This document shows positions 1 to 60,561 of a stretch of DNA of 60,561 nucleotides, in pieces. Positions within the stretch are counted from its first letter, which is position 1, and the number at the start of each line of letters is the position of its first letter. This DNA comes from a virus. Location of the stretch: IMG/VR virus record IMGVR_UViG_3300034069_000591, positions 1 to 60,561 of that record; one strand, given 5' to 3'. A program made the translations under genes and the position numbers. The notes below the pieces were generated by a model. The model did not search any database, was not told where the DNA came from, and worked only from the letters and a program-made list of their open reading frames with translations.

Positions 1-141
1 GTCCGTGCAGGGCGAGGACCGGTTCAAGTGCGAGCCCGGCTCCCCGGACTCCCGCAAGGCGTCGCTCGACGGCCGGTACTGCGGCGGCTACCACGCCCTC
101 TCGATCCACCTCGACTACGTGGGCCACGCCGCGATCACCGA
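1..141. repeat. Terminal overlap copy 1 (identical to 60421-60561), a contig circularisation overlap
   Basis: Read directly. Both copies begin gtccgtgcagggcgaggacc and end gcgatcaccga. The repeat lies inside the annealase ORF. Confidence 0.95.
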
Positions 142-613
142 CCGGCTCCTCGACGCCGACCCCGGGTGGAACTGGGAGCCGCTCGCGTTCAACAGCGACG
201 GGTTCCCCCGGTTCGACGCGCAGGGCGGCCTGTGGATCAAGCTCACCGTGCAGGGCGTCACCCGCCTCGGCTACGGCGACGCGCAGGGCAAGAACGGCCC
301 GAACGCGACCAAGGAGGCGATCGGCGACGCGCTCCGCAACGCCTCCATGCGGTTCGGCGCCGCGCTCGACCTCTGGCACAAGGGCGACCTGCACGACGCC
401 GGCGACGCCGCTCCGACAGGATCCGCGCCCGAGGTCGTCGCCCGGGACTGGATCGCCGAGGCGCACAACCTCACGACGTTCGACGCCGTGCGCGCCCTCT
501 GGGGCGAGGCCCGCGCCGGCGGTGCGCCGGCGTCCGTCCTCGATCAGATCGTCGAGCGCGGCAACGACCTCGCCGAGGCCGAGCGCGCCCGCGAGGCACA
601 GGAGCGTGCATGA
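1..613 (+). CDS. Rad52/Sak-type single-strand annealing protein, 3' part (the ORF starts at 60296 and wraps across the junction; about 245 aa in total)
   Basis: In frame with 60296-60561 through the 141-nt overlap. YVGHAAITDRL..PGWNWEP and KEAIGDALRNASMRFGAALDLW resemble Rad52-family annealases. It follows a YqaJ exonuclease gene. Confidence 0.8.
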   Translation, partial: SVQGEDRFKCEPGSPDSRKASLDGRYCGGYHALSIHLDYVGHAAITDRLLDADPGWNWEPLAFNSDGFPRFDAQGGLWIKLTVQGVTRLGYGDAQGKNGPNATKEAIGDALRNASMRFGAALDLWHKGDLHDAGDAAPTGSAPEVVARDWIAEAHNLTTFDAVRALWGEARAGGAPASVLDQIVERGNDLAEAERAREAQERA

Positions 614-900
614 TGCAGACCGTCTACAAGCAGGCGATCCCGGTCGTCTCCGACGGCATCCCCGTCGTCAGCATGCCCGGCTCCGCGCGCCTCGTGCGGC
701 TCGAGGTCGACGACCGCGACCCGTCCGTCGTGCTGTCCTGGTGGTACGTCCCCGACGCCGACGCGGAGCCCGAGCGGCACCGCGTCTCCGTCCTCGCGAC
801 CGGGCAGGGCGCGCCGGCCGCGTGGATCTACCTCGCGTCGACCGCGCCGCACCCCCGGACCGGCCTCGTCTGGCACCTCTGGCGCGTCGTCGATGCCTGA
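610..900 (+). CDS. hypothetical protein (96 aa)
   Basis: ATG 610 overlaps the upstream stop (ATGA). Internal start within track ORF 28..900. Confidence 0.6.
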   Translation: MMQTVYKQAIPVVSDGIPVVSMPGSARLVRLEVDDRDPSVVLSWWYVPDADAEPERHRVSVLATGQGAPAAWIYLASTAPHPRTGLVWHLWRVVDA

Positions 901-1375
901 CCAGTCGATCGGTCAGCAGTACGCGCAATCGGTCCGCTCGTGGCAGCAGAGCGTGTCCGAGTTCGAGGAGGCCATGTTGATCCAGGCCAACGCGACCGCG
1001 GACTACAAGCAGGCCCGCGGCCGGTTCATCGTCCGCCTCCGGTTCGAGGAGCCGAAGATCAGCGCCGTCGCGCTCGAGGCCGCCGCAGACGGGGACGACG
1101 TCGTCGGCAAGGCGCTGCACGACCGGCTCCTCGCCGACGCGGTCGTCGACTCCCTCAAGCAGCGCCTCCAGTGGCACCGCGCGCAGGCCGACAACCTCCG
1201 CACGCAGGTCGTCGACGAGCGCGAGCAGAACCGGTTCTCCTCGGCCGCGGGCGCAGGCCCCGGCCGAGGGCAGGTCGACCCGACCTACGACCGGCCGGGC
1301 GGCCGCAGCGCGCTCCCGCCCCCGGACCCCTGGCCGAGTTCCGACCCGTGGGCCGACGGCCCCCCTCAGAGGTGA
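893..1375 (+). CDS. hypothetical protein, coiled-coil with a Pro-rich tail (160 aa)
   Basis: Track ORF. Overlaps the upstream gene by 8 nt. Confidence 0.65.
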   Translation: MPDQSIGQQYAQSVRSWQQSVSEFEEAMLIQANATADYKQARGRFIVRLRFEEPKISAVALEAAADGDDVVGKALHDRLLADAVVDSLKQRLQWHRAQADNLRTQVVDEREQNRFSSAAGAGPGRGQVDPTYDRPGGRSALPPPDPWPSSDPWADGPPQR

Positions 1376-1377
1376 GC

Positions 1378-1572
1378 ATGCACGACGACGACCCCCGCCG
1401 CATCGTCCCGACGGTCCGCCTCGAGCCCGACGTCCGCGTCGAGCGGAACCGCGCCAGCGGCTACGCCCTCGTCTCGAATGAGGAGCCGCTTCAGCGCGTG
1501 CTCATCACCGACCGGCAGGCGCAGCAGATCGTCGACGGGCTCGCGGCGCTCGGGATCCGGGCGAGCTCGTGA
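1378..1572 (+). CDS. hypothetical protein (64 aa)
   Basis: ATG 1378 with GAGG about 6 nt upstream. Internal start within track ORF 940..1572. Confidence 0.55.
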   Translation: MHDDDPRRIVPTVRLEPDVRVERNRASGYALVSNEEPLQRVLITDRQAQQIVDGLAALGIRASS

Positions 1573-2234
1573 TCGAGTACCCGCGCCGGTGCGCACTCTG
1601 CGGCGAGGAGCTCTACAGCGACGACGAGCTCGTCGAGCACATCGGCGTCGAGCTCCGCCGCGCGGCCGAGCGTCACGCCGCCGCGGCTCTCGTGCGGGCG
1701 CAGGAGGAGGCGGCGCGCGCCGAGGTCACCCCGGCCGCGCCGCGCTCCCTCGGCCGCCTGTTCGACCAGCGGATCGGCGCCACGTTCATGGTCGACCCCT
1801 ACCACCTGCTCACCGCCGGCCGGGAGCAGCGCGACGCGATCGCCGAGCGGGTGCAGGACACCCTCCACCGGCAGCTCGCGCAGTACGTCGAGCCGTGGGG
1901 CGTCGACCTCCGCCGCGAGTCCGTCTACCTCCGGCAGACCGAGGAGTACGACGGCCCCGTCCCCCGCATCCGGTTCGAGGCGACGTGGTCCCCCGACCCG
2001 GCGCGCGGCTGCCTGTTCCGCGGCGGCCCGATGGACGGCGAGGTCCTCGGCCTCCCCCGCGAGGACGACCTCGGGCGCCCCCGCCGGCTGATCGTCCGCG
2101 CCGCCATGGCGCAGCCCGCGTGGCGCTCCGACGCGACCGAGCCGCCGCGCGAGCCGCTCGTCACCGAGACGCGCTACCGCCTCGCCGGGATCGACCCCGA
2201 CGTCGACCAGTGGGTCTACGCGTGGGACCGCTAG
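1569..2234 (+). CDS. hypothetical protein with an N-terminal CxxC (221 aa)
   Basis: Track ORF. GTG 1569 in a GTGA overlap with the upstream stop. Confidence 0.65.
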   Translation: MIEYPRRCALCGEELYSDDELVEHIGVELRRAAERHAAAALVRAQEEAARAEVTPAAPRSLGRLFDQRIGATFMVDPYHLLTAGREQRDAIAERVQDTLHRQLAQYVEPWGVDLRRESVYLRQTEEYDGPVPRIRFEATWSPDPARGCLFRGGPMDGEVLGLPREDDLGRPRRLIVRAAMAQPAWRSDATEPPREPLVTETRYRLAGIDPDVDQWVYAWDR

Positions 2235-2605
2235 GCGTCACCGTCCGCACCCGCGCGCTCGTGATCGAGCGCGACGACCGGCGATGCCAGTTCGACGGCC
2301 GCGAGCTCGACCTCGCGATCCCCCGCGGCGACTACTCCCTCCAGCACCGGCGAGCGCGCGGGATGGGCGGCTCCCGCGACCCCGAGACCAACGGCCCCGC
2401 GAACCTCGTCCTGGTGTGCGGCTCGGCCACGACCGGGTGCCACGGCTACATCGAGCAGCACCGCGAGCACTCCCGCCGGCGCGGCTTCACGCTGCTCCAG
2501 GCGCAGATCCCGACCCGCGTCGCGCTCCAGGACTGGGCCGGCCTCTGGTGGTGGCTGAACGACGACGGATCCCGGGTCGCCGTGACCCCCGGCGAGGGGG
2601 CATGA
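2222..2605 (+). CDS. HNH endonuclease
   Basis: RALVIERDDRRCQF ... LQHRRARGMGGS ... NLVLVCGSATTGCHGYIE is an HNH-type motif. The start is uncertain (GTG 2222 or GTG 2261). Confidence 0.7.
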   Translation: MGPLGVTVRTRALVIERDDRRCQFDGRELDLAIPRGDYSLQHRRARGMGGSRDPETNGPANLVLVCGSATTGCHGYIEQHREHSRRRGFTLLQAQIPTRVALQDWAGLWWWLNDDGSRVAVTPGEGA

Positions 2606-2632
2606 TGAGCACGGGAACAGCAGGGGAGCACC

Positions 2633-3061
2633 ATGCCTAGGTACGGCGACCGGACCGACGTCACGCCGGCGCGATCGCGCGCCGAGCTCGAGCGGATCGT
2701 CGAGCGCTACGGCGTCGCGGAGTACGGCGTCGTCACCGCCCCGACGCACGCCGTCGTCGCGTTCGCGTTCCAAGAGCTCCGCGTCCGGATCCGTCTCGAC
2801 CTCCCGACCCGCGGCGCCCGCACGACCGCCGCGCAGCACGACCAGGCGATCCGGCAGCGCTGGCGCGCGCTCGTGCTCGTCGTCAAGGCGAAGCTCGAGG
2901 CCGTCGAGTCCGGGATCGAGACGGCCGAGCAGGCGTTCCTGCCCTACATCGTCCTGCCCGACGGGACCACCGTCGGCGAGCAGGTCGCGCCCGCCATGCG
3001 CGCGGCGCTCGCGTCCGGCACCGTGCCGGCGCTGATCAGCGAGAGGAGCCTCACCCCGTGA
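2633..3061 (+). CDS. hypothetical protein (142 aa)
   Basis: Track ORF. GGGGAG lies upstream of the ATG. Confidence 0.65.
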   Translation: MPRYGDRTDVTPARSRAELERIVERYGVAEYGVVTAPTHAVVAFAFQELRVRIRLDLPTRGARTTAAQHDQAIRQRWRALVLVVKAKLEAVESGIETAEQAFLPYIVLPDGTTVGEQVAPAMRAALASGTVPALISERSLTP

Positions 3062-3684
3062 AGCTCAGAGCAGCGCTCCCGAAGCAGGAGCTGAACGGCA
3101 TGACGGCGGTGCACGGCGACGCCGTCGGCCACGTCGGCAAGGCGTACCTCGTCGTGGCGCTCGTGCGCGTCGTCGAGTCCACGACCGCGATCGACAAGTC
3201 CCGCGAGGCGAAGTTCTCCCTCGAGCGCATCGAGACGGTCGGGGAGGACGCGCAGCCGTACATCGCCGAGCTGCTCGAGACGACGTTCGAGGAGCGCACC
3301 GGCAAAACGCCGCTCGACCTCGACATCCCGGGCGTCGACGACCTCCGCAAGACGTTCAAGCCGGCGGGGTCCGGGCGCGGCCGGAAGAAGCCCGACCCGA
3401 CGCTCCTCCGCGAGCCTGACGCCCTCACCGCGACGCCGGCGCCCGTGCTCGTCGACACGTCGCTCATGACGCCCGAGGAGCAGGCCGAGGCCGAGGGCGT
3501 GATCGACGCCGAGGTCGAGGAGGACGACGCCGCCGCCGGCGATGCGGCTCCGGAGTGGGAGCAGGCCGGCAGCACCTCATCCGACCCGGACTGGACGTCC
3601 GGCTACCCCGAGGGCCACCCGGCCGACGAGCACGACGAGGACGAGGCCGCGAGCTCCGCGACCACGCCGTCGTTCTCCGGATGA
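3058..3684 (+). CDS. hypothetical protein with an acidic C-terminal region (208 aa)
   Basis: Track ORF. GTGA overlap with the upstream stop. Confidence 0.6.
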   Translation: MKLRAALPKQELNGMTAVHGDAVGHVGKAYLVVALVRVVESTTAIDKSREAKFSLERIETVGEDAQPYIAELLETTFEERTGKTPLDLDIPGVDDLRKTFKPAGSGRGRKKPDPTLLREPDALTATPAPVLVDTSLMTPEEQAEAEGVIDAEVEEDDAAAGDAAPEWEQAGSTSSDPDWTSGYPEGHPADEHDEDEAASSATTPSFSG

Positions 3685-4235
3685 CACCTCGCCCCGAGTC
3701 CGTCCTCGGCGTCGACCTCTCCCTCGTGCAGACCGGCCTCGCGTCGGCCGTCTGGGGCGAGGCCGGCGCCGAGCCGGTGCTCACCACCGCGATCGTCAAG
3801 CCCACGCTCCGCGGTCACGCTCGCCGGCAGTTCATCGTCCGTAAGATCATCGCCGTCGCGCAGGGGTACGACCTCGTCGGCCTCGAGGGCATCAGCTACG
3901 GCTCCAAGGGCAAGGGCCACGCCGAGGTCGTCGGCCTCTGGTACGAGCTCCGCTCCGCCCTCTGGCGCGCCGACCTCCCCGTCGCCGTCATCAGCCCCGG
4001 CACCCGCGCGAAGTACGCGACCGGCAAGGGAGGCGGCCCCGACGCCGCGAAGCCTCGCGTGCTCGCCGCGACCCGGGGCCTCTGGCCCGCCCTCACCCTC
4101 AAGACCTCCGACGAGGCCGACGCGCTGCTCCTCGCCGCGATCGCCGCCCGCGTCGCCGGCCGCCCGTTCGATGCGCAGCCGTCGCTCGAGCGGTTCGCCC
4201 CCGTCAACGGCATCACGATCGGAGTCGAATCATGA
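3681..4235 (+). CDS. RuvC-like Holliday junction resolvase
   Basis: GVDLSLVQTG, LEGISYG and SDEADALLLAA match the acidic catalytic motifs of RuvC-fold resolvases. ATGA overlap. Confidence 0.8.
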   Translation: MTPRPESVLGVDLSLVQTGLASAVWGEAGAEPVLTTAIVKPTLRGHARRQFIVRKIIAVAQGYDLVGLEGISYGSKGKGHAEVVGLWYELRSALWRADLPVAVISPGTRAKYATGKGGGPDAAKPRVLAATRGLWPALTLKTSDEADALLLAAIAARVAGRPFDAQPSLERFAPVNGITIGVES

Positions 4236-4372
4236 ACCCGTGGCTCATCGCGCAGTGGGCGCTCGTGCTGCTCGTCGTCGTCGCGTGCGGATGCGCCGCG
4301 GTCGCCGTGATCGCGCAGACCTACCGGTCGATCCGCGACGCCGCCAGGCCGCACCGCACCGGCCGCGAGTAG
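4232..4372 (+). CDS. small membrane protein (46 aa, one TM)
   Basis: ATGA overlap. Translates MNPWLIAQWALVLLVVVACGCAAVAVIAQ... Below the ORF-track size cutoff. Confidence 0.45.
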   Translation: MNPWLIAQWALVLLVVVACGCAAVAVIAQTYRSIRDAARPHRTGRE

Positions 4373-4409
4373 GCCCCTCGAGCTGGGGGCGCGGCGCGCC
4401 ACGCCCGGG

Positions 4410-4446
4410 TTGCGCGCCGTGTTTCCCCGGTAATACGCTCGCGGTC
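4410..4446 (+). promoter_or_regulatory. leaderless-type promoter (TTGCGC, 18 nt, TACGCT)
   Basis: TACGCT at 4434-4439 lies 8 nt before ATG 4447. CCCCGGTAATACGCTC box. No SD. Confidence 0.55.
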
Positions 4447-4638
4447 ATGGGAACAGACACCATCACCGCACGGCCCGCCGTCGGCTCCATCATCGTCCGC
4501 GACGGCGTCGAGTACGTCGTCACCGCCTACCCGACGGCGAACCTCGACGTCCTCTCCGACGTCGTGTTCATCCGCAAGGTCGGCGGTAAGCGCTCCGTCC
4601 GCGCGAACCTCTCCAAGCTGCTCGGCGGTGCCCGATGA
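4447..4638 (+). CDS. hypothetical protein (63 aa, starts MGTDT)
   Basis: ATG lies 8 nt after TACGCT with no SD. Internal start within track ORF 4171..4638. Confidence 0.6.
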   Translation: MGTDTITARPAVGSIIVRDGVEYVVTAYPTANLDVLSDVVFIRKVGGKRSVRANLSKLLGGAR

Positions 4639-5000
4639 TCGGCTGCACCCGCGTCGCCGAGGGCGACACCATCGTCGACGGCCGCCGCACCGGCACCGTC
4701 ACCCTCGTCTCGCGCGACATGCCCCGCATCGTCGCCGTCGACTTCGAGGGCGTCCTCTCGATCGTCGACCTCGACGCCGTGCTCGTGCGCGACGTCCACT
4801 CCACGGCCGACTTCACCGCGTACCTCGCCTCCGAGAACGGGTGGGAGCTCGGCCGCACCGAGGTCGTCGTCCGGCAGATGCTGCTCGACGCCGGCCTCCC
4901 GCGCTGGTCCGCCATGACCGAGCTCGCATGGCTCGCGCTGTCGGCCGCGTACTTCGCCGCCGACGTCCACGCGGCGACCTGGCGGGAGCTCGGCGCATGA
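4635..5000 (+). CDS. hypothetical protein (121 aa)
   Basis: Track ORF. ATGA overlap. Confidence 0.65.
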   Translation: MIGCTRVAEGDTIVDGRRTGTVTLVSRDMPRIVAVDFEGVLSIVDLDAVLVRDVHSTADFTAYLASENGWELGRTEVVVRQMLLDAGLPRWSAMTELAWLALSAAYFAADVHAATWRELGA

Positions 5001-5482
5001 CCGTCGCGCGGATCCCCGCTGACCTCGACCAGGACGCCGTCGACGCGCTCCAGGCCGGCGTCGCGCAACCCGGCGTGTTCTACGTCACCTTCGGGCAGAA
5101 GTACCGCTCCGAGCCGCACCCCGCGTGGATCAACGCGGACCCCGACGGCGTGCTCGTCGTGCTCTACACGCCCGACCTCGACGAGCCCGCGAGCCCCGTC
5201 CCGTGCGCGCACTGCGGCCTCCGCGTCGTCGCCGCCGAGCGCGGGACGTGGGTCCACGAGGACGGCCACGTCGCGTGCTACGGCTACGAGCAGACCGGTG
5301 GCAGCGTCGCGACGCCCCGCACCGCGACGGACGCGAACGGACGACTGCTCACCGACGCCCGCGAGCGCGCCCGGCAGGCCGTCTACGCGTGGCTCGGCGG
5401 CCTCTACGCGTTCGACTACGACTCCGTCGCCCCCGAGCACAACCCCCGCGGCGTGCTCGGCGTGCTCGACCTCCGAGCATGA
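4997..5482 (+). CDS. hypothetical protein (161 aa)
   Basis: ATG 4997 in an ATGA overlap. Internal start within track ORF 4628..5482. Confidence 0.65.
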   Translation: MTVARIPADLDQDAVDALQAGVAQPGVFYVTFGQKYRSEPHPAWINADPDGVLVVLYTPDLDEPASPVPCAHCGLRVVAAERGTWVHEDGHVACYGYEQTGGSVATPRTATDANGRLLTDARERARQAVYAWLGGLYAFDYDSVAPEHNPRGVLGVLDLRA

Positions 5483-5838
5483 GCAACCTCCCCGAGGGCG
5501 TCACGCCGGCGATGATCGACCGCGCGTTCGGCGGGCCCCTCTCGGACGCGTGGACGGGCGACCTCGAGTGCGACCACGAGGACCGCCTCGGCGAGCTCTG
5601 GGAGGAGGGCGAGGCCGGGTCCTACGACGACCCGGGCGACCCCGACACCGGCTACCCGCCGTACCTCGCGCTCGCCGCGCAGCCGACCAAGTTCACCGAC
5701 CGCACCACCGACGTCACCGTCTGGGACGCCGGCGGGGCCGTCACCGTCACGTGGGTCTGCCCCGCGTGCGGACGCGGCCACGAGGAGACGTACGACGCCT
5801 CCGACTTCGCAGACGACACCGACCCGTACGAGGACTAG
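5479..5838 (+). CDS. hypothetical acidic protein with a CPACG motif (119 aa)
   Basis: ATG 5479 in an ATGA overlap. Confidence 0.6.
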   Translation: MSNLPEGVTPAMIDRAFGGPLSDAWTGDLECDHEDRLGELWEEGEAGSYDDPGDPDTGYPPYLALAAQPTKFTDRTTDVTVWDAGGAVTVTWVCPACGRGHEETYDASDFADDTDPYED

Positions 5839-5842
5839 GACC

Positions 5843-6352
5843 ATGACCAAGCAGCACGACCACACCACGTTCGCCGCGAACCTGCACGAGGTCGCGACCT
5901 TCATCGGCCGCCTCCCCGCGGACGTCCCGATCCCGAGCGTCACGAACGACCTCATCCGGTTCGCCGTCTACTCCGAGGTGCGCGACGAGCAGTTCCGCGT
6001 CGTGCGGACCGTCCCGCAGGAGGTCCGCGCGATCGCCCGCGCGCTCGGCGGCCGGTGGGAGAAGAACGACCCCGAGGCCAACACGTTCGACGAGCTCTAC
6101 TACACGCTCACCTCCGCGATCGTCGTCGGCGGGCGCCCCGTGCAGATCCTCTGCTCCCGCAACGACGTCTGCGAGCGGATCGAGGTCGGCCGCGAGAAGG
6201 TCATCGTGCCCGCGAAGGAGGCGCAGGAGGCCGAGCCCGAGCGCGAGGAGGAGCGCCCCGTCTACCGGTTCGAGTGCCGCCCGCTGAACGACGCCGCCGG
6301 CCGCGAGCTCGCCGACGTCCTCCAGGAGCTCGAGGAGGTGCAGCCCGCATGA
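5843..6352 (+). CDS. hypothetical protein (169 aa)
   Basis: Track ORF. Confidence 0.65.
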   Translation: MTKQHDHTTFAANLHEVATFIGRLPADVPIPSVTNDLIRFAVYSEVRDEQFRVVRTVPQEVRAIARALGGRWEKNDPEANTFDELYYTLTSAIVVGGRPVQILCSRNDVCERIEVGREKVIVPAKEAQEAEPEREEERPVYRFECRPLNDAAGRELADVLQELEEVQPA

Positions 6353-6666
6353 CGCACCTCGACGTCGTGTTCGACGGCGCTCCCGGCCCCGAGGGTCCCC
6401 GCTTCATCGAGGTCGAGGACGAGCAGGGCGCGAGCGTCTCCGCCGGATCGTGGGTCGACCGAGGCGACGGCACCTGGGCGCTCCGCCTCGAGCGGCCGAT
6501 CCTGCCCGGCGACCTCGTCGAGCACCGGTCCAAGCCCGAGCTCGACGAGCGCGAGGTCGTCTCGGTCGGCCGAGACTTCCTCACGCTCAACCTCCTCGGC
6601 CGCGAGTCCACGCGACTCCCGCTCGACAACTACCGCGTCACCCGACCGCGCGAGGGCGTGCTCTGA
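6349..6666 (+). CDS. hypothetical protein (105 aa)
   Basis: ATG 6349 in an ATGA overlap. Confidence 0.6.
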   Translation: MTHLDVVFDGAPGPEGPRFIEVEDEQGASVSAGSWVDRGDGTWALRLERPILPGDLVEHRSKPELDEREVVSVGRDFLTLNLLGRESTRLPLDNYRVTRPREGVL

Positions 6667-7055
6667 TGCTCCTCCGCGGCTCGCATCCGATGATCCGCGG
6701 CGACGTCGAGGTCACGATCCCCGACGACTCCGACCTCGCGCAGCGCATCAAGTCCGGGGGGCTGCACGGCCTCTCGATCGACCTCTCTGTCCCCGTCACC
6801 AGCCAGGAGCCCAACCTCATGTCCCGCCTCTCTCACGACCGCCCCGACGACTTCGAGCAGGTCATCGAGGACGCCGTCGACCGCGCCGACGCCGACCGAG
6901 GGTCGGAGGCGCCCGTCTCCGACCGCACCCGCGCTGCTCGTGCGGTCGCGTGCCCCGCGTGCTACGCGCCCGCCGGCGAGCCCTGCACGCAGCCGACCGA
7001 CAACGGCCGCCGCGCGGTCGGGTGGCACCACCTCTCCCGCGAGGACGCCGCCTAG
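6666..7055 (+). CDS. hypothetical protein with a C-terminal Cys/His zinc-finger-like motif (129 aa)
   Basis: ATG 6666 overlaps the upstream TGA. Contains CPACYAPAGEPC...WHH. Confidence 0.6.
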   Translation: MLLRGSHPMIRGDVEVTIPDDSDLAQRIKSGGLHGLSIDLSVPVTSQEPNLMSRLSHDRPDDFEQVIEDAVDRADADRGSEAPVSDRTRAARAVACPACYAPAGEPCTQPTDNGRRAVGWHHLSREDAA

Positions 7056-7076
7056 CGCCTCCGACCGTCCGACCCG

Positions 7077-7112
7077 CGCGCCGTCCTGCTCCCCCCGGAG
7101 TGGGGCGGCGCG
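7077..7112 (+). terminator. GC-rich hairpin (factor-independent terminator candidate)
   Basis: CGCGCCG/CGGCGCG outer stem plus CCCC/GGGG inner stem, 22 nt after the stop at 7055. Confidence 0.45.
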
Positions 7113-7137
7113 TTCGTGCGCGACGCGCCACGACGCG

Positions 7138-7173
7138 TTGTGCGCGGTGCTTCCCCGGTAATACGCTCTCCAC
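7138..7173 (+). promoter_or_regulatory. leaderless-type promoter (TTGTGC, 18 nt, TACGCT)
   Basis: TACGCT at 7162-7167 lies 7 nt before ATG 7174. Same CCCCGGTAATACGCTC box. Confidence 0.55.
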
Positions 7174-7386
7174 ATGGGAACCGCCACCGCCACCTCGCTC
7201 AAGCAGCTCCGCGCCATGCGCGCCGAGTTGCACACCGACCTCGCCAAGCAGGCGCTTATCGTCGAGTCGCTCGACCGACCGGGCGTCGACCCCGCCCGCC
7301 TCGAGCGCGCCTCCGAGCAGATGGAAGCCATGCACATCGAGCTCACCGACCTCGACCGCGTCATCGCCAAGGCGGTCGCGGCATGA
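7174..7386 (+). CDS. hypothetical coiled-coil protein (70 aa, starts MGT)
   Basis: Track ORF. ATG lies 7 nt after TACGCT with no SD. Confidence 0.6.
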   Translation: MGTATATSLKQLRAMRAELHTDLAKQALIVESLDRPGVDPARLERASEQMEAMHIELTDLDRVIAKAVAA

Positions 7387-7940
7387 CGCTCCACACCCGC
7401 GTCCGCGTCACCGCGCCGCTCGGCGACGTCACCCTCGACGTCCTCTGGGACAAGGTGCTCGCCGACCTCGTCGCCGTCTCCGACCCGACCGCGCCGCACG
7501 AGTCCCGCTCGCACGGCGAGCACGGCCGCGGCACCGTCCTCGGGCAGGGCCTCGCCGGCATCCTCGAGGCCGAGGTCGGCCCCGACGGCGCCGAGCTGCC
7601 CCGCGACGATCACCCCGAGTGGGCCGACCCCGAGGAGGACTACGACGGCCTCGACCACGACCCGCACGCGTGGGCCGAGGTCGGCTGGGACACCGCCTAC
7701 GGCTACGACGACGAGCACGGCGGGTGCGGCACCCTCCACGCCCGCCTGATCGTCTCCCTCGGCGCGTGGCTCGACGAGCGCGGCCTCCCGTGGTCCTGGT
7801 ACAACGAGTTCCGCGGCGACTGGCACGAGGGCGGCGCGGAGCTCGAGACGCTGCTCGACGGCGGACGCGCGGCCACGACGTGGTTCGCGTCCATCGCGCC
7901 CGCGCTCGAGGCCCGCCTCGGCACCGAGGGCACCCGCTGA
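7383..7940 (+). CDS. hypothetical protein (185 aa)
   Basis: ATGA overlap. Confidence 0.65.
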   Translation: MTLHTRVRVTAPLGDVTLDVLWDKVLADLVAVSDPTAPHESRSHGEHGRGTVLGQGLAGILEAEVGPDGAELPRDDHPEWADPEEDYDGLDHDPHAWAEVGWDTAYGYDDEHGGCGTLHARLIVSLGAWLDERGLPWSWYNEFRGDWHEGGAELETLLDGGRAATTWFASIAPALEARLGTEGTR

Positions 7941-8440
7941 TGCGCACCACGACCGAGGTCTACACCGTCCCCTCGACGTTCCTCAACGCGGCCCTCGTGA
8001 CCCTCGACGGGCTCCCGCTCGTCGTCACCGACCGCCCCGACGCGTTCCTCCACGCCTACCAGCCGCAGTCCGTCGACTACGCGCTCGAGCACGGCGGGTA
8101 CGAGGTCCGCCGCCCCGGCGACGGCATCGTCCCGACCCTCGACGCGACCGACCTCCGCGCCGCCGCCGCGTACCTCACCATCGCGCACTCGCCCGGCGCC
8201 GGCCGCAAGGTCCTCGCCGTGCGGCTCATCGAGCAGCTCCGCGGCCTCGTCGACGACGGCGACGCGTTCCCGGACTACGTCCTCTCCGGCGACGTCGTCG
8301 AGCCTCTCGCGTCCGCCGCGATCGGCGCACTCTCCTGCTGCGACGACCGCATCAACGCGCTCCGCGGACGCCTCGACGGCGCGGTCCGCCGCCTCGCACG
8401 CCGCGGCGGCCTCACCGAGCAGGAGGCCGACGCCCTCTAG
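7940..8440 (+). CDS. hypothetical protein (166 aa)
   Basis: ATG 7940 overlaps the upstream TGA. Confidence 0.65.
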   Translation: MRTTTEVYTVPSTFLNAALVTLDGLPLVVTDRPDAFLHAYQPQSVDYALEHGGYEVRRPGDGIVPTLDATDLRAAAAYLTIAHSPGAGRKVLAVRLIEQLRGLVDDGDAFPDYVLSGDVVEPLASAAIGALSCCDDRINALRGRLDGAVRRLARRGGLTEQEADAL

Positions 8441-8443
8441 GGT
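8438..8443 (+). promoter_or_regulatory. TAGGGT -10-like box facing a non-coding hairpin region
   Basis: Shares its TAG with the stop of 7940-8440. Followed by the 8476-8507 hairpin. Confidence 0.25.
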
Positions 8444-8475
8444 GGACGACAGCGCGAGCCGCTACCCAAGCCCCG

Positions 8476-8507
8476 AGGCCCCTCCTGCACACGCGGGAGG
8501 GGCCTCT
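8476..8507 (+). terminator. 11-bp hairpin GAGGCCCCTCC/GGAGGGGCCTC
   Basis: Perfect stem with a 10-nt loop. Lies between the stop at 8440 and the promoter at 8546. Confidence 0.5.
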
Positions 8508-8545
8508 CCGCGTCCCCGCCCCTAGCAACGACGGTACGTCCACGG

Positions 8546-8557
8546 TAGACTCGTCCG
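8546..8557 (+). promoter_or_regulatory. leaderless-type promoter (TAGACT)
   Basis: The hexamer ends 7 nt before GTG 8558. Confidence 0.5.
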
Positions 8558-8836
8558 GTGCCCGAGACGCCCCGCGAGCCCCGCCCCGAGCCCGACCTCG
8601 CGTCCCTCCACGAGGCGATCACCGCCCTCGGCCGCGCGCTGTTCGAGGCGATCCGCCCCGTCGCCGAGCAGATCATCCGCGCGCTCGCCGAGCTCGAGCG
8701 CCACATCCGCAAGACCGACGCCGCCCGGCAGGACGCCGACGCCCTCCGCGCCGCCCGGGACTTCACCCGGCTCCCGTCGCTGCCCCCGGCCGACCCCCGC
8801 CTCCGCGGCGCAGCGTTCCGCCACCGCGGACGCTGA
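8558..8836 (+). CDS. hypothetical protein (92 aa)
   Basis: Track ORF. GTG lies 7 nt after TAGACT. Confidence 0.55.
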   Translation: MPETPREPRPEPDLASLHEAITALGRALFEAIRPVAEQIIRALAELERHIRKTDAARQDADALRAARDFTRLPSLPPADPRLRGAAFRHRGR

Positions 8837-8840
8837 CCCC

Positions 8841-9023
8841 GTGACCGTCTACGACATCGCCGCGCTGATCCTCGGCCTCGCGTTCAGCCTCGCCGGCCTC
8901 GTCGTCGTCCTCGCCACCGTGATCCGCCGCCGCGCGACCTGGGAAGGATCCCGAGCCCCGTATTACGTCGCCGCCGCGATCCTCATCCTCGTCGGCGCCT
9001 CGTGGCTCGTCGACCTCCGCTGA
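8841..9023 (+). CDS. membrane protein (60 aa, two TM)
   Basis: Track ORF with two hydrophobic stretches. Confidence 0.55.
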   Translation: MTVYDIAALILGLAFSLAGLVVVLATVIRRRATWEGSRAPYYVAAAILILVGASWLVDLR

Positions 9024-9157
9024 TGCGCCGCGTCCTCATGCGCAACGTCCTCACCGACGAGCGCCGACACCTCGTCATCAGCGACGAGCTCGGCGCCCTG
9101 ATCGACGACGCCCACGAGCCCGTCGCCGTCGGACTGTGGGTCGTCGAGTCCAAGTGA
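9023..9157 (+). CDS. hypothetical protein (44 aa)
   Basis: ATG overlaps the upstream TGA. Open frame checked by hand. Confidence 0.4.
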   Translation: MRRVLMRNVLTDERRHLVISDELGALIDDAHEPVAVGLWVVESK

Positions 9158-9312
9158 GCGACGTCCAGAAGCGTCCCGACGCGTGGCGCTACGTCTGCCC
9201 CCGATGCGGCGAGGTCGGCGAGTACCGCGACCGGAAGTGGTGGGCCGCCGAGGAGCTCGCCGCGCACAACGTCGACCGCCACGGCGGCGCCGCCTACGAT
9301 CCGACCCCATGA
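9154..9312 (+). CDS. hypothetical CxxC protein (52 aa)
   Basis: GTGA overlap. Open frame checked by hand. Contains CPRCG. Confidence 0.4.
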   Translation: MSDVQKRPDAWRYVCPRCGEVGEYRDRKWWAAEELAAHNVDRHGGAAYDPTP

Positions 9313-9935
9313 CCCTCACCCCGACCTCCAACGGCCGGCGCGGCGGACAGACCAAGGTCAGCCTCCCCCGCCTCAAGCGGTTCATCCAGCTCGTCTCCTC
9401 CGGCCTCACCCTCGGCCAATCCGCCAAAGGCATCGGCATCGGCGACCAGACCCGCCGCGACTGGATGCGACGAGGACAACTCGAACTCGTCCGCATCAGC
9501 GACGACGGACACGACCCCTTCGACGACCTCGACACCTCAGAACGAGGCTGGCCCACCGAGCAGACCTGGACCCAGATCCCCCCCGACTTCGACCCCTACG
9601 AGTGGCCGTTCGTCGTGTTCGCCGTCGCCGTCGAAAAAGCGCTCGCCGAGTTCGAGGCCCGCAACGTCGCGATCATCCAGCGCGCGGCGTCCGGGGCGCC
9701 GGCTCAGGACGGGCGGCCGGCGGTCGAGCCGACGTGGACCGCGGCGGCGTGGCTGCTCGAGCGCCGGTTCCCCGAGCTGTACGGCCGCAGCGAGGCGCGG
9801 ATCAAGCAGGCCATGGAGGTCACGCTCCGGCCGGCGGGCACGTCGGGCGATGCGGCGCCGCTGACGGTCGACGACCTCGAGGCGAGCCTCCGCGAGATGG
9901 AAGCGGTCGAGGCGGAGCGGTCGCGGCAGTCGTGA
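9309..9935 (+). CDS. HTH DNA-binding protein, terminase-small-subunit-like
   Basis: The HTH LTLGQSAKGIGIGDQTRRDWMRRG and the C-terminal AAAWLLERRFPELYGR are typical of actinophage TerS proteins. It lies about 12.7 kb from TerL. Confidence 0.5.
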   Translation: MTLTPTSNGRRGGQTKVSLPRLKRFIQLVSSGLTLGQSAKGIGIGDQTRRDWMRRGQLELVRISDDGHDPFDDLDTSERGWPTEQTWTQIPPDFDPYEWPFVVFAVAVEKALAEFEARNVAIIQRAASGAPAQDGRPAVEPTWTAAAWLLERRFPELYGRSEARIKQAMEVTLRPAGTSGDAAPLTVDDLEASLREMEAVEAERSRQS

Positions 9936-10009
9936 CGAGGGCGGAGCGGATCGCGGGCGTCATCGCGGCGGTGCTGGTCGTGGTCGTCTCGATCGTCGTC
10001 GGCCCGTAG
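9932..10009 (+). CDS. tiny membrane peptide (25 aa)
   Basis: GTGA overlap. Translates VTRAERIAGVIAAVLVVVVSIVVGP. Confidence 0.3.
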   Translation: MTRAERIAGVIAAVLVVVVSIVVGP

Positions 10010-10024
10010 CGGACTGGCACTCGC

Positions 10025-10049
10025 GCGTATTACGTAATACGCTCGCGGG
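10025..10049 (+). promoter_or_regulatory. 18-bp perfect palindrome GCGTATTACGTAATACGC overlapping the TACGCT -10 (operator plus promoter)
   Basis: Palindrome at 10025-10042. TACGCT at 10038-10043 lies 7 nt before GTG 10050 of the RHH gene. Confidence 0.6.
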
Positions 10050-10343
10050 GTGGCTGACGACATCGCGAAGGTGCGCTCGATCCGCACCACCGACGCCCTC
10101 TGGGCCGACCTCGGGGAGCGGGCCAAGGTCGCCGGCAAGCCGCGCGGCACGTACGTCGTGGATCAGCTCGAGCGGCCGTCGTTCTCGGCCGCGCTCGAGA
10201 CGGCGGAGACGGTCCTCGACGAGGACGGCCGCGCCGCGGTGCTCGAGCTCGCCGGCGAGGGGCCGCTCGCCGGGTGGACCGCGTCGAGGATGCGGGCGCT
10301 CGCGGCCGGCCTCAACGCCCTCGCGAGCCGGTGGCCCCGCTGA
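10050..10343 (+). CDS. ribbon-helix-helix (Arc/CopG-like) DNA-binding protein
   Basis: VRSIRTTDALWADLGERAKVAGKPRGTYVVDQLE fits a beta-alpha-alpha RHH pattern. The gene sits behind an 18-bp palindrome. Confidence 0.6.
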   Translation: MADDIAKVRSIRTTDALWADLGERAKVAGKPRGTYVVDQLERPSFSAALETAETVLDEDGRAAVLELAGEGPLAGWTASRMRALAAGLNALASRWPR

Positions 10344-10477
10344 TGCAGTGGACCGACGTCTCCGACGACTGCTCGCGGTGCGGGCACGCCCTCGACGCGC
10401 ACGACGCCCCGCCCCTCGGGTGCGGTGTCCACGTCGGCCTCGCCGGCGGCGAGTGCCCGTGCGAGGCGGCCCAGTGA
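10343..10477 (+). CDS. Cys-rich small protein (44 aa)
   Basis: ATG overlaps the upstream TGA. Confidence 0.45.
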   Translation: MQWTDVSDDCSRCGHALDAHDAPPLGCGVHVGLAGGECPCEAAQ

Positions 10478-10845
10478 GCGTCCGCGACGACGAGTTCCGC
10501 GACCCGAACCCTGGCCGCGAGCTCCGCATCGGCGACTCCCTCCGCCGCAACCGCGTGCACCTCGTCACGAGCGCTGACCAGTGCTCGTGCCCGATCGGCG
10601 CCGACCACAGCATCGACGAGCTCCGAGCCGAGTTCCCCGAGCTCGCGGCCGACATGAAGCGCGTCGCCACCGCCGCCGAGGCAGACCGCATCGAGGCGCA
10701 GATCCGCGAGCACGCCCCGCAGTGGGTCGGCGCGACCGTCCTCGGCGACCGCGTCTGGTCCTGCTCGTGCGGGCAGGGCCTCGACCTCAACGCGAAGGAC
10801 TGGCCCGCCCACATGGCCGCGATCCTGACCGGCGGCGCCTCGTGA
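10474..10845 (+). CDS. hypothetical protein (123 aa)
   Basis: GTGA overlap. Confidence 0.6.
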   Translation: MSVRDDEFRDPNPGRELRIGDSLRRNRVHLVTSADQCSCPIGADHSIDELRAEFPELAADMKRVATAAEADRIEAQIREHAPQWVGATVLGDRVWSCSCGQGLDLNAKDWPAHMAAILTGGAS

Positions 10846-11003
10846 GCGACGCCGCCCGGATCGTGCTCGGCGTGCTCATGCTGATCGTCCTCCTCGTCAT
10901 CGTCGGCCTCTCGGTCAAGGGGTGCGCGGACTGCACCGCCCGCGGCGGCGCGTGGGTCGAGCCCAAGGCCGGGTGGCCCGTGTGCGTCGAGCGGCTCCCA
11001 TGA
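10842..11003 (+). CDS. membrane protein (53 aa)
   Basis: GTGA overlap. Hydrophobic N-terminus. Confidence 0.5.
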   Translation: MSDAARIVLGVLMLIVLLVIVGLSVKGCADCTARGGAWVEPKAGWPVCVERLP

Positions 11004-11194
11004 GCCCGATGCAGCGTCAGGCGCGCCTCGTCCGCCGCGCCGCCCGCCTCTCCGCGAAGGCGCGACTCCTCGACCGCGAGGCCGAGCTCCTCCTCGACCT
11101 CGCGAAGCTCGAGGGCAAGATCGCGCGCGCCGAGGCGCAGCACGAGCGCGCCGCCCGCGACGTCGCCGGCCTCCCCGATTGGCTCCGCGGATGA
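11000..11194 (+). CDS. hypothetical coiled-coil protein (64 aa)
   Basis: ATGA overlap. Confidence 0.5.
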   Translation: MSPMQRQARLVRRAARLSAKARLLDREAELLLDLAKLEGKIARAEAQHERAARDVAGLPDWLRG

Positions 11195-11433
11195 TCGCGA
11201 TTCTCGACGAGCTCACGGACCCCCGCCTCGTCGACCTCGACGCGGGCGCCGACGACCTCACGCACACCGTCTGCGACTGCATGCTCCTCACCCCCGGCGT
11301 CCGCCAGATCGCTATGTGCGGCCTCGACGTCACCGAGGACGAGCTCAACCTCGACCCCCCGCCCGAAGAGGAGTGCGTCGTCTGCCGCGAGCTCGACGAG
11401 GCCAACGTCCCGTGCGCGCGGTGCGGCCGATGA
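11191..11433 (+). CDS. Cys-rich protein (80 aa)
   Basis: ATGA overlap. Contains CVVC...CARCG. Confidence 0.55.
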   Translation: MIAILDELTDPRLVDLDAGADDLTHTVCDCMLLTPGVRQIAMCGLDVTEDELNLDPPPEEECVVCRELDEANVPCARCGR

Positions 11434-11906
11434 CCAACGACGACGTCCGCGTCCTGACCGTCCGGCAGCCGTGGGCCTCCGCGATCGCCGACGGCACGAA
11501 GCCCGTCGAGAACCGCACCCGGCCGACGTCGTACCGCGGGCCCGTTCTGATCCACGCCGGCCTCGCCCCGGCGGACGTCACCCGCGAGACGGCGCCCGAG
11601 GTGCTCCTCCGCTGGTCCGCGACCCGCCCCCACCGCAACGCCGAGCTCCCCGTCGGCGTCGTCCTCGCCGTCGCGAACCTCGCCGGCGTCCACGCGGACC
11701 GCGGCTCGTGCTGTGGCCCGTGGGCCGAGCGCGGCGCGTGGCACTGGCGCTTCGACGAGGTCGTCGCGCTCGAGCGCCCCGTCGCGCACCGCGGCGCGCT
11801 CGGCCTCCCCCGCGCCACCCCCGAGCTGCTCGCCGACGTCGCCCGCGCGCTCGGCATCCGATCCCCGTCCGCCACCTTCATCCGAGGAGACACCCCCCAT
11901 GCCTGA
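11430..11906 (+). CDS. ASCH (PUA-like) domain protein
   Basis: LTVRQPWASAIADGTKPVENRTRPTSYRGPVLIHAG is a typical ASCH N-terminal motif. Confidence 0.7.
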   Translation: MTNDDVRVLTVRQPWASAIADGTKPVENRTRPTSYRGPVLIHAGLAPADVTRETAPEVLLRWSATRPHRNAELPVGVVLAVANLAGVHADRGSCCGPWAERGAWHWRFDEVVALERPVAHRGALGLPRATPELLADVARALGIRSPSATFIRGDTPHA

Positions 11907-13083
11907 GGTCGACAGCCCGTACCCGTACCGCGACGACGACGAGGTCCGCCTCCAGGAGACGCTCGAGGCGCGCGGCGGGTTCATCTGCCCGCTGTGCGGC
12001 CGGCCGGACTCCCGCGGCAAGGCGGTCCACGACCGCACCACCCACGCCGGCGTCACGCAGATCAACGACCCCACCGTCGAGCTCGGGCAGGCGATCGCCG
12101 CCGAGCGCGCGTTCGCCGAGCGCTCGATCGAGGCCGAGCGTCGCACCGCCGGCGAGCACGCCCTCGCGCTGCTCGACCTCGACAACCCGGTCCACGCCAA
12201 CGCTGTCGCCGCCGCGATCACCCGCTACAACGGCGGCCGGTACGTCCCGCTCGACGAGCGCTACCCGTGGATCCGCCCCGGCCGCCCCGGGTTCGAGGGC
12301 GTCCGCCCGCTTCAGCCGGACGAGGCCGAGCACGGCCACCGGTTCCGCATCGCGTTCACCTCCGCCATGTCCGCCGGCCGCTGGAACGACGATCGCTCGA
12401 CCGTCGAGGACTGGCGCGACGCGGATTGGTGGGGCGAGGCCCGCGAGATCACGGTCCGCGCGTTCGACCTTCCGACCGCGCTCCGCCTCGCCGCCGCGTA
12501 CCCGCTCACCGCCTGGTACGACGACGAGGAGCTCATCCCCCCGACGCCGGCCGCGGTGCAGTACGGCGAGGGCGAGGCGATCAACCACGTCCGCGCGATC
12601 CTGTCCAGGCTCGTCAACGACGTCGCCACGGGCACGCTGGTCGACCTCGACGTCTACGAGGGCGAGGTCCGCGTGCAGATCGCGCACGAGGCCGACCTCC
12701 GGTTCGACGGCGGCAAGCCCCCGACCGATCCTGACCCGCTCGGCCTCGGGATCCGCCTCGACCAGGAGGAGGCCCGCCTCGCCGCGATCCGCTCCGCCCT
12801 CGCCGAGCTCGACGAGTACGCGCTCCTCGGCGACGGCGCGGCCGAGTTCGTGGACCGGGTCCGTGTGCTCGTCGGCCCGCAGACCGACCTCGCCCCGCTC
12901 GATCCCGCCTCGGCCGCCGATGTGGTCGGCGCGTTCGACGACGACGTCACCGAGGAGCAGCGGGCGGAGTACCGCCGGCTCGTCGAGTCCGGCCTCAGCG
13001 ACTACGAGGCCCGCGCCACTGTGTTCCCCGACGAGCCCCCCGCGGCCGAGGACAACCCGAACGTCACCGAGGAGGACGCATGA
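11899..13083 (+). CDS. hypothetical protein (394 aa)
   Basis: ATG 11899 with GAGGAGA upstream. Longest early ORF. Confidence 0.7.
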   Translation: MPEVDSPYPYRDDDEVRLQETLEARGGFICPLCGRPDSRGKAVHDRTTHAGVTQINDPTVELGQAIAAERAFAERSIEAERRTAGEHALALLDLDNPVHANAVAAAITRYNGGRYVPLDERYPWIRPGRPGFEGVRPLQPDEAEHGHRFRIAFTSAMSAGRWNDDRSTVEDWRDADWWGEAREITVRAFDLPTALRLAAAYPLTAWYDDEELIPPTPAAVQYGEGEAINHVRAILSRLVNDVATGTLVDLDVYEGEVRVQIAHEADLRFDGGKPPTDPDPLGLGIRLDQEEARLAAIRSALAELDEYALLGDGAAEFVDRVRVLVGPQTDLAPLDPASAADVVGAFDDDVTEEQRAEYRRLVESGLSDYEARATVFPDEPPAAEDNPNVTEEDA

Positions 13084-13391
13084 CGCACCAGGCAGTACGA
13101 GAGACGCTCGCGCAGCGGCTCGGTGAGCTCCAGACCGAGGTCGTCGCGGCCGAGGCGACCGCCCGACGATCGCGCGAGCAGGCGCAGAAGGACTACGAGA
13201 CGTGGCAGTCGCTCCGGGACGAGAAGCAGGCGGTCCAGCAGTTCCTCGCCGACGAGGTCGCCACGCCGCCGACGACGCCCCCGCCGGCCTCCGAGCAGCC
13301 GTCGCCGGACGGCTCCACGCCCGCGCCTCGCGCGCAGACGTACCCCGAGGGCGAGACGCCGCCGCCGGCCGAGAGGGCGCCCTCCGCATGA
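13080..13391 (+). CDS. hypothetical protein, coiled-coil plus Pro-rich region (103 aa)
   Basis: Track ORF. ATGA overlap. Confidence 0.6.
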   Translation: MTHQAVRETLAQRLGELQTEVVAAEATARRSREQAQKDYETWQSLRDEKQAVQQFLADEVATPPTTPPPASEQPSPDGSTPAPRAQTYPEGETPPPAERAPSA

Positions 13392-13579
13392 TGCTGGGGG
13401 GCGCGATCACCGGCCTCGTGCTGCACGTCGACCGGCAGTGCCCGTGCGGGGCCCGGCTCGCGGCCGAGCTCCGCCCCGACGGGCGCGCGATCGAGCTCCC
13501 CCGCGAAGAGCTCGACTTCCGGTGCGTGCTCGTCGTGCTCCAGCTCGTCGCCCCGCACACCGTCCAGGGGCACGTGTGA
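13388..13579 (+). CDS. hypothetical protein (63 aa)
   Basis: ATGA overlap. Confidence 0.5.
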   Translation: MMLGGAITGLVLHVDRQCPCGARLAAELRPDGRAIELPREELDFRCVLVVLQLVAPHTVQGHV

Positions 13580-13926
13580 CCGGGCTCGAGGCGGTGCGTA
13601 CGATCCGCGCCGGCCTCGCGGTCGGCGCCTCGGTCGTCACGTCCGTCCACGCGCCCCGCGACCGCGTGATCGTCGCCGACGAGGGCCGCACCCTCGTCCT
13701 CCACCCGATGCTGCTCCGCGAGCTCGACGCCGACAACCTCGACGACTTCATCGGCGCCGCCCTCGCTTACCTGCACCAGCGCATCGGTCAGCGCGTCAAC
13801 CGCCTCATCGCGGCCCTCGACGCGGCGCGCGAGACTGAGGTTGTCGACGTCTCGGTCGACACCATGACCTACGGCGGCGCGGCCGAGCGCCACCACGTCA
13901 CCTACACCGTCCTCAGGAGGCCGTGA
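13576..13926 (+). CDS. hypothetical protein (116 aa)
   Basis: GTGA overlap. Confidence 0.6.
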   Translation: MTGLEAVRTIRAGLAVGASVVTSVHAPRDRVIVADEGRTLVLHPMLLRELDADNLDDFIGAALAYLHQRIGQRVNRLIAALDAARETEVVDVSVDTMTYGGAAERHHVTYTVLRRP

Positions 13927-13928
13927 CC

Positions 13929-14231
13929 ATGCAGTACCGCAAGAAGCCCGTCGTCATCGAGGCCGTGCAGCTCCGCGCCACCGAGCCCGGCGACCCGCTG
14001 TCGTTCGACGCCACCCCTTCGTGGCTCACCGAGGGGTTCGACGCCGGCGTCCTCGAGCGTCGCGACGGCGACTTCATCGACGGCGGCGACTGGGACTACG
14101 TCGCCGTCAAGACCCTCGAAGGCGTCATGCTCGCCGCGCCCGACGACTTCATTATCCGCGGCGTCCAGGGCGAGCTCTACCCCTGCAAGCCCGCGATCTT
14201 CCGCGCCACCTACGACCGAGTCGAGGACTGA
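13929..14231 (+). CDS. hypothetical protein (100 aa)
   Basis: AGGAGG at 13915-13920 is 8 nt upstream of ATG 13929. The track ORF starts at GTG 13923. Confidence 0.65.
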   Translation: MQYRKKPVVIEAVQLRATEPGDPLSFDATPSWLTEGFDAGVLERRDGDFIDGGDWDYVAVKTLEGVMLAAPDDFIIRGVQGELYPCKPAIFRATYDRVED

Positions 14232-14234
14232 CCC

Positions 14235-14465
14235 ATGGCAACCGCCTTCACCCCGCTCGAGCGCCCCGACGCGCGCCGCCTCTACGGGTTCGCGACCCGC
14301 GGCGGGATCGTCTGGCGCCCCCTCGACCCCAACCGGATCCCGTGGGCCGAGCACCGCGGGCAGCGGATCATCGACTCCCTCCGCTCGCGCTACGCCCGCG
14401 AGCTCGCCGAGGAGGCCAAGGTCGCCGACGCGATGCGCAACGCCGCCCCGGAGAAGCTCAAGTGA
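14235..14465 (+). CDS. hypothetical protein (76 aa)
   Basis: Track ORF. Confidence 0.6.
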   Translation: MATAFTPLERPDARRLYGFATRGGIVWRPLDPNRIPWAEHRGQRIIDSLRSRYARELAEEAKVADAMRNAAPEKLK

Positions 14466-14650
14466 GCACCGCCCTCCCGGGGCTCGAGCCGCCCCCGCGC
14501 CGCCGCAAGCGCCCGCCGGCGCCGCGCTGCTACCTCGTCGACGTCGACGGCGAGGTCGCCTCCGCCCGGTTCACGCGCGAGCCGACCGAGGAGGACCTCG
14601 AGGCGTTCCGCGAGGTCGTGCGGGCCCTCCGACGGCGTCTCGTCTCATGA
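14462..14650 (+). CDS. hypothetical protein (62 aa)
   Basis: GTGA overlap. Confidence 0.5.
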   Translation: MSTALPGLEPPPRRRKRPPAPRCYLVDVDGEVASARFTREPTEEDLEAFREVVRALRRRLVS

Positions 14651-14799
14651 TGCGGCTCCTCGCGCTGCTCGCGGAGTGGCTCGACCGCGTCGACGAGGGC
14701 CAGGCCGAGCGCGACCGGCTCCGCGCCGACCCCGTCACGCGCGACGCGTACCGGGCCGGCTACGTCGACGGCCTCGCCGCCGGCCGCTGGCGCCCATGA
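14647..14799 (+). CDS. hypothetical protein (50 aa)
   Basis: ATGA overlaps at both ends. Frame checked by hand. Confidence 0.4.
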   Translation: MMRLLALLAEWLDRVDEGQAERDRLRADPVTRDAYRAGYVDGLAAGRWRP

Positions 14800-15077
14800 C
14801 CACGTGCCACTGCGACGGCCCGCCGCACCCCTACGACCCGTCATGGTGCATCCGCCCCCGGTTCGACGTCGAGCCGTCCCGCCCGCTCCCCGCCGGCGCG
14901 ACGATCGTCGGCCTCGAGGGCGCCTACGCGATCGTCGCTGTCCCGCTCGCGGCGTCGTGCCCCGGATGCGGCCACCTCGCGTCGCAGCACGGCCCCAACG
15001 GGTGCCTCGAGTGGGTCGGGACCGCATGCACCTCGCCGTGCTCCTGCTCGATCCGGACGGTACGCTCCCGGCCGTGA
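14796..15077 (+). CDS. Cys-rich protein (93 aa)
   Basis: ATGA overlap. Confidence 0.55.
   Translation: MTTCHCDGPPHPYDPSWCIRPRFDVEPSRPLPAGATIVGLEGAYAIVAVPLAASCPGCGHLASQHGPNGCLEWVGTACTSPCSCSIRTVRSRP
15061..15073 (+). promoter_or_regulatory. internal leaderless-type promoter (TACGCTCCCG)
   Basis: TACGCT lies 8 nt before GTG 15074. Same 10-mer as at 29861. Confidence 0.35.
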
Positions 15078-15280
15078 CCGTCGCCGAGCTGATCGACCTA
15101 CTCGCGAAGTACGACTCCGAGACGCCCGTCGAGTTCCTCTCGACCGACGGCCCCGACTACGGGTGGCTCGAGGTCGGACCCGGGCTCGGCCCGCACCTCC
15201 CGATGCGCGACGGCACCCTCTCCTCGACAGCCTCGGCGCTCGCGCAGATCGGCAACGACGGCGTCGAGCGGTTCTCGTGA
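15074..15280 (+). CDS. hypothetical protein (68 aa)
   Basis: GTG 15074 in a GTGA overlap, 8 nt after TACGCT. An alternative ATG lies at 15026. Confidence 0.5.
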   Translation: MTVAELIDLLAKYDSETPVEFLSTDGPDYGWLEVGPGLGPHLPMRDGTLSSTASALAQIGNDGVERFS

Positions 15281-15444
15281 CCGACGACCCGTCGTTCGAC
15301 CGCGGACGCGTCGTCTCGTACCTCGAGTCGTCGATCGTGGACGCCGAGAACGACCGGGACATGGGCGCCGCGCTGGTGCGCGACTCCGAGGCCCGCCTCG
15401 TCGACCTCCGCGACCGCCTCGCGAAGATCAAGGCGCTCCCGTGA
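15277..15444 (+). CDS. hypothetical protein (55 aa)
   Basis: GTGA overlap. Confidence 0.45.
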   Translation: MTDDPSFDRGRVVSYLESSIVDAENDRDMGAALVRDSEARLVDLRDRLAKIKALP

Positions 15445-15830
15445 CCGCCGGCCTCGTCTGGTCCGTCGTGCTCGCCGCGCTCGGCGTCGTCGGGCTCTGG
15501 CGCGCTGGGAGCGGCAAGCGCAGCGGGTGGGTCATCGGCCTCGCCGCGCAGCTCCTCTGGCTCACCTACGCACTCGTGAGCGCCCAGTACGGGTTCATCC
15601 TCTCCGCCGTCGCGTACGGCGTCGTCTACGGCCGCAACCTCCTCCGCGCCCGCCGGCCCGCCGCCCCTCGAGGCGCGACGTCCGCGCACTTCGGGCTCGA
15701 CGCCCGCCGCGCGCACGCCCGCGGGTTCGGCGAGGGCTACGACGCCGGGATCGCGGCCGAGCGCGAGGTCCGCCGCCGGCAGTCGCTCATGGGCCCGGCG
15801 TGGCCCCGCGACGTCGAGCGCGAGGACTAG
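15441..15830 (+). CDS. membrane protein (129 aa, about 3 TM)
   Basis: Track ORF with hydrophobic helices and a Trp-rich motif. Confidence 0.65.
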   Translation: MTAGLVWSVVLAALGVVGLWRAGSGKRSGWVIGLAAQLLWLTYALVSAQYGFILSAVAYGVVYGRNLLRARRPAAPRGATSAHFGLDARRAHARGFGEGYDAGIAAEREVRRRQSLMGPAWPRDVERED

Positions 15831-15831
15831 C

Positions 15832-15843
15832 CACACTGCTCGG
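15832..15843 (+). promoter_or_regulatory. leaderless-type promoter (CACACT)
   Basis: Ends 7 nt before GTG 15844. Confidence 0.4.
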
Positions 15844-16086
15844 GTGGACTGGACCAGCCTCCCCGTGACCGTCGAGCGCCTCGACACGTTCACGTGGCCG
15901 GACCACGACCTCCAGGCCGAGCACCTCGAGCGGCCGCACGAGGCCCGCCCCGCCGACGCGCTTCCCGTCCACGCCGAGCAGCTCGTCGACGGATCGCTCT
16001 ACGTCCACGACGGCCGCCACCGGATCCTCCGCGCCCTCGCCCGCGGCGACGAGACGATCGAGGCACGAGTCCTCGAGCACCCGTGA
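15844..16086 (+). CDS. small ParB/Srx-like domain protein
   Basis: LVDGSLYVHDGRHRILRALARGDETIEARVL resembles the DGxHR core of ParB N-terminal domains. GTG lies 7 nt after CACACT. Confidence 0.5.
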   Translation: MDWTSLPVTVERLDTFTWPDHDLQAEHLERPHEARPADALPVHAEQLVDGSLYVHDGRHRILRALARGDETIEARVLEHP

Positions 16087-16256
16087 CCGACGCCGAGCCG
16101 TTCACCTGGTCGGACCTCACCGAGGAGGCCGCCGTCGGGCTCCCGTATTACGCGCAGCACGGGTCCCCGTCGGGTCCGCACCTCTGCATCGTCGCCGAGC
16201 CGCACCTCGAGGCGCACCGCTGCCGGTGCGGTCGCCGTGTCAGGGTGCAGGCATGA
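16083..16256 (+). CDS. hypothetical protein (57 aa)
   Basis: GTGA overlap. Confidence 0.45.
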   Translation: MTDAEPFTWSDLTEEAAVGLPYYAQHGSPSGPHLCIVAEPHLEAHRCRCGRRVRVQA

Positions 16257-16492
16257 AGGCGTCCGAGATTGCACGCAGCCACGGCCGAGCGCACCGCCGC
16301 GTCTACGTCGACGTCCCCGAGCCGCGCTCCGCGGTCGGCCTCGCCGTCGGCATGCTGCCCCTCGGTGTCGACGTCGAGGTCCGCGGCCGACGCCTCGAGC
16401 TCGAGGTCGGCCCCGTGTTCGCCGGCGCCGCCGCGATGTTCCTCGAGCGCTTCACCGGCATCCGCGCCGTGAACGAGTGGGAGACGCCGTGA
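16253..16492 (+). CDS. hypothetical protein (79 aa)
   Basis: ATGA overlap. Confidence 0.55.
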   Translation: MKASEIARSHGRAHRRVYVDVPEPRSAVGLAVGMLPLGVDVEVRGRRLELEVGPVFAGAAAMFLERFTGIRAVNEWETP

Positions 16493-16707
16493 TCGACGAG
16501 GACGGCGACGGGCTCGACGACCTCGACGTCGCGTGCGTCGTGTTCCCCTCTCGGTGGCTCGGGTGGCGCTGCACCGTCCACACCCGCCACGTCCGCGACC
16601 GGCCCCCGTGGACTCTGACCGTCTCGACGTGGCACCTCACCAAGCGGCTCGCGCTGACCTACGCGCAGTCCTGGCGACCGATCCGCGTCGACACGATGGA
16701 CCGGTGA
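16489..16707 (+). CDS. hypothetical protein (72 aa)
   Basis: GTGA overlap. Confidence 0.5.
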   Translation: MIDEDGDGLDDLDVACVVFPSRWLGWRCTVHTRHVRDRPPWTLTVSTWHLTKRLALTYAQSWRPIRVDTMDR

Positions 16708-16874
16708 CGACCCGCACCCCGTGCCCCGGCCGCTGGCGCCTCGACCGCGTCGAGGTCGTGCAGTGCATCCTCGCCGCCGGTCACGAGCACGCCCTCGACG
16801 CGCACGACAAGGCCGAGACGTGCCACCACGGCCTCACCCGCGCCGGCGGCAAGATCACCTGGTACGACTCGTGA
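16704..16874 (+). CDS. hypothetical Cys/His-rich protein (56 aa)
   Basis: GTGA overlap. Confidence 0.45.
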   Translation: MTTRTPCPGRWRLDRVEVVQCILAAGHEHALDAHDKAETCHHGLTRAGGKITWYDS

Positions 16875-17041
16875 ACACCGCCGAGCCCGGCACGACCCCG
16901 TGCGGTGCCCGCATGCCGATGGGCCGCCACCCCGCCCGCCCGCACCGCGGCGACCACCAGTGCGTCGAGGCCCCGCACGTCGCGACACACTGGCACCGGT
17001 GCTGGTGCGGATACCAGTGGGGCGAGGTCGACCCGGCGTAG
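16871..17041 (+). CDS. hypothetical Cys/His-rich protein (56 aa)
   Basis: GTGA overlap. Confidence 0.45.
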   Translation: MNTAEPGTTPCGARMPMGRHPARPHRGDHQCVEAPHVATHWHRCWCGYQWGEVDPA

Positions 17042-17051
17042 CCTCCCGGGC
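17039..17051 (+). promoter_or_regulatory. leaderless-type promoter (TAGCCT, sharing its TAG with the upstream stop)
   Basis: Ends 8 nt before ATG 17052. Confidence 0.4.
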
Positions 17052-17333
17052 ATGGCCACCACCAGCAAGACCAGCGCCCGCGCGACCGCGATCGAGTCGC
17101 CCGTCGAGGCGACCGCCACCGAGCAGGAGTCTGTCACCGCCCTCACGCCCGACGACGTGCAGGACGTCGCGCCCGCCGACCCGCGGCAGGTCGGCGAGAA
17201 GGTCCGCCTCACGAACGACCGCGGCGAGGACGTCATCGGGACCGTCGTCGCGCCCGTCGACGACCACCACGTCCTCGTGCAGGCGCACGGCGTCGAGGCG
17301 TCCGTCGCCCTCTCCAAGCTCAAGTCCGCGTAG
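17052..17333 (+). CDS. hypothetical protein (93 aa)
   Basis: ATG lies 8 nt after TAGCCT with no SD. Confidence 0.55.
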   Translation: MATTSKTSARATAIESPVEATATEQESVTALTPDDVQDVAPADPRQVGEKVRLTNDRGEDVIGTVVAPVDDHHVLVQAHGVEASVALSKLKSA

Positions 17334-17336
17334 GGT
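17331..17336 (+). promoter_or_regulatory. TAGGGT -10-like box facing a 202-bp non-coding region
   Basis: The GTAGGGTCGTCG 12-mer is shared with 46299. Confidence 0.3.
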
Positions 17337-17501
17337 CGTCGGCGCAAGGTCCGTCCCGCGAACTGTCACCGTATGGTGCGCGTGCCCCCCGCGGGCTAGC
17401 GGGCGGACCGCAAGCCTCGGCCGCCGGCGCGGGGCTCGGCCTCCAAACCCGAGCTCGCGGGGATCGACACCTCGACGGGGTGCGACGCGCCACCGCATCT
17501 G

Positions 17502-17518
17502 GCCCCCCGCCGGGGGGC
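17502..17518 (+). terminator. 7-bp hairpin GCCCCCC-GCC-GGGGGGC
   Basis: Read directly. Lies just upstream of the TAGTGT promoter. Confidence 0.35.
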
Positions 17519-17522
17519 GCCC

Positions 17523-17535
17523 TAGTGTGGCCGTC
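17523..17535 (+). promoter_or_regulatory. leaderless-type promoter (TAGTGT)
   Basis: Ends 8 nt before ATG 17536, followed by ATGGGAACAGACACCA. Confidence 0.5.
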
Positions 17536-17931
17536 ATGGGAACAGACACCACCACCATGACCGCGCCCGACCTCCCGGGCCCCGACCGCCTCGACCCCGA
17601 CGGGCTCCTCGCCGGCACCGCCGAGGTCTACGCGTGGGCCGGCGCTCGCGGCCACAGCTTCACCGAGGAGGACGACCTCCGCCGGCGCGGTTCGACCCCC
17701 GTCCCGTACCGCGCCGCGCTGCTCGACGCGTGGCTCCTCGCCGGGCAGCACGACCACGCTCGCCTCCGCACGATCCACCCCGAGTACGCGGGCGCGATGC
17801 TCGTCTACAAGATGCGGGGCCTCGCCGGCGTCCGAGAGTTCCTCGACGCGCTCGAGGCCGACGTCGCCGACCTCACCGAGCAGCGTCGCCGCTCGACGTG
17901 GCAGCCCGCCCGCGCGACGGTGACCCGATGA
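17536..17931 (+). CDS. hypothetical protein (131 aa, starts MGTDT)
   Basis: ATG lies 8 nt after TAGTGT. The first 17 nt are identical to the gene at 4447. Confidence 0.6.
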   Translation: MGTDTTTMTAPDLPGPDRLDPDGLLAGTAEVYAWAGARGHSFTEEDDLRRRGSTPVPYRAALLDAWLLAGQHDHARLRTIHPEYAGAMLVYKMRGLAGVREFLDALEADVADLTEQRRRSTWQPARATVTR

Positions 17932-18377
17932 CCGCCGCACGCGAGCTCGCGATCACCGCCCTCCGCTTCATGGTCTCCAAGACCCGCCTCGCGGATCCGC
18001 GCCACGACGAGTATCAGGGCCTCGTCGACGACCTCGTCGCCGGCCGCCAGGTGATCGAGCCCGAGCTCCCGACGCTCCTCTCGGAGCCCCAAGCGATGAT
18101 GCGCGCCCTCGCCAAGGCGTCGCGGGAGCGCAAGCCGCTGATGATCGGGGGCGTCGAGTACGTCGCCGCCATGCCGATCCCCGAGGACGCCAACGTCGAC
18201 CCGGCCGGGTTCCGCGCGGTGCTCGCGCTCCTGCACTCGGCGTACCGCGGCGACGACCTCGGCGGCCAGATCCTGCTCTCCATGAGCAAGCAGCAGCTCG
18301 ACGGCGCCCACGTCATGCTCGCCGTCGCGGCCGAGGTCGTCGGCACCGTCCGCGCCGCCACCGAGGTGCGCTCGTGA
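17928..18377 (+). CDS. hypothetical protein (149 aa)
   Basis: ATGA overlap. Confidence 0.65.
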   Translation: MTAARELAITALRFMVSKTRLADPRHDEYQGLVDDLVAGRQVIEPELPTLLSEPQAMMRALAKASRERKPLMIGGVEYVAAMPIPEDANVDPAGFRAVLALLHSAYRGDDLGGQILLSMSKQQLDGAHVMLAVAAEVVGTVRAATEVRS

Positions 18378-18820
18378 GCCTCCGCGACGAGCTGCTCGCC
18401 CTGTTTGCGGTGCGCCCGTTCGGCGACGACATGCCGTCCGAGGGCATCGACGTCTACGGGACCGGGCAGCCCGAGCGCCTCGTCGACGCGATCGTCGCCC
18501 TCCTGCAGAAGCGGCCGGTCGACGGGTGGCAGATCGTCAACGGATGGATCGTCGAGGAGCTCCCGCCCGAGCTGCAACGCGCCGGCTCGCCCTTCACGGG
18601 ACCCGAGGAGCGGTTCGAACCGCTCCTCAACCTCAAGACGCTGCCCGGCTACTGGTCCATGGTCGAGTCGTGGGTCGACCTCATGGCGGGCCAGTTCGCC
18701 GACGACCTCCAGTACGACGGCGCCGAGGTCATCGGCCGGCTCCGCGCGATGCAGCACGCCGCCGAGCCGCACGAGCCCGGCGTCCCGTGCCCGGTGTGCG
18801 AGGACGGGGCGGGGCTGTGA
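18374..18820 (+). CDS. hypothetical protein (148 aa)
   Basis: Track ORF. GTGA overlap. Confidence 0.65.
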   Translation: MSLRDELLALFAVRPFGDDMPSEGIDVYGTGQPERLVDAIVALLQKRPVDGWQIVNGWIVEELPPELQRAGSPFTGPEERFEPLLNLKTLPGYWSMVESWVDLMAGQFADDLQYDGAEVIGRLRAMQHAAEPHEPGVPCPVCEDGAGL

Positions 18821-18969
18821 CGTGGGAGGGCGAGCTCCCCGGCATGTGGCAGGCGTCCGACCTCGGCGGCGGGCAGGACGACCGCGAGGCCGGCTGCACG
18901 TGCCCCTGGACCGGCGACATCGTCGAACTCGACCCCTCGTGCCCGCTGCACGGCGAGGTGACGGCATGA
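18817..18969 (+). CDS. hypothetical protein (50 aa)
   Basis: GTGA overlap. Confidence 0.45.
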   Translation: MTWEGELPGMWQASDLGGGQDDREAGCTCPWTGDIVELDPSCPLHGEVTA

Positions 18970-19217
18970 CGGACGAGCAGGTCCTCCGCTACCCGCCGAC
19001 GATCGACGGCCGGATCGAGTCGATCGCGACGCACGAGGAGGTCCCCGTCACCGCGCGCCGCACCGGCGAGGTCGAGGACGGGTGCGAGGTCTACGTCCTC
19101 GACGCCACCGTCCCGCTCCGCGCGTTCGGCAACGGCCGCGTCGTGCTCCACATGGACTTCCTCCCCGCGAAGTCCACCCTCAGATTCGCGATCGCCGACG
19201 AGGAGTCCCCCCGATGA
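18966..19217 (+). CDS. hypothetical protein (83 aa)
   Basis: ATGA overlap. Confidence 0.55.
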   Translation: MTDEQVLRYPPTIDGRIESIATHEEVPVTARRTGEVEDGCEVYVLDATVPLRAFGNGRVVLHMDFLPAKSTLRFAIADEESPR

Positions 19218-19555
19218 CCGACACCCCCCTCGACCGCGCGCACTCCCGCGTCGCCGCGCTGCTCGGCGCGCTCGGCGAGACGGGCGACGACACCCGAGTC
19301 GAGGTCCGGACCGACACGTACTCGGTCCGCGTCGTCCGCGAGTGGCAGGTCGCCGGCCGGTACGTCGCGATGTTCCGCAACTACCCGCCCGACCTCCTCT
19401 CGACCTTCACCGACGCGCAGCTCGCCGGGCGCCTCCGCGAGGACCTCGACGCGATGGACAAGGGCCTCATCCCGTCCGTCATGGCGACCGTCGCCGACCG
19501 CGGGCACCGGCTCCACCTCTCCGTCGCGGACCTCGTCGGATCGGTGCGGCTGTGA
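19214..19555 (+). CDS. hypothetical protein (113 aa)
   Basis: ATGA overlap. Confidence 0.6.
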   Translation: MTDTPLDRAHSRVAALLGALGETGDDTRVEVRTDTYSVRVVREWQVAGRYVAMFRNYPPDLLSTFTDAQLAGRLREDLDAMDKGLIPSVMATVADRGHRLHLSVADLVGSVRL

Positions 19556-19776
19556 CGCCCGAGCAGCGCAAGGCCGCCGTGCTCGCGCTCGTCGAGGCGT
19601 TCGCCGACATGGTCGAGTCGCCCGACGACCCCGACGTCAACGCGATGGAGACGGACATCCTCAACCTGCACCTCGTCGACCTCGACGAGCGCGGCCTCGT
19701 GATGCTCGCCGCGATCGGCGCGGGCATGATCGCGTCCGCGCACGGCGAGAACGACCGACGGGGGCTGAGGACGTGA
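19552..19776 (+). CDS. hypothetical protein (74 aa)
   Basis: GTGA overlap. Confidence 0.55.
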   Translation: MTPEQRKAAVLALVEAFADMVESPDDPDVNAMETDILNLHLVDLDERGLVMLAAIGAGMIASAHGENDRRGLRT

Positions 19777-19943
19777 GGCGCTACAGCGCCACCGTCCTGA
19801 TCGAGACGGACGGCGATCCCGCCGCCGTCATCCGGTCCCTCTCCGAGGGACACGCGATGCTCACCGGGCTCGGCGCCCGGTACGAGGGGCCGGACGCGCG
19901 GATCGCGTTCAGCCCGCTGATGACCGAAGCGGAGGCACACTGA
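19773..19943 (+). CDS. hypothetical protein (56 aa)
   Basis: GTGA overlap. Open frame checked codon by codon. Confidence 0.45.
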   Translation: MRRYSATVLIETDGDPAAVIRSLSEGHAMLTGLGARYEGPDARIAFSPLMTEAEAH

Positions 19944-20206
19944 TGATCGCGCACATCCTGATCCAGCGAGAGGACGGGTCCGTCCGTCACACCATCCTGA
20001 ACCCCATCAGCGAGTTCAGCCTCACCGTGAAGGACGCCCCGGGCGGCGCCGAGCCGGCCGTCGCGTGGGTCGAGGGCGCGATCGTCTCGACGACGGACTA
20101 CGACGGCGTGCCGGCCGAGCCCGGCGGCGCCGACCGCGTCAAGCCCGTCGTCGACTGGCAGCGCATCCCGCCCCGCGCCGAGGCGACCCCGGACCCCGAG
20201 TCATGA
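19943..20206 (+). CDS. hypothetical protein (87 aa)
   Basis: Track ORF. Confidence 0.55.
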   Translation: MIAHILIQREDGSVRHTILNPISEFSLTVKDAPGGAEPAVAWVEGAIVSTTDYDGVPAEPGGADRVKPVVDWQRIPPRAEATPDPES

Positions 20207-20508
20207 CCGGCGCGCCCGCGCCCGAGGCCGTCCGACGGGCCTCGTACCGTGAGCCGACCGTCACGGGGATCCTCGAGACGATCGACACGGACCTCTGGGG
20301 GGCGGACATGGCGGCGCAGCGCTCCGAGCTGCACAAGGTGCTGTTCATCAGCCTCGGCGGCACGCTCGAGGAGTGGGCCGCCGGCGACCAGCGCGACCGC
20401 GAGGCCGACGCGCTGTTCCGGGCCGCGGGCATCCAGGCCCAGGCCGTCATCGAGTGGCTCGCCGGCCTCCAGGCCGAGCAGCGCCGCCAGCGGAAGGAGC
20501 GACCGTGA
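20203..20508 (+). CDS. hypothetical protein (101 aa)
   Basis: ATGA overlap. Confidence 0.6.
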   Translation: MTGAPAPEAVRRASYREPTVTGILETIDTDLWGADMAAQRSELHKVLFISLGGTLEEWAAGDQRDREADALFRAAGIQAQAVIEWLAGLQAEQRRQRKERP

Positions 20509-20942
20509 TCGAGTCGTGCGAGGCCCACACCCGGTCCGGGGCGCGCTGCAAGCGGGAGCCCGTCGAGGGCGGGACGCTATGCGCGATGCACCTCCGCATC
20601 GCGCAGGAGCAGATCGACGCCGCGCTCGAGCAGGCTCTCGCCGACGACGTCGCGCGCGCCCGGGCCTCACATGTGGAGACGGGTGGGGATACTTCCCTCG
20701 TGGCCGACCTCAGCATCCGCTCCGGCGACGGCACCGAGCAGCCGCCCGCCGTGCTCGCCGTGATGGGCGCCGCGCACCGCGTCGCGCAGGGCTGGGCGCC
20801 GTCCGACGCCGAGCTCTCCCGCTCGATCGTCGACGACCTCGACGCGCTGCACGCCACCGACGCGGACCTCGAGGCGCTCATCGACGAGGGCGTCGTCGAG
20901 GACTGGGCGCGCGGGTACTGGCGCGCACTCCAGACCGCCTGA
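20505..20942 (+). CDS. hypothetical protein with an N-terminal Cys/His motif (145 aa)
   Basis: GTGA overlap. Contains CEAHTRSGARC...CAMH. Confidence 0.6.
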   Translation: MIESCEAHTRSGARCKREPVEGGTLCAMHLRIAQEQIDAALEQALADDVARARASHVETGGDTSLVADLSIRSGDGTEQPPAVLAVMGAAHRVAQGWAPSDAELSRSIVDDLDALHATDADLEALIDEGVVEDWARGYWRALQTA

Positions 20943-20968
20943 CCTACCGGGCGGGCGTGCTTCCCCGG

Positions 20969-20980
20969 TAGACTCGGGGC
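20969..20980 (+). promoter_or_regulatory. leaderless-type promoter (CCCCGGTAGACT)
   Basis: TAGACT ends 7 nt before ATG 20981. Confidence 0.55.
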
Positions 20981-21280
20981 ATGGGAACCGAGTTCATCAA
21001 CGCGCACTCCTGCCCGACGTGCGGCCTCCGCGCCGACGCCGTGACGGGCCTCAAGGACAGCGAGCATCCCGACGACGGGGCGCTCTCCATCTGCATCCGC
21101 TGCCTCACCGTCGCGGTGTTCGAGACGTTCGCCGGGCACGTCGCCGTGCGGCCGATCCGCCCCGAGGAGCTCGAGGCCGCGCGCCGCGACCCGAAGTGGA
21201 CCGAGACCCTCGCGAACCTCGACCGGGCGCGCGAGGACCGGGCGACGCGGCGGCACTTCATGGCCGGCGGCGCCGCGTGA
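20981..21280 (+). CDS. zinc-ribbon-like protein (99 aa, starts MGT)
   Basis: ATG lies 7 nt after TAGACT. Contains CPTCG...CIRC. Confidence 0.6.
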   Translation: MGTEFINAHSCPTCGLRADAVTGLKDSEHPDDGALSICIRCLTVAVFETFAGHVAVRPIRPEELEAARRDPKWTETLANLDRAREDRATRRHFMAGGAA

Positions 21281-21615
21281 GCGCCCTCCCCGGGTTCGAG
21301 GTGTTCGACCGCGTCGCGCACTCCTCGCGGCGCCGGTCCGAGCTCGTCGTCAACGTCACCGACCGCGGGCTCCGCCTCTCGGCCGCGGCCCGCCGGGCGC
21401 TCGGCACGGCCGACGTCGCGCTCCTTCACGACCGGCCCGCGGGGGCGTTCGCGATCGCGCCAGCCGTCGAGGTGAACGCGGGCCCGATGCACTCGTACCG
21501 CCTGTCCCGCGTCGGTCAGATCGGGTGCCCGTCGTTCGTGCGGTTCCTCGACCTCCGCGTCGGCCCGTACCCGGTCCGCGTCGAGGGCCGCACGCTGATC
21601 GGGGCGACGTCGTGA
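21277..21615 (+). CDS. hypothetical protein (112 aa)
   Basis: GTGA overlap. Confidence 0.6.
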   Translation: MSALPGFEVFDRVAHSSRRRSELVVNVTDRGLRLSAAARRALGTADVALLHDRPAGAFAIAPAVEVNAGPMHSYRLSRVGQIGCPSFVRFLDLRVGPYPVRVEGRTLIGATS

Positions 21616-22019
21616 CGTTCGACGCCCGCGCCTACGTCGCCGACCGCGTCATCGAGGGCCTCCGCGCGCTCACGACCGTCGCCGAGGAGCTCCCCGGGAC
21701 GACCCGCGACCTCCTGACCCTCGCCGCGCGGACGTGGCTCGACGAGGACGGCCGGATCCGCGAGGTCGAGCGCGCGCTCGCCGCCGCCTCGCACCCGTTC
21801 GCGGGCATGCACCTCCCGCCCGACCATCACGTCCGGTGGAACGTCGGAGCGGGCGGCGTGGGCGCGTTCGGCGTCCCGTGCGACTGCGAGCAGAACGTCG
21901 ACCACCAGGTCGCGGGCCCGGTCACGCGCGACGAGGAGGCCCTCATGCGCGAGGCCGGCTACAACCCCCACTCGATCGTCGGGCAGACCGCCTGGCGACG
22001 CCAGCAGAAGGAGTCCTGA
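21612..22019 (+). CDS. hypothetical protein (135 aa)
   Basis: GTGA overlap. Confidence 0.6.
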   Translation: MTFDARAYVADRVIEGLRALTTVAEELPGTTRDLLTLAARTWLDEDGRIREVERALAAASHPFAGMHLPPDHHVRWNVGAGGVGAFGVPCDCEQNVDHQVAGPVTRDEEALMREAGYNPHSIVGQTAWRRQQKES

Positions 22020-22022
22020 ACC

Positions 22023-22415
22023 ATGCCGATCGACCGCAACGTCCAGCAGCGCCGCGCCCGCTACCGCGCCGAGGTCCACGCCGAGGGCACGCACGTCAAG
22101 GCGACGATCGACGGCGACGTCGTCGAGCTCGTCCGGCCCGGTGCTCGCGCGATCCTCCGCGTCCCCATCGACGAGTTCGCCGGGTTCGAGGCCCTCGTCG
22201 TCGACGTCCGCGCCGGCCTCGCCGAGAAGGTGCAGATCGAGTCCGCCGAGCTCGTCCTCCCGTGGGCGCCGACCGTCACCACGCCCGATGCGCCGACGCC
22301 TGTCGACGGCGTCGCGACGTTCGATCCGGCCGCCGACGGGGCGCCCGCCGCACACCGGTTCACCGGCCACCCCGACGACGAGCCGACGGTCGGGCGCGGA
22401 GGCGTGACCGCCTGA
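22023..22415 (+). CDS. hypothetical protein (130 aa)
   Basis: Track ORF. Confidence 0.6.
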   Translation: MPIDRNVQQRRARYRAEVHAEGTHVKATIDGDVVELVRPGARAILRVPIDEFAGFEALVVDVRAGLAEKVQIESAELVLPWAPTVTTPDAPTPVDGVATFDPAADGAPAAHRFTGHPDDEPTVGRGGVTA

Positions 22416-22417
22416 TC

Positions 22418-22429
22418 TACCCTGCACGG
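22418..22429 (+). promoter_or_regulatory. leaderless-type promoter (TACCCT)
   Basis: Ends 7 nt before GTG 22430. Confidence 0.45.
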
Positions 22430-22672
22430 GTGGCCCAGCCGACCGCTCAGACCGACCTCTCCCCGCAGGAGCGGAGCGTCGCGTCCCTGTTCGCGGTCGA
22501 CGGGCTCCGCGTCGCCGAGGTGGCCGATCGGCTCGGCCTGACCGTCGAGACGACCAAGTCCTACCTCAAGCGGGCCCGGTCCAAGTACCGGGCCCGCGGC
22601 GTCGACGCCTCCACCCAGCACCGCCTCCGCGTCGCCCTCGAGGCCGACCGGGAGACGACCCCGACGTCGTGA
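22430..22672 (+). CDS. LuxR/sigma-70-region-4-type HTH protein (80 aa), a possible small terminase or late regulator
   Basis: LSPQERSVASLFAVDGLRVAEVADRLGLTVETTKSYLKRARSKY is a GerE-type HTH. GTG lies 7 nt after TACCCT. GTGA overlap with TerL. Confidence 0.6.
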   Translation: MAQPTAQTDLSPQERSVASLFAVDGLRVAEVADRLGLTVETTKSYLKRARSKYRARGVDASTQHRLRVALEADRETTPTS

Positions 22673-24351
22673 GCCTCGACGTAGTCGAGCGGGTCCGCAT
22701 CATGGACCCCGTCCGACGCGCGGCCTACTTCCGCAGCCTCGACCAGCGGCAGCGCGCCGCGATCGACGCCGCGATCCGGGAGCGCGTCGCCAACCCCTAC
22801 TTCCGGTTCCGCGACGACCCCGTCGGCTTCATGACCCACCCGCAGGGCCTCGCCGAGACGGCCTGGTCGCGGCAGCTCGACATCATGCGCTCCGTCGCCG
22901 AGCACCCCAAGACCGCGGTCCCCGCGTGCCACGCCCCGGGCAAGTCGCACATCGCCGCCCGCATCATTGCCTGGTGGGGGTCCGTGCACCCCGCCGGCAC
23001 CGCCCGGATCCTCACGACCGCGACGTCGTACCGCCAGGTGAAGAACGTCCTCTGGCCCTACGTCCGCTCGGTCCACGGCATGCACGGGCTCCCCGGCCGC
23101 ATGAACCTCACCGAGTGGCGGATCGGCCCCCGCAACGACATCCTCGCGGAGGGCGTGAAGCCGCCGGACGAGGACGAGCACGCCCTCTCCGGCCTTCACG
23201 CGCCGCACGTCCTCATCGTCGTCGACGAGGCCGGCGGCATCAGCAACGCGTTCGGGCAGTCGCTCATCGGCCTCATGACCGGCTCGCACACCCGGCTCCT
23301 CCTGATCGGCAACCCCCCGGTCGACGAGGAGGGCTCGTGGTTCGAGAAGCAGTGCGAGGACCCGACCTTCAACGTCATCCCGATCCCCGCCTCGGCCACC
23401 CCGAACTGGACCCGCGAGGACGCCGGTATCTGCAAGGCGCACCCCGAAATGGCGCCCCACCCCGTCGCCGAGCACCTCGTCGACAAGACGTGGGCCGAGG
23501 ACCTCGTCCGCTCGTACGGTGAGGGCTCCGCCGTGGTCCTCGCCCGCCGCGACGCGGTGTTCCCGAAGAACAACGAGTCCAAGGTCCTCCCCATGATGTG
23601 GCTCGACGCCGCGTCCGTCGACGACGTCGGGATCCCGGACCAGCGCCGCCGCGAGGGCGTCATCAAGCTCGGCGTCGACATCGCCGCCGGCGGCACGGAC
23701 GAGTTCGTCATCGCGCAGCTCGACGGCAACGTCCTCTCCGTCCTGCACCGCTCGACCGGCGAGCAGAACGCCGAGCCCGGGTTCATCCGCAAGACGATCC
23801 AGGAGCACGCCCGCGTCGCCGCCGGCAAGATGCGCGAGCGCGGCCTCGGCACCGTCCGGGTGAAGGTCGACACCGTCGGCGTCGGGTTCGGCATCTACAT
23901 GTCGCTCCGCGAGCCCGAGCAGGCAATCGCCGGCGTCGAGTACGTCGAGGTGTCCGCCGGCGCGAACGCGCACGACGGCGACCGGTTCCGGATGCAGCGC
24001 GACGAGGGGTGGTGGGCGCTCCGCGAGGCGATCCAGGTCGACGAGCACGGCCGCCGCGAGCTGCTCCTCGACCTCGGCACCGACACCAAGGCCCGCGACA
24101 AGATCCTCGCGCAGCTCAACGCGCCGAAGTACACCATCGACGTCCGGTCCAAGATCCACGTCGAGTCCAAGGACGACATGAGCAAGCGGGGCATCGCGTC
24201 GCCCGACGTCGCGGACGCCCTGTGGATGGCGCCCTACGAGCCGCGACCGGCGCTGATCCTCCCCGCGGTCGGCCCGATCGTCGTCGGCGGCGAGGGCGAC
24301 GCCGACCGCACCGAGGCGTCGGAGCGGCTCGTCGCCGTGTCGTTCGGCTGA
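22669..24351 (+). CDS. terL: terminase large subunit
   Basis: 560 aa. Walker A-like ACHAPGKSH and Walker B-like HVLIVVDEAGG. Positioned upstream of the portal gene. Confidence 0.9.
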   Translation: MSLDVVERVRIMDPVRRAAYFRSLDQRQRAAIDAAIRERVANPYFRFRDDPVGFMTHPQGLAETAWSRQLDIMRSVAEHPKTAVPACHAPGKSHIAARIIAWWGSVHPAGTARILTTATSYRQVKNVLWPYVRSVHGMHGLPGRMNLTEWRIGPRNDILAEGVKPPDEDEHALSGLHAPHVLIVVDEAGGISNAFGQSLIGLMTGSHTRLLLIGNPPVDEEGSWFEKQCEDPTFNVIPIPASATPNWTREDAGICKAHPEMAPHPVAEHLVDKTWAEDLVRSYGEGSAVVLARRDAVFPKNNESKVLPMMWLDAASVDDVGIPDQRRREGVIKLGVDIAAGGTDEFVIAQLDGNVLSVLHRSTGEQNAEPGFIRKTIQEHARVAAGKMRERGLGTVRVKVDTVGVGFGIYMSLREPEQAIAGVEYVEVSAGANAHDGDRFRMQRDEGWWALREAIQVDEHGRRELLLDLGTDTKARDKILAQLNAPKYTIDVRSKIHVESKDDMSKRGIASPDVADALWMAPYEPRPALILPAVGPIVVGGEGDADRTEASERLVAVSFG

Positions 24352-24767
24352 TGCTCCAGACCTACCTCGACGGCCGTCAGCTCGTCACCGTCGAGTGCTC
24401 GGTCCTCGTCCCAGTGCACGTCGCCGGGCTGTGCGACCGATGCGGCGCGCCGCTGACCGGTCGCCGCACCCGCTGGTGCTCGTACTCCTGCGAGGTCGAG
24501 TACCGGCAGAACCACGACTGGTCCCTCGCCCGCAAGGCCGCCCGGAAGCGGGACGGCTACCGGTGCGTGCGGTGCGGCTCCACCGAGCAGCTCGAGTGCA
24601 ACCACATGATCCCGCGCGAGGGCCGCGGCTACGGGTGGGGGTGCCACAACCACCTCGAGCTGCTCGAGACGCTGTGCCACGTCGACCACGTCCTCGTGAC
24701 CCGAGAGCAGGTCGCCGCCCGCGCGCTCGCCGCGGTGCCTCTCCCGCGCCGCCGCCGCCACCTCTGA
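24351..24767 (+). CDS. HNH endonuclease (terminase-associated)
   Basis: CVRCGSTEQLECNHMIPRE...CHNHLELLETLCHVDH. ATG overlaps the TerL stop. Confidence 0.85.
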   Translation: MLQTYLDGRQLVTVECSVLVPVHVAGLCDRCGAPLTGRRTRWCSYSCEVEYRQNHDWSLARKAARKRDGYRCVRCGSTEQLECNHMIPREGRGYGWGCHNHLELLETLCHVDHVLVTREQVAARALAAVPLPRRRRHL

Positions 24768-24810
24768 GCGCCTCCCGCGCGTCCGGCGGCCTCACGCCCC
24801 ACCTCGGCCT

Positions 24811-24822
24811 CACACTGGCCCC
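24811..24822 (+). promoter_or_regulatory. leaderless-type promoter (CACACT)
   Basis: Ends 7 nt before GTG 24823. Confidence 0.4.
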
Positions 24823-25320
24823 GTGCGACGCCCCAGCCGCGAGCCCGGGCTCGCCGACTCGACGCCCGCCGGCCGCCCGCAGGTGCCCGCCGCGACGCTC
24901 GTCGGCGGGGTGCTCGCCGGCGCCGCGCTCGGGGTCCTCATGGTCGTCGGCGCGATCGTCGTCCTCGCCGCGACGCCGCTCGACCCGCCGCCCGTGTTCA
25001 CCCGCGGCCACGTCCCCGCCGTCGTGACGCCGTCGCCGATGCTCGTCGACAACGACGTCGACTCGGAGCCGCTGCACCGCGACGGGTTCCGCGCCGAGCC
25101 CGCCGAGCCGCCGGCCGCGATCGTGCTTCCGACCCCGACCGCTCGCGCGACCCCGCGGCCCGCGCGCTCGCACCGGCCCGCCGCCCGTGCGACGCCGCAC
25201 CCGAAGCCGCGCCCTCCGGCGTCCGCGGTAGTACCAACGCCGCGCCCGACCGCCGTCCGACCGGCGCCGGCGCCCGACCGGCCGTGCGTGATCGGGGTCC
25301 TCGGCCTCTGCATCGCCTAG
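24823..25320 (+). CDS. membrane-anchored Pro-rich protein (165 aa)
   Basis: Track ORF with one TM and a long Pro/Ala/Arg-rich tail. GTG lies 7 nt after CACACT. Confidence 0.55.
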   Translation: MRRPSREPGLADSTPAGRPQVPAATLVGGVLAGAALGVLMVVGAIVVLAATPLDPPPVFTRGHVPAVVTPSPMLVDNDVDSEPLHRDGFRAEPAEPPAAIVLPTPTARATPRPARSHRPAARATPHPKPRPPASAVVPTPRPTAVRPAPAPDRPCVIGVLGLCIA

Positions 25321-25396
25321 GCGCGTCGCCGCCGCGTACGCCCGCGCGCGACTCGTACCGTGGCACCCGCACCGACCGTCTACCGAGGGAGACTCC

Positions 25397-26917
25397 ATGC
25401 CCGACGACGCAGCGCCCGACGGCGAGGTCGAGCAGGCCGAGCCGCAGCCGACCCCGCTCGGGCTCCTCGAGATTGGCTCCGCCGGCCTCAACATCACCGG
25501 CGGGATGGTGCAGGAGGAGTTCCTGCCCGAGCTCCGCGGAGAGCGCGGCCGACGCGTCTACCAGCAGATGTCCGACAACGACCCCGTCGTCGGCGCGTTC
25601 CTGTTCGGCCTCAACCAGCTCATCGGCGGCCTCCCGTGGGCGTGGGAGGCGCCCGACGAGGCCGACGAGCTCGAGCAGGCCGCCGCCGACTTCGTCGCCG
25701 AGTGCTGGGAGGACATGGAGGATCCGTGGGACGCGATCCTCGAGGACGTCATGAGCTTCGCCACGTTCGGGTGGGCGCTGCTCGAGACGGTCTACAAGAT
25801 CCGGCAGGGCCCCGACGCTGAGGACCCCGCCTACCGGTCCCGGTTCGACGACGACCGGATCGGGTGGCGCCGGTTCGCGCCCCGCGGGCAGTCGACGCTC
25901 CTCCGGTGGGAGCGCGACGAGAACGGCCGCGTGCTCGGCATGGTGCAGTCCGACCCCTACGCGCCGCACTCCCGCGAGGTCTACATCCCCCTCGCCAAGG
26001 CGGCCCTGTTCCGCATCAGCCAGGCCAAGAGCAACCCCGAGGGGCGCTCCCTGCTCCGCACCGCCTACCGGCCGTGGCTGTTCAAGACCCGCCTCGAGGA
26101 GTTCGAGGCCATCGGCATCGAGCGCGACCTCGTCGGCTACCCCGTCGTCACGACCCCGGCCGACTGGCACCTCCCCGAGGCGTCGGCCGCGAACCGCGCC
26201 GCGCTGCTCGGCGCCCGCAACCTCGTCAAGAACATGCGCCGCGGGCAGTCCGAGGGCGCCGTCCTGCCGGCGATGTTCGACGACCGCGGCAACAAGCTGT
26301 TCTCCGTCGAGCTCATCACCTCCGGCGGCACCCGGCAGATCGACGTCGGCGCCGTGATCCAGCGCAAGAGCACCGAAATCGCCATGTCCGTGCTCGCCGA
26401 CTTCCTCATGCTCGGCCACGAGAGCACCGGCACCTACTCCCTCGGCGTCGCCAAGGTCGACCTCTGGACCCTCTCGGTCCAGGCCGTCGCCAAGAGCATC
26501 GCCGAGGTGATGAACCGGACCGTCGTCCCGAAGCTGCTCTACCTCAACGGCTTCGCCCCGACCCGCACCCCCAAGCTCGCGTTCGGCGACATCAGCCGCG
26601 TCGACCTCGCCGCGCTCGGCCCCTTCCTCAAGGTCCTCCTCGACGCGCAGGTCATCACCGCCGACACCGACCTCGAGGCGTGGGCCCGCAAGCTGATCGG
26701 CGCGCCCGGCGCTCCCGCCGACCCGCTGTCCGAGGACGCCCTCGACCCCGTCGCGCAGGTCGTCGCCGCCGGCGGCCGGCCGTCCACCGCGGCCGTCTCC
26801 GACGTGCCCGACCGCCCCACCGCCCCGGTGCCGCCCGCGCCGACCGTCGAGACGCCGACGCCCGTCCCGGTCGCCTCCCCCGGGCCCGCGCCGACCGCCC
26901 CGAAGGTGCAGTCCTGA
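25397..26917 (+). CDS. portal protein
   Basis: 506 aa between the terminase and MuF genes. GAGGGAG SD upstream. Call rests on size and position. Confidence 0.78.
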   Translation: MPDDAAPDGEVEQAEPQPTPLGLLEIGSAGLNITGGMVQEEFLPELRGERGRRVYQQMSDNDPVVGAFLFGLNQLIGGLPWAWEAPDEADELEQAAADFVAECWEDMEDPWDAILEDVMSFATFGWALLETVYKIRQGPDAEDPAYRSRFDDDRIGWRRFAPRGQSTLLRWERDENGRVLGMVQSDPYAPHSREVYIPLAKAALFRISQAKSNPEGRSLLRTAYRPWLFKTRLEEFEAIGIERDLVGYPVVTTPADWHLPEASAANRAALLGARNLVKNMRRGQSEGAVLPAMFDDRGNKLFSVELITSGGTRQIDVGAVIQRKSTEIAMSVLADFLMLGHESTGTYSLGVAKVDLWTLSVQAVAKSIAEVMNRTVVPKLLYLNGFAPTRTPKLAFGDISRVDLAALGPFLKVLLDAQVITADTDLEAWARKLIGAPGAPADPLSEDALDPVAQVVAAGGRPSTAAVSDVPDRPTAPVPPAPTVETPTPVPVASPGPAPTAPKVQS

Positions 26918-26918
26918 C

Positions 26919-27995
26919 GTGCCGATGATCGTCGCGAAGGCCGCCCGGCCGCGGAAGGCGACGCACGACGTCATCGCCCCCACGTTCGGCGAGCCCTCGA
27001 CCGACGTCTACCGGAACATGGCGTCGATTGGCAACCGCCTCGTCGAGGGCTGGACCGCCCTCGCCGCGCCGCTGACCGGCGACAAGCTCCGCGACGCGAT
27101 CGAGGCCGGCGACGTCGACGCGATCGTCGCGGGCCTCGACTGGGAGGCGTTCACCCTCGCCGCGAACGACACCGTCACCCCCGTCCGCCACACCCTCACG
27201 TCGTTCGCACGCCTCGAGCTGACCCCCGACAGCAAGCGCCGCCCGATCCGCAAGGCCCGATCCGCGACCGTCGAGGTCCCGCTCCCCCCGCCGCTGCTCG
27301 ACGAGGAGACGCCGCTCGACGCGAAGCTCCGCCGGCGCCTGTTCGCCGACGTCGACCAGCGCGCCCTCGACTTCGCGTCCGTGTCCGCCGGCCGCCTCAT
27401 CACCTCCGTGCAGGAGTCCACCAAGCAGGCCGTCCGCGAGCAGGTCGTCGAGGCGCTCAAGGGCGCGATGACCACCGACCAGCTCGCCCGCCGACTCCGC
27501 GCCGTCGTGCCCCTCTCGCCCGTGCAGGCCGGGTCCGTCGCGAAGATCCACGCCGCCGCGATCCGTGACGTCCTCGAGGCCGCCGAGAAGGCCGGCCGCG
27601 CCCCGACCGCGTCCGCCCTCGCCGGCGCCGACAAGATCGCCGAGCGCGCCGCGGCGAAGAAGCTCCGCTACCGGGCGTCCCTGATCGCGCGCACCGAGGT
27701 CGTCGCGGCGAGCAACCAGGGCCGCAACCTCGCGTGGCAGTCGACCGTCGCCGCGGGCGTCTCCGCGAAGAACAGCGTCAAGGAGTGGATCGCCGCCCCC
27801 GACGCGTGCGACGTGTGCGCGGCGATCGACGGCGAGCAGGTCCCCTGGGATCAGCCGTTCTCGACCGGCGACGACATGCCCCCCGATCACCCCGCGTGCC
27901 GCTGCTCCGCCGTGCTGCTCCCGCCCGACATGGCGAACGAGCCCGAGGACCCGATCTACGCGACCGACGACCTCCTCATCGGCGCCGGCGCGTAG
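26919..27995 (+). CDS. MuF/SPP1-gp7-like head morphogenesis protein
   Basis: KEWIAAPDACDVCAAIDGEQVPWDQPF...DHPACRCSAVLLP is typical of the Phage_Mu_F family. Confidence 0.8.
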   Translation: MPMIVAKAARPRKATHDVIAPTFGEPSTDVYRNMASIGNRLVEGWTALAAPLTGDKLRDAIEAGDVDAIVAGLDWEAFTLAANDTVTPVRHTLTSFARLELTPDSKRRPIRKARSATVEVPLPPPLLDEETPLDAKLRRRLFADVDQRALDFASVSAGRLITSVQESTKQAVREQVVEALKGAMTTDQLARRLRAVVPLSPVQAGSVAKIHAAAIRDVLEAAEKAGRAPTASALAGADKIAERAAAKKLRYRASLIARTEVVAASNQGRNLAWQSTVAAGVSAKNSVKEWIAAPDACDVCAAIDGEQVPWDQPFSTGDDMPPDHPACRCSAVLLPPDMANEPEDPIYATDDLLIGAGA

Positions 27996-28035
27996 CCTCC
28001 GCGCGTCGCGCGTGGACGGCCGTACTCCCGCGCGC

Positions 28036-28047
28036 CACAATGCACGC
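28036..28047 (+). promoter_or_regulatory. leaderless-type promoter (CACAAT, weak)
   Basis: Ends 7 nt before ATG 28048. The upstream CGTACTCCC resembles the sequence at 59399. Confidence 0.35.
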
Positions 28048-29232
28048 ATGACGCAGATCCGGCAGACCGTCGACCTCGACACCGCCCGCGACCTCGCGGA
28101 GCGCGGCCTCATCGGCGACGGCTTCGAGAAGTCCCTCGCCGAGCTCGGCGCCATGAACTACGCGCAGGTCGACGTCGTGATCGACTACGGCCCGAACGGG
28201 ACCAGCACCGTCGGGATCGCTCCCGTCAACGGCATCATGGTCGGATTCTTCCTCCCCTCGTGGGTCGGCGAGCAGGTCGCGCTCCCCGGCGGCGAGCAGG
28301 TCAACGGCCTGCACATCACGCTCGCCTACCTCGGCGAGCTCGACGCGCTGAACGTGAACCAGCAGCGCACCCTCATCGGCGTGTGCGCCGAGCTCGCCCG
28401 CGACTCGCACGCGCTCCGCGGCGTCCTCCGCGGCATCAACACCTTCCCCGCCGAGGAGGGCGGCGACGGCGCCGGCTACACCTCGGACTCGATCCCGCTC
28501 TACGCCGGCGTCGACGTGCCCGGCCTGTTCGAGCTCCGCGGCGCGCTGCTCCGCGCGCTCGACGACGCCAAGATCCCGTACGACAAGACGCACCCGAACT
28601 ACGTCCCCCACGTCACCCTCGCCTACGTCGACCCCGAGGCCGCCGACGAGGACGCCCTCACCGCGTTCCAGCTCGAGCCCGTCGACGTCACGCTCCGCGA
28701 ACTCACCGTCGCGATCGGCGGCGCGCACTTCACCTCGACGCTGTTCGGCGAGGTGTGGGACGACTACGGCGTCGCGCCCGAGTACCAGCGCACCGGCCCG
28801 TCCGCGTACCGGCCGACGATCGCCGTCGCCAAGGCCCTCACCCTCGAGGAGGAGCGCCGCTTCACCCTCGCCCCGATGTACCTCCCCGACACCCTCGACG
28901 GGCACGGCGAGTGGGTCGACGGCCTCGACCTCGAGCAGTCGTTCCACGACTTCATGGCCGACTTCGCCCACGAGGGGATCCGCCTCCAGCACGAGCCGGC
29001 CGTCGTCGCCGGCAAGGTCGTCGAGGGCTACATCCTTCGCGAGCCGCTCGAGGTCGAGGTCCCCGTCCCCGGGAACGAGACGGTCATGGAGAAGCACCTC
29101 TACCCCGCGGGCACGCCGATGATCGGCACCCGGTGGGAGCCGTGGGCCTGGCCCCTCGTGAAGGACGGCACGATCCGCGGCTACTCGATGGGCGGCACCG
29201 CGACGCCCGTCGACGAGTCCATCGGTGCCTGA
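28048..29232 (+). CDS. 2H phosphoesterase (LigT-like) fused to an XkdF-like putative prohead protease domain
   Basis: Two HxTx motifs: LH89ITLAYLGE (28312) and PH188VTLAY (28609). The C-terminal half (RFTLAPMYLPDTLDGHGEWV...FHDFM...GYSMGG) resembles the XkdF/S78_2 family. Confidence 0.65.
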   Translation: MTQIRQTVDLDTARDLAERGLIGDGFEKSLAELGAMNYAQVDVVIDYGPNGTSTVGIAPVNGIMVGFFLPSWVGEQVALPGGEQVNGLHITLAYLGELDALNVNQQRTLIGVCAELARDSHALRGVLRGINTFPAEEGGDGAGYTSDSIPLYAGVDVPGLFELRGALLRALDDAKIPYDKTHPNYVPHVTLAYVDPEAADEDALTAFQLEPVDVTLRELTVAIGGAHFTSTLFGEVWDDYGVAPEYQRTGPSAYRPTIAVAKALTLEEERRFTLAPMYLPDTLDGHGEWVDGLDLEQSFHDFMADFAHEGIRLQHEPAVVAGKVVEGYILREPLEVEVPVPGNETVMEKHLYPAGTPMIGTRWEPWAWPLVKDGTIRGYSMGGTATPVDESIGA

Positions 29233-29422
29233 GACGGCCCAGCGCGCGCCCGGCTACGTCTCGCCGTACACCCGCCCGCGCTGCCCCGCGCTCTACACCG
29301 GCGTGATGCACCCGACGATGCTCCGATGCGACCGCATCGAGCACCCGAAGGACCGCCGCCACGAGGCCGTCCTCCCGCCGCTCGAGGGCCGCGAGGAACC
29401 CCGTACCGTCTCGTGGGTCTGA
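29225..29422 (+). CDS. hypothetical protein (65 aa)
   Basis: Track ORF. Third codon positions are almost all G/C (checked by hand). Confidence 0.45.
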   Translation: MPETAQRAPGYVSPYTRPRCPALYTGVMHPTMLRCDRIEHPKDRRHEAVLPPLEGREEPRTVSWV

Positions 29423-29543
29423 GGCCCTACGATCAGCACCGCTGGGGCGCGGCGGAATGGGTAGCCGACGCGTGACGCCCGAGCGGGCGGGCACCTTGGG
29501 CGGTGCTGGGGCGCTCGTCTCGGGCTCCCGGCCTCTCGCGTAT

Positions 29544-29556
29544 TACGCTGCTCCGG
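29544..29556 (+). promoter_or_regulatory. leaderless-type promoter (GCGTATTACGCT)
   Basis: TACGCT ends 8 nt before GTG 29557. Confidence 0.5.
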
Positions 29557-29877
29557 GTGAACACCACCCTCAGCAACGTCGCCGAGAGGCTCGCCCGCCT
29601 CGCCGAGCTCGTCGACGCACTCCCGCAGGACGTCGTCGGATGGGTCCAGACCATCGGCGACCATCAGGCCGCAGTCCACGTCGACCGCGACGGCGACTCC
29701 CCGATCGACCCCGACGAGGCGTTCGACCGCGTCGTCCGCGCGTTCCACGACCTGCACGTCGGCGGTGACGAGCACCGCGACGGCGATCCGGGCTACACGC
29801 CGGGGTTCCGGACGTGGGTCGCGGGCGCGTCCGTGCACGGCTGGTCCCTGTCCGTGGTCGTACGCTCCCGCGCATGA
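29557..29877 (+). CDS. hypothetical protein (106 aa)
   Basis: GTG lies 8 nt after TACGCT. Internal start within track ORF 29503..29877. Confidence 0.5.
   Translation: MNTTLSNVAERLARLAELVDALPQDVVGWVQTIGDHQAAVHVDRDGDSPIDPDEAFDRVVRAFHDLHVGGDEHRDGDPGYTPGFRTWVAGASVHGWSLSVVVRSRA
29861..29873 (+). promoter_or_regulatory. internal leaderless-type promoter (TACGCTCCCG)
   Basis: Ends 8 nt before ATG 29874. Confidence 0.35.
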
Positions 29878-30122
29878 TGGATTCAGCAGAGGCCCGCCGC
29901 AAGCTCGAGTGGGCCGAGACGGTCGCCGAGGGCGGCACGGTCCGAGACACGGTCCGCGTGCAGGCGCTCGTCGAGGTCGGCGAGCAGATCCGCGCCTCCA
30001 ACCTCATCGCCCTCGCCGCGCGCGCGGAGGACCAGGAGCGCGACGAGCTGCTCGACGAGGCCCGCGCGATCGTCCTCGGGACGACCCCCGTCCCCGACAC
30101 CGAGCCGCCCGCCTCGGAGTAG
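29874..30122 (+). CDS. hypothetical helical protein (82 aa)
   Basis: ATGA overlap. ATG lies 8 nt after TACGCT. Confidence 0.5.
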   Translation: MMDSAEARRKLEWAETVAEGGTVRDTVRVQALVEVGEQIRASNLIALAARAEDQERDELLDEARAIVLGTTPVPDTEPPASE

Positions 30123-30130
30123 CGCGACGG

Positions 30131-30155
30131 CCCCCGGCTGACCGCTCGCCGGGGG
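30131..30155 (+). terminator. 8-bp hairpin CCCCCGGC/GCCGGGGG
   Basis: 9 nt after the stop at 30122 and before the TACCCT promoter. Confidence 0.45.
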
Positions 30156-30178
30156 TCGCCGTCGCGCGGCGCGCACCG

Positions 30179-30190
30179 TACCCTCGCCCC
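30179..30190 (+). promoter_or_regulatory. leaderless-type promoter (GTACCCTCGCCCC)
   Basis: Ends 7 nt before GTG 30191. Same 13-mer as at 46467. Confidence 0.5.
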
Positions 30191-30568
30191 GTGCGCGCCT
30201 CCTGGATCCTCGTCGGCGTGTCCGCGTTCGTCGGCGCCGCGATCGCCGGCCTCCCGCCCGTCCGCGATGGGTTCGATCACGCCTACGAGCGCGCCCGCGC
30301 GGCGCAGCGTCGCCCCCGCTGGCCCGACGTCGTGCGCGGCGTCCGATGGTTCGAGGACGACCGCCGCCTCGCCGCCCGCCTCGACCCCGCCGGCGTCGAG
30401 CGCGTCGTCCGCGCCCGCGTGCTGAGCCTCCGCCCGCGCGAGAAGCGCGTCTACTCCGAGGCCGCCCGCCGAGACGCCCGCCGAGCGCTCCGCCGGCCGC
30501 CCGCCACCGTGACCCCCGGCCCGTGGCCACACACCGGACCGATCGAGCTCCCCATCCCGCGCCACTGA
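30191..30568 (+). CDS. membrane-anchored Arg-rich protein (125 aa)
   Basis: GTG lies 7 nt after TACCCT. N-terminal TM WILVGVSAFVGAAIAGL. Confidence 0.5.
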   Translation: MRASWILVGVSAFVGAAIAGLPPVRDGFDHAYERARAAQRRPRWPDVVRGVRWFEDDRRLAARLDPAGVERVVRARVLSLRPREKRVYSEAARRDARRALRRPPATVTPGPWPHTGPIELPIPRH

Positions 30569-30574
30569 ATCGCA

Positions 30575-30601
30575 CCGGCGTGTCGCCGCGTGGCACGCCG
30601 G
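30575..30601 (+). terminator. 8-bp hairpin CCGGCGTG/CACGCCGG
   Basis: Lies after the stop at 30568. Confidence 0.4.
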
Positions 30602-30612
30602 AGCGCCCTCCG

Positions 30613-30647
30613 TACTGTGCAGCCGTACAGACACCGGGAGGTCGGGC
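30613..30647 (+). promoter_or_regulatory. possible leadered promoter (TACTGT) plus GGGAGG SD for the scaffold/capsid operon
   Basis: TANNNT at 30613-30618. SD at 30636-30641. ATG at 30648. Confidence 0.35.
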
Positions 30648-31604
30648 ATGCCGGAGAGCGTGACCAAGCAGCGCAAGCTCGTCGCGCCGCGCATCACCGA
30701 GGTTTCCGGCGTCGACCGACCGGCGCACCTCCGCGACGGTTTCTTCATTCGCAAGAGCGTCGGCACCGAGGGCGCGGACGCGCTGCTCGCCGCGCTCGGA
30801 CGAGGAGCATCCATGCCGAAGACCGTCGAGGCGGCCACCGCGGCGACCCTGCTCAAGTCCCTGACCCCCGAGCAGCGCACCACGCTCGGCGGCGAGGACG
30901 GCGCAGCGGCGCTCGCGAAGGCCCTCACGCCCGAACAGACGACCGAGTTCACCAAGGCGGCCGGCGGCGACCTCGCCCCGATCCTGGACCAGCTCGCGAC
31001 CGTCTGGCAGGCCGTCCGGGACCTCTCCGAGAAGGAGGATCCCGACGTCCCCAGCACCGAGGGCGCGATCGACCCGACGACCGGGCAGCCCGCCGTGCAG
31101 CCGGCCGCGCCGGACGCCGCCGCGGTGCTCGCGTCCCCGGCCCTCGCGAAGGCGCTCGGCGACGACGCCGTCGCGATGCTCAAGAGCCTCGCCGAGCGGG
31201 CGTCCGCCGCCGAGGCGCGAGAGGCGGAGACGATGCAGAAGGCGCTCGACGCGACCGCGGTCACCGAGTTCGAGAAGGCGTACGGCGGGATCGGCGTCGA
31301 CGCCGGCGTCGTCGCTCCGGCGCTCCGCCAGTTCGCGGAGTCGTCCCCCGAGGCCGCGGACGCGATCCGCACCGGCCTCGCGAAGGCGGTCGAGACGACC
31401 AGGGCCAACCGGGCGATCATCGTCAAGGAGCTCGGCACCGTCGCCGCCCCCATGCCCGACTCGCCCTCCGGCCGGGTCGAGAGCATGGCCAAGAGCCTCG
31501 TCGAGTCCGGCGAGCAGAAGACCATCGAGCAGGCGAGGGCGGCCGTGTACTCGGCGCACCCGGACCTCTACGACGCGGCGCGCAACGGCGCCGGGGAGGA
31601 GTAG
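30648..31604 (+). CDS. capsid scaffolding protein
   Basis: 318 aa, Ala/Glu-rich and helical. N-terminal ITEVSGVDRPAHLRDGFFIRK. GGGAGG SD upstream. Lies immediately upstream of the decoration and capsid genes. Confidence 0.6.
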   Translation: MPESVTKQRKLVAPRITEVSGVDRPAHLRDGFFIRKSVGTEGADALLAALGRGASMPKTVEAATAATLLKSLTPEQRTTLGGEDGAAALAKALTPEQTTEFTKAAGGDLAPILDQLATVWQAVRDLSEKEDPDVPSTEGAIDPTTGQPAVQPAAPDAAAVLASPALAKALGDDAVAMLKSLAERASAAEAREAETMQKALDATAVTEFEKAYGGIGVDAGVVAPALRQFAESSPEAADAIRTGLAKAVETTRANRAIIVKELGTVAAPMPDSPSGRVESMAKSLVESGEQKTIEQARAAVYSAHPDLYDAARNGAGEE

Positions 31605-31607
31605 ACC

Positions 31608-31985
31608 ATGGCTTTCGAGTGGGGTCCCCGGCACGCCGAGACCTACCCGGCGGGCGCCGACCTGACCGACAAGCAGTACTTCGTGGGCGTGCGCCAGGCC
31701 GACGGGACGATCGTCCTCGCCGGCGCGGGCCTCGGCGACGGCATCATCGAGTACACGGTCCCGCCGAAGGTGGGCGCCTCGATCGCGCTCGTCGACGACG
31801 GCACGAACAAGGTCCGGCTCGGCGGCACCGTCGCGATCGGCGACCAGCTCATCGCGGGGGCCGACGGCCGCGCGATCAAGCGCGTCGCCCAGACCGGCAA
31901 GGTGTTCGGCGTCGCCCGCGAGGCGGGCGTCGCGGGGCAGATCATCGCGGCGCGCGTCGACTTCGCCGGCGCCCAGAGCTACTGA
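31608..31985 (+). CDS. head decoration protein (DUF2190-like)
   Basis: 125 aa Gly/Ala-rich beta protein between the scaffold and the MCP. GGAGGAG SD upstream. Confidence 0.55.
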   Translation: MAFEWGPRHAETYPAGADLTDKQYFVGVRQADGTIVLAGAGLGDGIIEYTVPPKVGASIALVDDGTNKVRLGGTVAIGDQLIAGADGRAIKRVAQTGKVFGVAREAGVAGQIIAARVDFAGAQSY

Positions 31986-32002
31986 GAAGGGGGAGCTAGG
32001 CC

Positions 32003-32977
32003 ATGCCTCAGCCCAACAACAGGGTCTTCATCGACCAGCCGCTCACCAACCTCTCGGTGGCGTTCGACCAGCAGGACACGCAGTTCATCGCCGACCGGAT
32101 CTTCCCGGTCGTGCCGGTGGACCAGATCAGCGGGCTCTACTGGTCCTACCCCAAGGAGGACTGGCTCCGCGACGAGGCCCAGCGCCGCACGGGCGGGTTC
32201 GAGTCGGCCGGGTCCGGCTTCGGCGTCCAGACGGACACCTACTCGTGCAACGTGTGGGCGTTCCACAAGGACATCGACGACATCACCGCCGCGCAGGCGT
32301 CCTCGGCGCTCGACCTCGACTCCGCCGCCGCGCGGTTCGTCGTCTCCCGCCTCCGCCTCCGCAAGGAGCGGCAGGTCATGTCCGACTTCTTCAAGACGGG
32401 CGTGTGGGGCACCGACTTCACCGGCGTCACCTCGGCGCCGGGCGCGAACCAGTTCGTGCAGTGGTCGAACACCGCGAGCTCGCACCCGATCACGGACATC
32501 AAGGCCGCCGCGCGCCAGATCCTGTCCGTCACCGGGTTCCTGCCGAACACGCTCGTGCTCGGGTACGACGCGTACCTCGCGCTGACGACCCACCCGGACA
32601 TCCTCGACCGGATCAAGTACACCGACTCCGGCGCGATCACCGAGGCGATCATCGCCCGGTACTTCGACGTCGACCGGGTGCTCGTCTCCACGTCGATCGT
32701 GAACACCGCGGCCGAGGGCCTGACCCCCTCGTACGGGTTCAACCTCGGCAAGTCCGCGCTGCTCTGCTACTCGGCCCCCAACCCGGGCCTGATGACGCCG
32801 AGCGCCGGCTACACGTTCTCGTGGACGGGCGTGTCCTACGGCCTCGGCGCGACGATCGGCACGAAGCGCTTCCGCATGGAGGAGCTCGCGGCCGACCGCG
32901 TCGAGTCGCAGATCGCGTTCAGCAACAAGATCGTCGCGCCCGAGCTCGGCGTCTACTTCCAGAACGTGGTCGCCTGA
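32003..32977 (+). CDS. major capsid protein (lambda gpE-like family)
   Basis: 324 aa. The N-terminal FIADRIFPVVPV..YWSYPKEDWLRDEA pattern is typical of Phage_cap_E. Strong SD AAGGGGGAG and a strong hairpin after the stop. Confidence 0.85.
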   Translation: MPQPNNRVFIDQPLTNLSVAFDQQDTQFIADRIFPVVPVDQISGLYWSYPKEDWLRDEAQRRTGGFESAGSGFGVQTDTYSCNVWAFHKDIDDITAAQASSALDLDSAAARFVVSRLRLRKERQVMSDFFKTGVWGTDFTGVTSAPGANQFVQWSNTASSHPITDIKAAARQILSVTGFLPNTLVLGYDAYLALTTHPDILDRIKYTDSGAITEAIIARYFDVDRVLVSTSIVNTAAEGLTPSYGFNLGKSALLCYSAPNPGLMTPSAGYTFSWTGVSYGLGATIGTKRFRMEELAADRVESQIAFSNKIVAPELGVYFQNVVA

Positions 32978-32993
32978 CCCACCAGCACACCAT

Positions 32994-33038
32994 GACGGCC
33001 CCTGGCCCGGCCCCTCGAGGTCGGGTGCGGGGGCCGTC
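32994..33038 (+). terminator. Long hairpin after the major capsid gene (GACGGCCCC/GGGGCCGTC with further internal pairing)
   Basis: 9-bp perfect outer stem, 17 nt after the MCP stop. Confidence 0.55.
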
Positions 33039-33058
33039 GTCATGAGAGGACACGTCCC

Positions 33059-33985
33059 GTGGAGTTCCTGACCGACGCCGGCATCCGCCAGCAAGTGACC
33101 CCGTCCAACCCGCTCCCCGTCGTCGGCGGAGGTGGGGGCGGCGCCGCGTCGCTGCCGGCCGACGTCACCGCCTCGGGCACGCTCGGCGCGCTCAACGCGA
33201 CGGTCCCGATCACCCCGGGCCCGCGCGACACCCTGGTCGCCGCTGTCTCGGGCACGTTCGTCGAGACGATCAGCCTCCAGGGCTCCCTCGACGGCGTCAC
33301 CTGGTTCACCGTCAACGGGCCCGCGACGTGGCTCAACGTCGCGACCGGTGCCTCGGCGACCGCGATCACTGGCGCCGGCCTCTGGCAGGCGACGATCAGC
33401 GCCCTCCCGTACGTCCGCCTCGCTGCGACCTCGTACACCTCGGGCTCCGCCGCGGTCGTGCTCGACGCGACCGACGGCAACGCGATGATCGCCCTCGACG
33501 CGCCGCTCCCCGCCGGCTCGAACGTCATCGGCCTCGTCCGCGTGCAGGACGGCTACGGCGCCGGCACGAGCGTCGTCGTCAAGGCCGCGAACACCGCCCC
33601 GGTGGCCGGCGACACCTCGCAGGTCGTCACGCAGTCCCCGAACTACGTCGCTTCCGCGACCGGGCAGCACATCGCGGTTGCGACCGGCACCCCCGCCGGC
33701 GTCATCAAGGCGTCCGGCGGGTCCCTGTTCGAGCTCGACGTCTCGAACAACAGCGGCGCGACCGTGTACGTCAAGCTGTTCAACAGCGCCTCGGTGCCCG
33801 TCCCGGGCACGACGCCCGCGAGCCAGGTCATCCCCGTCGCGACCGGGCAGGCCGTGGTCGTCGAGTTCGGGCAGTACGGCAAGCGGTTCGCCGCCGGCAT
33901 CGGGTACGCCGTCACCGGCGGCATGGCCGACACCGACACCACCGCGATCGCCGCCGGCGTCAAGCTCGGGCTCACGCTCATCTAG
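33059..33985 (+). CDS. beta-rich structural protein of unknown role (308 aa, two-domain)
   Basis: Track ORF. GAGAGGA SD upstream. G6 run near the N-terminus. Positioned after the MCP. Confidence 0.6.
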   Translation: MEFLTDAGIRQQVTPSNPLPVVGGGGGGAASLPADVTASGTLGALNATVPITPGPRDTLVAAVSGTFVETISLQGSLDGVTWFTVNGPATWLNVATGASATAITGAGLWQATISALPYVRLAATSYTSGSAAVVLDATDGNAMIALDAPLPAGSNVIGLVRVQDGYGAGTSVVVKAANTAPVAGDTSQVVTQSPNYVASATGQHIAVATGTPAGVIKASGGSLFELDVSNNSGATVYVKLFNSASVPVPGTTPASQVIPVATGQAVVVEFGQYGKRFAAGIGYAVTGGMADTDTTAIAAGVKLGLTLI

Positions 33986-33989
33986 CCCG

Positions 33990-34145
33990 ATGGACGTCCT
34001 GCCGGGCATGGTGCCGTGCCCCCGCTTGTGCGCGGGGAGCGTCGATCCGCTGACGCTCCCCGCGCACCTCGCGTGGCACGATGCGCAGGACGCCCGCATC
34101 CTGGCGCTCGAGACGAGGCTCCTCAGCCTCGGCATCCGCATGTGA
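33990..34145 (+). CDS. hypothetical protein (51 aa)
   Basis: ATG 33990. High GC3 checked by hand. Confidence 0.4.
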   Translation: MDVLPGMVPCPRLCAGSVDPLTLPAHLAWHDAQDARILALETRLLSLGIRM

Positions 34146-34156
34146 GAGGAACCCCC

Positions 34157-34369
34157 ATGGCCGACCAGACGCCCCGCTCCTACTCCACCGACGACGTCGT
34201 CGTCACCGTCGAGGGCGGCGAGAAGCGCACCCTCGCCGGGTGGCTCGGATCCGGTGAGGAGGCCAAGACGATCGCGGTCGAGGACCTCGACGGGAACGCG
34301 TTCGACTTCGACGACCCGACCGGGATCCCCGCCGACGTCGTCGTCTACGTCGACGGGCGCCCCGAGTGA
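34157..34369 (+). CDS. hypothetical protein (70 aa)
   Basis: GAGAGGA SD 7 nt upstream of the ATG. Confidence 0.55.
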   Translation: MADQTPRSYSTDDVVVTVEGGEKRTLAGWLGSGEEAKTIAVEDLDGNAFDFDDPTGIPADVVVYVDGRPE

Positions 34370-34791
34370 CCTTCAGCTACGCGGGCCCGAACGCGCAGGG
34401 GGCGTTCCCGACCCCCAAGGACGAGGTCCGGTTCCTGATCGAGGACCAGCTCGAGGGACCGTTCTCGATCAGCGACGAGGACATCGCGTATTACCTCGTC
34501 GCCGCGGGCCAGAACGTCCGCACCGCCGCGGCCGTCGCCGCCCGCAAGCGCGCCGGCCTCTACTCCGCGACCGCGAAGAAGCAGATCACCGTCGGCCCGT
34601 TCTCGACCACGAAGGACTACTCGCAGAACGCCGCCGACATGCGCATGCTCGCCGCGTCCCTCGCCGACGGCACCGCGACCGCCGGCGGCGTTCCGGTCGT
34701 CGGCCTCGGCGACGGCTACGACGACGACCAGCCGCCCGTGTTCGGCATCGGCATGACCGACGGCGCCGGGTTCCCCGAGCGCTACCGGTGA
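34366..34791 (+). CDS. head-tail adaptor/connector protein
   Basis: 141 aa. Call rests on position and on the KDEVRFLIEDQ..ISDEDIAYYL motif common in actinophage adaptors. Confidence 0.55.
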   Translation: MTFSYAGPNAQGAFPTPKDEVRFLIEDQLEGPFSISDEDIAYYLVAAGQNVRTAAAVAARKRAGLYSATAKKQITVGPFSTTKDYSQNAADMRMLAASLADGTATAGGVPVVGLGDGYDDDQPPVFGIGMTDGAGFPERYR

Positions 34792-35150
34792 CGTTCGACA
34801 CCGACCTCCTCGAGGTCATGACCAGCACGCCGCTGCTCCTCCCGCAGGGCGGACCCGCGCAGTACGGCCGCCGCGCCTACGGTTCCCCCGTCCCGATGCG
34901 CGCCTACTGGGTAGCGGGCGGCTCGACGACCGAGGGATCCGAGGGCGAGTCCGCGAACACCTCGGGGACGCTGTACCTCCCGCCGCCGGCGTACTGGCCC
35001 GACGTCGACCCGCCGTTCGCGCCTTTCACCCGGTTCCCGACCGTCGACGACGGCCTCGAGCTGCCCGACGGGTCGCGGCCGACCATCGCAAAGGTCACCG
35101 TCTACCGTGACGAGGACGGCGAGTACGGGGCGGAGGTGGAGTACGCATGA
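34788..35150 (+). CDS. head-tail connector protein (120 aa)
   Basis: GTGA overlap. Call rests on position. Confidence 0.5.
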   Translation: MTFDTDLLEVMTSTPLLLPQGGPAQYGRRAYGSPVPMRAYWVAGGSTTEGSEGESANTSGTLYLPPPAYWPDVDPPFAPFTRFPTVDDGLELPDGSRPTIAKVTVYRDEDGEYGAEVEYA

Positions 35151-35563
35151 TGCACGCGTTCAAGGTCGACAAGCGGGGCATGGACTTCCGGCTCAAGACC
35201 GTCGCCGACGGCGCCCCGCAGGCGGCCGCTCGAGCGATCCACGAGGGGATGCAGGGCGCGTTCCGGCAGTCGCAGCGCGAGGTGCCTGTCTCGCCTCGGC
35301 AGAAGGGCCGCACGTCCGGCACGCTCAAGAACAGCGGGCAGCTCAAGGATCCCGAGATGATCGGCGACGCCCGCGTCGAGGTCGCGATCACCTACGGCGG
35401 CGCCGCGACCGCGTACGCCGAGGTTCAGCACGAGAACCGCACCCTCAACCACCCGCTCGGCGGCAAGGGCGGGTACGTCATCGACCCCGTGCGCGCGGCC
35501 GTGCCCGACATGCAGCGCCGCCTCGAGCTCGCGCTCAAGCGCCTCGGGACGGCGAGCTCGTGA
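35147..35563 (+). CDS. HK97 gp10-like head-tail joining protein
   Basis: GTLKNSG...ITYGGAATAYAEVQHE pattern. Confidence 0.55.
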   Translation: MMHAFKVDKRGMDFRLKTVADGAPQAAARAIHEGMQGAFRQSQREVPVSPRQKGRTSGTLKNSGQLKDPEMIGDARVEVAITYGGAATAYAEVQHENRTLNHPLGGKGGYVIDPVRAAVPDMQRRLELALKRLGTASS

Positions 35564-36036
35564 GCGCCGCGCAGCCGGCCCTCGAGCCGAACACGTGGCT
35601 CGACGCGCTCGCGCTGTTCGCGCTCGACAACGGCCTCGGGGACTTCGGGATCGTCGACGTCGGCCGCCGTTCCGACGACCAGGACCTCCCGGCCGCCTGC
35701 ATCATCCTCACCGAGGTCCGCGGCCTCGTCTCGAGCACGATGGGTTGGGGCAACGACGTGATCGGCCCCTACGCGAACCTCTACGTCCGCGGCGAGCCCG
35801 ACGACTACCTCGGCCCCCGCAACGCCGTCTGGCGCCTGATGACGCTCCTCCACCGCGCTGGGCAGCTCGCCCCCACCATCCACGGGTTCCCGTTCCTGAT
35901 GATCGGCGGCGACAACGCCCCGACGCCGAACCCGCTCGGCCGCGATGAGCAGCGCCGCGCGCAGTGGTCCGTCGACGTCCCGGTATGGCTCCGCGTCGTC
36001 TCCCCGGTCGCTCCCGTGATCGTGGCGGCGCCGTGA
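35560..36036 (+). CDS. tail terminator-like protein (158 aa)
   Basis: GTGA overlap. Positioned upstream of the tail tube genes. Confidence 0.5.
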   Translation: MSAAQPALEPNTWLDALALFALDNGLGDFGIVDVGRRSDDQDLPAACIILTEVRGLVSSTMGWGNDVIGPYANLYVRGEPDDYLGPRNAVWRLMTLLHRAGQLAPTIHGFPFLMIGGDNAPTPNPLGRDEQRRAQWSVDVPVWLRVVSPVAPVIVAAP

Positions 36037-36338
36037 GCGTCGACCGCGAGGACCTCATCGTCGCCGTCGACGCCGTCATCGCGAGCATGCTCACGCTCCG
36101 CAAGCTGCTCGAGCAGCCCGGCGAGCTCGACGAGCAGCCCGTCGAGCTCGACCCGTGGCAGGAGGAGTGCCCCGAACGCGAGGGCAAGCCGCACCGCGTC
36201 GAGTGGGTGCGGGGCGCGTTCACCCCGGAGGGCGTCGAGCAGGGCGTCTGCCACGCGTGCGGCGCCGAGTTCGAGCGTCCGGCCCCGACGGACGCTGTCG
36301 GCGTGTCAGGCCCGGAGGAGGGCGAGGAGCAGCCCTAG
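36033..36338 (+). CDS. hypothetical protein (101 aa)
   Basis: GTGA overlap. Confidence 0.5.
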   Translation: MSVDREDLIVAVDAVIASMLTLRKLLEQPGELDEQPVELDPWQEECPEREGKPHRVEWVRGAFTPEGVEQGVCHACGAEFERPAPTDAVGVSGPEEGEEQP

Positions 36339-36361
36339 CCTCCACTCCGAGAGGGGGGCGG

Positions 36362-37096
36362 ATGCCCATTCACGGCAAGGCGACGAGCATCGTCCTCGGC
36401 GCGTACCCCATCCACCAGTGGTTCAACGACATGTCGACCGCGGAGTCGCAGGACACCGCCGAGACGACCGCGTTTCAGGACCAGGACAAGACCTACGTCA
36501 TCGGCCTCTCCGACGCGACCGTCGACGCGTCCGGCCGCTACGAGGGCAACGTCGGCGAGATCCGCGACATCGTCCGCCAGCAGATCAGCACGCAGGGCGA
36601 GTCGGTGCTCACGGTCGGCTGGGGGATGGGCGGCCCGAAGGCGGGCAACCCGTGCGAGTTCGGCCGCGAGCTGCACACCGCCTGGGGCATCACCTCCCCC
36701 ATGGACGGGATCGTCTCGACGTCGCTGTCCGCGCAGGTCAACGACGGCCTCGCGCACGGCAAGCACCTCCTCGACCTCGTCTCCCGGACCGTGACGACGA
36801 CCGGCCCCACCGTGCAGCTCGACGCCGCAATCCCGGCGGGGATGCGATGGGCCGCCGCGTTCCACCGCACGGCCGCGACCGGCTCCGCCGTCTCAGCCCT
36901 CAAGATCCAGACCTCGGCCGACGGCTCGACCGGCTGGACCGACCTCGCCGGGGCCACCACAACGTTCGCGGCGACGGCCAAGGGCTCCGTGCTCGTGGCC
37001 GGCACCGCGACCACCGCCGGCGCGTTCGTGCGCGCCGTCGAGACCATCACCGGCACCGGGGCCAGCACCGCGCTCGCGGCGTTCGGCCTCTACTGA
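36362..37096 (+). CDS. major tail (tube) protein paralogue with a C-terminal extension (244 aa)
   Basis: The N-terminus MPIHGKAT...TAESQDTAETTAFQDQDKTYVIG aligns with the next gene. SD GAGAGGGGGG upstream. Confidence 0.6.
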   Translation: MPIHGKATSIVLGAYPIHQWFNDMSTAESQDTAETTAFQDQDKTYVIGLSDATVDASGRYEGNVGEIRDIVRQQISTQGESVLTVGWGMGGPKAGNPCEFGRELHTAWGITSPMDGIVSTSLSAQVNDGLAHGKHLLDLVSRTVTTTGPTVQLDAAIPAGMRWAAAFHRTAATGSAVSALKIQTSADGSTGWTDLAGATTTFAATAKGSVLVAGTATTAGAFVRAVETITGTGASTALAAFGLY

Positions 37097-37111
37097 GAAG
37101 GAGCCTGATCC

Positions 37112-37537
37112 ATGCCCAACCACGGCAAGGTCACCTACGTCGGCATGGACAACGCGTCCGGCACGCTGACGGACATCAGCGCATACTCGCGCTCCGCTTC
37201 CCCGTCCGAGTCGATCGACACCGCGGAGTCGACCAACTTCGGGCAGAACGACAAGACGTACGTCATCGGCCAGGGCGACGAGACGTTCTCGGTCGAGGGC
37301 ACGTTCGAGACGGCGTTCCTCACGATGGTCCGCCAGGTGAAGGCGGCGCAGCAGGCCGGCACGCAGCCGACCTGCACCGTCCGGTTCGGCCCCGCCGGCT
37401 CCGGCACCGGCAAGTACTTCAGCGAGCGGGAGACGCTCATCACCGGCATCAACGTCTCCTCCAGCACCGGAGACTTGGTCACCATGACCGTTGACTTCCA
37501 GCGGACTGGGTCGACGACCGAGGGCGTCTTCCCCTGA
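37112..37537 (+). CDS. major tail (tube) protein (141 aa)
   Basis: MPNHGKVT...TAESTNFGQNDKTYVIG. AAGGAG SD upstream. Lies directly upstream of the chaperone genes. Confidence 0.65.
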   Translation: MPNHGKVTYVGMDNASGTLTDISAYSRSASPSESIDTAESTNFGQNDKTYVIGQGDETFSVEGTFETAFLTMVRQVKAAQQAGTQPTCTVRFGPAGSGTGKYFSERETLITGINVSSSTGDLVTMTVDFQRTGSTTEGVFP

Positions 37538-37557
37538 TCGAGTAGAAGGGCCCACCT

Positions 37558-38004
37558 ATGGGTGCCAAGTCGCAGCGGATCGCCGCTGTCCAGGACTCCG
37601 AGCGCGAGGTCGTCTCCGTCCCCGAGTGGGACGGGGAGCGCTTCGAGGTCCGGTCGCTCACGCTCGCGGAGCGCAACCGCATCGCCATGGCGACGCGGGA
37701 CAAGAAGGGCAACACCGAGGTCAACCGGTACTACGCGGCGCTCGTGATCGCGTCCGCGTTCGTGCCGGAGGACGAGGTCGGCGCGGGCGAGCGCGCGTTC
37801 GACCACTCGGACATGGACATGCTCCAGGGTAAGAACGGCGCCGCGACGGACCGTCTCGCCAAGGTGGCGATGCGACTGTCCGGCCTCACCAACGACGACG
37901 ACTCCGACGGCGACGACGAGGAGCAGAAGTCGTCGCTCGAGGAGGCGATCGAGACGGCGGGAAAAGCCTCCTCCTCGACGGGGACCTCCGAGCCCGCTTC
38001 ATAG
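37558..38004 (+). CDS. tail assembly chaperone (gpG-like)
   Basis: 148 aa between the tube and tape-measure genes. Contains the slippery G_GGA_AAA near its 3' end. Confidence 0.8.
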   Translation: MGAKSQRIAAVQDSEREVVSVPEWDGERFEVRSLTLAERNRIAMATRDKKGNTEVNRYYAALVIASAFVPEDEVGAGERAFDHSDMDMLQGKNGAATDRLAKVAMRLSGLTNDDDSDGDDEEQKSSLEEAIETAGKASSSTGTSEPAS

Positions 38005-38132
38005 TCGCGGAGCGGATCGGATGCACCGTCTCGGAGCTCGAGGAGCGGATGAGCACCGCCGAGTGGGCGATGTGGCTAGCGGTGCTGACGATCGTCGAAC
38101 CGGCTGAACGCGAGGAGGCCCGGAGGGGCTGA
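37558..38132 (+). CDS. tail assembly chaperone frameshift product (gpGT-like, -1 at 37959-37965)
   Basis: The -1 frame is open from 37965 to TGA 38130-38132 and encodes ...FIVAERIGCTVSELEERMSTAEWAMWLAVL... Confidence 0.7.
37959..37965 (+). other. programmed -1 ribosomal frameshift slippery heptamer G_GGA_AAA
   Basis: Zero-frame codons are GCG GGA AAA GCC, which fit the X_XXY_YYZ pattern. Confidence 0.7.
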
Positions 38133-38150
38133 ACCAGGAGAGGAGGTCGG

Positions 38151-41100
38151 GTGTCTGACGTCAACATCACCGCCGGCGGTGACGTCACCGACCTCCTCTC
38201 GGCCATGGCGAAGGCCGGCAAGGCCGGCGGCAAGATGGCCTCCGACCTCGAGCGGGCGGGCCAGCAGGGCGCGAAGTCGACCGAGTCCTCCTCGCAGTCG
38301 ATCGTCGGGTCGCTCAAGAAGATCGCGGCCGGCGCGGGGCTGCTCGTCGCCGGCAAGGCCGTCCTCGGGTTCACGAAGCAGCTCGTCGACGCCGCGGCCG
38401 AGTCGCAGGTCGTCGGCGCGCAGACGGACGCGGTCCTCAAGTCGACCGCGAACGCAGCGGGGCTGACCGCGAAGGGGGTCGGCGACCTCGCGACCGCGAT
38501 CAGCAAGAAGAACGCCGTCGACGACGAGGGCGCGCAGTCCGGCCTCAACATGCTGCTCACGTTCAAGAACATCCGGAACGAGGCCGGCAAGGGCAACGAC
38601 GTCTTCAACCAGACGGGGCAGACCCTCGCCGACATGTCGAGGGCCATGGGCACCGACATGTCGACGTCGGCGATCCAGCTCGGGAAGGCGCTAAACGACC
38701 CGGTCAAGGGCGTCGGTGCCCTGTCCAAGGTCGGCGTCACGTTCGACGACCAGCAGAAGTCGATGATCAAGTCCATGGTCGCCTCGGGCGACGTGATGGG
38801 CGCGCAGAAGGTCATCCTGAAGGAGCTCAACGGGGAGTTCGGCGGGTCGGGGGCCAAGTACGCCGAGACCTACGCGGGCAAGATGGACGCCCTCAAGATC
38901 GCGGGCGGCAACCTCCAGGAGACGCTCGGCGGTCTGCTGCTGCCCGTGCTGTCCAAGCTCGCCGGCGTGGCCACGAAGGGCCTCGACTGGCTCACGAAGG
39001 ACCAGGGCGGGTTCTCGATCTTCACCAACGCGGCGAAGGACGCGTTCGGGCAGCTCCTCCCCGTGATCCAGCCCCTCGTCGCCGGGTTCCAGACCGCGCT
39101 CGGCCCGGCCGTCGGCGGGCTCGGGAAGGACTTCCTCGCGCTGCTCCCGGCCCTCTCGCCGGTCATGACGATCCTCAAGGCGCTCGCGCCGCAGTTCCCG
39201 CTCCTCGCGGGCATGATCGGCACCCTCGCCGGCGTGCTGGTCGGCGGCCTTATGCAGGTCCTCCCGACCATCGCGGGCCTGTTCACGACCCTCGGCGGGG
39301 TGCTTGGCACCGTGTTCGCCGCGGTCGTCCCGATCGTCGTTCAGCTCGTCACGCAGCTCGCCGGGATCTTCACCGAGCTCATGCCGTCGATCACGACCAT
39401 CGTGCAGCTCATCAGTGGTGCGCTCGCGGGCGCCATGACGACCTTGGCGCCGATCATCGCGCAGGTCGCCGGCGTCATGGGGCACCTCGTCACCGACGCC
39501 CTCGGCGTGCTCGCGCCGATCCTGCCCGTCGTCGCCGGCCTGATTATCGACCTCGTCGCCGCGCTGCTGCCCGTCGTCGGCGCGGTCCTCAAGCTCGTCG
39601 CGCCGCTCGCCGGCGCGCTGCTCCCGCTGCTCTCGCAGCTCGCCGGGGCGGTGCTGCCCCTCGTCGGGACCGTCATCACCGCGCTCCTGCCGATCATCAC
39701 CCCGCTGGTCAAGATCCTCGGGACGACCCTCGTCAAGGTCATCAGCGCCCTCCTCCCGATCGTCTCGGCCGTGTTCGGGGCGCTCGTGCCGATCATCAGC
39801 GGCGCGATCACCGTCGTCACCGGCGTCATCGACGTCTTCACGGGGCTGCTCACCGGGAACTGGTCCAAGGTCTGGGGCGGCCTCGGCAAGATCGTCTCGG
39901 GCGCATTCCAGGTCGTCGTCGGCGTGCTCACGGGGGCGGTCGGGATCGTCGTCGCGGCGGTCAAGGGGATCGTCACCGGCGGCATCGCCGCGTTCCAGGG
40001 GTTCGTCTCCGGGGTCGCCTCGATCGGCGGCAACGTCGTGCAGGGCATCGTCGACGGCATCACCGGCGCCGGAGACTCGGTGCTCAAGGCGATCGGCGGC
40101 GTCGTCTCCGGCGCGATCGACTGGGCGAAGAGCCTCCTCGGGATCCACTCCCCGTCCAAGGTGTTCAAGGCCATCGGCGAGTTCGTCAACGCCGGCTTCC
40201 GAGACGGCCTCAACGGCTCCGCCGGCGAGGTGCAGAAGGCCATGACGAGCCTCGTCTCCAAGGTCACGGGCGCGTTCGACTCTCTGATCGCGAACCGGAC
40301 CGCCGCGCAGAAGAAGCTCGACAAGCTCGAGGACCAGTACAAGGACGCCTCGGCGAAGCGGAAGAAGGTGCTCGCCGGGCAGATCGACGACGAGAAGAAG
40401 GTCATCGCCGCGATCAACAAGGACCTCCCGTCGAAGAAGCAGCGCGGGGGCCTGATCGACAAGCTCCAGTCCGACACGAAGGCCCTCGGGACCCTCGCGC
40501 GCGAGCGCGACCGCGTCGCCGACCGCCTCGCCAAGGCGCAGGACAAGCTCGCCGGGCTCAAGGACGACAAGAAGCAGATGCAGGCGGACGTCGCGTCCAA
40601 CGCGATCGCCGGCGGCGACGTCGTCAACAGCTACGGCAAGGCGGTGCAGGACCGGCTCGACGCGATCGCGAAGGCCGACGACGACGCGAAGGACGCCCGC
40701 GATCAGGTCACCGACCTGACCTCCGACCTCGCCGATGCGGCCAAGACCCTCGCGCAGCAGCAGGCCGACCGGCAGACGATCAACGACAAGCTGAACCTCG
40801 CGCTCCAGCAGTCGACGACCGGGTCCGCGAGCGACCGCAACAAGGCCGTCGCCGACATCATCCAGTACACCGCCGACCTGAAGAAGGCAGACGGCGCGGT
40901 CGCTGATGCGGCGAAGGCGGCCGACGGCGTGCAGGGGAAGCTCGACGCCGCGAACAAGGCCGTCTCCGACGCCTCGACTGCGGGCGCGAAGGCGCAGGCG
41001 TCCAACCCCGTCTCCTCGATCGTCGACACCCTCAAGAAGCAGGTCGCGGACACGCAGGAGTTCCAGACGCTGCTCGCGCAGCTCAAGACCAAGGGCCTCG

Positions 41101-41864
41101 ACCAGACGTCCTACTCGCAGCTCGTCGCCGGCGGCGTCGAGAACGGGCTCGCGACGGCCAAGGCCCTCGCCTCCGACGGGTCCGGCGCCGTGCAGCAGAT
41201 CGCCGCGCTCCAGGGGCAGCTCGACACCGCGGCGAACCAGCTCGGGACCTCGACGTCCAAGCAGATGTACGACGCCGGGATCGCCGCCGCGCAGGCGAAC
41301 GTCACGGCGCTGACGTCGCAGGCGACCTCGATCGACGCGGCGATCGGCGTCCTCGAGCAGGCTGCCCTCAACCGGGTCAAGGGCCTCGGGATCAACACGT
41401 CCGGGGCGATGAAGGACGCCGGCCGCGACATCGTCAAGGGCCTCGCGCAGGGCGTGAAGGCCAACGCGAAGAACCTCGACGACGTGTTCGACGACCTCTC
41501 CAAGGGGGCGGTCAACCGGCTGAAGAAGGCCCTCGGGATCAAGTCCCCGTCGCGGGTGATGGACCGCGAGGTCGGGCAGATGATGGGCGCCGGCGTCGTG
41601 CAGGGCGTGAAGCGCACCTACTCCGACGTCAACGCGGCCGTCTCCGGCCTCGTGAGCGTCCCGCGGGTGTCCGGCTCCAGCGTCGGCCCCGCGTCGGCCG
41701 TGAGCGGCGCGAGGGGCGCGGGCGGGGCCGGTTCCGGCGACACCCACCACCACGAGTGGCACCTCGAGGTGCCCGCCGGTGCCGACCGCGACGACGTCGA
41801 GTACGCCGAGAACCTCCTCGGCAAGGTACGGTTCGCCGTCGAGTCGCTCACCGGAGGGCAGTAG
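38151..41864 (+). CDS. tape measure protein
   Basis: 1237 aa. Central Gly/Ala/Val/Leu-rich hydrophobic block and long coiled-coil region. AGGAGAGGAGG SD upstream. Confidence 0.9.
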   Translation: MSDVNITAGGDVTDLLSAMAKAGKAGGKMASDLERAGQQGAKSTESSSQSIVGSLKKIAAGAGLLVAGKAVLGFTKQLVDAAAESQVVGAQTDAVLKSTANAAGLTAKGVGDLATAISKKNAVDDEGAQSGLNMLLTFKNIRNEAGKGNDVFNQTGQTLADMSRAMGTDMSTSAIQLGKALNDPVKGVGALSKVGVTFDDQQKSMIKSMVASGDVMGAQKVILKELNGEFGGSGAKYAETYAGKMDALKIAGGNLQETLGGLLLPVLSKLAGVATKGLDWLTKDQGGFSIFTNAAKDAFGQLLPVIQPLVAGFQTALGPAVGGLGKDFLALLPALSPVMTILKALAPQFPLLAGMIGTLAGVLVGGLMQVLPTIAGLFTTLGGVLGTVFAAVVPIVVQLVTQLAGIFTELMPSITTIVQLISGALAGAMTTLAPIIAQVAGVMGHLVTDALGVLAPILPVVAGLIIDLVAALLPVVGAVLKLVAPLAGALLPLLSQLAGAVLPLVGTVITALLPIITPLVKILGTTLVKVISALLPIVSAVFGALVPIISGAITVVTGVIDVFTGLLTGNWSKVWGGLGKIVSGAFQVVVGVLTGAVGIVVAAVKGIVTGGIAAFQGFVSGVASIGGNVVQGIVDGITGAGDSVLKAIGGVVSGAIDWAKSLLGIHSPSKVFKAIGEFVNAGFRDGLNGSAGEVQKAMTSLVSKVTGAFDSLIANRTAAQKKLDKLEDQYKDASAKRKKVLAGQIDDEKKVIAAINKDLPSKKQRGGLIDKLQSDTKALGTLARERDRVADRLAKAQDKLAGLKDDKKQMQADVASNAIAGGDVVNSYGKAVQDRLDAIAKADDDAKDARDQVTDLTSDLADAAKTLAQQQADRQTINDKLNLALQQSTTGSASDRNKAVADIIQYTADLKKADGAVADAAKAADGVQGKLDAANKAVSDASTAGAKAQASNPVSSIVDTLKKQVADTQEFQTLLAQLKTKGLDQTSYSQLVAGGVENGLATAKALASDGSGAVQQIAALQGQLDTAANQLGTSTSKQMYDAGIAAAQANVTALTSQATSIDAAIGVLEQAALNRVKGLGINTSGAMKDAGRDIVKGLAQGVKANAKNLDDVFDDLSKGAVNRLKKALGIKSPSRVMDREVGQMMGAGVVQGVKRTYSDVNAAVSGLVSVPRVSGSSVGPASAVSGARGAGGAGSGDTHHHEWHLEVPAGADRDDVEYAENLLGKVRFAVESLTGGQ

Positions 41865-41866
41865 CC

Positions 41867-42730
41867 ATGGTCGCCACGATGACGGTCACCCTCGGCGAGC
41901 TGACCCTCACGGACGACCCGGTCGGCGACCCGTCGTGGAAGGTGCAGGAGCTCGACGGCTGGTGGTCGCCGCCGCCCGTCGAGACCAACATCGAGAACAT
42001 CCCCCTCGGCGACGGCGGGTTCGACGCCCCGACGTTCCGCCGGCCCAAGACGTTCTCGATCAACGGCGTCGTGCAGGCGTCGACCCGCGCCGCCGCGCGC
42101 ACGGCCGCGTGGGACCGCCTCGCGGGCCTGTCGCCCACCGGTGGCCCGATGACCCTCACCGTCATGGACGAGGCCGGGACGCGGCAGATGCAGGTCCGCC
42201 TCGCCTCCAACCCGCAGGTCCTCCCCTACGGCGGGCAGCGCGCGTTCTTTCAGATCCCGCTCGTCGCCGCCGACGGTCGCAAGTACGGCCCGCTCATCAG
42301 CCAGCAGCGCGGGATCGGGCTCCCCGCGGCGACCGACGGCCTCACCTTCCCCCTGTTCTCGGACGGCACCCTGTCGTTCGGATCCTTCACCGGCACGAAC
42401 AGCGTCGCGCTCGCCAACACCGGCACCGCCCCGACGTTCCCGACGTTCGCCGTCTCCGGGTACTTCGACTCCGCCGGGTTCGTGATCGTCTCCGACGCCG
42501 GCGAGGTCATCACCTTCCAGCGCACCGTCTCGCCCGGCTCGACCGTGATCCTCTCGCCCTACGCTGGCGGCCGAGCGACGATCGACGGCTCCGACCAGAC
42601 CACCTACCTCACGTCCCCGAGCTGGACCCCGATCCCGCCGAAGGGCTCGCGCGCCTACACCCTGTTCGCCGCCGGGCAGTCCGACGCCGGGGCCGGCATG
42701 ACCGTCACCTACAGAGAGGCATGGTGGTGA
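41867..42730 (+). CDS. distal tail protein (Dit-like)
   Basis: 287 aa immediately after the tape measure gene. Confidence 0.6.
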   Translation: MVATMTVTLGELTLTDDPVGDPSWKVQELDGWWSPPPVETNIENIPLGDGGFDAPTFRRPKTFSINGVVQASTRAAARTAAWDRLAGLSPTGGPMTLTVMDEAGTRQMQVRLASNPQVLPYGGQRAFFQIPLVAADGRKYGPLISQQRGIGLPAATDGLTFPLFSDGTLSFGSFTGTNSVALANTGTAPTFPTFAVSGYFDSAGFVIVSDAGEVITFQRTVSPGSTVILSPYAGGRATIDGSDQTTYLTSPSWTPIPPKGSRAYTLFAAGQSDAGAGMTVTYREAWW

Positions 42731-42733
42731 CCG

Positions 42734-43861
42734 ATGGTCAACATCGACACGGGCCTGTTCATCAACACCCCGACCAAGGCCGACCTCGCCACCGCGGCGA
42801 TGGCGCGCCGTGCGCTCTCCGCGCTGCTCGTCTCCGACGTCGCCGCGGGCATCCCGAAGCCGGGCGTGATCCAGAACGGCAACAACCCGTTCGCGGTCGG
42901 CTCCGCGTCCTCGAGCGCCCTCACGCTGAACCTCAACCCCGGCTACGCCGTCACGACCCGGTCCGCGTCGCCCGGCCTCGGCGGCTACCTCGTCGGCTCG
43001 TCGACCACGGTCCCGCTGACCCTCACGGCCGCGTCCGCGAGCAACCCGCGCATCGACACCGTCTACGTCTGCCAGCCCGACCCCGAGGCCGGCGATGCCA
43101 CCCACGCGCGAATCGACGCTCTCGTCGGCACCCCCGCGGCGTCGCCGACCGCGCCCGCCGCGACGGGCCTCCCGCAGGGCGCGCTCGTGCTGTTCGACGC
43201 CCTCGTCCCCGCCGGCGCGACCGCGGGCACCGCCGTGCAGATCACCGACCGCCGCACCTACACCGGCCTCGTCACCGGCATGCCCGTCTACGCGAACAAC
43301 GCCGCGCTCCCCGCGAACCCCGGCGCGTACGGCGCGCTCGCCGTCGTCCTCGCGTACACCACGAACAACGGCACCTCCGCGACCAACATGGTCGTCCGCT
43401 ACAACGGGACCGCCTGGAAGCCGTGGGACTGCGAGTGGCAGACGTGGACCAACCCGCAGGTGTCCGGCCTCCAGGGCTCGCAGAACGCCGACCCCGGGTG
43501 GGGCTTCACCCGCCAGCCCGAGTGGCGCGTCGCCGCCGGACGCGTCACCTACCGCGGGACGATCCGGCAGACCAACGGGTCGTTCAACGGCAACCCGTCG
43601 CTCTACATCCAGCAGCCGATCCTCGCGCGATCGCAGGAGTACGAGGGCGCCTTCATGGGCGTGCAGGGCAGCAACCCGGGCACGATCATCAAGCTCTCCG
43701 GCCGGCAGAACGGGCAGCAGTTCCTGGGGCTCGACTACTGGGCCGCCTCGGGCGCCGGGCAGTACGCCTACGTCTCCCGGTGGAACATGTACGGCAACAC
43801 CCCGTTCGTCTGGAACGACGGGTCGCTGTACTACTGGGACTACACCTACGACCAGGCGTAG
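42734..43861 (+). CDS. minor tail protein / putative receptor-binding protein
   Basis: 375 aa. The ASNPRIDTVYV motif is common in actinophage minor tail proteins. Trp/Tyr-rich C-terminal domain. Confidence 0.6.
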   Translation: MVNIDTGLFINTPTKADLATAAMARRALSALLVSDVAAGIPKPGVIQNGNNPFAVGSASSSALTLNLNPGYAVTTRSASPGLGGYLVGSSTTVPLTLTAASASNPRIDTVYVCQPDPEAGDATHARIDALVGTPAASPTAPAATGLPQGALVLFDALVPAGATAGTAVQITDRRTYTGLVTGMPVYANNAALPANPGAYGALAVVLAYTTNNGTSATNMVVRYNGTAWKPWDCEWQTWTNPQVSGLQGSQNADPGWGFTRQPEWRVAAGRVTYRGTIRQTNGSFNGNPSLYIQQPILARSQEYEGAFMGVQGSNPGTIIKLSGRQNGQQFLGLDYWAASGAGQYAYVSRWNMYGNTPFVWNDGSLYYWDYTYDQA

Positions 43862-43864
43862 ACC

Positions 43865-45037
43865 GTGGTCACGACCCTGATCGCGGGCGACCTCGTCACC
43901 GGCCGGATCCGGCAGCGGAACATCCCCGCGCGCTCCGGCGGGGTCGAGGTCGTCCTCAACGGCGCCGGGACGATCAGCGGGTCCGTGCGGCTCCCGGTGA
44001 CCGACCCCACCGTCATCGACCCCGTCACGGGCGCCGCCGCCGTCATCCCGATCGCGACCGACCTCGGCGAGGGCCGATCGTTCCTCGGCTACGTCCAGGA
44101 CGGCAAGCTCCTCAACGCGGGCCCGATCTGGTCCTCGAGCTACGACGGCGACTCGCAGGTCTGGTCCCTCTCCGCCGCCGGCCTCCGCTCGTACTTCGAC
44201 TACCGGTTCGTGCTCCCCCTGCTCAACGACTTCGACACCTCCTCGACGCCCGTCGGCAAGACCGTCGCGTTCAACGCGTCGACGCGGACGATCGCGAAGC
44301 AGCTCGTGCAGCTCGCGCAGTCCGCGACCGGCGGCAACGTCCCCGTCGACTTCGAGGCCGACATCGCCGGCTCCGACACCCGCACCTTCACCGGCGAGAC
44401 GCTTAAGACCGTCGGCGCCGCCCTCGACGACATCGTCGCCGCCGGCCTCGACGTGATGTTCCAGCCGTACATCACCGACGACGGGCAGTTCGTCCGGTGG
44501 CGCCTGATGACCGGCAACCCCGAGCTCCGCCAGGCCGGCACCCCGCACGTCTGGGACACCTCCGCGCCGACCCCGACCGCGACGTCCGTCTCCGTGAACC
44601 GGTCCGCGACGACGCTCCTCACGACCGCGTACGAGTTCGGCGCGACGCTCGACTCCACCCCGGACGGCGTCAACGTCGTCTCGACGCTGCTCGCCCGCAA
44701 GCGGCACGACGGCTACCTCATCAGCCTCGGCTACCCGCGCCTCGAGTCCGCCGGGCAGTACAACGACGAGGTGTCCGCGAGCAACCTCCAGGTCTACGCC
44801 GACGGCGACGTCGCGGCCGGCCGGTTCCTCACCACGACCCTCACGTTCAAGGCGCGAATCGACCTCGCCCCGAAGCTCGCCGACGTGAACGCGGGGGACT
44901 ACGCGACGCTCGTCGTGAAGGGTCACCCGCTGCTCGGCTCCGCCCGCATGGACGTGCGCATCCTGTCCGTCGCCGCGTCGCTCGCGGACTCCTCCGCGTC
45001 GATCCAGGTCGCGCCTCTCCGGACGGCCGCGGCATGA
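43865..45037 (+). CDS. minor tail protein (Tal-like)
   Basis: 390 aa. Call rests on position within the baseplate block. Confidence 0.55.
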   Translation: MVTTLIAGDLVTGRIRQRNIPARSGGVEVVLNGAGTISGSVRLPVTDPTVIDPVTGAAAVIPIATDLGEGRSFLGYVQDGKLLNAGPIWSSSYDGDSQVWSLSAAGLRSYFDYRFVLPLLNDFDTSSTPVGKTVAFNASTRTIAKQLVQLAQSATGGNVPVDFEADIAGSDTRTFTGETLKTVGAALDDIVAAGLDVMFQPYITDDGQFVRWRLMTGNPELRQAGTPHVWDTSAPTPTATSVSVNRSATTLLTTAYEFGATLDSTPDGVNVVSTLLARKRHDGYLISLGYPRLESAGQYNDEVSASNLQVYADGDVAAGRFLTTTLTFKARIDLAPKLADVNAGDYATLVVKGHPLLGSARMDVRILSVAASLADSSASIQVAPLRTAAA

Positions 45038-45516
45038 AGTACGAGACGGACCCGCAGGGCAACCGGGCGTGGTTCGCGGGCGAGCTCGCGAAGATGCGGA
45101 GCCTCATCGACGACGCGAACGCCCGCGCGCGCGCCGCGCAGGCCGACCTCCGCGACTACCAGTCGCAGCAGCAGCTCGTCGACGGCACCTCGCAGCTCTC
45201 GGTCGCGTCCTACGCCGTCACCGTCGCCCCGACCAAGCTCGTCCGCTCCGGCGGCGTCGTGACGTTCGAGGCGTGCTTCAACACCACGACGTCCGTCTCC
45301 GCCGGCGCGCGGCTCTGCACGCTCCCGCCCGGATTCCGCCCGATGCTCCAGGGCACCGGCGACAACGGGTTCGGCGGCATGGCGTACAACGGCTCCGCGT
45401 GGGTCGCGGCCGGGTTCTACGTGAGCAACTCCACGTTCGACCTGTTCATCCTCACGACCGGCCTCCCGAACGGCGGCTCGGCGCGATTCTGCGTCCCCTG
45501 GCCCGCGCTCGCCTGA
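45034..45516 (+). CDS. minor tail / fibre protein (160 aa)
   Basis: ATGA overlap. N-terminal coiled coil and beta-rich C-terminus. Confidence 0.5.
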   Translation: MKYETDPQGNRAWFAGELAKMRSLIDDANARARAAQADLRDYQSQQQLVDGTSQLSVASYAVTVAPTKLVRSGGVVTFEACFNTTTSVSAGARLCTLPPGFRPMLQGTGDNGFGGMAYNGSAWVAAGFYVSNSTFDLFILTTGLPNGGSARFCVPWPALA

Positions 45517-45553
45517 CGGCGCGTCGCGGCGGCCGCACGGCGGGCGCATCCCG

Positions 45554-45565
45554 CACCCTGGTCGC
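45554..45565 (+). promoter_or_regulatory. leaderless-type promoter (CACCCT, weak)
   Basis: Ends 7 nt before ATG 45566. Confidence 0.3.
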
Positions 45566-46201
45566 ATGACCGTCGGCCACCTCACCTCCGCGCAGCTCGT
45601 GACCGTGCAGGGCTCGATCGCCCTCGGCAAGGTCGCCGCGGCGGACTTCCGATCCCTCAAGGCGGAGGTCAAGCGCAAGCTCGGCCGCACCATCGCGATC
45701 GCGGGCCCCGCCGGCGGCTACCGGTCCGAGGCCGTGCAGCACGCCATGCACCTTGCCGGCGCCGGCTCGTCCGCCGCCGCGAAGGTCCGGTGGGGCCTCA
45801 ACCCCCGCTCGACGGTCGCGATCGCCGACCACCCGCTCGGCACTCACGAGGACGGCCTCGCGTTCGACGTCGTCGGCACCCCGCTCGACTCCGCGTTCCT
45901 CGCGATCGCGCTCAAGTGGGGCTTCAAGCTCCAGTTCCCGGGACGCGACCCGAACCACCTCCGCCACTACGGCGCGCAGCGCACCAAGCCGGTCGTCGCC
46001 GCGGTGCACAAGGTCACGAAGCCGGCCTCGGCGAAGGTCACCTACGTCGTGCGCTCCGGCGACACCCTCACGAAGATCGCGGCGCTCTACTCCGACCCCC
46101 GCGACAAGAAGGTCGACGTCGACGTCGAGGACCTCCTCCGCCTCAACCCGGGGATCGTGCCGACCGCCCTCCGCATCGGGCAGAAGGTCCGCGTCGCGTG
46201 A
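45566..46201 (+). CDS. endolysin: M15 (VanY-like) peptidase plus LysM domain
   Basis: PLGTHEDGLAFDV and DPNHLRH are Zn-peptidase motifs. The C-terminal YVVRSGDTLTKIAALY...LRIGQKVRV is a LysM domain. Confidence 0.75.
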   Translation: MTVGHLTSAQLVTVQGSIALGKVAAADFRSLKAEVKRKLGRTIAIAGPAGGYRSEAVQHAMHLAGAGSSAAAKVRWGLNPRSTVAIADHPLGTHEDGLAFDVVGTPLDSAFLAIALKWGFKLQFPGRDPNHLRHYGAQRTKPVVAAVHKVTKPASAKVTYVVRSGDTLTKIAALYSDPRDKKVDVDVEDLLRLNPGIVPTALRIGQKVRVA

Positions 46202-46302
46202 CGCGCGAGCCCGCGACGGCCTACGTTCCGCTGCTCGCCGCGGCGGTCATGGTCGTCGCGGGCGCGCTGTTCGTCCTCGGCCGCCTCGCGCACCTCGAGT
46301 AG
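46198..46302 (+). CDS. small single-TM protein (34 aa)
   Basis: GTGA overlap with the endolysin stop. Translates VTREPATAYVPLLAAAVMVVAGALFVLGRLAHLE. Confidence 0.4.
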   Translation: MTREPATAYVPLLAAAVMVVAGALFVLGRLAHLE

Positions 46303-46305
46303 GGT
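46300..46305 (+). promoter_or_regulatory. TAGGGT -10-like box facing the tRNA-containing non-coding region
   Basis: The GTAGGGTCGTCG 12-mer is shared with 17330. Confidence 0.3.
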
Positions 46306-46467
46306 CGTCGACGGTCGTCCCGGAGGACGGTCATCGGCATCGGCGATCCGAGAACGAGGCGTCCGAGCACGCCTACCTCCGGGACGATCACCGCGGGGGG
46401 CGCTAGGCGCCGCTCGAACCGGGATCCGGCCTCAGAAGCGCACTGGCCCCCGACCCTCGCGGCCATG

Positions 46468-46479
46468 TACCCTCGCCCC
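46468..46479 (+). promoter_or_regulatory. TACCCT promoter upstream of the tRNA-like element
   Basis: GTACCCTCGCCCC. The predicted +1 at 46480 lies 49 nt before the tRNA-like 5' end. Confidence 0.45.
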
Positions 46480-46524
46480 ATGCACACGCCGGTCGAGCTC
46501 CGCTCCCGGTATCCGCGCGCCTGA
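46480..46524 (+). other. 14-codon mini-ORF (MHTPVELRSRYPRA) at the predicted 5' end of the tRNA-like transcript
   Basis: ATG lies 7 nt after TACCCT. May be incidental. Confidence 0.2.
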
Positions 46525-46528
46525 GCAC

Positions 46529-46606
46529 GCCGCGGGCGCAGGGACGCACGGCCGACTGTAAATCGGCCCCCGATCGGGTAGCGAGGTTCGAGTCCTCGAC
46601 GCGGCA
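46529..46606 (+). tRNA. tRNA-Tyr(GTA)-like element with a non-canonical D-arm
   Basis: Anticodon arm GCCGA-CTGTAAA-TCGGC. Long variable arm. T-arm CGAGG-TTCGAGT-CCTCG. Six-bp acceptor helix (46529-34/46600-05). The D region is only about 15 nt. No encoded CCA. Confidence 0.5.
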
Positions 46607-46626
46607 CGACAGGCGGGCGTGACCCG

Positions 46627-46638
46627 TACCCTGCATCC
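46627..46638 (+). promoter_or_regulatory. leaderless-type promoter (TACCCT) of the modification operon
   Basis: Ends 7 nt before GTG 46639. Confidence 0.5.
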
Positions 46639-47283
46639 GTGACCGACACCCCCATCGAGGTCGCCACCGTCCCGCTCGCGGAGCTCCGGGAGTACCCCGG
46701 CAACCCCCGCCGCGGCGACGTCGAGGCGATCGCCGCGTCCCTCGAGGCGAATGAGCAGTTTCAGCCCCTGATCGTGCAGCGCTCGACCGGGTTCGTCCTC
46801 TCCGGCAACCACACCCTCGCCGCCATGCGGATGCTCGGATGGGAGGCGGCCGACGTCCGCTACGTCGACGCCGACGACGACCGCGCCGCGCGCATCGTGC
46901 TCGCCGCGAACCGCACGCACGAGCTCGGCGGGTTCGACGACACCGCGCTCCTCGCGCTGCTCCGCGCGACGCCCGACCTCGACGGCACCGGCTACGACTC
47001 CCGGTTCCTCGACGACCTCGCCTCGTCGCACGCCGAGCCGTACACCGACGACGAGGTCAAGGCCCTCGTCCACAAGCCGATCTTCACCTCGGACGGATCC
47101 CGCACCTCCGCCGGCCGCCGCATCATCGTCCTCGACATGCCCTCGCCCGTGTACGGGTGGGTCGTCGAGGCCCTCGGCGTCGTGCGCGAGCGACACGGCC
47201 TCGCCTCGAACCTCGACGCCCTCGCGTGGCTCCTCGGCGCGCACGTCGCGACGCTGCCCGAGCGCCCGGCGGTGATCGCGTGA
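46639..47283 (+). CDS. ParB N-terminal (Srx-fold) domain protein with a C-terminal RHH-like domain, paralogue 1
   Basis: ELREYPGNPRRGDVEAIAASLEANEQFQPLIV...VLSGNHTLAAMRMLG. C-terminal RIIVLDMPSPVYGWVVEALGVVRERHGLASNLDALAWLL. Confidence 0.7.
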   Translation: MTDTPIEVATVPLAELREYPGNPRRGDVEAIAASLEANEQFQPLIVQRSTGFVLSGNHTLAAMRMLGWEAADVRYVDADDDRAARIVLAANRTHELGGFDDTALLALLRATPDLDGTGYDSRFLDDLASSHAEPYTDDEVKALVHKPIFTSDGSRTSAGRRIIVLDMPSPVYGWVVEALGVVRERHGLASNLDALAWLLGAHVATLPERPAVIA

Positions 47284-47897
47284 ACGGCGAGCTCCGCTCG
47301 ATCCCGCTCGAGAAGCTCGCCGAGTACCCCGGCAACCCCCGCCGCGGCAACGTCGACGCGATCGCGACGAGCCTCCAGGCCAACGGGCAGTTCGCGCCGA
47401 TCGTCGTCCGCGGCAGCGACTACACCGTCCTCTCCGGCAACCACACGCTCCAGGCCGCCCGCGCGATCGGCCTCGAGGCCCTCGACGCGTGGGTCGTCGA
47501 GGCCGACGAGGACCGCTCCCGTCGGATCGTGCTCGCCGCGAACCGCACGGCGTCGCTCGGGTCCTACGACGAGGGCGCGCTCCTCGAGCTGCTCGAGTCC
47601 GTCGACGACCTCGGCGGGACCGGCTACTCCGACGACGACCTCGGCGACCTCCTCGCCTCGATCGAGGAGCACGTCGAGCCCGACGCGCCCGCGCCGCGCG
47701 ACCCGGCCGAACGCCCCGACCCGGGCCAGCGCATGCTCGTGCTCGACCTCACCGTCGAGGGCTACCTCTGGGTGCAGGACGGCCTCCGGGAAGTGTGCGA
47801 CCGGTTCGGCGTTGCCTCCAACGTGTCCGCGGTCGTCGAGCTGCTCAAGGCCGACCTCGGCGACGACGCCCCGCCCTACCCCCCGGAGGAACCGTGA
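47280..47897 (+). CDS. ParB N-terminal domain plus RHH-like protein, paralogue 2
   Basis: Shares a 27-nt identical stretch (GAGTACCCCGGCAACCCCCGCCGCGGC) and the same architecture with paralogue 1. GTGA overlap. Confidence 0.7.
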   Translation: MNGELRSIPLEKLAEYPGNPRRGNVDAIATSLQANGQFAPIVVRGSDYTVLSGNHTLQAARAIGLEALDAWVVEADEDRSRRIVLAANRTASLGSYDEGALLELLESVDDLGGTGYSDDDLGDLLASIEEHVEPDAPAPRDPAERPDPGQRMLVLDLTVEGYLWVQDGLREVCDRFGVASNVSAVVELLKADLGDDAPPYPPEEP

Positions 47898-48817
47898 CCG
47901 AGACTCTCCTCGCGTTCGAGCGCATCGTCGATTCCAAGGCGGCCTCCGCCCTCGTCGGCACCCCCGTCGGCGTCGACCTCGAGGCGTCGTTCCGCGCGCC
48001 CCGCCCCGGCGACACCATCCGCGTCATCGACGCCGAGACGCACGCGACCATCGGGTTCGTGACGACGCTCCCCGCGGACCTCCGCGCCGGCCTCCGCCAC
48101 GCGGTGCTCGGGCTCAAGATGACCGGCTCGACCGGCGCCGCCCGGCACGGCGCCGACATGAAGCAGCGCGGCGCGACGTTCGGCTACGCCACGAAAAAGC
48201 CCATGGCGATGCGCGAGGGCTGCCGGATCACCGTCACGAGCCGGGACAACCCCGACGTCGCCTCGACGCTCGACGCGATCGCGGACCACCTCACGCACGA
48301 GTTCGAGGACCTCAACCCCGAGCAGGCCGCGCACGACCGCGAGCTCGTCACCGGCGCGATCCTCGACGACTGGCGCATGGGCAAGGACAGCCTGTGGACT
48401 TCCGGCGTCATCAACCAGTCCGCGGTGCTCCCGTACCACCGCGACGGCAACAACGTCGACACCTGGTCGGCGATGCCCGTCGTCCGCCGCGGCATGGACG
48501 GCGGCCTCCTGCACCTCCCCGAGTACGACCTCGTGTTCCCGTGCGGCGACGGCACCGTCACCTGGTTCTACGGCAAGGGCCTCGTCCACGGCGTCACCCC
48601 GATGCGCCGCCGCACCGAGGACGCCTACCGGTACTCGGTCGTGTACTACGCGCTCCAGGGCATGAAGGACTGCGCGACGTACGCCGAGGAGACGGTCCGC
48701 GCCGCGACCCGCCGCACCGACCGGGAGCGCGCCGAGGCAGCCCGGATCCGCGCCGAGCAGGGCCTCGGCGACGAGGTCGACGTCGTCATCGACGTCCCCG
48801 AGCTCGCGGGCGCGTGA
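47894..48817 (+). CDS. TET/JBP-like 2OG-Fe(II) dioxygenase (putative DNA base hydroxylase)
   Basis: SGVINQSAVLPYH182RD184GNN ... GLVH232GVTP ... R246YSVVYY fits the HxD...H...R facial triad plus 2OG arginine. Flanks resemble TET HRD and RISLVFY. GGAGGA SD upstream. Confidence 0.7.
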   Translation: MTETLLAFERIVDSKAASALVGTPVGVDLEASFRAPRPGDTIRVIDAETHATIGFVTTLPADLRAGLRHAVLGLKMTGSTGAARHGADMKQRGATFGYATKKPMAMREGCRITVTSRDNPDVASTLDAIADHLTHEFEDLNPEQAAHDRELVTGAILDDWRMGKDSLWTSGVINQSAVLPYHRDGNNVDTWSAMPVVRRGMDGGLLHLPEYDLVFPCGDGTVTWFYGKGLVHGVTPMRRRTEDAYRYSVVYYALQGMKDCATYAEETVRAATRRTDRERAEAARIRAEQGLGDEVDVVIDVPELAGA

Positions 48818-49728
48818 CCGGCAACGCGGACGCGATCGCCACGTACGCCCGGTGGCACCGCGCGCAGGTCGAGACCAACGACCTCGACCCCGCGTACCCG
48901 GTCCTCCGGTTCGTCGCCGACGGGTGGCACCTCGACGCCGAGCAGCGCGCGTGGCTCGCCGTCTGCCACGTCACCCTCTACCACCTCGCCTCCACCCTCG
49001 CGATGTTCGAGCGCTACCCGTCGCCGGCGGACCTCCCCGAGGACGGCGAGGCCCTCATCGGCCTCCCGACCGCGACCGAGCGCCGCGGCCTCCGCGACCC
49101 GCGCGCCCGCGTCCGGCACCTCCGAGCGCTCCGCCGCGCGATGGTCGGCGGCGCCCGCGAGTGGCTCGGCGGCGACGGGTGGCAGTGGGACGTCCTGAAC
49201 GACCGCATCACCCGCATCCACGGCAACGGCCGGTGGGCGTCGTACAAGCTCGCCGAGCTGCTCCAGAAGGTCGCCGACGTCCCCACGCAGGCCCTCGACG
49301 CCGGCCACGCGCACTCCTCCGGCCCCCGCAAGGGCCTCGGGCTCCTCTGGTCGCACCTCCCCGCCGACAACGGCCCCGCCGCGATCGCGCTCCTCGACTG
49401 GGCCACCGCCGACCTCGGCCGCCGGATCGGCGAGCCCGACGTCGCGCAGGTCGAGACGTCGCTATGCGACTGGTACTCCCTGAACCGCGGTCACTACTAC
49501 CTCGGCCACGACATCGACGCCATGCTCGCGCAGCTCCGCTCGCCCTACGCGCCCCGCCTCGGGTACGAGCTCGCGATGGACGCCCGCTCGGCCGTGTTCG
49601 CCGGCGAGAGGCTCGGCGAGCTCGGCGGCTGGGAGGGACCGCGGCGCCACGCGAAGCAGCTCTACCTCGCCACGGGTACGTTCGACCCGTGCTGCACATC
49701 GAGGGCCTCGGAGTTACCGGCGCGCTGA
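48814..49728 (+). CDS. aGPT-Pplase-like protein (putative amino-acid:DNA transferase)
   Basis: All-helical. NGRWASYKLAELL, SSGPRKGLG and ETSLCDWY resemble the family as recalled. Lies between the dioxygenase and kinase genes. Confidence 0.5.
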   Translation: MTGNADAIATYARWHRAQVETNDLDPAYPVLRFVADGWHLDAEQRAWLAVCHVTLYHLASTLAMFERYPSPADLPEDGEALIGLPTATERRGLRDPRARVRHLRALRRAMVGGAREWLGGDGWQWDVLNDRITRIHGNGRWASYKLAELLQKVADVPTQALDAGHAHSSGPRKGLGLLWSHLPADNGPAAIALLDWATADLGRRIGEPDVAQVETSLCDWYSLNRGHYYLGHDIDAMLAQLRSPYAPRLGYELAMDARSAVFAGERLGELGGWEGPRRHAKQLYLATGTFDPCCTSRASELPAR

Positions 49729-50540
49729 TCGCCGACGAGCTCGACCGGCGAGGCGTCGACTTCACCTGGTCGGACAACGACAGCCCGTGGGTCGCGTGGC
49801 ACGCCTCGACCGGGTGCGTCTACCCCTCGGACCACCGCGACCTCGAGGCCGGCCGCGGCGCGTGGGCCGAGTTGTACGCCACCGGCCGGTTCCGCGGCCT
49901 CGTCGAGCTCGCCCCGTACCTGTTCGCGCACAAGACGCCCCCGCACGGCGCCAGCTACCCCTTCACCCGCCGCGGCGCGCTGAATCTCGCCGAGCCGTTC
50001 GCGCTCACCGTCGACGTCGAGGGCCTCGTCCTCGCGATGCGCACCCGCCACGAGGAGCGCCGCGTCGAGCGTTCACTGAAAAACGGCGTCGCCCTCGTCG
50101 CGCACCAGACCGCCGAGCGCGGCGACGGCTACCTCTGGGGCTGGTCCGCCCGCGTCCGGTTCCGCGAGCCCGACGAGGCGCCCGCCCGCGCCGTCTACAC
50201 CGCCAAGCGCCACCGGTTCGACAACACCTACGCCTACCCCGTCCCGAGCACCGACGAGTGGTGGGCCGGCTCGTCGCTCGTGCTCCAGAAGACCCCGAAG
50301 GAGCGCCCCGACCTCTCCGAGCTGCTCGCGACGTGGCAGGTCAATGCGCACGCGCTCCTCGGCATCAGCGACGTCGAGGTCCTCCGCACCGTGCAGGGGT
50401 GGCGCCCCCGACCCCGCGCCGGCGACTCCGGCCGCGTGATCCGCGCCGCGAACCGCGTCACCATGACGCCGGCCGCGTCCTCCGGGGTGCAGCTCGGCCC
50501 CATCGTCGCCCGGCAGATGATCGACGCGGCGCTCGCGTGA
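49689..50540 (+). CDS. FAD-dependent oxidoreductase (DAO/glycine-oxidase-like)
   Basis: The N-terminal VLHIEGLGVTGALIADELDRRGVDF is a GxGxxG Rossmann start. The C-terminal GWRPRPRAGDSGRVI...SSGVQLGPIVARQMIDAA is DAO-like. Confidence 0.65.
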   Translation: MLHIEGLGVTGALIADELDRRGVDFTWSDNDSPWVAWHASTGCVYPSDHRDLEAGRGAWAELYATGRFRGLVELAPYLFAHKTPPHGASYPFTRRGALNLAEPFALTVDVEGLVLAMRTRHEERRVERSLKNGVALVAHQTAERGDGYLWGWSARVRFREPDEAPARAVYTAKRHRFDNTYAYPVPSTDEWWAGSSLVLQKTPKERPDLSELLATWQVNAHALLGISDVEVLRTVQGWRPRPRAGDSGRVIRAANRVTMTPAASSGVQLGPIVARQMIDAALA

Positions 50541-51112
50541 CTGCGACCCTCTACGTCGTCGGCCCGCCGGCGGTCGGCAAGTCGACGCTCGTCTCCGCGC
50601 TGCTCGAGCGCTACGTCTCCGCCGGCCCCGTCGACGTCGGCCACCCGCCCCTCGTCGTCGAGCACCTCCGCCTCGTCGCGGACTCCGCCCAGCCCGACGG
50701 CGTGTACCTCGGGATCCGCCGCGACGAGTTCCCCGGCACCGACGCCCTCTCCATGGGCGTCCTCCCGCACGCCGAGGAGTGGGCGCAGCACGCCGCCCTC
50801 CCGCCGCTGATCGTCGGCGAGGGCGACCGCCTCGCGCACGAGCGGTTCCTCGCGCCCCTCGCCGAGCGCGGGCAGCTCGTGATCGTCTACCTCGCCGCGA
50901 GCCCCAAGATCCTCGCCGCGCGACGCCTCGAGCGCGGCTCGCAGCAGAACGAGACGTGGGCGACCGGTAGGGCCACCCGCGCCCGAAACGTCGCAGAGGC
51001 GGCCGAGCGGCGCGGCTGGGACGTCGTCAAGGTCTACGCCTCCGCCCCGGCCGACACGATCGCCGTCCGCGTCCGCGACGAGCTCTGGCGCCGCAGCTTC
51101 CCCCTCGCCTAG
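50537..51112 (+). CDS. P-loop kinase (putative 5-hmdU DNA kinase)
   Basis: Walker A VVGPPAVGKST. 191 aa. Last gene of the modification operon. Confidence 0.65.
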   Translation: MTATLYVVGPPAVGKSTLVSALLERYVSAGPVDVGHPPLVVEHLRLVADSAQPDGVYLGIRRDEFPGTDALSMGVLPHAEEWAQHAALPPLIVGEGDRLAHERFLAPLAERGQLVIVYLAASPKILAARRLERGSQQNETWATGRATRARNVAEAAERRGWDVVKVYASAPADTIAVRVRDELWRRSFPLA

Positions 51113-51128
51113 CGTTCGACGAAAAACG

Positions 51129-51144
51129 CCCCCTCGTCAGGGGG
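51129..51144. terminator. Hairpin CCCCCT-CGTC-AGGGGG preceded by A5 (canonical only when read on the minus strand)
   Basis: A-run at 51122-51126. On the minus strand this reads as a hairpin followed by TTTTT. Confidence 0.4.
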
Positions 51145-51196
51145 TCACCCCATGTGGGTCTGCCCCGCGGCACGCGAGCTCGCGAAGGTGAAACCC

Positions 51197-51487
51197 ATGA
51201 CCGCCACCAACACCCTCATCCGCGACCTCGACGCCCTCGACGCGATCGACCTCGAGCTCCCGCCCGCCGGCGTCGTGCTCGTCGGCGAGGCTGCCCGCGC
51301 GCAGGACGCGTCCGTCGCCGTCCGCGACGCCGACACCGTCGCCGCCGCCATGGCCGAGCTGCTCGAGCTCATCAAGACCGACCGCCACGACGCGGCCAAC
51401 GTGCAGGACATCGCCACCGACGTCCTGCCCCGCCTCGCCGCGCTCCAGGCGTTCATCGCCGAGCAGGTCGCCGAGGTGACCCGATGA
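51197..51487 (+). CDS. hypothetical helical protein (96 aa)
   Basis: GAAGGTGA lies upstream of ATG 51197. An alternative start is ATG 51152 (the track ORF start). Confidence 0.5.
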   Translation: MTATNTLIRDLDALDAIDLELPPAGVVLVGEAARAQDASVAVRDADTVAAAMAELLELIKTDRHDAANVQDIATDVLPRLAALQAFIAEQVAEVTR

Positions 51488-52461
51488 CCGCCCCCACCGC
51501 CACCGTCCGCCGGTCGCTCGCGCAGGCCGGCGCCCGCGGACGCGTCCACCCCGCGTCGCGCCACGAGTCCGGCGCGTGGGTCGCGCTGTGCGGCTCGCAG
51601 GTCCGCGGCCTCGACATCCGCGAGCACGACCTCGCCGAGCTCGACGCGCTCCCGCTGTGCGCGCGGTGCGCCGACCTCGCCGAGTCGCTCGGCGCCGACG
51701 TCCGCGCCGGCCTCGCCGCGTTCCTCGGCTCCGGCGCGCCCGACGCCGAGTCCGTGACGCTTCGCGCCGTGCCCGTCGCCGACGTCGTGATCCGCAACGC
51801 ACACCCGCGCAACACGATCGACGAGGGCCTCGCCGACAGCGTCCGCGAGCACGGCGTCCTCACCCCGATCGTCGTCACCCGCGGCGTCGCCGGGTACGAC
51901 CTCGTCGTCGGCGCCCGCCGCCTCGTCGCCGCCCGCGCCGCCGGCCTCGCCGCGATCCCCGCCGTCGTGCGCGAGCCGTCGCCGCTCGCGTCGCTGGTCG
52001 AGAACCTCCACCGCGAGGACCTCAACCCCGTCGACCTCGCGCACGCGTTCAGCGCCCTCGTCCACAAGGGCATGTCGATCGCGGCGCTCGCGAAGTCCCT
52101 CGGCCTCTCGCGGCCGCACGTCTCCAACACGATCCGGCTCCTCGGCCTCCCCCGCGAGGCCCTCGATGCCCTCGCGGCCGGGACGATCACCGCCGGCCAC
52201 GGCTCCACGATCCTCGCCGCGGAGACGCACGAGGAGCGCCTCGAGCTCACCCGCGCGGCCGTCGCCGGCGCGACCGTCGCCGAGGTCGCGAAGCGCGCCC
52301 GCCGCGAAACGACCCGCGTCGACGCGCCCGACCTCGCCGCCGCGCTCGCGAAGCACCTCGGCGTCGAGGTCCGCGCGTCTCGCGACGGCGGCGTCACCCG
52401 CCTCGTCCTCGACGTCCCCGACATCGACCTCCCGCGCGTGCTCGCCGCGCTCGAGCCGTGA
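51484..52461 (+). CDS. parB: ParB/Spo0J-type partition protein with an N-terminal Cys-containing extension
   Basis: GVLTPIVVTR...LVVGARRLVAARAAGLAAIPAVV is a GxRR box. HTH MSIAALAKSLGLSRPHVSNTIRLLGLP. Confidence 0.8.
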   Translation: MTAPTATVRRSLAQAGARGRVHPASRHESGAWVALCGSQVRGLDIREHDLAELDALPLCARCADLAESLGADVRAGLAAFLGSGAPDAESVTLRAVPVADVVIRNAHPRNTIDEGLADSVREHGVLTPIVVTRGVAGYDLVVGARRLVAARAAGLAAIPAVVREPSPLASLVENLHREDLNPVDLAHAFSALVHKGMSIAALAKSLGLSRPHVSNTIRLLGLPREALDALAAGTITAGHGSTILAAETHEERLELTRAAVAGATVAEVAKRARRETTRVDAPDLAAALAKHLGVEVRASRDGGVTRLVLDVPDIDLPRVLAALEP

Positions 52462-52718
52462 GCCTGTTCCACCGCCGGGTCCGGCGCGAGCACGTCGTCG
52501 CCGTGCGCGCCGGATCCGGGTACGTCCACCTCGGCGTCCCGACCGGCCGCGGCTACGACACGATGTGCTGCTCGACGATCGTCTCCGAGCACACCCGCAT
52601 CGCCGCCGGCGCCGACATGGTCCCGTACTGGCGCGCGAAAGCCCGCTACCAGTGCCCGGACTGCAAGGTCCTCGCCGCCCGCCCCTGGAGCAAGGTCCGC
52701 CAGATCACCGGCTGGTAG
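52458..52718 (+). CDS. hypothetical Cys-containing protein (86 aa)
   Basis: GTGA overlap. Confidence 0.55.
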   Translation: MSLFHRRVRREHVVAVRAGSGYVHLGVPTGRGYDTMCCSTIVSEHTRIAAGADMVPYWRAKARYQCPDCKVLAARPWSKVRQITGW

Positions 52719-52724
52719 AACGCC

Positions 52725-52743
52725 GAGCGCGTGTCCCGCGCTC
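52725..52743 (+). terminator. 7-bp hairpin GAGCGCG/CGCGCTC
   Basis: 7 nt after the stop at 52718. Confidence 0.45.
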
Positions 52744-52762
52744 GAGCACCCCGCGCGTGCCG

Positions 52763-52774
52763 CATCGTGGGAGC
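52763..52774 (+). promoter_or_regulatory. leaderless-type promoter (CATCGT, weak)
   Basis: Ends 7 nt before GTG 52775. Confidence 0.3.
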
Positions 52775-53230
52775 GTGCCGAACCAGTCTCCTCCGCGACT
52801 CCTCGACATGCCGGGGCTCGCGGGGCCGAACATGCTCGGCACCATCGCGTTCCGCAACCTCATGCAGGTCGGCTACGGGCTCAACGTCCTGATCGCCGGC
52901 GGAGGCTCGGTGCAGTTCCTGCTCGGCGACGACGCCGCGAAGGTCTGGGCGCTCGTCGTCGTCGCGTGCTCGATCACCGCCCTCGCCGGCTGCTACCTCA
53001 CCGCCAAGACCGGCGACACCCGCCTCGAGCTCTGGTCCTCGATCGGCGTCCTCGCGACCTACGCCGGGCAGATGGTCGCCGTCATCCTCTGCGTGCTCTA
53101 CGCGATCGGCCCCAACGGGCTCCTCCCGTTCTGGTGGCCGGCCGCGATCGCCGCGCAGACCCTCTGGCGGATCCGCAACATTGTCCGCTCGGAGAGGGCG
53201 AAGGACGCAGCAGCAAGGCGCCGCGCATGA
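52775..53230 (+). CDS. membrane protein (about 4 TM), a holin candidate
   Basis: GTG lies 7 nt after CATCGT. Alternative starts at ATG 52808 and ATG 52832. Confidence 0.55.
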   Translation: MPNQSPPRLLDMPGLAGPNMLGTIAFRNLMQVGYGLNVLIAGGGSVQFLLGDDAAKVWALVVVACSITALAGCYLTAKTGDTRLELWSSIGVLATYAGQMVAVILCVLYAIGPNGLLPFWWPAAIAAQTLWRIRNIVRSERAKDAAARRRA

Positions 53231-53643
53231 ACGACGACCTCCTCAAGATCGTCGTCACCGGCGCGTTCATGGTCCTCGTCGCCGTCATCACCGGCCTCTG
53301 GGCCCGCAGCAACAAGAAGGTCGCCGAGCCGACCCCGATCGAGCGACTCTGGGACCGCCTCGACAAGCTCGAGGCGAAGGCGCAGACGCAGGGCGAGACG
53401 ATCGAGACGCAGGGCGGCACGATCAGCCGCCTCACCCGCGAGGTCACCGCGCTCAAGGACACCGTCGTCGCGTACCGCGGCGGGTTCCTCGCGCACGTCT
53501 CGTGGGCCGACCGCGTGCAGGCCGCGCACACCGGCTCGACCCCGATCGTCGCGTTCACGCCCGGCGAGCAGGCCGCGATCCGGCGCGGGCTCGACATGGT
53601 CGCGCTCGAGCGACTCTCCGCCGACGAGGACCAACAGGCGTAG
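53227..53643 (+). CDS. membrane-anchored coiled-coil protein (138 aa)
   Basis: ATGA overlap. N-terminal TM followed by a coiled coil. Confidence 0.6.
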   Translation: MNDDLLKIVVTGAFMVLVAVITGLWARSNKKVAEPTPIERLWDRLDKLEAKAQTQGETIETQGGTISRLTREVTALKDTVVAYRGGFLAHVSWADRVQAAHTGSTPIVAFTPGEQAAIRRGLDMVALERLSADEDQQA

Positions 53644-53653
53644 CCTCTCCGCC
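53641..53653 (+). promoter_or_regulatory. leaderless-type promoter (TAGCCT, sharing its TAG with the upstream stop)
   Basis: Ends 8 nt before ATG 53654. Confidence 0.4.
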
Positions 53654-53878
53654 ATGAGCGCCGACGAGATCACCGCCCGGTTCAAGGGCGTCGAGAACAG
53701 CCCTCCCGCGACGCCTGAGCAGCTCGAGCGCGTCGGCAAGATCCGCTCCAAGGTGGTCGAGCTCGCGCACGCGATCGACGAGGGCGACCTCGAGCCGCGC
53801 TACCGTGCGACCGCCCTCACCGAGCTCGAGGGCGCCGCCATGTTCGCGGTCAAGGGCGTGTTCGCGCCGCGCGAGTAG
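53654..53878 (+). CDS. hypothetical protein (74 aa)
   Basis: Track ORF. ATG lies 8 nt after TAGCCT. Confidence 0.55.
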   Translation: MSADEITARFKGVENSPPATPEQLERVGKIRSKVVELAHAIDEGDLEPRYRATALTELEGAAMFAVKGVFAPRE

Positions 53879-53888
53879 CCTCGGCCGC
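53876..53888 (+). promoter_or_regulatory. leaderless-type promoter (TAGCCT, sharing its TAG with the upstream stop)
   Basis: Ends 8 nt before ATG 53889. Confidence 0.4.
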
Positions 53889-54308
53889 ATGGCCACCGAT
53901 CACCTCTCGCCGGCGGACACCACCGCCCTCCTCCTCGCGTTCGGCTATCCCGCGCCGGCCGCCGACGAGCTCACCGCCGGACTCCGCGACGTCGTGCAGG
54001 ACTTCCAGCGCGACGCCGGGCTCAACCCGTCCGGCAACCTCACCCTCGAGACGGTCCGCCGGCTCCGCTCCCGCCCGACGCTCCAGGCCGGCGACGTCCG
54101 CGTCGAGGTCCGCGCGTTCCAGCAGGCGATGCGCGCCCGCGGGTTCCGTCTCCGCGTCTCCGGCGTGTTCGGGCAGGACGACCTCAACGCGCTGAACGAG
54201 TATCAGGGGCAGGTCGGCATCACCCGCTCCGGGGTCGTCGACGCCGAGACGTGGGAGGCACTGGGATGGGCACTGCCGGCAACGGACGGATCACCGTCGA
54301 CGGACTGA
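53889..54308 (+). CDS. tandem peptidoglycan-binding (PG_binding_1-like) domain protein
   Basis: Two repeats of the VxxFQ..xGLxxxGxxxxxT pattern (DFQRDAGLNPSGNLTLETV; EYQGQVGITRSGVVDAETW). Confidence 0.65.
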   Translation: MATDHLSPADTTALLLAFGYPAPAADELTAGLRDVVQDFQRDAGLNPSGNLTLETVRRLRSRPTLQAGDVRVEVRAFQQAMRARGFRLRVSGVFGQDDLNALNEYQGQVGITRSGVVDAETWEALGWALPATDGSPSTD

Positions 54309-54478
54309 GGGTCGCGAAGAAGGCGATCGTCGGAGGCGTCTCGGGCCTGATCGGCTCCCTCGTCACCGCCCTCTCCGACGGCGCGATCAGCCCCGTCGAG
54401 GTCGGCGTCGCCGTGCTCACGGGCCTCGCCGCGTCGCTCGCCGTCTACCAGACCACGAACGACGCCCCGCTCGAGTGA
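54266..54478 (+). CDS. small membrane protein, holin-like (70 aa)
   Basis: GGGAGG lies 7 nt upstream of ATG 54266. Two hydrophobic helices with DGAISPVEVG between them. Confidence 0.5.
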   Translation: MGTAGNGRITVDGLRVAKKAIVGGVSGLIGSLVTALSDGAISPVEVGVAVLTGLAASLAVYQTTNDAPLE

Positions 54479-54487
54479 CGAGCCCGC

Positions 54488-54493
54488 TAGGGT
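54488..54493 (+). promoter_or_regulatory. TAGGGT -10-like box (candidate sRNA unit 1)
   Basis: GCTAGGGTGATCGC, followed by the 54538-54575 hairpin. Confidence 0.3.
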
Positions 54494-54537
54494 GATCGCG
54501 GGGCACAACCCCGGTGAGCTGTTCCCAAAGCACTCAC

Positions 54538-54575
54538 GACGGCCGGGACGAGGCGCAAGCAGCGGCCCGGCCGTC
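54538..54575 (+). terminator. 10-bp perfect hairpin GACGGCCGGG/CCCGGCCGTC
   Basis: 18-nt loop. Lies inside the 361-bp non-coding region. Confidence 0.45.
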
Positions 54576-54603
54576 CCCCTGTCGCCACTCGCCCTGTCGG
54601 GGC

Positions 54604-54609
54604 TAGAGT
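54604..54609 (+). promoter_or_regulatory. TAGAGT -10-like box (candidate sRNA unit 2)
   Basis: GCTAGAGTGACGC, followed by the 54762-54794 hairpin. Confidence 0.3.
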
Positions 54610-54761
54610 GACGCTCGGATCGCCCCAGCGACACGGCTCCGCCTGAGTCGCACGTTCAAGCGATAACCCCGGATGCGGCTGGGAAGGCCGGGGAGCCGCC
54701 TCGCGACGGCATGGTCACCGCGTAGGGACTCGCGAGGAGCAGAGCAGGCCCAGACGACCAA

Positions 54762-54794
54762 GACGGGGCGGACGCGGCGGCGTGCCGCCCCGTC
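54762..54794 (+). terminator. 10-bp perfect hairpin GACGGGGCGG/CCGCCCCGTC with an additional 4-bp inner stem
   Basis: Followed by GCCTCTCT. Lies 34 nt upstream of the HNH promoter. Confidence 0.5.
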
Positions 54795-54827
54795 GCCTCT
54801 CTGGCGGGCGTCTGGCGTCGCTCCGGC

Positions 54828-54839
54828 TACCCTCAGCGC
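54828..54839 (+). promoter_or_regulatory. leaderless-type promoter (TACCCT) of the HNH gene
   Basis: Ends 7 nt before GTG 54840. Confidence 0.45.
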
Positions 54840-55277
54840 GTGGTGGACGAGCACGTAGCGCGATTCTGGTCGAGGGTCGCGGTCCGCGGCAGGCACAAGT
54901 GCTGGCTATGGCGCGGCCCGACCGACGACGACGGCTACGGCCTGACCCGGTTCCGCGGGCCCAACCGACGAGCGACGCACGTCGCGCTCGAACTCGACGG
55001 TCGCCCGCTGCTTCCGGGCGAGGTCGCTCGGCATACGTGCGACACCCCGCGATGCGTGAACCCCCTGCACCTCGTCGCCGGCACACAGCGCGACAACGCG
55101 CAGGACAAGCTCGATCGAGGGCGCGGTCACCGTCAGCGCCTAATGCTGGCCGACGCGCTCGAGATTCGGCGACGTGCCGGGCTTGGTGAACGACCGGCCG
55201 ACCTCGCTCGCGAGTATGGCGTCTCGCCCGCGCACATCAGCAACATCATCGCTGGAAGGACGTGGATCAGTGGTTGA
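54840..55277 (+). CDS. HNH homing-type endonuclease (HNH_3-like) with a C-terminal HTH
   Basis: CWLWRGPTDDDGYG...ATHVA...HTCDTPRCVNPLHLVAGTQRDNAQD. GTG lies 7 nt after TACCCT. Confidence 0.85.
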   Translation: MVDEHVARFWSRVAVRGRHKCWLWRGPTDDDGYGLTRFRGPNRRATHVALELDGRPLLPGEVARHTCDTPRCVNPLHLVAGTQRDNAQDKLDRGRGHRQRLMLADALEIRRRAGLGERPADLAREYGVSPAHISNIIAGRTWISG

Positions 55278-56208
55278 CGAGTCGCTCGGAAATCCGAACC
55301 AGAAGCACTTCGTCATCCGGTACATCGTGCCCGTGACGTTCGGCGGGGTCACCGTGCGGGTCCACCGCGAGGTCGCCCGGATCATGCTCGCGTTCCTCCG
55401 CGCCGTGTCCGACACTTACCAGGACGTGCCCGACACCGCCCTCGGGTGGGTCGCGATGGGCGACGAGGACCAGCGCGCCGGCCTCCGCCTCTCCCTCCCC
55501 GCCGTCGACCTCCGCCCCCTCGGCGACGTCGCCGCGCGCCTCGGGCTCACCGTGCTCGACGGCGCCGTCCGGTTCGAGGGCACCGCCTACGAGGCCGAGC
55601 TCATCACCCGCCGCCTCGTCCAGGACCAGACCACCGCCGAGGACTCCATCGACGTCGGGTTCGTCGACCGGTTCCGCCCCGGCACCCGCCCGCTCGAGGT
55701 CGGTGACAGCGGCCCCGACGTCGCGTTCCTCCAGGACTTCCTCCAGCACGACCAGCACGACGGCGTGTTCGACGAGGGCCTCGCCGACCGGCTCCGCGGG
55801 TTCCAGCGCGTCCGGTTCCTGCCCGAGACGGGGCGCGCGGACCAGGCCACGTGGCTCGCGATGTTCCCCGAGCGCCCGCGACCGGTCGACCCCGGCGACG
55901 GCGGCATGTGGGTCCTCATGGTTCAGTCGCTCCTCGCCGCCCTCGACTACTCCCCCGACGTCCCGACCGCCGTCTACGGCACCCGCACCGTCCGGTCCGT
56001 GCGCGAGCTGCAACGCCTCCACGGCCTCCGCGTCACCGGCACGATCCGCGGCGCCGAGTGGGGCGTCCTCACCCACCGCCCCGTCGACGGGTTCCCCCTC
56101 GCCGACCCCGGCACCCCCGAGCCCCCCGCCGCCCCGCCGGCCGAGACGACCCCGCCCGCCGAGCAGACCGCCGCCCGACCCTCGCGCCGGCGAGCCGTCT
56201 CCGCCTGA
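55270..56208 (+). CDS. peptidoglycan-binding protein: unknown N-terminal domain plus two PG_binding_1-like repeats
   Basis: GDSGPDVAFLQDFLQ...RLRGFQRVRFLPETGRADQATW and MVQSLLAALDY...ELQRLHGLRVTGTIRGAEW. The start is uncertain (GTG 55270). Confidence 0.6.
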   Translation: MVDESLGNPNQKHFVIRYIVPVTFGGVTVRVHREVARIMLAFLRAVSDTYQDVPDTALGWVAMGDEDQRAGLRLSLPAVDLRPLGDVAARLGLTVLDGAVRFEGTAYEAELITRRLVQDQTTAEDSIDVGFVDRFRPGTRPLEVGDSGPDVAFLQDFLQHDQHDGVFDEGLADRLRGFQRVRFLPETGRADQATWLAMFPERPRPVDPGDGGMWVLMVQSLLAALDYSPDVPTAVYGTRTVRSVRELQRLHGLRVTGTIRGAEWGVLTHRPVDGFPLADPGTPEPPAAPPAETTPPAEQTAARPSRRRAVSA

Positions 56209-56267
56209 CTCGCGCCCCGATCGGGGGGTTCACGGCGACCGGTTGTGCGTGTCCGCTCGAGTCGATC

Positions 56268-56273
56268 TAGGGT
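56268..56273 (+). promoter_or_regulatory. TAGGGT -10-like box upstream of the 56409 gene leader
   Basis: Followed by the 56291-56322 hairpin and then GAAGGGAA-ATG. Confidence 0.3.
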
Positions 56274-56290
56274 CCAGCTCACACGCAAAG

Positions 56291-56322
56291 GGCCGCCGCC
56301 CGCGTGGGGCGGGACGGCGGCC
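56291..56322 (+). terminator. Hairpin GGCCGCCG/CGGCGGCC with an inner CCCG/CGGG stem
   Basis: Lies in the 200-bp gap after the stop at 56208. Confidence 0.4.
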
Positions 56323-56408
56323 GACGGCTCGGAGCGGGGCCCAGCGATGCGCGTACTCCCACGGTAGCGGGTGGCGCTGACGCATGCCCCTGCTCAGAAG
56401 GGAACAGC

Positions 56409-56633
56409 ATGCCGATCAGCCCCGAGGTGCCCGACCTCAACCTCTCCGCCCTGCTCCGCGCGGTCGCCGAGCTCGGCACCGACGTGCACGACGTCGCCGT
56501 CGTCGAGCTGCCCGACGGGACGTTCGCCGCCGCGCTCGTGCTCGGCGTCCGCGGCCCCTCGAGGATCACCGCCGGCCTCCGCGCCGACCGCCTCCGCCGC
56601 GACCTCGCCGACACCACCTCCGGGCTGTTCTGA
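56409..56633 (+). CDS. hypothetical protein (74 aa)
   Basis: GAAGGGAA lies upstream of the ATG. Confidence 0.5.
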   Translation: MPISPEVPDLNLSALLRAVAELGTDVHDVAVVELPDGTFAAALVLGVRGPSRITAGLRADRLRRDLADTTSGLF

Positions 56634-57394
56634 TGATCGTCCGGACCGCGCTCGCGTTCGAGCGCTTCACCGCGATCCCGAACACCTGGGCCCGCGACCG
56701 CCGCATCAGCCGCCGAGCGCGCGGGCTCCTCCTGGAGCTCATGTCGCACCGCGAGGGGTGGCGCATCACGGTCGACTCCCTCGTCGAGGGCGGCCCCGAG
56801 GGCAAGGACGCCGTGCGCTCCGGGTTGAACGAGCTCGTGAAGGCCGGCTACCTGACGAGGGTGCAGCGCCGCGCCGAGGGCGGCACGTTCGGCGAGGCCG
56901 ACTGGGAGCTCCACGACCCGTTCGAGGACGTGCCACCGTCGGCGGGAAATCCGCAGACGGCTGACCCGGCCCCTAAGAAGACCACCTCGAAGAAGAAGAA
57001 CCCCCTACCCCCTTCGGGGGTGCTCCCCCTCGACGAGCTCGCGCCCGAGACGCCCCCGGCGAAGAAGCCGAGACGCAAGCCGTCGAGCGCGATCCCGGAC
57101 GACTGGTCCCCGACCGACGCGCACCGCGAGCAAGCCGCAGCCCTCCCCGGTGTCGACGTCGACGTCGAGGCGTCCAAGTTCCGCGACCACGCCGAGGCCA
57201 ACGACCGACGGCAGGTGTCGTGGGACGCCGCGTTCCGCATGTGGCTCACCAGGGCCGGCGAGTACGCCGCGCGCAACGCACCGCCTCCGGGCAGCGAGGA
57301 TGCACCTCCGGCCGATGCGTGGATGTACCTCGGCTCCGGCCAACCCCGCAAGACCTACGCCGACTACGCCGACCCGGAGGCCCCGCGAGCATGA
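56633..57394 (+). CDS. winged-HTH replication initiator / helicase-loader-like protein
   Basis: N-terminal wHTH (RRARGLLLELMSH...GLNELVKAGYLTRVQRR). The C-terminal KFRDHAEANDRRQVSWDAAFRMWLTRA is typical of DnaD-like phage/plasmid replication proteins. Confidence 0.55.
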   Translation: MIVRTALAFERFTAIPNTWARDRRISRRARGLLLELMSHREGWRITVDSLVEGGPEGKDAVRSGLNELVKAGYLTRVQRRAEGGTFGEADWELHDPFEDVPPSAGNPQTADPAPKKTTSKKKNPLPPSGVLPLDELAPETPPAKKPRRKPSSAIPDDWSPTDAHREQAAALPGVDVDVEASKFRDHAEANDRRQVSWDAAFRMWLTRAGEYAARNAPPPGSEDAPPADAWMYLGSGQPRKTYADYADPEAPRA

Positions 57395-58701
57395 CCGACC
57401 TCCACCCGCTCGACGAGACGCCGCCCGACGACCCGTTCGCGCTCGAGGCCGTCGAGGACGTCAACGTCGACCCCGAGCTCGGAGGCGGCACCCGCCGGCC
57501 CGACGCCCCGCTCAAGATCACCGCGGAGGAGCGGCTCCTCGGCGCGCTGCTCCAGGATCCGACGCAGGCCGCCGCGGTCCTCGGCCACGTCCGCGGCATC
57601 GAGTTCGCGAACCCCACCCTCGGGCTCGTGTTCGACGAGCTGTGCCACGCGATCGCTCGCGGCGACCGGCTCACCGCCGACACGATCAGCGAGCGGTTCC
57701 CGGCGTGGGGCGCGCGCTCCCTGACGGCCGCGGACCCGTACCGGTGGGACGACGTCGACGTCCTCCCGTGGCTCGCGCACGAGTACGCGGCGACGATCCG
57801 CTCGGCGTACCTCCGCGCCGAGGGCGACCGGGCGCTCGCCGCCGCGCGTTCCGAGCTCCGCGATTCCGGCGAGGCGCCCCTCACGGTCCTGTCCCGCGCG
57901 CACCAGCACCTCTCGACGCTCGTCGACACGAGCCTCTCCAGCATCAGCCGCATCGAGACGCTCGCGGAGGTCCTCACCATGGAGCAGTCCTACGACTGGG
58001 TCATCCCCGGGCTCCTCGAGCGCGGCGACCGGCTGATCCTTACCGGCGCCGAGGGAGGCGGCAAGTCGACGCTCCTCCGGCAGATCGCCCTCTCCGCCGC
58101 CGCCGGCCTCCACCCGCTCGGCCTGTTCGGGATGCCGCCCCGCCGCGTGCTCATCATCGACGCCGAGAACAGCCGCCGGCAGTGGTCCCGAGCGGCCGCA
58201 CCGATGGTCGCGCAGCTCCACAACTTCGGGTTCGCGGTCGAGCCGTCGCTCCGGGTCGGGCTCGTCTGCACGCCGCGCCTCGACCTCACGACGCCGGCGG
58301 ACCTCGCCGCGGTGCACCGCCACGTCGACGAGTGGAAGCCCGACATTCTGATGATCGGGCCCCTCTACCGCCTCGTGCCCCACGCGATCACGAACGACGA
58401 CCACGCGTCCCCGCTGCTCGCCGCGCTCGACGGGCTCCGCGACCGCGGGCTCGCGCTGCTCCTCGAGGCGCACGCCGGCAAGTCGTCCGACGCCGAGGGG
58501 GATCGCAACATGGCCCCCCGCGGCTCCTCCGCCCTCATGGGGTGGCCGGAGTTCGGGTTCGGGCTCCGACCCCTCAAGGCGGATCCGAACATGGTCACCG
58601 TCGTCCCCTGGCGCGGTGCGCGCGACGGCGACCGGGTCTGGCCCCGGCACCTCGTCCGCGGCTCCCGCATGGCGTGGGAGGACGCCGAGCAGCGGCAGTG
58701 A
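57391..58701 (+). CDS. DnaB-like replicative helicase (DnaB N-terminal domain plus RecA-fold ATPase)
   Basis: AEERLLGALLQDP is a DnaB N-terminal motif. Walker A LTGAEGGGKST and Walker B RVLIIDAE. Confidence 0.75.
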   Translation: MTDLHPLDETPPDDPFALEAVEDVNVDPELGGGTRRPDAPLKITAEERLLGALLQDPTQAAAVLGHVRGIEFANPTLGLVFDELCHAIARGDRLTADTISERFPAWGARSLTAADPYRWDDVDVLPWLAHEYAATIRSAYLRAEGDRALAAARSELRDSGEAPLTVLSRAHQHLSTLVDTSLSSISRIETLAEVLTMEQSYDWVIPGLLERGDRLILTGAEGGGKSTLLRQIALSAAAGLHPLGLFGMPPRRVLIIDAENSRRQWSRAAAPMVAQLHNFGFAVEPSLRVGLVCTPRLDLTTPADLAAVHRHVDEWKPDILMIGPLYRLVPHAITNDDHASPLLAALDGLRDRGLALLLEAHAGKSSDAEGDRNMAPRGSSALMGWPEFGFGLRPLKADPNMVTVVPWRGARDGDRVWPRHLVRGSRMAWEDAEQRQ

Positions 58702-58704
58702 TCC

Positions 58705-58732
58705 GGCGCGCCCCCTGTATCGGGGGCGCGCC
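58705..58732 (+). terminator. 11-bp perfect hairpin GGCGCGCCCCC/GGGGGCGCGCC
   Basis: 4 nt after the helicase stop, with a 6-nt loop TGTATC. Confidence 0.55.
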
Positions 58733-58759
58733 CGTCTACCGTCCGCGGTGCTCCCCCGG

Positions 58760-58772
58760 TAATATGCCCCCC
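58760..58772 (+). promoter_or_regulatory. leaderless-type promoter (CCCCGGTAATAT)
   Basis: TAATAT ends 8 nt before ATG 58773. Confidence 0.55.
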
Positions 58773-59063
58773 ATGGCTACCCCGGAACAGCAGGAGCGCG
58801 CGGCCCGGCTCCGCTCCTCACTCGTGCTCAAGGCGAAGGAGCTCGAGGAGGCGGAGAAGGCAGTCGACCGTCTCCGCGAGCAGCGCCGCACCCTCATCCT
58901 CGCCGGCCGCGAGGACGCGACCCTCAGCTACGTCGAAATGGCGAAGGCGTCGGGCCTGTCCAAGCCGCAGGTCTACAAGATCGTCCGCGACGGGTTCAAG
59001 GAGGCGCCCATCGGCGAGTGGGCGAAGGCCAACGCCGACGTCGAGGAGCCCGTCTCCGCGTGA
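58773..59063 (+). CDS. HTH DNA-binding protein (96 aa)
   Basis: SYVEMAKASGLSKPQVYKIVRDG. ATG lies 8 nt after TAATAT. Confidence 0.55.
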   Translation: MATPEQQERAARLRSSLVLKAKELEEAEKAVDRLREQRRTLILAGREDATLSYVEMAKASGLSKPQVYKIVRDGFKEAPIGEWAKANADVEEPVSA

Positions 59064-59374
59064 GCGCCGTACTCCTCGCCCCCACCCTGACCGTCGGCGA
59101 CGCCGCGGAGGCGTTCACCCACGCGCGCCTCGGCGAGCAGCTCGTCTGCCGCGAGCCCGACGAGGACGGCGTCGAGACGCCCGGCCTCACCGCCTCCGAC
59201 TGGGGCGACGACGGCCCCCGCGAGAAGGACGCCGCGGTCGCCTGCATGCGGTGCGCGGTCGTCGCCGAGTGCGGGATCTACGCCCTCGTGGCCCGCGAGC
59301 CGCTCGGCGTCTGGGGCGGCATGACGAGCACCGAGCGTCGACGCATTCTCCGACGGTCCGGCGTCCGTCTCTGA
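59060..59374 (+). CDS. whiB: WhiB-family transcription factor
   Basis: Four Cys (C...CMRCAVVAEC) followed by GVWGGMTSTERRR. Confidence 0.85.
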   Translation: MSAVLLAPTLTVGDAAEAFTHARLGEQLVCREPDEDGVETPGLTASDWGDDGPREKDAAVACMRCAVVAECGIYALVAREPLGVWGGMTSTERRRILRRSGVRL

Positions 59375-59410
59375 CCCCCGACGGGGTGGCCCTCGGTCGT
59401 ACTCCCCCGG

Positions 59411-59423
59411 TAGACTCTGGGGC
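59411..59423 (+). promoter_or_regulatory. leaderless-type promoter (CCCCGGTAGACT)
   Basis: TAGACT ends 8 nt before ATG 59424. Confidence 0.55.
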
Positions 59424-60299
59424 ATGGGAACACCGCACTTCACTGTCCTGACCGACGGCCTCGACGAGGTCACATGGCGCGAGCAGCGCCGCCCCGGCGT
59501 TACCGCCACTGACGTCGCGCGACTGCACTCCGGCGGCGCCGGGACGTGGGCCGCGATCCGCGCCGAGAAGCAGGGCACCGAGCCCGACTTCACCTTCCCC
59601 GCGATGCAGCACGGCAAGGATCGCGAGCCCGTCATCGCCCGGTTCGCCGAGCGCCGGTTCGGTCTCCGCCCCTCGCGCGCCGTGCTCGCCGCGGTCGACG
59701 ATCCCCGGTGGCGGGCGACGCCCGACGGGATCGGCGACGCCGCCGTCGGCGAGTACAAGACCACCGTCGTCGACTGGCCCACCCTCGACGACCTCCCCGT
59801 CCCGTACTACGACCAGGCGACCTGGCAGATGCGCGTCACCGGCCTCCGCGAGGCGCACCTCGTGTTCGAGGCCCACGAGGGCGGGATTCCGCTCCACATG
59901 GAGCCGCGGTCGTTCCTGATCCGGTACGACGACGTCTACGCCCGCGAGCTCGAGGAGGTCGCCGAGCGGTTCCTCGCCGCGGACACCGCGCCGGACCCTC
60001 GCGCCGCCGAGCTCGACGCGCTGATCAGCCTCCACCTCGAGGCGAAGGCCCTCGAGAAGGCAGCGGCCGACCGCGTCGAGGCGATCGGGCAGCAGGTCCG
60101 CGACCTCGTCGGAGGCGACGAGGGCAAGTTCATATTCGAGGGCTCCTACGGCAACCTCACCCTCGGCAAGACCTCGACGCGCGCCGGGTTCGATCGCGCC
60201 GGCCTCGAGGCCGAGGCCCCCGAGCTCGCCAAGAAGTACGCCACCACCATCAGCGTCCGCGGGCGCCTCACGATCAGCGCCCGGAAGGCAGACCGATGA
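59424..60299 (+). CDS. YqaJ/lambda-Exo-like recombination exonuclease
   Basis: GVTATDVARL and the PD-(D/E)xK-like TPDGIGDAAVGEYKTT. ATG lies 8 nt after TAGACT. Confidence 0.85.
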   Translation: MGTPHFTVLTDGLDEVTWREQRRPGVTATDVARLHSGGAGTWAAIRAEKQGTEPDFTFPAMQHGKDREPVIARFAERRFGLRPSRAVLAAVDDPRWRATPDGIGDAAVGEYKTTVVDWPTLDDLPVPYYDQATWQMRVTGLREAHLVFEAHEGGIPLHMEPRSFLIRYDDVYARELEEVAERFLAADTAPDPRAAELDALISLHLEAKALEKAAADRVEAIGQQVRDLVGGDEGKFIFEGSYGNLTLGKTSTRAGFDRAGLEAEAPELAKKYATTISVRGRLTISARKADR

Positions 60300-60561
60300 C
60301 CGAGACCACGAGCACCTTCACCCCTCGCCCGGCCCCCGAGTCGCCCGGCGAGGGCCTCGCGCTGATGCGCACCCCGTTCCCCGTCAACCAGGTGTCGCTG
60401 CTCCCCCGCAACGTCCGCAAGTCCGTGCAGGGCGAGGACCGGTTCAAGTGCGAGCCCGGCTCCCCGGACTCCCGCAAGGCGTCGCTCGACGGCCGGTACT
60501 GCGGCGGCTACCACGCCCTCTCGATCCACCTCGACTACGTGGGCCACGCCGCGATCACCGA
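60296..60561 (+). CDS. Rad52/Sak-type annealase, 5' part (continues at position 1)
   Basis: ATG 60296 in an ATGA overlap. The ORF runs off the window end and is in frame with 1-613. Confidence 0.8.
   Translation, partial: MTETTSTFTPRPAPESPGEGLALMRTPFPVNQVSLLPRNVRKSVQGEDRFKCEPGSPDSRKASLDGRYCGGYHALSIHLDYVGHAAIT
60421..60561. repeat. Terminal overlap copy 2 (identical to 1-141)
   Basis: Same 141 nt as the window start. Confidence 0.95.

Follow-up and report, generated by a model that had tools for sequence, protein, structure and literature searches.

Putative -10-only promoters ending 6-7 nt before start codons in the genome of a phage with a predicted actinobacterial host

In Actinobacteria, a TANNNT hexamer is found 7-12 nt before 73% of transcription start sites, no -35 consensus is apparent, the hexamer is often preceded by CGN, and roughly one gene in four is leaderless (PMC3898074). 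The accepted in silico mark of leaderless genes is a TANNNT whose first T precedes the start codon by about 12 nt (PMC3160421), and in mycobacteria a 5' ATG or GTG is necessary and sufficient for leaderless translation (PMC4633059). The window analysed here, i.e., the whole stretch of 60,561 nt, is a complete phage genome (IMG/VR record IMGVR_UViG_3300034069_000591) whose WhiB gene places the host in Actinobacteria (PMC13013590). A preliminary description of this DNA had listed 24 hexamers ending 7-8 nt before start codons, and all of them were found in place, with the last T at -7 or -8; hereafter, gap denotes the number of nucleotides between hexamer and start codon (6 or 7) (Table 1).

TANNNT was detected 47 times on the + strand and 10 times on the - strand. 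Exactly 6-7 nt after the hexamer, ATG or GTG was present at 20 of the 47 + strand copies, all of them on the coding strand, and at none on the - strand. Among 120 starts selected by a motif-blind codon-score caller, 15 showed TANNNT at gap 6 or 7, versus 0.5% of the other ATG/GTG triplets (P about 1e-16), and over offsets of 0-19 nt counts were obtained only at gaps 6 (8 starts), 7 (7), and 8 (1). The claim that this spacing exceeds that of shuffled sequence was borne out, since 10 matches were obtained for each of the two gap patterns, without exception on the + strand, whereas dinucleotide shuffles gave an expectation of about 3 for either pattern, and 0 of 100 shuffles reached 10. The pattern is real and far above chance. 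The bases at -1/+1 were pyrimidine-purine at 19 of 24 sites, and five sites carry a weaker CANNNT/NANNNT hexamer that would represent a weak -10 element. Neither -35 enrichment upstream of the sites nor E. coli-type two-hexamer promoters were found when searched for, which is consistent with the -35-less class of actinobacterial promoters.

Table 1. Hexamer sites and related features in the window (all on the + strand; SD, Shine-Dalgarno sequence).
Position	Upstream element	Hexamer	Gap (nt)	Start	Gene and remarks
4419..4454	GTGTTTCCCCGGTA (composite)	TAATAC/TACGCT, 4434-4439	7	ATGGGAAC	4447-4638; 63 aa, no function assigned
7147..7181	GTGCTTCCCCGGTA (composite)	TACGCT, 7162-7167	6	ATGGGAAC	7174-7386
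8534..8560	GTACGTCCACGGTA (composite-like, 2 mismatches)	TAGACT, 8546-8551	6	GTG 8558	
10038..10052		TACGCT	6	GTG 10050	hexamer within palindrome GCGTATTACGTAATACGC
15061..15076		TACGCT	7	GTG 15074 (GTGA overlap)	doubtful start; both gene callers favour ATG 15026
15832..15846		CACACT (weak)	6	GTG 15844	VapB-like antitoxin; no SD
17039..17054		TAGCCT	7	ATG 17052	TAG is the stop of gene 16871-17041
17502..17543	hairpin GCCCCCCgccGGGGGGC	TAGTGT, 17523-17528	7	ATGGGAAC	17536-17931
20957..20988	GTGCTTCCCCGGTA (composite)	TAGACT, 20969-20974	6	ATGGGAAC	20981-21280; zinc-ribbon-like
22418..22432		TACCCT	6	GTG 22430	80-aa HTH/sigma-region-4-like protein, terS position
24811..24825		CACACT (weak)	6	GTG 24823	165 aa, low coding score, probable membrane protein
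25356..25399		TACCGT	35	ATG 25397	portal; leadered promoter candidate, SD between
28021..28050	CGTACTCC block	CACAAT (weak), 28036-28041	6	ATG 28048	LigT-like 2H phosphoesterase + XkdF protease fusion
29544..29559		TACGCT	7	GTG 29557	106 aa, no function assigned
29861..29876		TACGCT	7	ATG 29874 (ATGA overlap)	hexamer inside 3' end of gene 29557-29877
30179..30193	hairpin	TACCCT	6	GTG 30191	125 aa
30613..30650		TACTGT	29	ATG 30648	scaffold position; leadered promoter candidate, SD between
45554..45568		CACCCT (weak)	6	ATG 45566	LysM protein
46468..46605		TACCCT, 46468-46473	6	A 46480	tRNA-Tyr 46525-46605
46627..46641		TACCCT	6	GTG 46639	214 aa, first gene of the right arm
49677..49691		TACGTT	6	GTG 49689	FAD-oxidoreductase-like, GxGxxG at residues 6-11; hexamer inside upstream gene
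52763..52777		CATCGT (weak)	6	GTG 52775	doubtful start; both gene callers favour ATG 52808
53641..53656		TAGCCT	7	ATG 53654	Acb2/Tad1-like; TAG is the upstream gene's stop
53876..53891		TAGCCT	7	ATG 53889	PG-binding domain protein; TAG is the upstream gene's stop
54828..54842		TACCCT	6	GTG 54840	145-aa His-Me/HNH-like endonuclease
56353..56366	GTACTCCCACGGTA (degenerate block copy)	TAGCGG	about 43		SD-led gene 56409
58748..58775	GTGCTCCCCCGGTA (composite)	TAATAT, 58760-58765	7	ATG 58773	HTH protein, then WhiB 59060-59374
59399..59431	GTACTCCCCCGGTA (composite)	TAGACT, 59411-59416	7	ATGGGAAC	59424-60299; YqaJ-like exonuclease

The start codons were supported independently of the hexamer, both by the motif-blind caller and by the gene calls of a second, independently assembled and annotated version of this phage, which matched at 19 of the 21 sites covered. 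The endonuclease gene at 54840 has atypical codon usage and was called by neither automatic caller. Some corrections to the original list are nevertheless required, as the site at 46480 belongs to a tRNA, the starts at 15074 and 52775 are doubtful, and the site at 49689 had been overlooked. Of the genes preceded by an intergenic gap of at least 5 nt, 0 of the 17 with the hexamer have an SD, whereas 12 of the 19 lacking the hexamer do (Fisher 4.5e-5). An SD is thus never present at hexamer genes, and structural genes carry one, as stated earlier. The claim that every gene lacking an SD after an intergenic gap has a hexamer meets with exceptions at 11009, 26925, and 52808. Coupling through ATGA/GTGA, also proposed previously, was confirmed by the presence of RTGA at 59 of 119 gene junctions.

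The same hexamer was also found in other contexts. The start at 46480 opens merely a 14-codon ORF that ends at tRNA-Tyr, which points to the hexamer as the promoter of the tRNA and not of a protein gene. The position of the hexamer upstream of portal is kept in two related uncultivated phages (37 nt in L004 and 38 nt in L006), and in another relative (L012) TAGCCT is located 24 nt before the orthologue of the 30648 gene; the candidate at 30613 is the probable start of a roughly 15-kb SD-led structural operon. The occurrence of the same hexamers before a tRNA and 24-38 nt upstream of the SD-led genes for portal and scaffold indicates that they are signals for transcription rather than translation.

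Seven orthologous junctions in relatives conserve hexamer and spacing while the intervening sequence drifts. T-A-N3-T and a 6-7 nt gap are kept, with changed N positions and spacer, at terS (22430; this phage, L004, and L005), 17536 (L004, where hairpin, TANNNT, 7-nt gap, and ATGGGAACA are all kept), 58773 (L010), 59424 (L010; TAGCAT, 6-nt gap, and ATGGGAACA), 29874 (L012; TACCGT, 6 nt, and ATGA), and 30191 (L012; TACCCT, 6 nt, and GTG 3979). The L012 counterpart of 28048 has GACGAT and 7 nt, in which A and closing T are retained together with the block upstream; the 29557 orthologue in L012 is SD-led. Inside genes, antisense TANNNT was found 4 times versus 15-17 expected from synonymous-codon shuffles (0 of 300 as low), and sense TANNNT 11 times versus 17-18 expected, and 31 of the 47 + strand copies lie in or touch the non-coding 5.6% of the sequence. 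TAG stops are preferred before intergenic gaps, and 9 of the 23 are followed by NNT (P = 0.0013).

The hexamers are probably promoters of the -10-only type recognised by host sigma-A and giving rise to leaderless mRNAs. The hexamer would act as a -10 element of the TANNNT type, lacking a -35, that characterises Actinobacteria; it would be read by the primary (SigA-type) holoenzyme of the host, and its end 6-7 nt before ATG or GTG would make transcription start on the start codon or at most 1 base from it. The resulting mRNA would have neither 5' UTR nor SD, ribosomes would translate from its 5' end, and downstream genes of each run would be translated via RTGA/TGATG coupling. Genes expressed in this form would be the terS-like gene and about 19 others, all small and of early, accessory, or inserted type. 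At portal and scaffold, the same hexamer would be followed by a leader of 24-38 nt that contains an SD, the tRNA would use the hexamer as well, and the abundant virion genes would depend on strong SDs. At 7-nt gaps, transcription could start at -1, leaving a 1-nt leader, and -10-only promoters may need extra factors, so that some sites could be silent or conditional. The SigA reading of the preliminary description was supported by every computational test carried out (geometry, strand, SD exclusion, avoidance inside genes, conservation, and use before tRNA and SD-led genes); grammar, statistics, selection signatures, and conservation were directly observed. Initiation by RNA polymerase at the hexamers and leader-free translation of the RNAs are what we infer from the sequence.

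Confinement of the hexamer to genes lacking an SD could also reflect a translation signal, i.e., an A/U-containing non-SD ribosome-loading or re-initiation element in long polycistronic mRNAs, and re-initiation is plausible for three copies, located where stop and start are 10 nt apart. This alternative is very improbable, because the same hexamers precede a tRNA and SD-bearing genes at conserved positions, the avoidance of TANNNT, strongest on the antisense strand of genes, would be left unexplained, and the spacing matches the distance from a -10 to the transcription start site. A2 and T6 of the -10 hexamer are the two bases flipped out by sigma, and they are exactly the positions kept in relatives. 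Equally remote is the possibility that sequence history or composition produced the pattern without any promoter activity, through duplicated cassettes at junctions or recombination 'linkers' between mosaic modules, together with TA supplied by chance from stop codons: phage genomes are mosaic and exchange junctions, nine hexamers contain a TAG stop, and sites 4419 and 7147 are alike over about 55 nt, but beyond T-A-N3-T and its spacing most sites have nothing in common, orthologous sites hold the spacing while their sequence changes, TAG followed by NNT is itself enriched, and strand bias and avoidance inside genes suggest that the hexamer itself is under selection. The TAGCCT junctions at 17052, 53654, and 53889 might be translationally coupled instead of being promoters, whatever holds for the remaining sites, as the stop codon supplies their TA, all three intervals from stop to start are exactly 10 nt, and TAGCCT also occurs at two stops with no start 6-7 nt on (27993 and 36336). 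We regard this as unlikely, given that L012 has a TAGCCT stop, 6 nt, and ATG at another junction, that the 36336 copy (20 nt) and copies in L012 and L013 (21-24 nt) precede SD-led genes like leadered promoters, and that the TAGNNT enrichment suggests recruitment of the stop codon as part of the -10.

A subset of sites constitutes a longer conserved element extending past the start codon, a feature overlooked in the preliminary description. The upstream block GTRCTYCCCCGGTA is present in 7 copies; as a 14-nt block with at most 2 mismatches, all 7 are on the + strand, intergenic, and in the non-structural arms, and CCCCGGTA has 5 matches on the + strand and 0 on the - strand. The start ATGGGAAC occurs 5 times versus about 0.3 expected (hand calculation from base composition), always 6-7 nt after TANNNT and on five non-homologous proteins. 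Hairpins lie upstream of site 7147 (two, strong) and site 8534 (14 bp), and directly after the previous stop at site 58748 (11 bp). A plain SigA promoter does not account for the conserved GTRCTYCCCCGG block or for ATGGGAAC. They might mark a phage-specific regulated promoter class, at whose block and +1 to +9 a phage factor (the HTH protein 58773 or WhiB 59060) would bind or be needed; such a class would refine, not replace, the sigma-A reading, and we hold it as a tentative possibility. In its favour, both candidate factors are encoded behind one composite site, WhiB proteins work through SigA region 4, to which phage Wbl proteins bind (PMC13013590), positions +4 to +9 show no preference in the leaderless translation of mycobacteria (PMC4633059), the distance between block and -10 is 6-9 nt, so that the block cannot be a -35 element, and relatives at about 70% protein identity keep block and ATGGGAACA while hexamer middle and spacer drift. 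However, dyad symmetry with constant spacing is missing (TTCCC...GGGAA arms are 17-21 nt apart), block and ATGGGAAC are sometimes separate (17536 has no block, 58773 no ATGGGAAC), the long similarity between sites 4419 and 7147 could mean that block conservation stems from recent duplication, and the looser 'ctcccc...ccgggg TAnnnT' flavour in Waltz could equally reflect a host preference.

Other aspects of the preliminary description need revision. That most sites follow a GC hairpin was overstated, as, of 16 intervals between stop and hexamer, 8 reached a folding z <= -2 against mononucleotide shuffles, the stem including the hexamer in two of the 8. A search for + strand terminators with a T-tail found none, and convincing terminators are few; hence the promoters do not define separate units, as the proposed division into more than 20 short transcription units would require, and, in a one-directional genome, most of them probably supplement transcription by read-through. 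Promoters in the head module had been considered unusual; they precede inserted non-structural genes (the LigT/XkdF fusion and small ORFs between MuF-like and scaffold genes), and the same layout is found in related Microbacterium phages (PMC7302621; ValentiniPuff), which makes it an ordinary feature within the group.

Promoters of the -10-only leaderless type are known in the hosts and have been predicted in a few actinophages, and in this genome they would be unusually dense. The arrangement resembles a host-type habit at unusual density, tidy rather than a new kind of system, and its new detail is the 7-copy block together with the 5-copy start on unrelated genes.

TANNNT hexamers were found at a fixed distance from a large set of gene starts. 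All the T-ended hexamers that the preliminary description had placed 7–8 nt before start codons are present, with a spacing between hexamer and start of 6 or 7 nt. Genes were called from codon statistics alone, blind to the motif, to avoid circularity; TANNNT then stood at a gap of 6 or 7 nt in 15 of 120 starts versus 0.5% of other ATG/GTG codons (P about 1e-16), and within 0–19 nt 5' of all starts it occurred at gaps of 6, 7 and 8 only. The + strand carries 47 copies and the - strand 10. Thirty-one of the 47 lie inside or touch the non-coding 5.6% of the sequence, and 20 are followed by ATG or GTG at a gap of 6 or 7 nt, as against none on the - strand; no dinucleotide shuffle reached these counts. 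Besides the 20 strict sites, five more keep A2 and T6 with C or G at position 1. Start codons at 24 sites comprise 12 ATG, 12 GTG and 0 TTG, and the -1/+1 context is pyrimidine-purine at 19 of the 24. The claimed split from Shine-Dalgarno (SD) genes also held: among genes that follow a gap, an SD was found in 0/17 with the hexamer versus 12/19 without (p = 4.5e-5). Every hexamer gene has an anti-SD duplex weaker than -8 kcal/mol, a threshold passed by 12 of the 19 other gap genes, and the strongest SDs belong to virion genes. Translational coupling by overlap was likewise borne out, RTGA overlaps making up half of all junctions.

Four lines, namely selection, placement independent of translation, footprints in relatives and fit to the host class, make the identification of these hexamers as a promoter signal well supported in silico. 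Inside genes, antisense TANNNT is strongly depleted (4 versus 15–17 expected; 0 of 300 synonymous-codon shuffles as low) and sense TANNNT mildly so (11 versus 17–18 expected from the same shuffles), which fits avoidance of spurious promoters, antisense ones above all. NNT follows TAG stops at three times expectation and TAG is favoured where a gap follows, so that the overlap of stop codons with hexamers is no artefact and stops appear to be recruited into -10 elements. The hexamer also precedes a tRNA; in front of portal and of the gene in scaffold position it stands 35 nt and 29 nt from the ATG, respectively, with an SD between. These placements uncouple it from translation and argue for a promoter signal. 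The hexamer upstream of portal is kept at 37 nt and 38 nt in two related loci (L004 and L006), and that of the scaffold orthologue at 24 nt in L012. Loci L004, L010 and L012 come from one sample and represent one relative at about 70% protein identity; L005, a further related locus, was compared too. T-A-N3-T and the 6–7 nt gap are kept at the orthologous junctions of terS, 17536, 58773, 59424, 29874 and 30191, where middle bases and spacer vary and the gap may even differ by one (6 or 7). Within the hexamer of the weak site 28048 (CACAAT, with GACGAT in the orthologue), conservation is limited to the A and the final T. A2 and T6 are the positions that matter most in a -10 element. The ~70% relative has 13 TANNNT on the + strand and 2 on the -, 7 of them with leaderless geometry. 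Two orthologous pairs are not kept: in L012 the counterpart of 29557 is SD-led, and in L005 that of 20981 is coupled. Bacteria, too, are described as showing such switches (PMC3160421). No -35 element emerged, the best TTGACA match at 16–19 nt scoring 2.44 versus 2.37 at random positions, and no two-hexamer promoters were found in the window. The base before the hexamer is G at 13 of 20 strict sites, with CGG at about 5 (raw counts). In the lack of a -35, the Y-1/R+1 context and the equal use of ATG and GTG, and perhaps in the G/CGG before the hexamer, the sites match both the promoters and leaderless genes mapped in mycobacteria (PMC3898074, PMC4633059) and the signature by which leaderless genes of Actinobacteria are recognised in silico (PMC3160421).

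The core of the earlier proposal, SigA-type leaderless expression, is thus well supported in silico by the sequence tests, and its peripheral claims are in part wrong. Host RNA polymerase with the primary sigma factor would initiate on the start codon of about 19 genes, 6–7 nt past the hexamer, producing leaderless mRNAs. A phage sigma factor as the reader of these sites was rejected, the only sigma-like match being an 80-aa region-4 HTH in the terS position; besides the 1237-aa gene in tape-measure position, no ORF is big enough for an RNA polymerase. The host itself is, judging from gene content, an actinobacterium, probably of the Micrococcales, because the window encodes a WhiB-like protein, its nearest cultured relatives by terminase are Arthrobacter and Microbacterium phages (distant, at 40–44% identity), and a homologue of its YqaJ gene was found in an Agromyces prophage. 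The WhiB family is restricted to Actinobacteria and their phages (PMC13013590). The WhiB gene rules out a Deinococcus-Thermus host, a group in which leaderless genes are also abundant. Megablast of 20 kb of the window against cultured phages gave 0 matches, and a terminase search of viral and genome collections returned a single unrelated contig of 41% GC.

An independent assembly covers 21 of the sites, and at 19 of these its gene calls, in agreement with the motif-blind codon scoring, begin at the start next to the hexamer; 15844, 28048 and 45566, all weak sites, are among the 19. Starts 15074 and 52775 are doubtful, the alternatives 15026 and 52808 being better supported. Site 49689, missing from the original list, was added, since a Rossmann GxGxxG opens its product and the external caller picks the same start, and 54840 starts a real, atypically coded His-Me/HNH-like gene. 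The supposed gene at 46480 did not survive: its ORF spans only 14 codons and ends at tRNA-Tyr, so the hexamer there is a putative tRNA promoter. Automatic callers sometimes pick an in-frame start a few codons upstream, within or overlapping the -10 hexamer (17527 vs 17536 and 58764 vs 58773 in the window; 3955 vs 3979 in L012), and in these pairs the start chosen by the hexamer is the more plausible. In the annotation of high-GC actinophages, TANNNT 6–7 nt upstream can be relied on to mark the true start codon: it settles the two window pairs, which codon statistics cannot separate, suggests another start for at least one gene of a relative, and flags a tRNA promoter.

The window is 73% GC, with all of its ~120 genes on the + strand. 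Its first 141 nt return at its end as a direct repeat (1–141 and 60421–60561), and an independent assembly of the same phage from another run is a 60,419-nt contig, which makes the window a complete metagenomic genome, circularly closed and about 60.4 kb (~60,420 bp) long; the gene at 60296 crosses the circle junction into 5–613. A siphovirus-type structural block is flanked by long arms of small genes. Neither integrase nor repressor was found among the annotated subset of genes. Genes at leaderless-type sites include the YqaJ exonuclease, the HTH-WhiB pair, a VapB-like antitoxin, an Acb2/Tad1-like anti-defence protein, an HNH-like endonuclease, LysM and PG-binding lysis proteins, the terS-like gene and many small unknowns. 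No such site lies between 30191 and 45566; this 15-kb virion block is SD-led and probably served by a candidate leadered promoter, the same hexamer further upstream, at 30613. In the head module, such sites stand in front of a LigT/XkdF fusion and of three small ORFs, which are insertions between the MuF-like gene and the gene in scaffold position. Promoters there had been called unusual; the same layout is common in related Microbacterium phages (PMC7302621; ValentiniPuff), so it is no anomaly. Nor do the data divide the genome into the more than 20 separate transcription units once proposed: convincing terminators are few, and the promoters therefore probably add to read-through transcription. 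Hairpins had been said to precede most sites; 8 of 16 stop-to-hexamer intervals are significantly structured, which makes that claim half right, and none of the + strand hairpins after stops has a T-tail. A scan for perfect stems was undiscriminating at 73% GC (5 of 76 stems intergenic), and a generic direct-repeat search of the window returned GC-rich codon periodicity only. The strongest predicted terminator or attenuator of the genome is probably a perfect 16-bp stem with an 8-nt loop, directly 3' of the head-module gene 33059–33985; a 51-aa ORF covering it (33990–34145) is doubtful.

Features of the window and of related loci, with positions in the window unless another locus is named
Feature	Position	Strand
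terS-like gene	22430	+
terL	22669	+
portal	25397	+
MuF-like gene	26925	+
LigT-like/XkdF-type fusion gene	28048-29232	+
gene in scaffold position	30648	+
MCP	32003	+
16-bp stem, 8-nt loop	34028-34068	
1237-aa gene in tape-measure position	38151	+
Acb2/Tad1 hairpin-domain protein gene	53654-53878	+
HNH/His-Me-like gene	54840-55277	+
HTH + WhiB-like short operon	58773-59374	+
DUF3800-IX sRNA (Rfam)	17348-17413	+
350-nt structured non-coding gap	54478-54828	
TAGGGT copies	8438, 17331, 46300, 54488, 56268	+
TAGGGT copies in related loci	L013 2413; L005 1790	
CGTACT(C/A)CC copies	28021, 56352, 59398; L004 about 6190; L012 about 1045, 2590	
ValentiniPuff (L009) repeated promoter	8175, 10172, 13396, 19215, 48699, 48725	

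The 74-aa Acb2/Tad1 hairpin-domain protein (E = 2e-11), at a leaderless-type site, is likely a sponge for cyclic-nucleotide defence signals. In the head module, a LigT-like 2H phosphoesterase ("2'-5' RNA ligase") is fused to an XkdF-type serine protease, a fusion kept in 34 metagenomic homologues; cyclic-nucleotide signals are a possible substrate of its 2H domain. Codon usage in the HNH/His-Me-like gene is atypical (score -10.8). The gene opens with codons (GTGGTGGACGAGCAC) almost the same as those that open the next gene at 55270 (GTGGTTGACGAGTCG), a hint that a homing endonuclease was inserted and copied the start of its target.

Possible non-coding RNAs were also detected. A DUF3800-IX sRNA, scoring 60 bits where the gathering score is 36.8, lies in the 193-nt gap that precedes gene 17536, and TAGGGT at 17331–17336, which includes the upstream stop codon and ends 11 nt 5' of the sRNA, may be its promoter; an Rfam search of the fetched contigs of relatives gave 0 matches. 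The window has five copies of TAGGGT. Each sits at the end of a gene or just past it, with a long non-coding gap following, and these copies may be promoters of non-coding RNAs. The copies at 54488 and at L013 2413 have in common TAGGGTGA followed by a GGGG-loop-CCCCGGTG stem-loop. Just 5' of the HNH-like gene, a 350-nt non-coding gap without an Rfam match is predicted to fold into a structure of unusual stability (z = -3.6).

A subset of sites is composite. The block GTRCTYCCCCGGTA (given also as GTRCTYCCCCGG) abuts the hexamer at seven sites, all on the + strand, intergenic and within the non-structural arms; it lies too near the -10 to be a -35 element. The start sequence ATGGGAAC (also given as AUGGGAACA) has five genome copies versus about 0.3 expected by a hand estimate from base composition, and every copy sits 6–7 nt 3' of TANNNT. 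The five proteins it starts are mutually dissimilar, all-against-all BLASTP ruling out paralogy of these "MGT..." products. Both elements are kept in the ~70% relative. Conservation at +4 to +9 corresponds to no known requirement of leaderless translation (PMC4633059). One composite site stands before the HTH and WhiB-like short operon, directly 5' of the YqaJ recombination operon; the HTH-WhiB-YqaJ order is the same in L010, and WhiB is near YqaJ in the Agromyces prophage. CGTACT(C/A)CC recurs at a variable distance, 6–15 nt 5' of promoter-like hexamers, in the window and in relatives.

Two linked readings of the composite sites, tentative and on balance rather improbable, are that they form a distinct phage-controlled promoter class or, alternatively, that AUGGGAACA tunes the translation or stability of leaderless mRNAs. 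The class would consist of GTRCTYCCCCGG abutting the -10, TAnnnT, 6–7 nt and the conserved AUGGGAACA, which would double as RNA 5' end and first three codons of unrelated proteins. A phage factor would recognise the block and the initial transcribed/translated sequence; the HTH-WhiB pair, itself encoded behind a composite site, could be such a factor and act on SigA region 4. If true, this would be a sigma-appropriation-like switch for leaderless promoters without a -35. The sites may represent either early promoters under regulation, with a possible link to the HTH/WhiB pair, or a cassette that spread recently. RNA structure at the AUGGGAACA 5' ends, and a read-through RNA in which the upstream block would sequester the start codon, were rejected, with no shared fold and insignificant z-scores. 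An operator in the form of a TTCCC...GGGAA inverted repeat was rejected as well: the arm spacing varies from 17 to 21 nt, the halves are not always together, and no dyad of constant spacing was found at composite sites. A scan of IMG/VR with the composite motif returned two identical chance matches, in a coding region of 56% GC contigs.

Leaderless geometry and strand distribution of TANNNT across genomes
Genome	Leaderless geometry	TANNNT, + vs -
Window	about 19/121 starts	47 vs 10
Arthrobacter phage Waltz	4/79 starts	125 vs 111
Microbacterium phage ValentiniPuff	2/85 starts, plus repeated leadered promoter	56 vs 24
L013 (60% relative)	0; leadered promoters only	8 vs 1
Agromyces prophage region	2 in prophage, plus 2 flanking genes	15 vs 23

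The sites of the Agromyces prophage lie at its immunity switch. ValentiniPuff has a conventional repeated promoter, cTTGnn...tcaTACCCTAGTATGAA, with 50–70 nt leaders (6 copies in the 50 kb examined), and about 46 genes between its protease and major capsid genes. The open-access literature yielded no paper tying leaderless expression to Arthrobacter, Microbacterium, Gordonia or Streptomyces phages, a weak negative.

A lytic-looking, one-directional genome may run largely on host-type -10-only promoters, with leaderless starts for small early, anti-defence and inserted genes and SD-led starts for virion proteins, a division that mirrors the host's own. The antisense depletion of TANNNT provides a clear case of selection against spurious promoters in a phage. 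The sites may serve as compact promoter-plus-start parts for high-GC Actinobacteria, and the composite ones as a defined target to probe the action of the phage WhiB.

Morons are independently transcribed genes inserted in the late operons of phages such as HK97 and lambda, classically flanked by promoter and terminator and expressed from the prophage. The small non-structural genes 28048, 29557, 29874 and 30191, with promoter-like hexamers in the head module, may resemble them, and some are absent or predicted to be differently expressed in relatives; unlike in morons, terminators are unconvincing, hairpins following some stops (30122), none with a T-tail. SAS/ESAS of Cluster K mycobacteriophages and Cluster EF Microbacterium phages (PMC7302621, PMC11373665) are, as here, start-linked motifs of a non-structural subset with a second upstream block, but SAS is a 13-bp element that occupies the ribosome-binding site and contains the SD, whereas the window sites are -10-like and lack an SD. 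A search of the window for a SAS-like repeat, with the Cluster K consensus, gave one chance-level match on the wrong strand.

Asymmetric intergenic motifs are repeated in Microbacterium phages of Clusters EC and EI and in ValentiniPuff. The EC intergenic repeat TAGaCTATaGGTgTaAgC (18 bp, 12 copies) lies 22–30 nt before start codons, and Cluster EI has repeats too (PMC7302621). Like the window sites, these motifs occur in one-directional genomes of phages of related hosts, begin with a TAGACT-type hexamer, and occupy short gaps of the non-structural arms, the terminase-portal gap and positions before head-module insertions. They differ in standing 22–70 nt before the start (leadered), with a function described as unknown, rather than 6–7 nt; TAGaCTATaGGTgTaAgC has no match in the window at up to 3 mismatches, the TAGACT hexamer alone being shared. 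Cluster O mycobacteriophages have three predicted leaderless SigA promoters per genome, PL1, PR2 and PL2 (PMC4351075), which, like P90 of Adephagia (PMC11373665), are SigA-like and predicted to start on the first base of the start codon, as are the sites here. The mycobacteriophage predictions include one within a structural operon, and have recognisable -35 and -10 elements at one to three sites per genome, whereas about 20 sites without a -35 were found here.

The sites also resemble the -10-only SigA promoters of Mycobacterium tuberculosis, M. smegmatis and Streptomyces (PMC3898074, PMC4633059, PMC3160421), in which TANNNT has its first T 12–13 nt before the start, as here, with no -35 consensus, frequent CGN before the hexamer, a purine at +1 and no SD. 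Host leaderless genes also use ATG and GTG about equally, are biased towards non-core genes including toxin-antitoxin systems, and make up 19–26% of the genes in host genomes, similar to the about 16–20% here. Host chromosomes have mapped TSSs, whereas the phage sites are predicted from sequence, and the window differs in its very strong sense/antisense hexamer asymmetry and in the extra block and start sequence at some sites. The phenomenon is of a known kind and what stands out is its density: in a new clade of uncultivated phages, the window shows a host-type grammar, itself known, in dense and clean form.

Follow-up and report, generated by a model that had tools for sequence, protein, structure and literature searches.

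In actinobacteria, leaderless genes carry a TANNNT -10 element which puts the transcription start site (TSS) at the A or G of the start codon, and leaderless transcripts make up about 25% of mycobacterial mRNAs (PMC9094748, PMC12641261). The TSS is set in 79-93% of E. coli library promoters by a Y-1 R+1 Y+2 "start" element, centred 7-8 bp past the -10 element, which is conserved across bacteria (PMC12641261). A 5' AUG or GUG is held to suffice for leaderless translation in mycobacteria and no downstream element has been described (PMC9094748). Leaderless initiation has three determinants, among them the accessibility of the start codon (PMC8459731). Effects of the initial transcribed sequence on promoter escape have been reported for the T5 N25 and lambda PR promoters with E. 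coli RNA polymerase; variants of this sequence strongly change promoter output, and it has been argued that it is a part of the promoter (PMC5961368). [quoted passage not shown] 2011; PMC11373665), and the ESAS combines SigA-like -35/-10 hexamers with an inverted repeat of 15-17 bp (PMC11373665).

The window analysed here is the whole of a virus record of 60,561 bp, with a G+C content of 72.9% and, in a gene call based on codon usage, about 117 genes, all of which are on the + strand. The final ORF (60296-60561) runs in frame into positions 2-613 and the two parts together match a single gene of a relative, which indicates that the genome is circularly permuted. The structural genes are located at about 22-46 kb (viz. 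terminase at 22669, portal at 25397 and capsid at 32003), and the stretch that runs from about 55 kb across the origin to about 22 kb has genes for an endolysin, a replication initiator, a DnaB-like helicase, an HTH protein, a WhiB protein and a RecE/YqaJ-like exonuclease, as well as many small genes. Pfam and PHROG scans of 29 proteins, which included all of the large early-region proteins, the 20 largest of that region among them, identified the helicase, the replication initiator, ParB, WhiB, HTH proteins and the exonuclease; a phage RNA polymerase or sigma factor was not found among these 29. This phage lineage also hypermodifies its DNA. All of the box and octamer sites considered in this work lie inside the non-structural region, and their features are as follows.

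4419-4432, + strand: upstream box GTGTTTCCCCGGTA, a pattern match; a TTGCGC -35-like hexamer, read from the sequence, stands 18 nt before TACGCT
4434-4439, + strand: -10 hexamer TACGCT, 7 nt before the ATG; with TAATAC at 4431-4436 used instead, the leader would measure 3-4 nt
4447-4456, + strand: predicted leaderless start ATGGGAACAG of a 63-aa gene (4447-4638)
7147-7160, + strand: upstream box GTGCTTCCCCGGTA, a pattern match
7162-7167, + strand: -10 hexamer TACGCT, 6 nt before the ATG
7174-7183, + strand: predicted leaderless start ATGGGAACCG of a 70-aa gene (7174-7386)
8534-8551, + strand: weaker family member GTACGTCCACGGTAGACT, 6 nt before the GTG at 8558, with 2 mismatches to the box
17523-17528, + strand: -10 hexamer TAGTGT without a box, with a GC hairpin upstream; TACCGT in the orthologue in contig L235
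17536-17545, + strand: predicted leaderless start ATGGGAACAG of a 131-aa gene; octamer without a box
20943-20988, + strand: cassette of about 40 nt, with box GTGCTTCCCCGGTA (20957-20970), TAGACT (20969-20974), discriminator CGGGGC and ATGGGAAC at 20981
56353-56370, + strand: GTACTCCCACGG, a box with one mismatch, and then TAGCGG, about 40 nt upstream of an ATG (56409) led by a Shine-Dalgarno sequence; possibly a leadered member heading the replication module
58748-58761, + strand: upstream box GTGCTCCCCCGGTA; the orthologue in contig L114 retains TCCCCCGGTA
58760-58765, + strand: -10 hexamer TAATAT, 7 nt upstream of ATGGCTAC, the start of the HTH gene at 58773 (the next gene is WhiB, at 59060); box without the octamer
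59399-59412, + strand: upstream box GTACTCCCCCGGTA; GTCGTACTCCCCCGGTAG is identical across 18 nt in contig L114
59411-59416, + strand: -10 hexamer TAGACT, 7 nt before the ATG
59424-59433, + strand: ATGGGAACAC, the predicted leaderless start of the gene (59424-60299) for the RecE/YqaJ-like exonuclease

At six of these sites a TANNNT hexamer (TACGCT twice, TAGACT twice, TAATAT and TAGTGT) is present 6-7 nt before the start codon, and of the 47 copies of TANNNT on the + strand of the genome, 18 are situated 6-8 nt before a start codon (p ~ 2e-28). The base at -1 is C in all six genes, producing C-A-T over -1/+1/+2, and because this sequence and its spacing match the Y-1 R+1 Y+2 element (PMC12641261), we infer that transcription begins at the A of the ATG. 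The upstream sequences that were read contain no Shine-Dalgarno sequence before the start codons, and a scan of the sites for an E. coli-type (sigma-70-type) promoter found no canonical -35/-10 pair; a -35 match is absent at three of the five box sites, and only the other two (4447 and 7174) show a -35-like TTGNGC. The sites are predicted to be promoters for leaderless mRNAs, and by every testable sequence criterion they are members of the actinobacterial sigma-A-type leaderless type, with which they share a TANNNT 6-7 nt before RUG, the lack of a Shine-Dalgarno sequence, a weak or absent -35 and the C-A-T start element. However, they differ from this type in having a 14-nt lineage-specific box, which is not enriched in the Microbacteriaceae sample, and an invariant transcript start of 9-10 nt. 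Stable GC hairpins without U-tails are found upstream of most copies, which suggests that these form separate transcription units.

The box spans about -24 to -13 at 20981, 58773 and 59424, the three sites without a -35, and it is located 3 nt farther from the start at 4447 and 7174. At the latter two sites the hexamer in leaderless register is TACGCT, and since the same hexamer serves the genes at 10050, 29557 and 29874, where there is no box, the TA of the box at 4447 and 7174 is assigned to the overlapping TAATAC. At this pair of sites, out of the five, the -10 element in use probably has a TA other than that of the box. Either the box has no fixed register to the -10 element, or the mRNAs of 4447 and 7174, if initiated through TAATAC, would carry a leader of 2-4 nt.

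A sequence-only reading of this DNA had proposed that five genes begin with one octamer and that five sites share a box. The octamer, ATGGGAAC, is indeed found at 4447, 7174, 17536, 20981 and 59424, all on the + strand (5 copies versus 0.34 expected, with none of 100 shuffles reaching 5), and in each case (5/5) it forms the best-scoring start codon of a + strand ORF which follows an intergenic gap. The box core CCCCGGTA is likewise present at all five proposed sites (4425, 7153, 20963, 58754 and 59405; + strand; 5 versus 1.15 expected, 0 of 100 shuffles reaching 5), but the longer expression offered for it, [GT]G[CT]T[TC]CCCCGGTA, fits only four of them, the site at 59400 having A for G, and the ranges assigned to the boxes start 1-2 bases off; the expression GT[GA][CT]T[TC]CCCCGGTA fits all five (4419, 7147, 20957, 58748 and 59399). 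The same reading was right that the genes at 4447 and 17536 are identical across their starts (GTCATGGGAACAGACACCA, 19 nt exact, 4444-4462 = 17533-17551), that the gene at 58773 begins ATGGCTAC, and that the proteins behind the sites are unrelated, the six sharing nothing past residues 1-7. Its description of the sites as a discrete promoter sub-family, in which conservation extends from the -10 region into the first codons, also agrees with our results.

Among the 18 strict TANNNT-N6-8-start promoters, the box and the octamer occur together in four, or 4/5 of each (Fisher p = 0.008). The octamer without the box is seen at 17536 and in its L235 orthologue, the box without the octamer is seen at 58773 and in its L114 orthologue, and the two are separable elements. 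Widening of the box family to copies with two mismatches gave 39 copies versus 38 expected, which is not above chance, and GTACGTCCACGGTAGACT (8534-8551), due to its two mismatches, is by itself not above chance either. On balance, we consider it likely that the sites are copies of a lineage-specific, portable promoter cassette which would make leaderless mRNAs, and in which the box and the octamer would each be under selection at the nucleotide level.

With the Cluster K SAS and ESAS, the sites have in common that short conserved sequences are present at the starts of many unrelated non-structural genes and that some of them are joined to a repeated promoter module. However, unlike the SAS, the part conserved in this phage covers +1 to +10 and reaches into the coding sequence, with just 6-7 nt from the -10 element to the ATG and no leader; unlike the ESAS, there is no sigma-70-type -35/-10 pair and the inverted repeats are inconsistent. 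In terms of its sequence, the cassette is an analogue of SAS/ESAS and not a member of that family. The late promoters of phage P1 consist of a -22 box and a -10 element without a -35, and their activator is Lpa. In common with these and with the GTCGTGAC-N2-nAnnnT leaderless late promoters, the sites at 20981, 58773 and 59424 have a conserved box directly upstream of the -10 element and no -35, with a predicted start at the AUG, whereas at 4447 and 7174 the box is shifted by 3 nt and a TTGNGC is present; the sites differ in the sequence of the box, which has no dyad, in heading early/replication-side operons rather than virion genes, and in the conservation that continues into +1 to +10. An Lpa-like activator was not identified among the proteins scanned, the HTH and WhiB genes being the sole candidates. 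As for T5 N25, lambda PR and the T7-type promoters (the latter conserved through +6), the segment from +1 to about +10 appears to be part of the promoter unit and to travel with it, but the T7-type promoters are served by a single-subunit phage polymerase, and none was detected here among the 29 proteins scanned.

The codons used at the shared start bear on whether the octamer could be a signal in the protein. Codon 2 is GGA in all five octamer genes, although GGA accounts for only 70 of the 1,607 Gly codons (4.4%; p = 1.6e-7), and codon 3 is ACA in three of the five, although only 8 of 1,206 Thr codons (0.7%) are ACA (p = 2.9e-6). In the leaderless set the +4 base is G in 10/18 genes versus 14/99 of the others (p = 3e-4), which show the usual A, and 8/11 of the ATG-type genes in this set read ATGGNNAC. 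If selection acted on Met-Gly-Thr as a peptide at the N-terminus (e.g. for stability, for targeting or for the exposure of Gly by Met excision), one would expect the sharing of MGT by five proteins, and it is also in keeping with this explanation that the closest homologue of the exonuclease starts MGT and that the gene at 54266 starts MGT, written ATGGGCACT. However, such selection would not call for a rare GGA in 5/5 genes and a very rare ACA in 3/5, nor for the retention of those exact codons in orthologues; further, the proteins are unrelated and of different classes, and the gene at 58773, which has a box promoter, starts MAT. We therefore regard selection on the peptide, which the sequence-only reading had called less likely, as very improbable, and the shared MGT start, judged from its codons, is a feature of the nucleotide level.

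Several other accounts of the shared start were considered. The hexamer GGGAAC is the -35 consensus of ECF sigma factors, which speaks for reading it as the -35 of an ECF-sigma (SigH/SigE/SigR-type) promoter inside the genes; however, at none of the five sites is CGT[CT] or GTT found 14-20 nt downstream of GGGAAC, and this reading has next to no likelihood. By reasoning rather than computation, pairing of GGGAA with the anti-Shine-Dalgarno sequence would involve at most 4 bp and lie on the wrong side of the AUG. Avoidance of YG pauses (reasoned from PMC5961368) does not explain the start either, as the common synonymous version ATGGGCACC is likewise without YG steps. A structure-based explanation was set aside, since in predicted 5' accessibility the leaderless genes exceed the others by only a slim margin (p = 0.07).

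A megablast search of a phage collection matched no close relative, the best identities in IMG/VR were only 27% for the exonuclease and at most 52% for the capsid, and scans for the box-N-octamer pattern gave chance matches at all GC contents (32 in IMG/VR and at least 120 in JGI metagenomes), and none of the matches listed was homologous by tblastx. Protein searches led to three Logan contigs (L114, L235 and L236). L236 derives from run SRR20462242, whereas L114 and L235 are from the same sequencing run (SRR29078107) and are taken together as the nearest relative, with protein identities of 60-73%; a longer contig of the L114 phage was not found. For the gene at 17536, no homologue was found in a search of 5.8 billion proteins, and its orthologue was reached solely through the contig carrying the terminase. 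Orthologues of the genes at 4447 and 7174 were not found in the relatives, and the comparison within the close lineage covers one lineage (L114 plus L235) and three promoters.

Contig L114 is syntenic with the window from the helicase gene to about 1.8 kb and its exonuclease is 73% identical. Its HTH-gene promoter reads TCCCCCGGTAGTAT-CGGGGGC-ATG, with TCCCCCGGTA kept, and its exonuclease promoter reads GTCGTACTCCCCCGGTAGCAT-CGGGGC-ATGGGAACAG. In the latter promoter, 18 nt of the box (GTCGTACTCCCCCGGTAG) match the window without a difference, as do the 9 nt of ATGGGAACA, whereas the upstream and intergenic flanks, the variable positions of the -10 element and the codons from the fourth onward diverge. 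In contig L235, the orthologue of the gene at 17536 (61% aa identity) is preceded by CTACCGT-GCTCGGC-ATGGGAACAG, in which the hexamer and the discriminator have changed. The sequence-only reading had named in advance, as what would refute it, a lack of the box or octamer in related genomes; the box and/or ATGGGAACA is kept at all three of these orthologous promoters. Across 13 orthologue pairs, 50 window codons ending in A or T are found at conserved residues and seven of them are retained. Four of these seven are the GGA and ACA codons of the exonuclease gene and the gene at 17536, so that 4/4 were kept at the octamer versus 3/46 elsewhere (p = 1.5e-4), and GGA and ACA are the sole rare codons which are systematically kept in the nearest relative. 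Because AUGGGAACA is written in rare codons and is kept in a related phage, the start of these predicted leaderless mRNAs looks like a nucleotide signal.

Outside the close lineage this arrangement is not seen in the phages that were compared. Exonuclease homologues at 52% identity or less start MS or MT and lie within operons of temperate phages; in three temperate relatives with about 50% exonuclease identity (L261, L262 and L237), the exonuclease gene is embedded in an operon, and both box and octamer are absent. In the Arthrobacter/Microbacterium phages ValentiniPuff, Kovu, Ottawa and Laroye, the RTGGGAAC sites are not promoter-linked starts.

The copy at 20981 provides information regarding how the cassette may have spread. 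In L235 and L236, the orthologues of the genes 20505-20942 and 20981-21280 overlap by ATGA/GTGA, the N-termini of the second protein are MKAQE and VTGVD, and no promoter is present. In the window, about 40 extra nt are found at this place, containing a stop codon, the box, TAGACT, CGGGGC and ATGGGAAC, and similarity of the protein starts at codon 3. As these 40 nt are absent from L235 and L236, the cassette, inclusive of the first codons, was either gained in the lineage of the window or lost in the others, and since it is inserted between a pair of genes whose translation is coupled in two relatives, the cassette is regarded as portable. The similarity to promoter reuse and mobile promoters (PMC3575422) lies in near-identical promoters standing before non-homologous genes and in one copy being an insertion relative to relatives; the difference is that the reused unit here takes in the start codon and the next two codons, due to which the N-terminus of the protein is rewritten. 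The unusual points of this system are the conserved transcript start written in rare codons and its transfer with the promoter.

It could be suggested, based on these similarities, that the copies are leftovers of recent duplication or gene conversion between promoters, with the octamer having hitch-hiked without any function. The exact blocks common to the copies do form a mosaic of long matches (14 + 10 nt for 7174/20981, 18 nt for 4447/7174 and 19 nt for 4447/17536), the copy at 20981 represents an insertion or a loss, and reuse of promoters before non-homologous genes is documented (PMC3575422). However, no change is seen in the octamer and box of orthologues which show 27-47% divergence of their proteins and scrambled intergenic DNA around these elements, and the other rare codons were lost in 43 of the 46 cases. 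Neutral copying accounts for the origin of the copies, but not for their retention, and we consider it improbable as the full explanation.

The specificity of these elements was also assessed in the host group. Among cellular genomes, the nearest homologue of the exonuclease was located in a prophage of Microbacterium esteraromaticum, and 201 genomes of Microbacteriaceae served as a proxy for the host; orthologous host genes are counted repeatedly in this sample and the control sums were added by hand from tables. TANNNT-N6-7-ATGGGAAC occurs 108 times in the 201 genomes versus about 43 for a reversed-pattern control, and three synonymous versions of the octamer together occur 223 times versus about 184 for the control. 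Of ten host-family octamer hits that were sampled, eight open real ORFs with high GC3, which belong to several families. At this promoter-linked position GGA makes up 33% of GGN in the host family versus about 8% in a small coding sample, and the second codons GCA, GCT and GAA are raised as well; an AT-rich initial transcribed region has been reported for Actinobacteriota, and the host-family pattern at codon 2 fits with it. We conclude from these counts that the host family appears to have a generic A/T preference at codon 2 of leaderless genes, and because the rise extends to other second codons ending in A or T, the GGA signal could in part reflect a generic preference for an AT-rich 5' end. 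However, GGA is used in only 8/150 of the leaderless ATGGNNAC starts of the host family, versus 5/8 in the phage (p = 8e-5), and the host family shows no preference for CCCCGG, which makes up only about 1/16 of SSSSGG in front of TANNNT-N6-7-RTG. Hence, the fixation on ATGGGAACA together with the box is concluded to be a characteristic of this phage lineage, as far as the genomes compared indicate, and not a general feature of Microbacteriaceae promoters.

Host promoters in general do not share the box, so it is most likely a spacer or contact close to the -10 element, or else the site of a phage regulator. The latter possibility can be extended to an explanation of the whole conservation, in which a DNA-binding protein of the phage would recognise the box, alone or with +1 to +10, and so turn this class of promoters on or off, the arrangement being comparable to the -22 box of the P1 late promoters or the repressor sites over the phiC31 early promoters. 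The conservation would then reflect recognition of DNA by a protein and not the preferences of RNA polymerase or the ribosome, and the candidate binders are the HTH protein (58773) and the WhiB-like protein (59060), both expressed from a box promoter. In favour of such an operator, the box is conserved in L114 despite not being a host promoter feature, it adjoins the -10 element in promoters without a -35, and the 3-nt shift in distance between the sub-groups would be tolerated better by a repressor site than by a polymerase contact. Six of the seven box copies with at most one mismatch are intergenic and head successive operons of the early region, and the first box operon contains the HTH and WhiB genes, with synteny kept in L114. 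Against this, a consistent dyad or direct repeat is absent, with flanking CCCCG...CGGGG inverted repeats in only four of the seven copies, and the octamer is conserved without the box at 17536 and in its L235 orthologue, due to which a single operator cannot explain both elements. We consider this explanation rather unlikely overall. For the box itself, the variable register and the conservation in L114 of the HTH/WhiB pair behind the first box promoter would favour a regulator, whereas the lack of a dyad argues against a classical operator, as far as can be judged from the sequence.

Under the explanation that we prefer, viz. a portable cassette with two selected elements, the cassette would serve the replication, recombination and small-gene (non-structural) part of the genome. 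It would consist of the 14-nt box GTRYTYCCCCGGTA, abutting or overlapping the -10 region, then TANNNT, a G/C-rich discriminator of 6-7 nt ending in C, and a transcript beginning at the A of the ATG, with a host sigma-A-type RNA polymerase as its presumed reader. The box would mark the promoter class, acting either as a spacer or extended -10-proximal contact, which would compensate for the missing -35 and make these -35-poor promoters strong, or as the site of a phage regulator. The sequence AUGGGAACM(G), purine/A-rich and written in rare codons, would, besides being the initial transcribed sequence, form the 5' end of a leaderless mRNA, and may tune promoter escape and/or the direct loading of 70S ribosomes on the 5'-AUG, these roles being non-exclusive. 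By placement of the cassette before unrelated genes, their first two or three codons would be replaced.

A more specific proposal, which we advance tentatively as a possibility that is less than likely, is that leaderless mRNAs have in AUGGGAACA(G) a dedicated element at their 5' terminus, which is recognised by the polymerase at initiation and/or by the 70S ribosome, or else by a phage factor, and which forms with the phage-specific box a plug-in unit capable of turning a translationally coupled gene into an independently expressed one. Because a 5' RUG is held to be sufficient in mycobacteria, a sequence-specific role for the octamer would be new, and if this proposal is true, leaderless expression in Actinobacteria would, with AUGGGAACA(G), gain its first sequence-specific determinant other than the 5' AUG.

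Initial transcribed sequences are seldom considered in the annotation of phage promoters, and this phage offers a natural and compact test case, in which a transcript start of 9-10 nt is retained against strong codon bias, conserved in diverged orthologues and evidently transplanted with its promoter. If the octamer alters mRNA yield or ribosome loading, it would represent a new determinant of the leaderless pathway and a ready-made part for expression in high-GC hosts. If the box alone matters, it would define a temporal class of promoters and point to a regulator in an uncultured phage lineage. If neither of them matters, the sites would still provide a clean example of promoter reuse rewriting the N-termini of proteins.

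On the + strand, the whole window has no more than 47 copies of the hexamer TANNNT, of which 18 are located 6-8 nt 5' of a start codon. At the +4 position, G is found in 10 of 18 predicted leaderless genes, and A in 63 of the 99 remaining genes. Of the 10 copies of GGGAAC on the + strand, 7 are at most 25 nt away from a start codon. In the 201 Microbacteriaceae genomes, which serve as a proxy host group, putative leaderless genes with ATG-GGN-AC starts use the rare codon GGA in about 33% of cases, in comparison to about 8% in coding DNA. The codons GCA, GCT and GAA, too, are more frequent than usual in second position. One example of GGA-using putative leaderless starts is provided by an oligoribonuclease-like family (MGTPNEYMVWIDCEMTGL) and another by the MGT[IVL]YYGG...IEIEDRALAHLK family (both from Microbacteriaceae loci L238-L247).

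Immediately 5' of most of the box or octamer promoters there are GC hairpins lacking U-tails, which are candidate factor-independent or I-shaped terminators between small operons; a scan for terminators with U-tails found none. The hairpins, all very stable, are:
4373-4420, GC hairpin without U-tail
7076-7147, GC hairpin without U-tail
8475-8507, GC hairpin without U-tail
17501-17519, GC hairpin without U-tail
58704-58733, GC hairpin without U-tail

In 4 of the 7 copies of the box, a CCCCG...CGGGG inverted repeat flanks the -10 hexamer. The discriminator of the HTH-gene promoter reads GCCCCCC in the window (within 58760-58772), whereas it is CGGGGGC in L114, a contig of the nearest relative (within L114:953-965), a change that amounts to a G/C run with its strands swapped.

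Sequences resembling the box are also present outside the main sites, viz.:
25336-25361, looser box-like GTACGCCCGCG at the portal gene, with 2 mismatches, not above chance
28022-28041, looser box-like GTACTCCCGCG at the 28048 gene, with 2 mismatches, not above chance
56353-56408, one-mismatch box GTACTCCCACGG followed by TAGCGG, about 40 nt 5' of an SD-led ATG

This SD-led ATG, in the context GAAGGGAACAGC-ATG, heads the replication-initiator/DnaB module, and GGGAACAGCA occurs again 20 nt 5' of the ATG at 2633. In the relative, the left part of the box, GTCGTACTCCCCCG, is found also 21 nt before TAGCGT, 5' of the portal gene (L235:6175-6205).

When window positions 60296-60561 are joined to 1-613, a single gene results whose reading frame is kept through the junction; it lies immediately 3' of the RecE/YqaJ-like gene. 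Because this end-spanning gene is in frame and corresponds to one 236-aa gene in L114, where it adjoins the exonuclease gene, the genome is circularly permuted.

Two further genes have family matches:
9309-9935, 208-aa product matching the PHROG 'terminase small subunit' family
59060-59374, WhiB-like gene (Pfam PF02467) in the first box-promoter operon

Despite its PHROG match, the former gene is 13 kb away from the large-subunit gene, and by position the candidate small subunit is an 80-aa HTH gene immediately 5' of the large subunit (22430-22672). The synteny of the WhiB-like gene is kept in L114, and its product is a candidate modifier of the host sigma-A.
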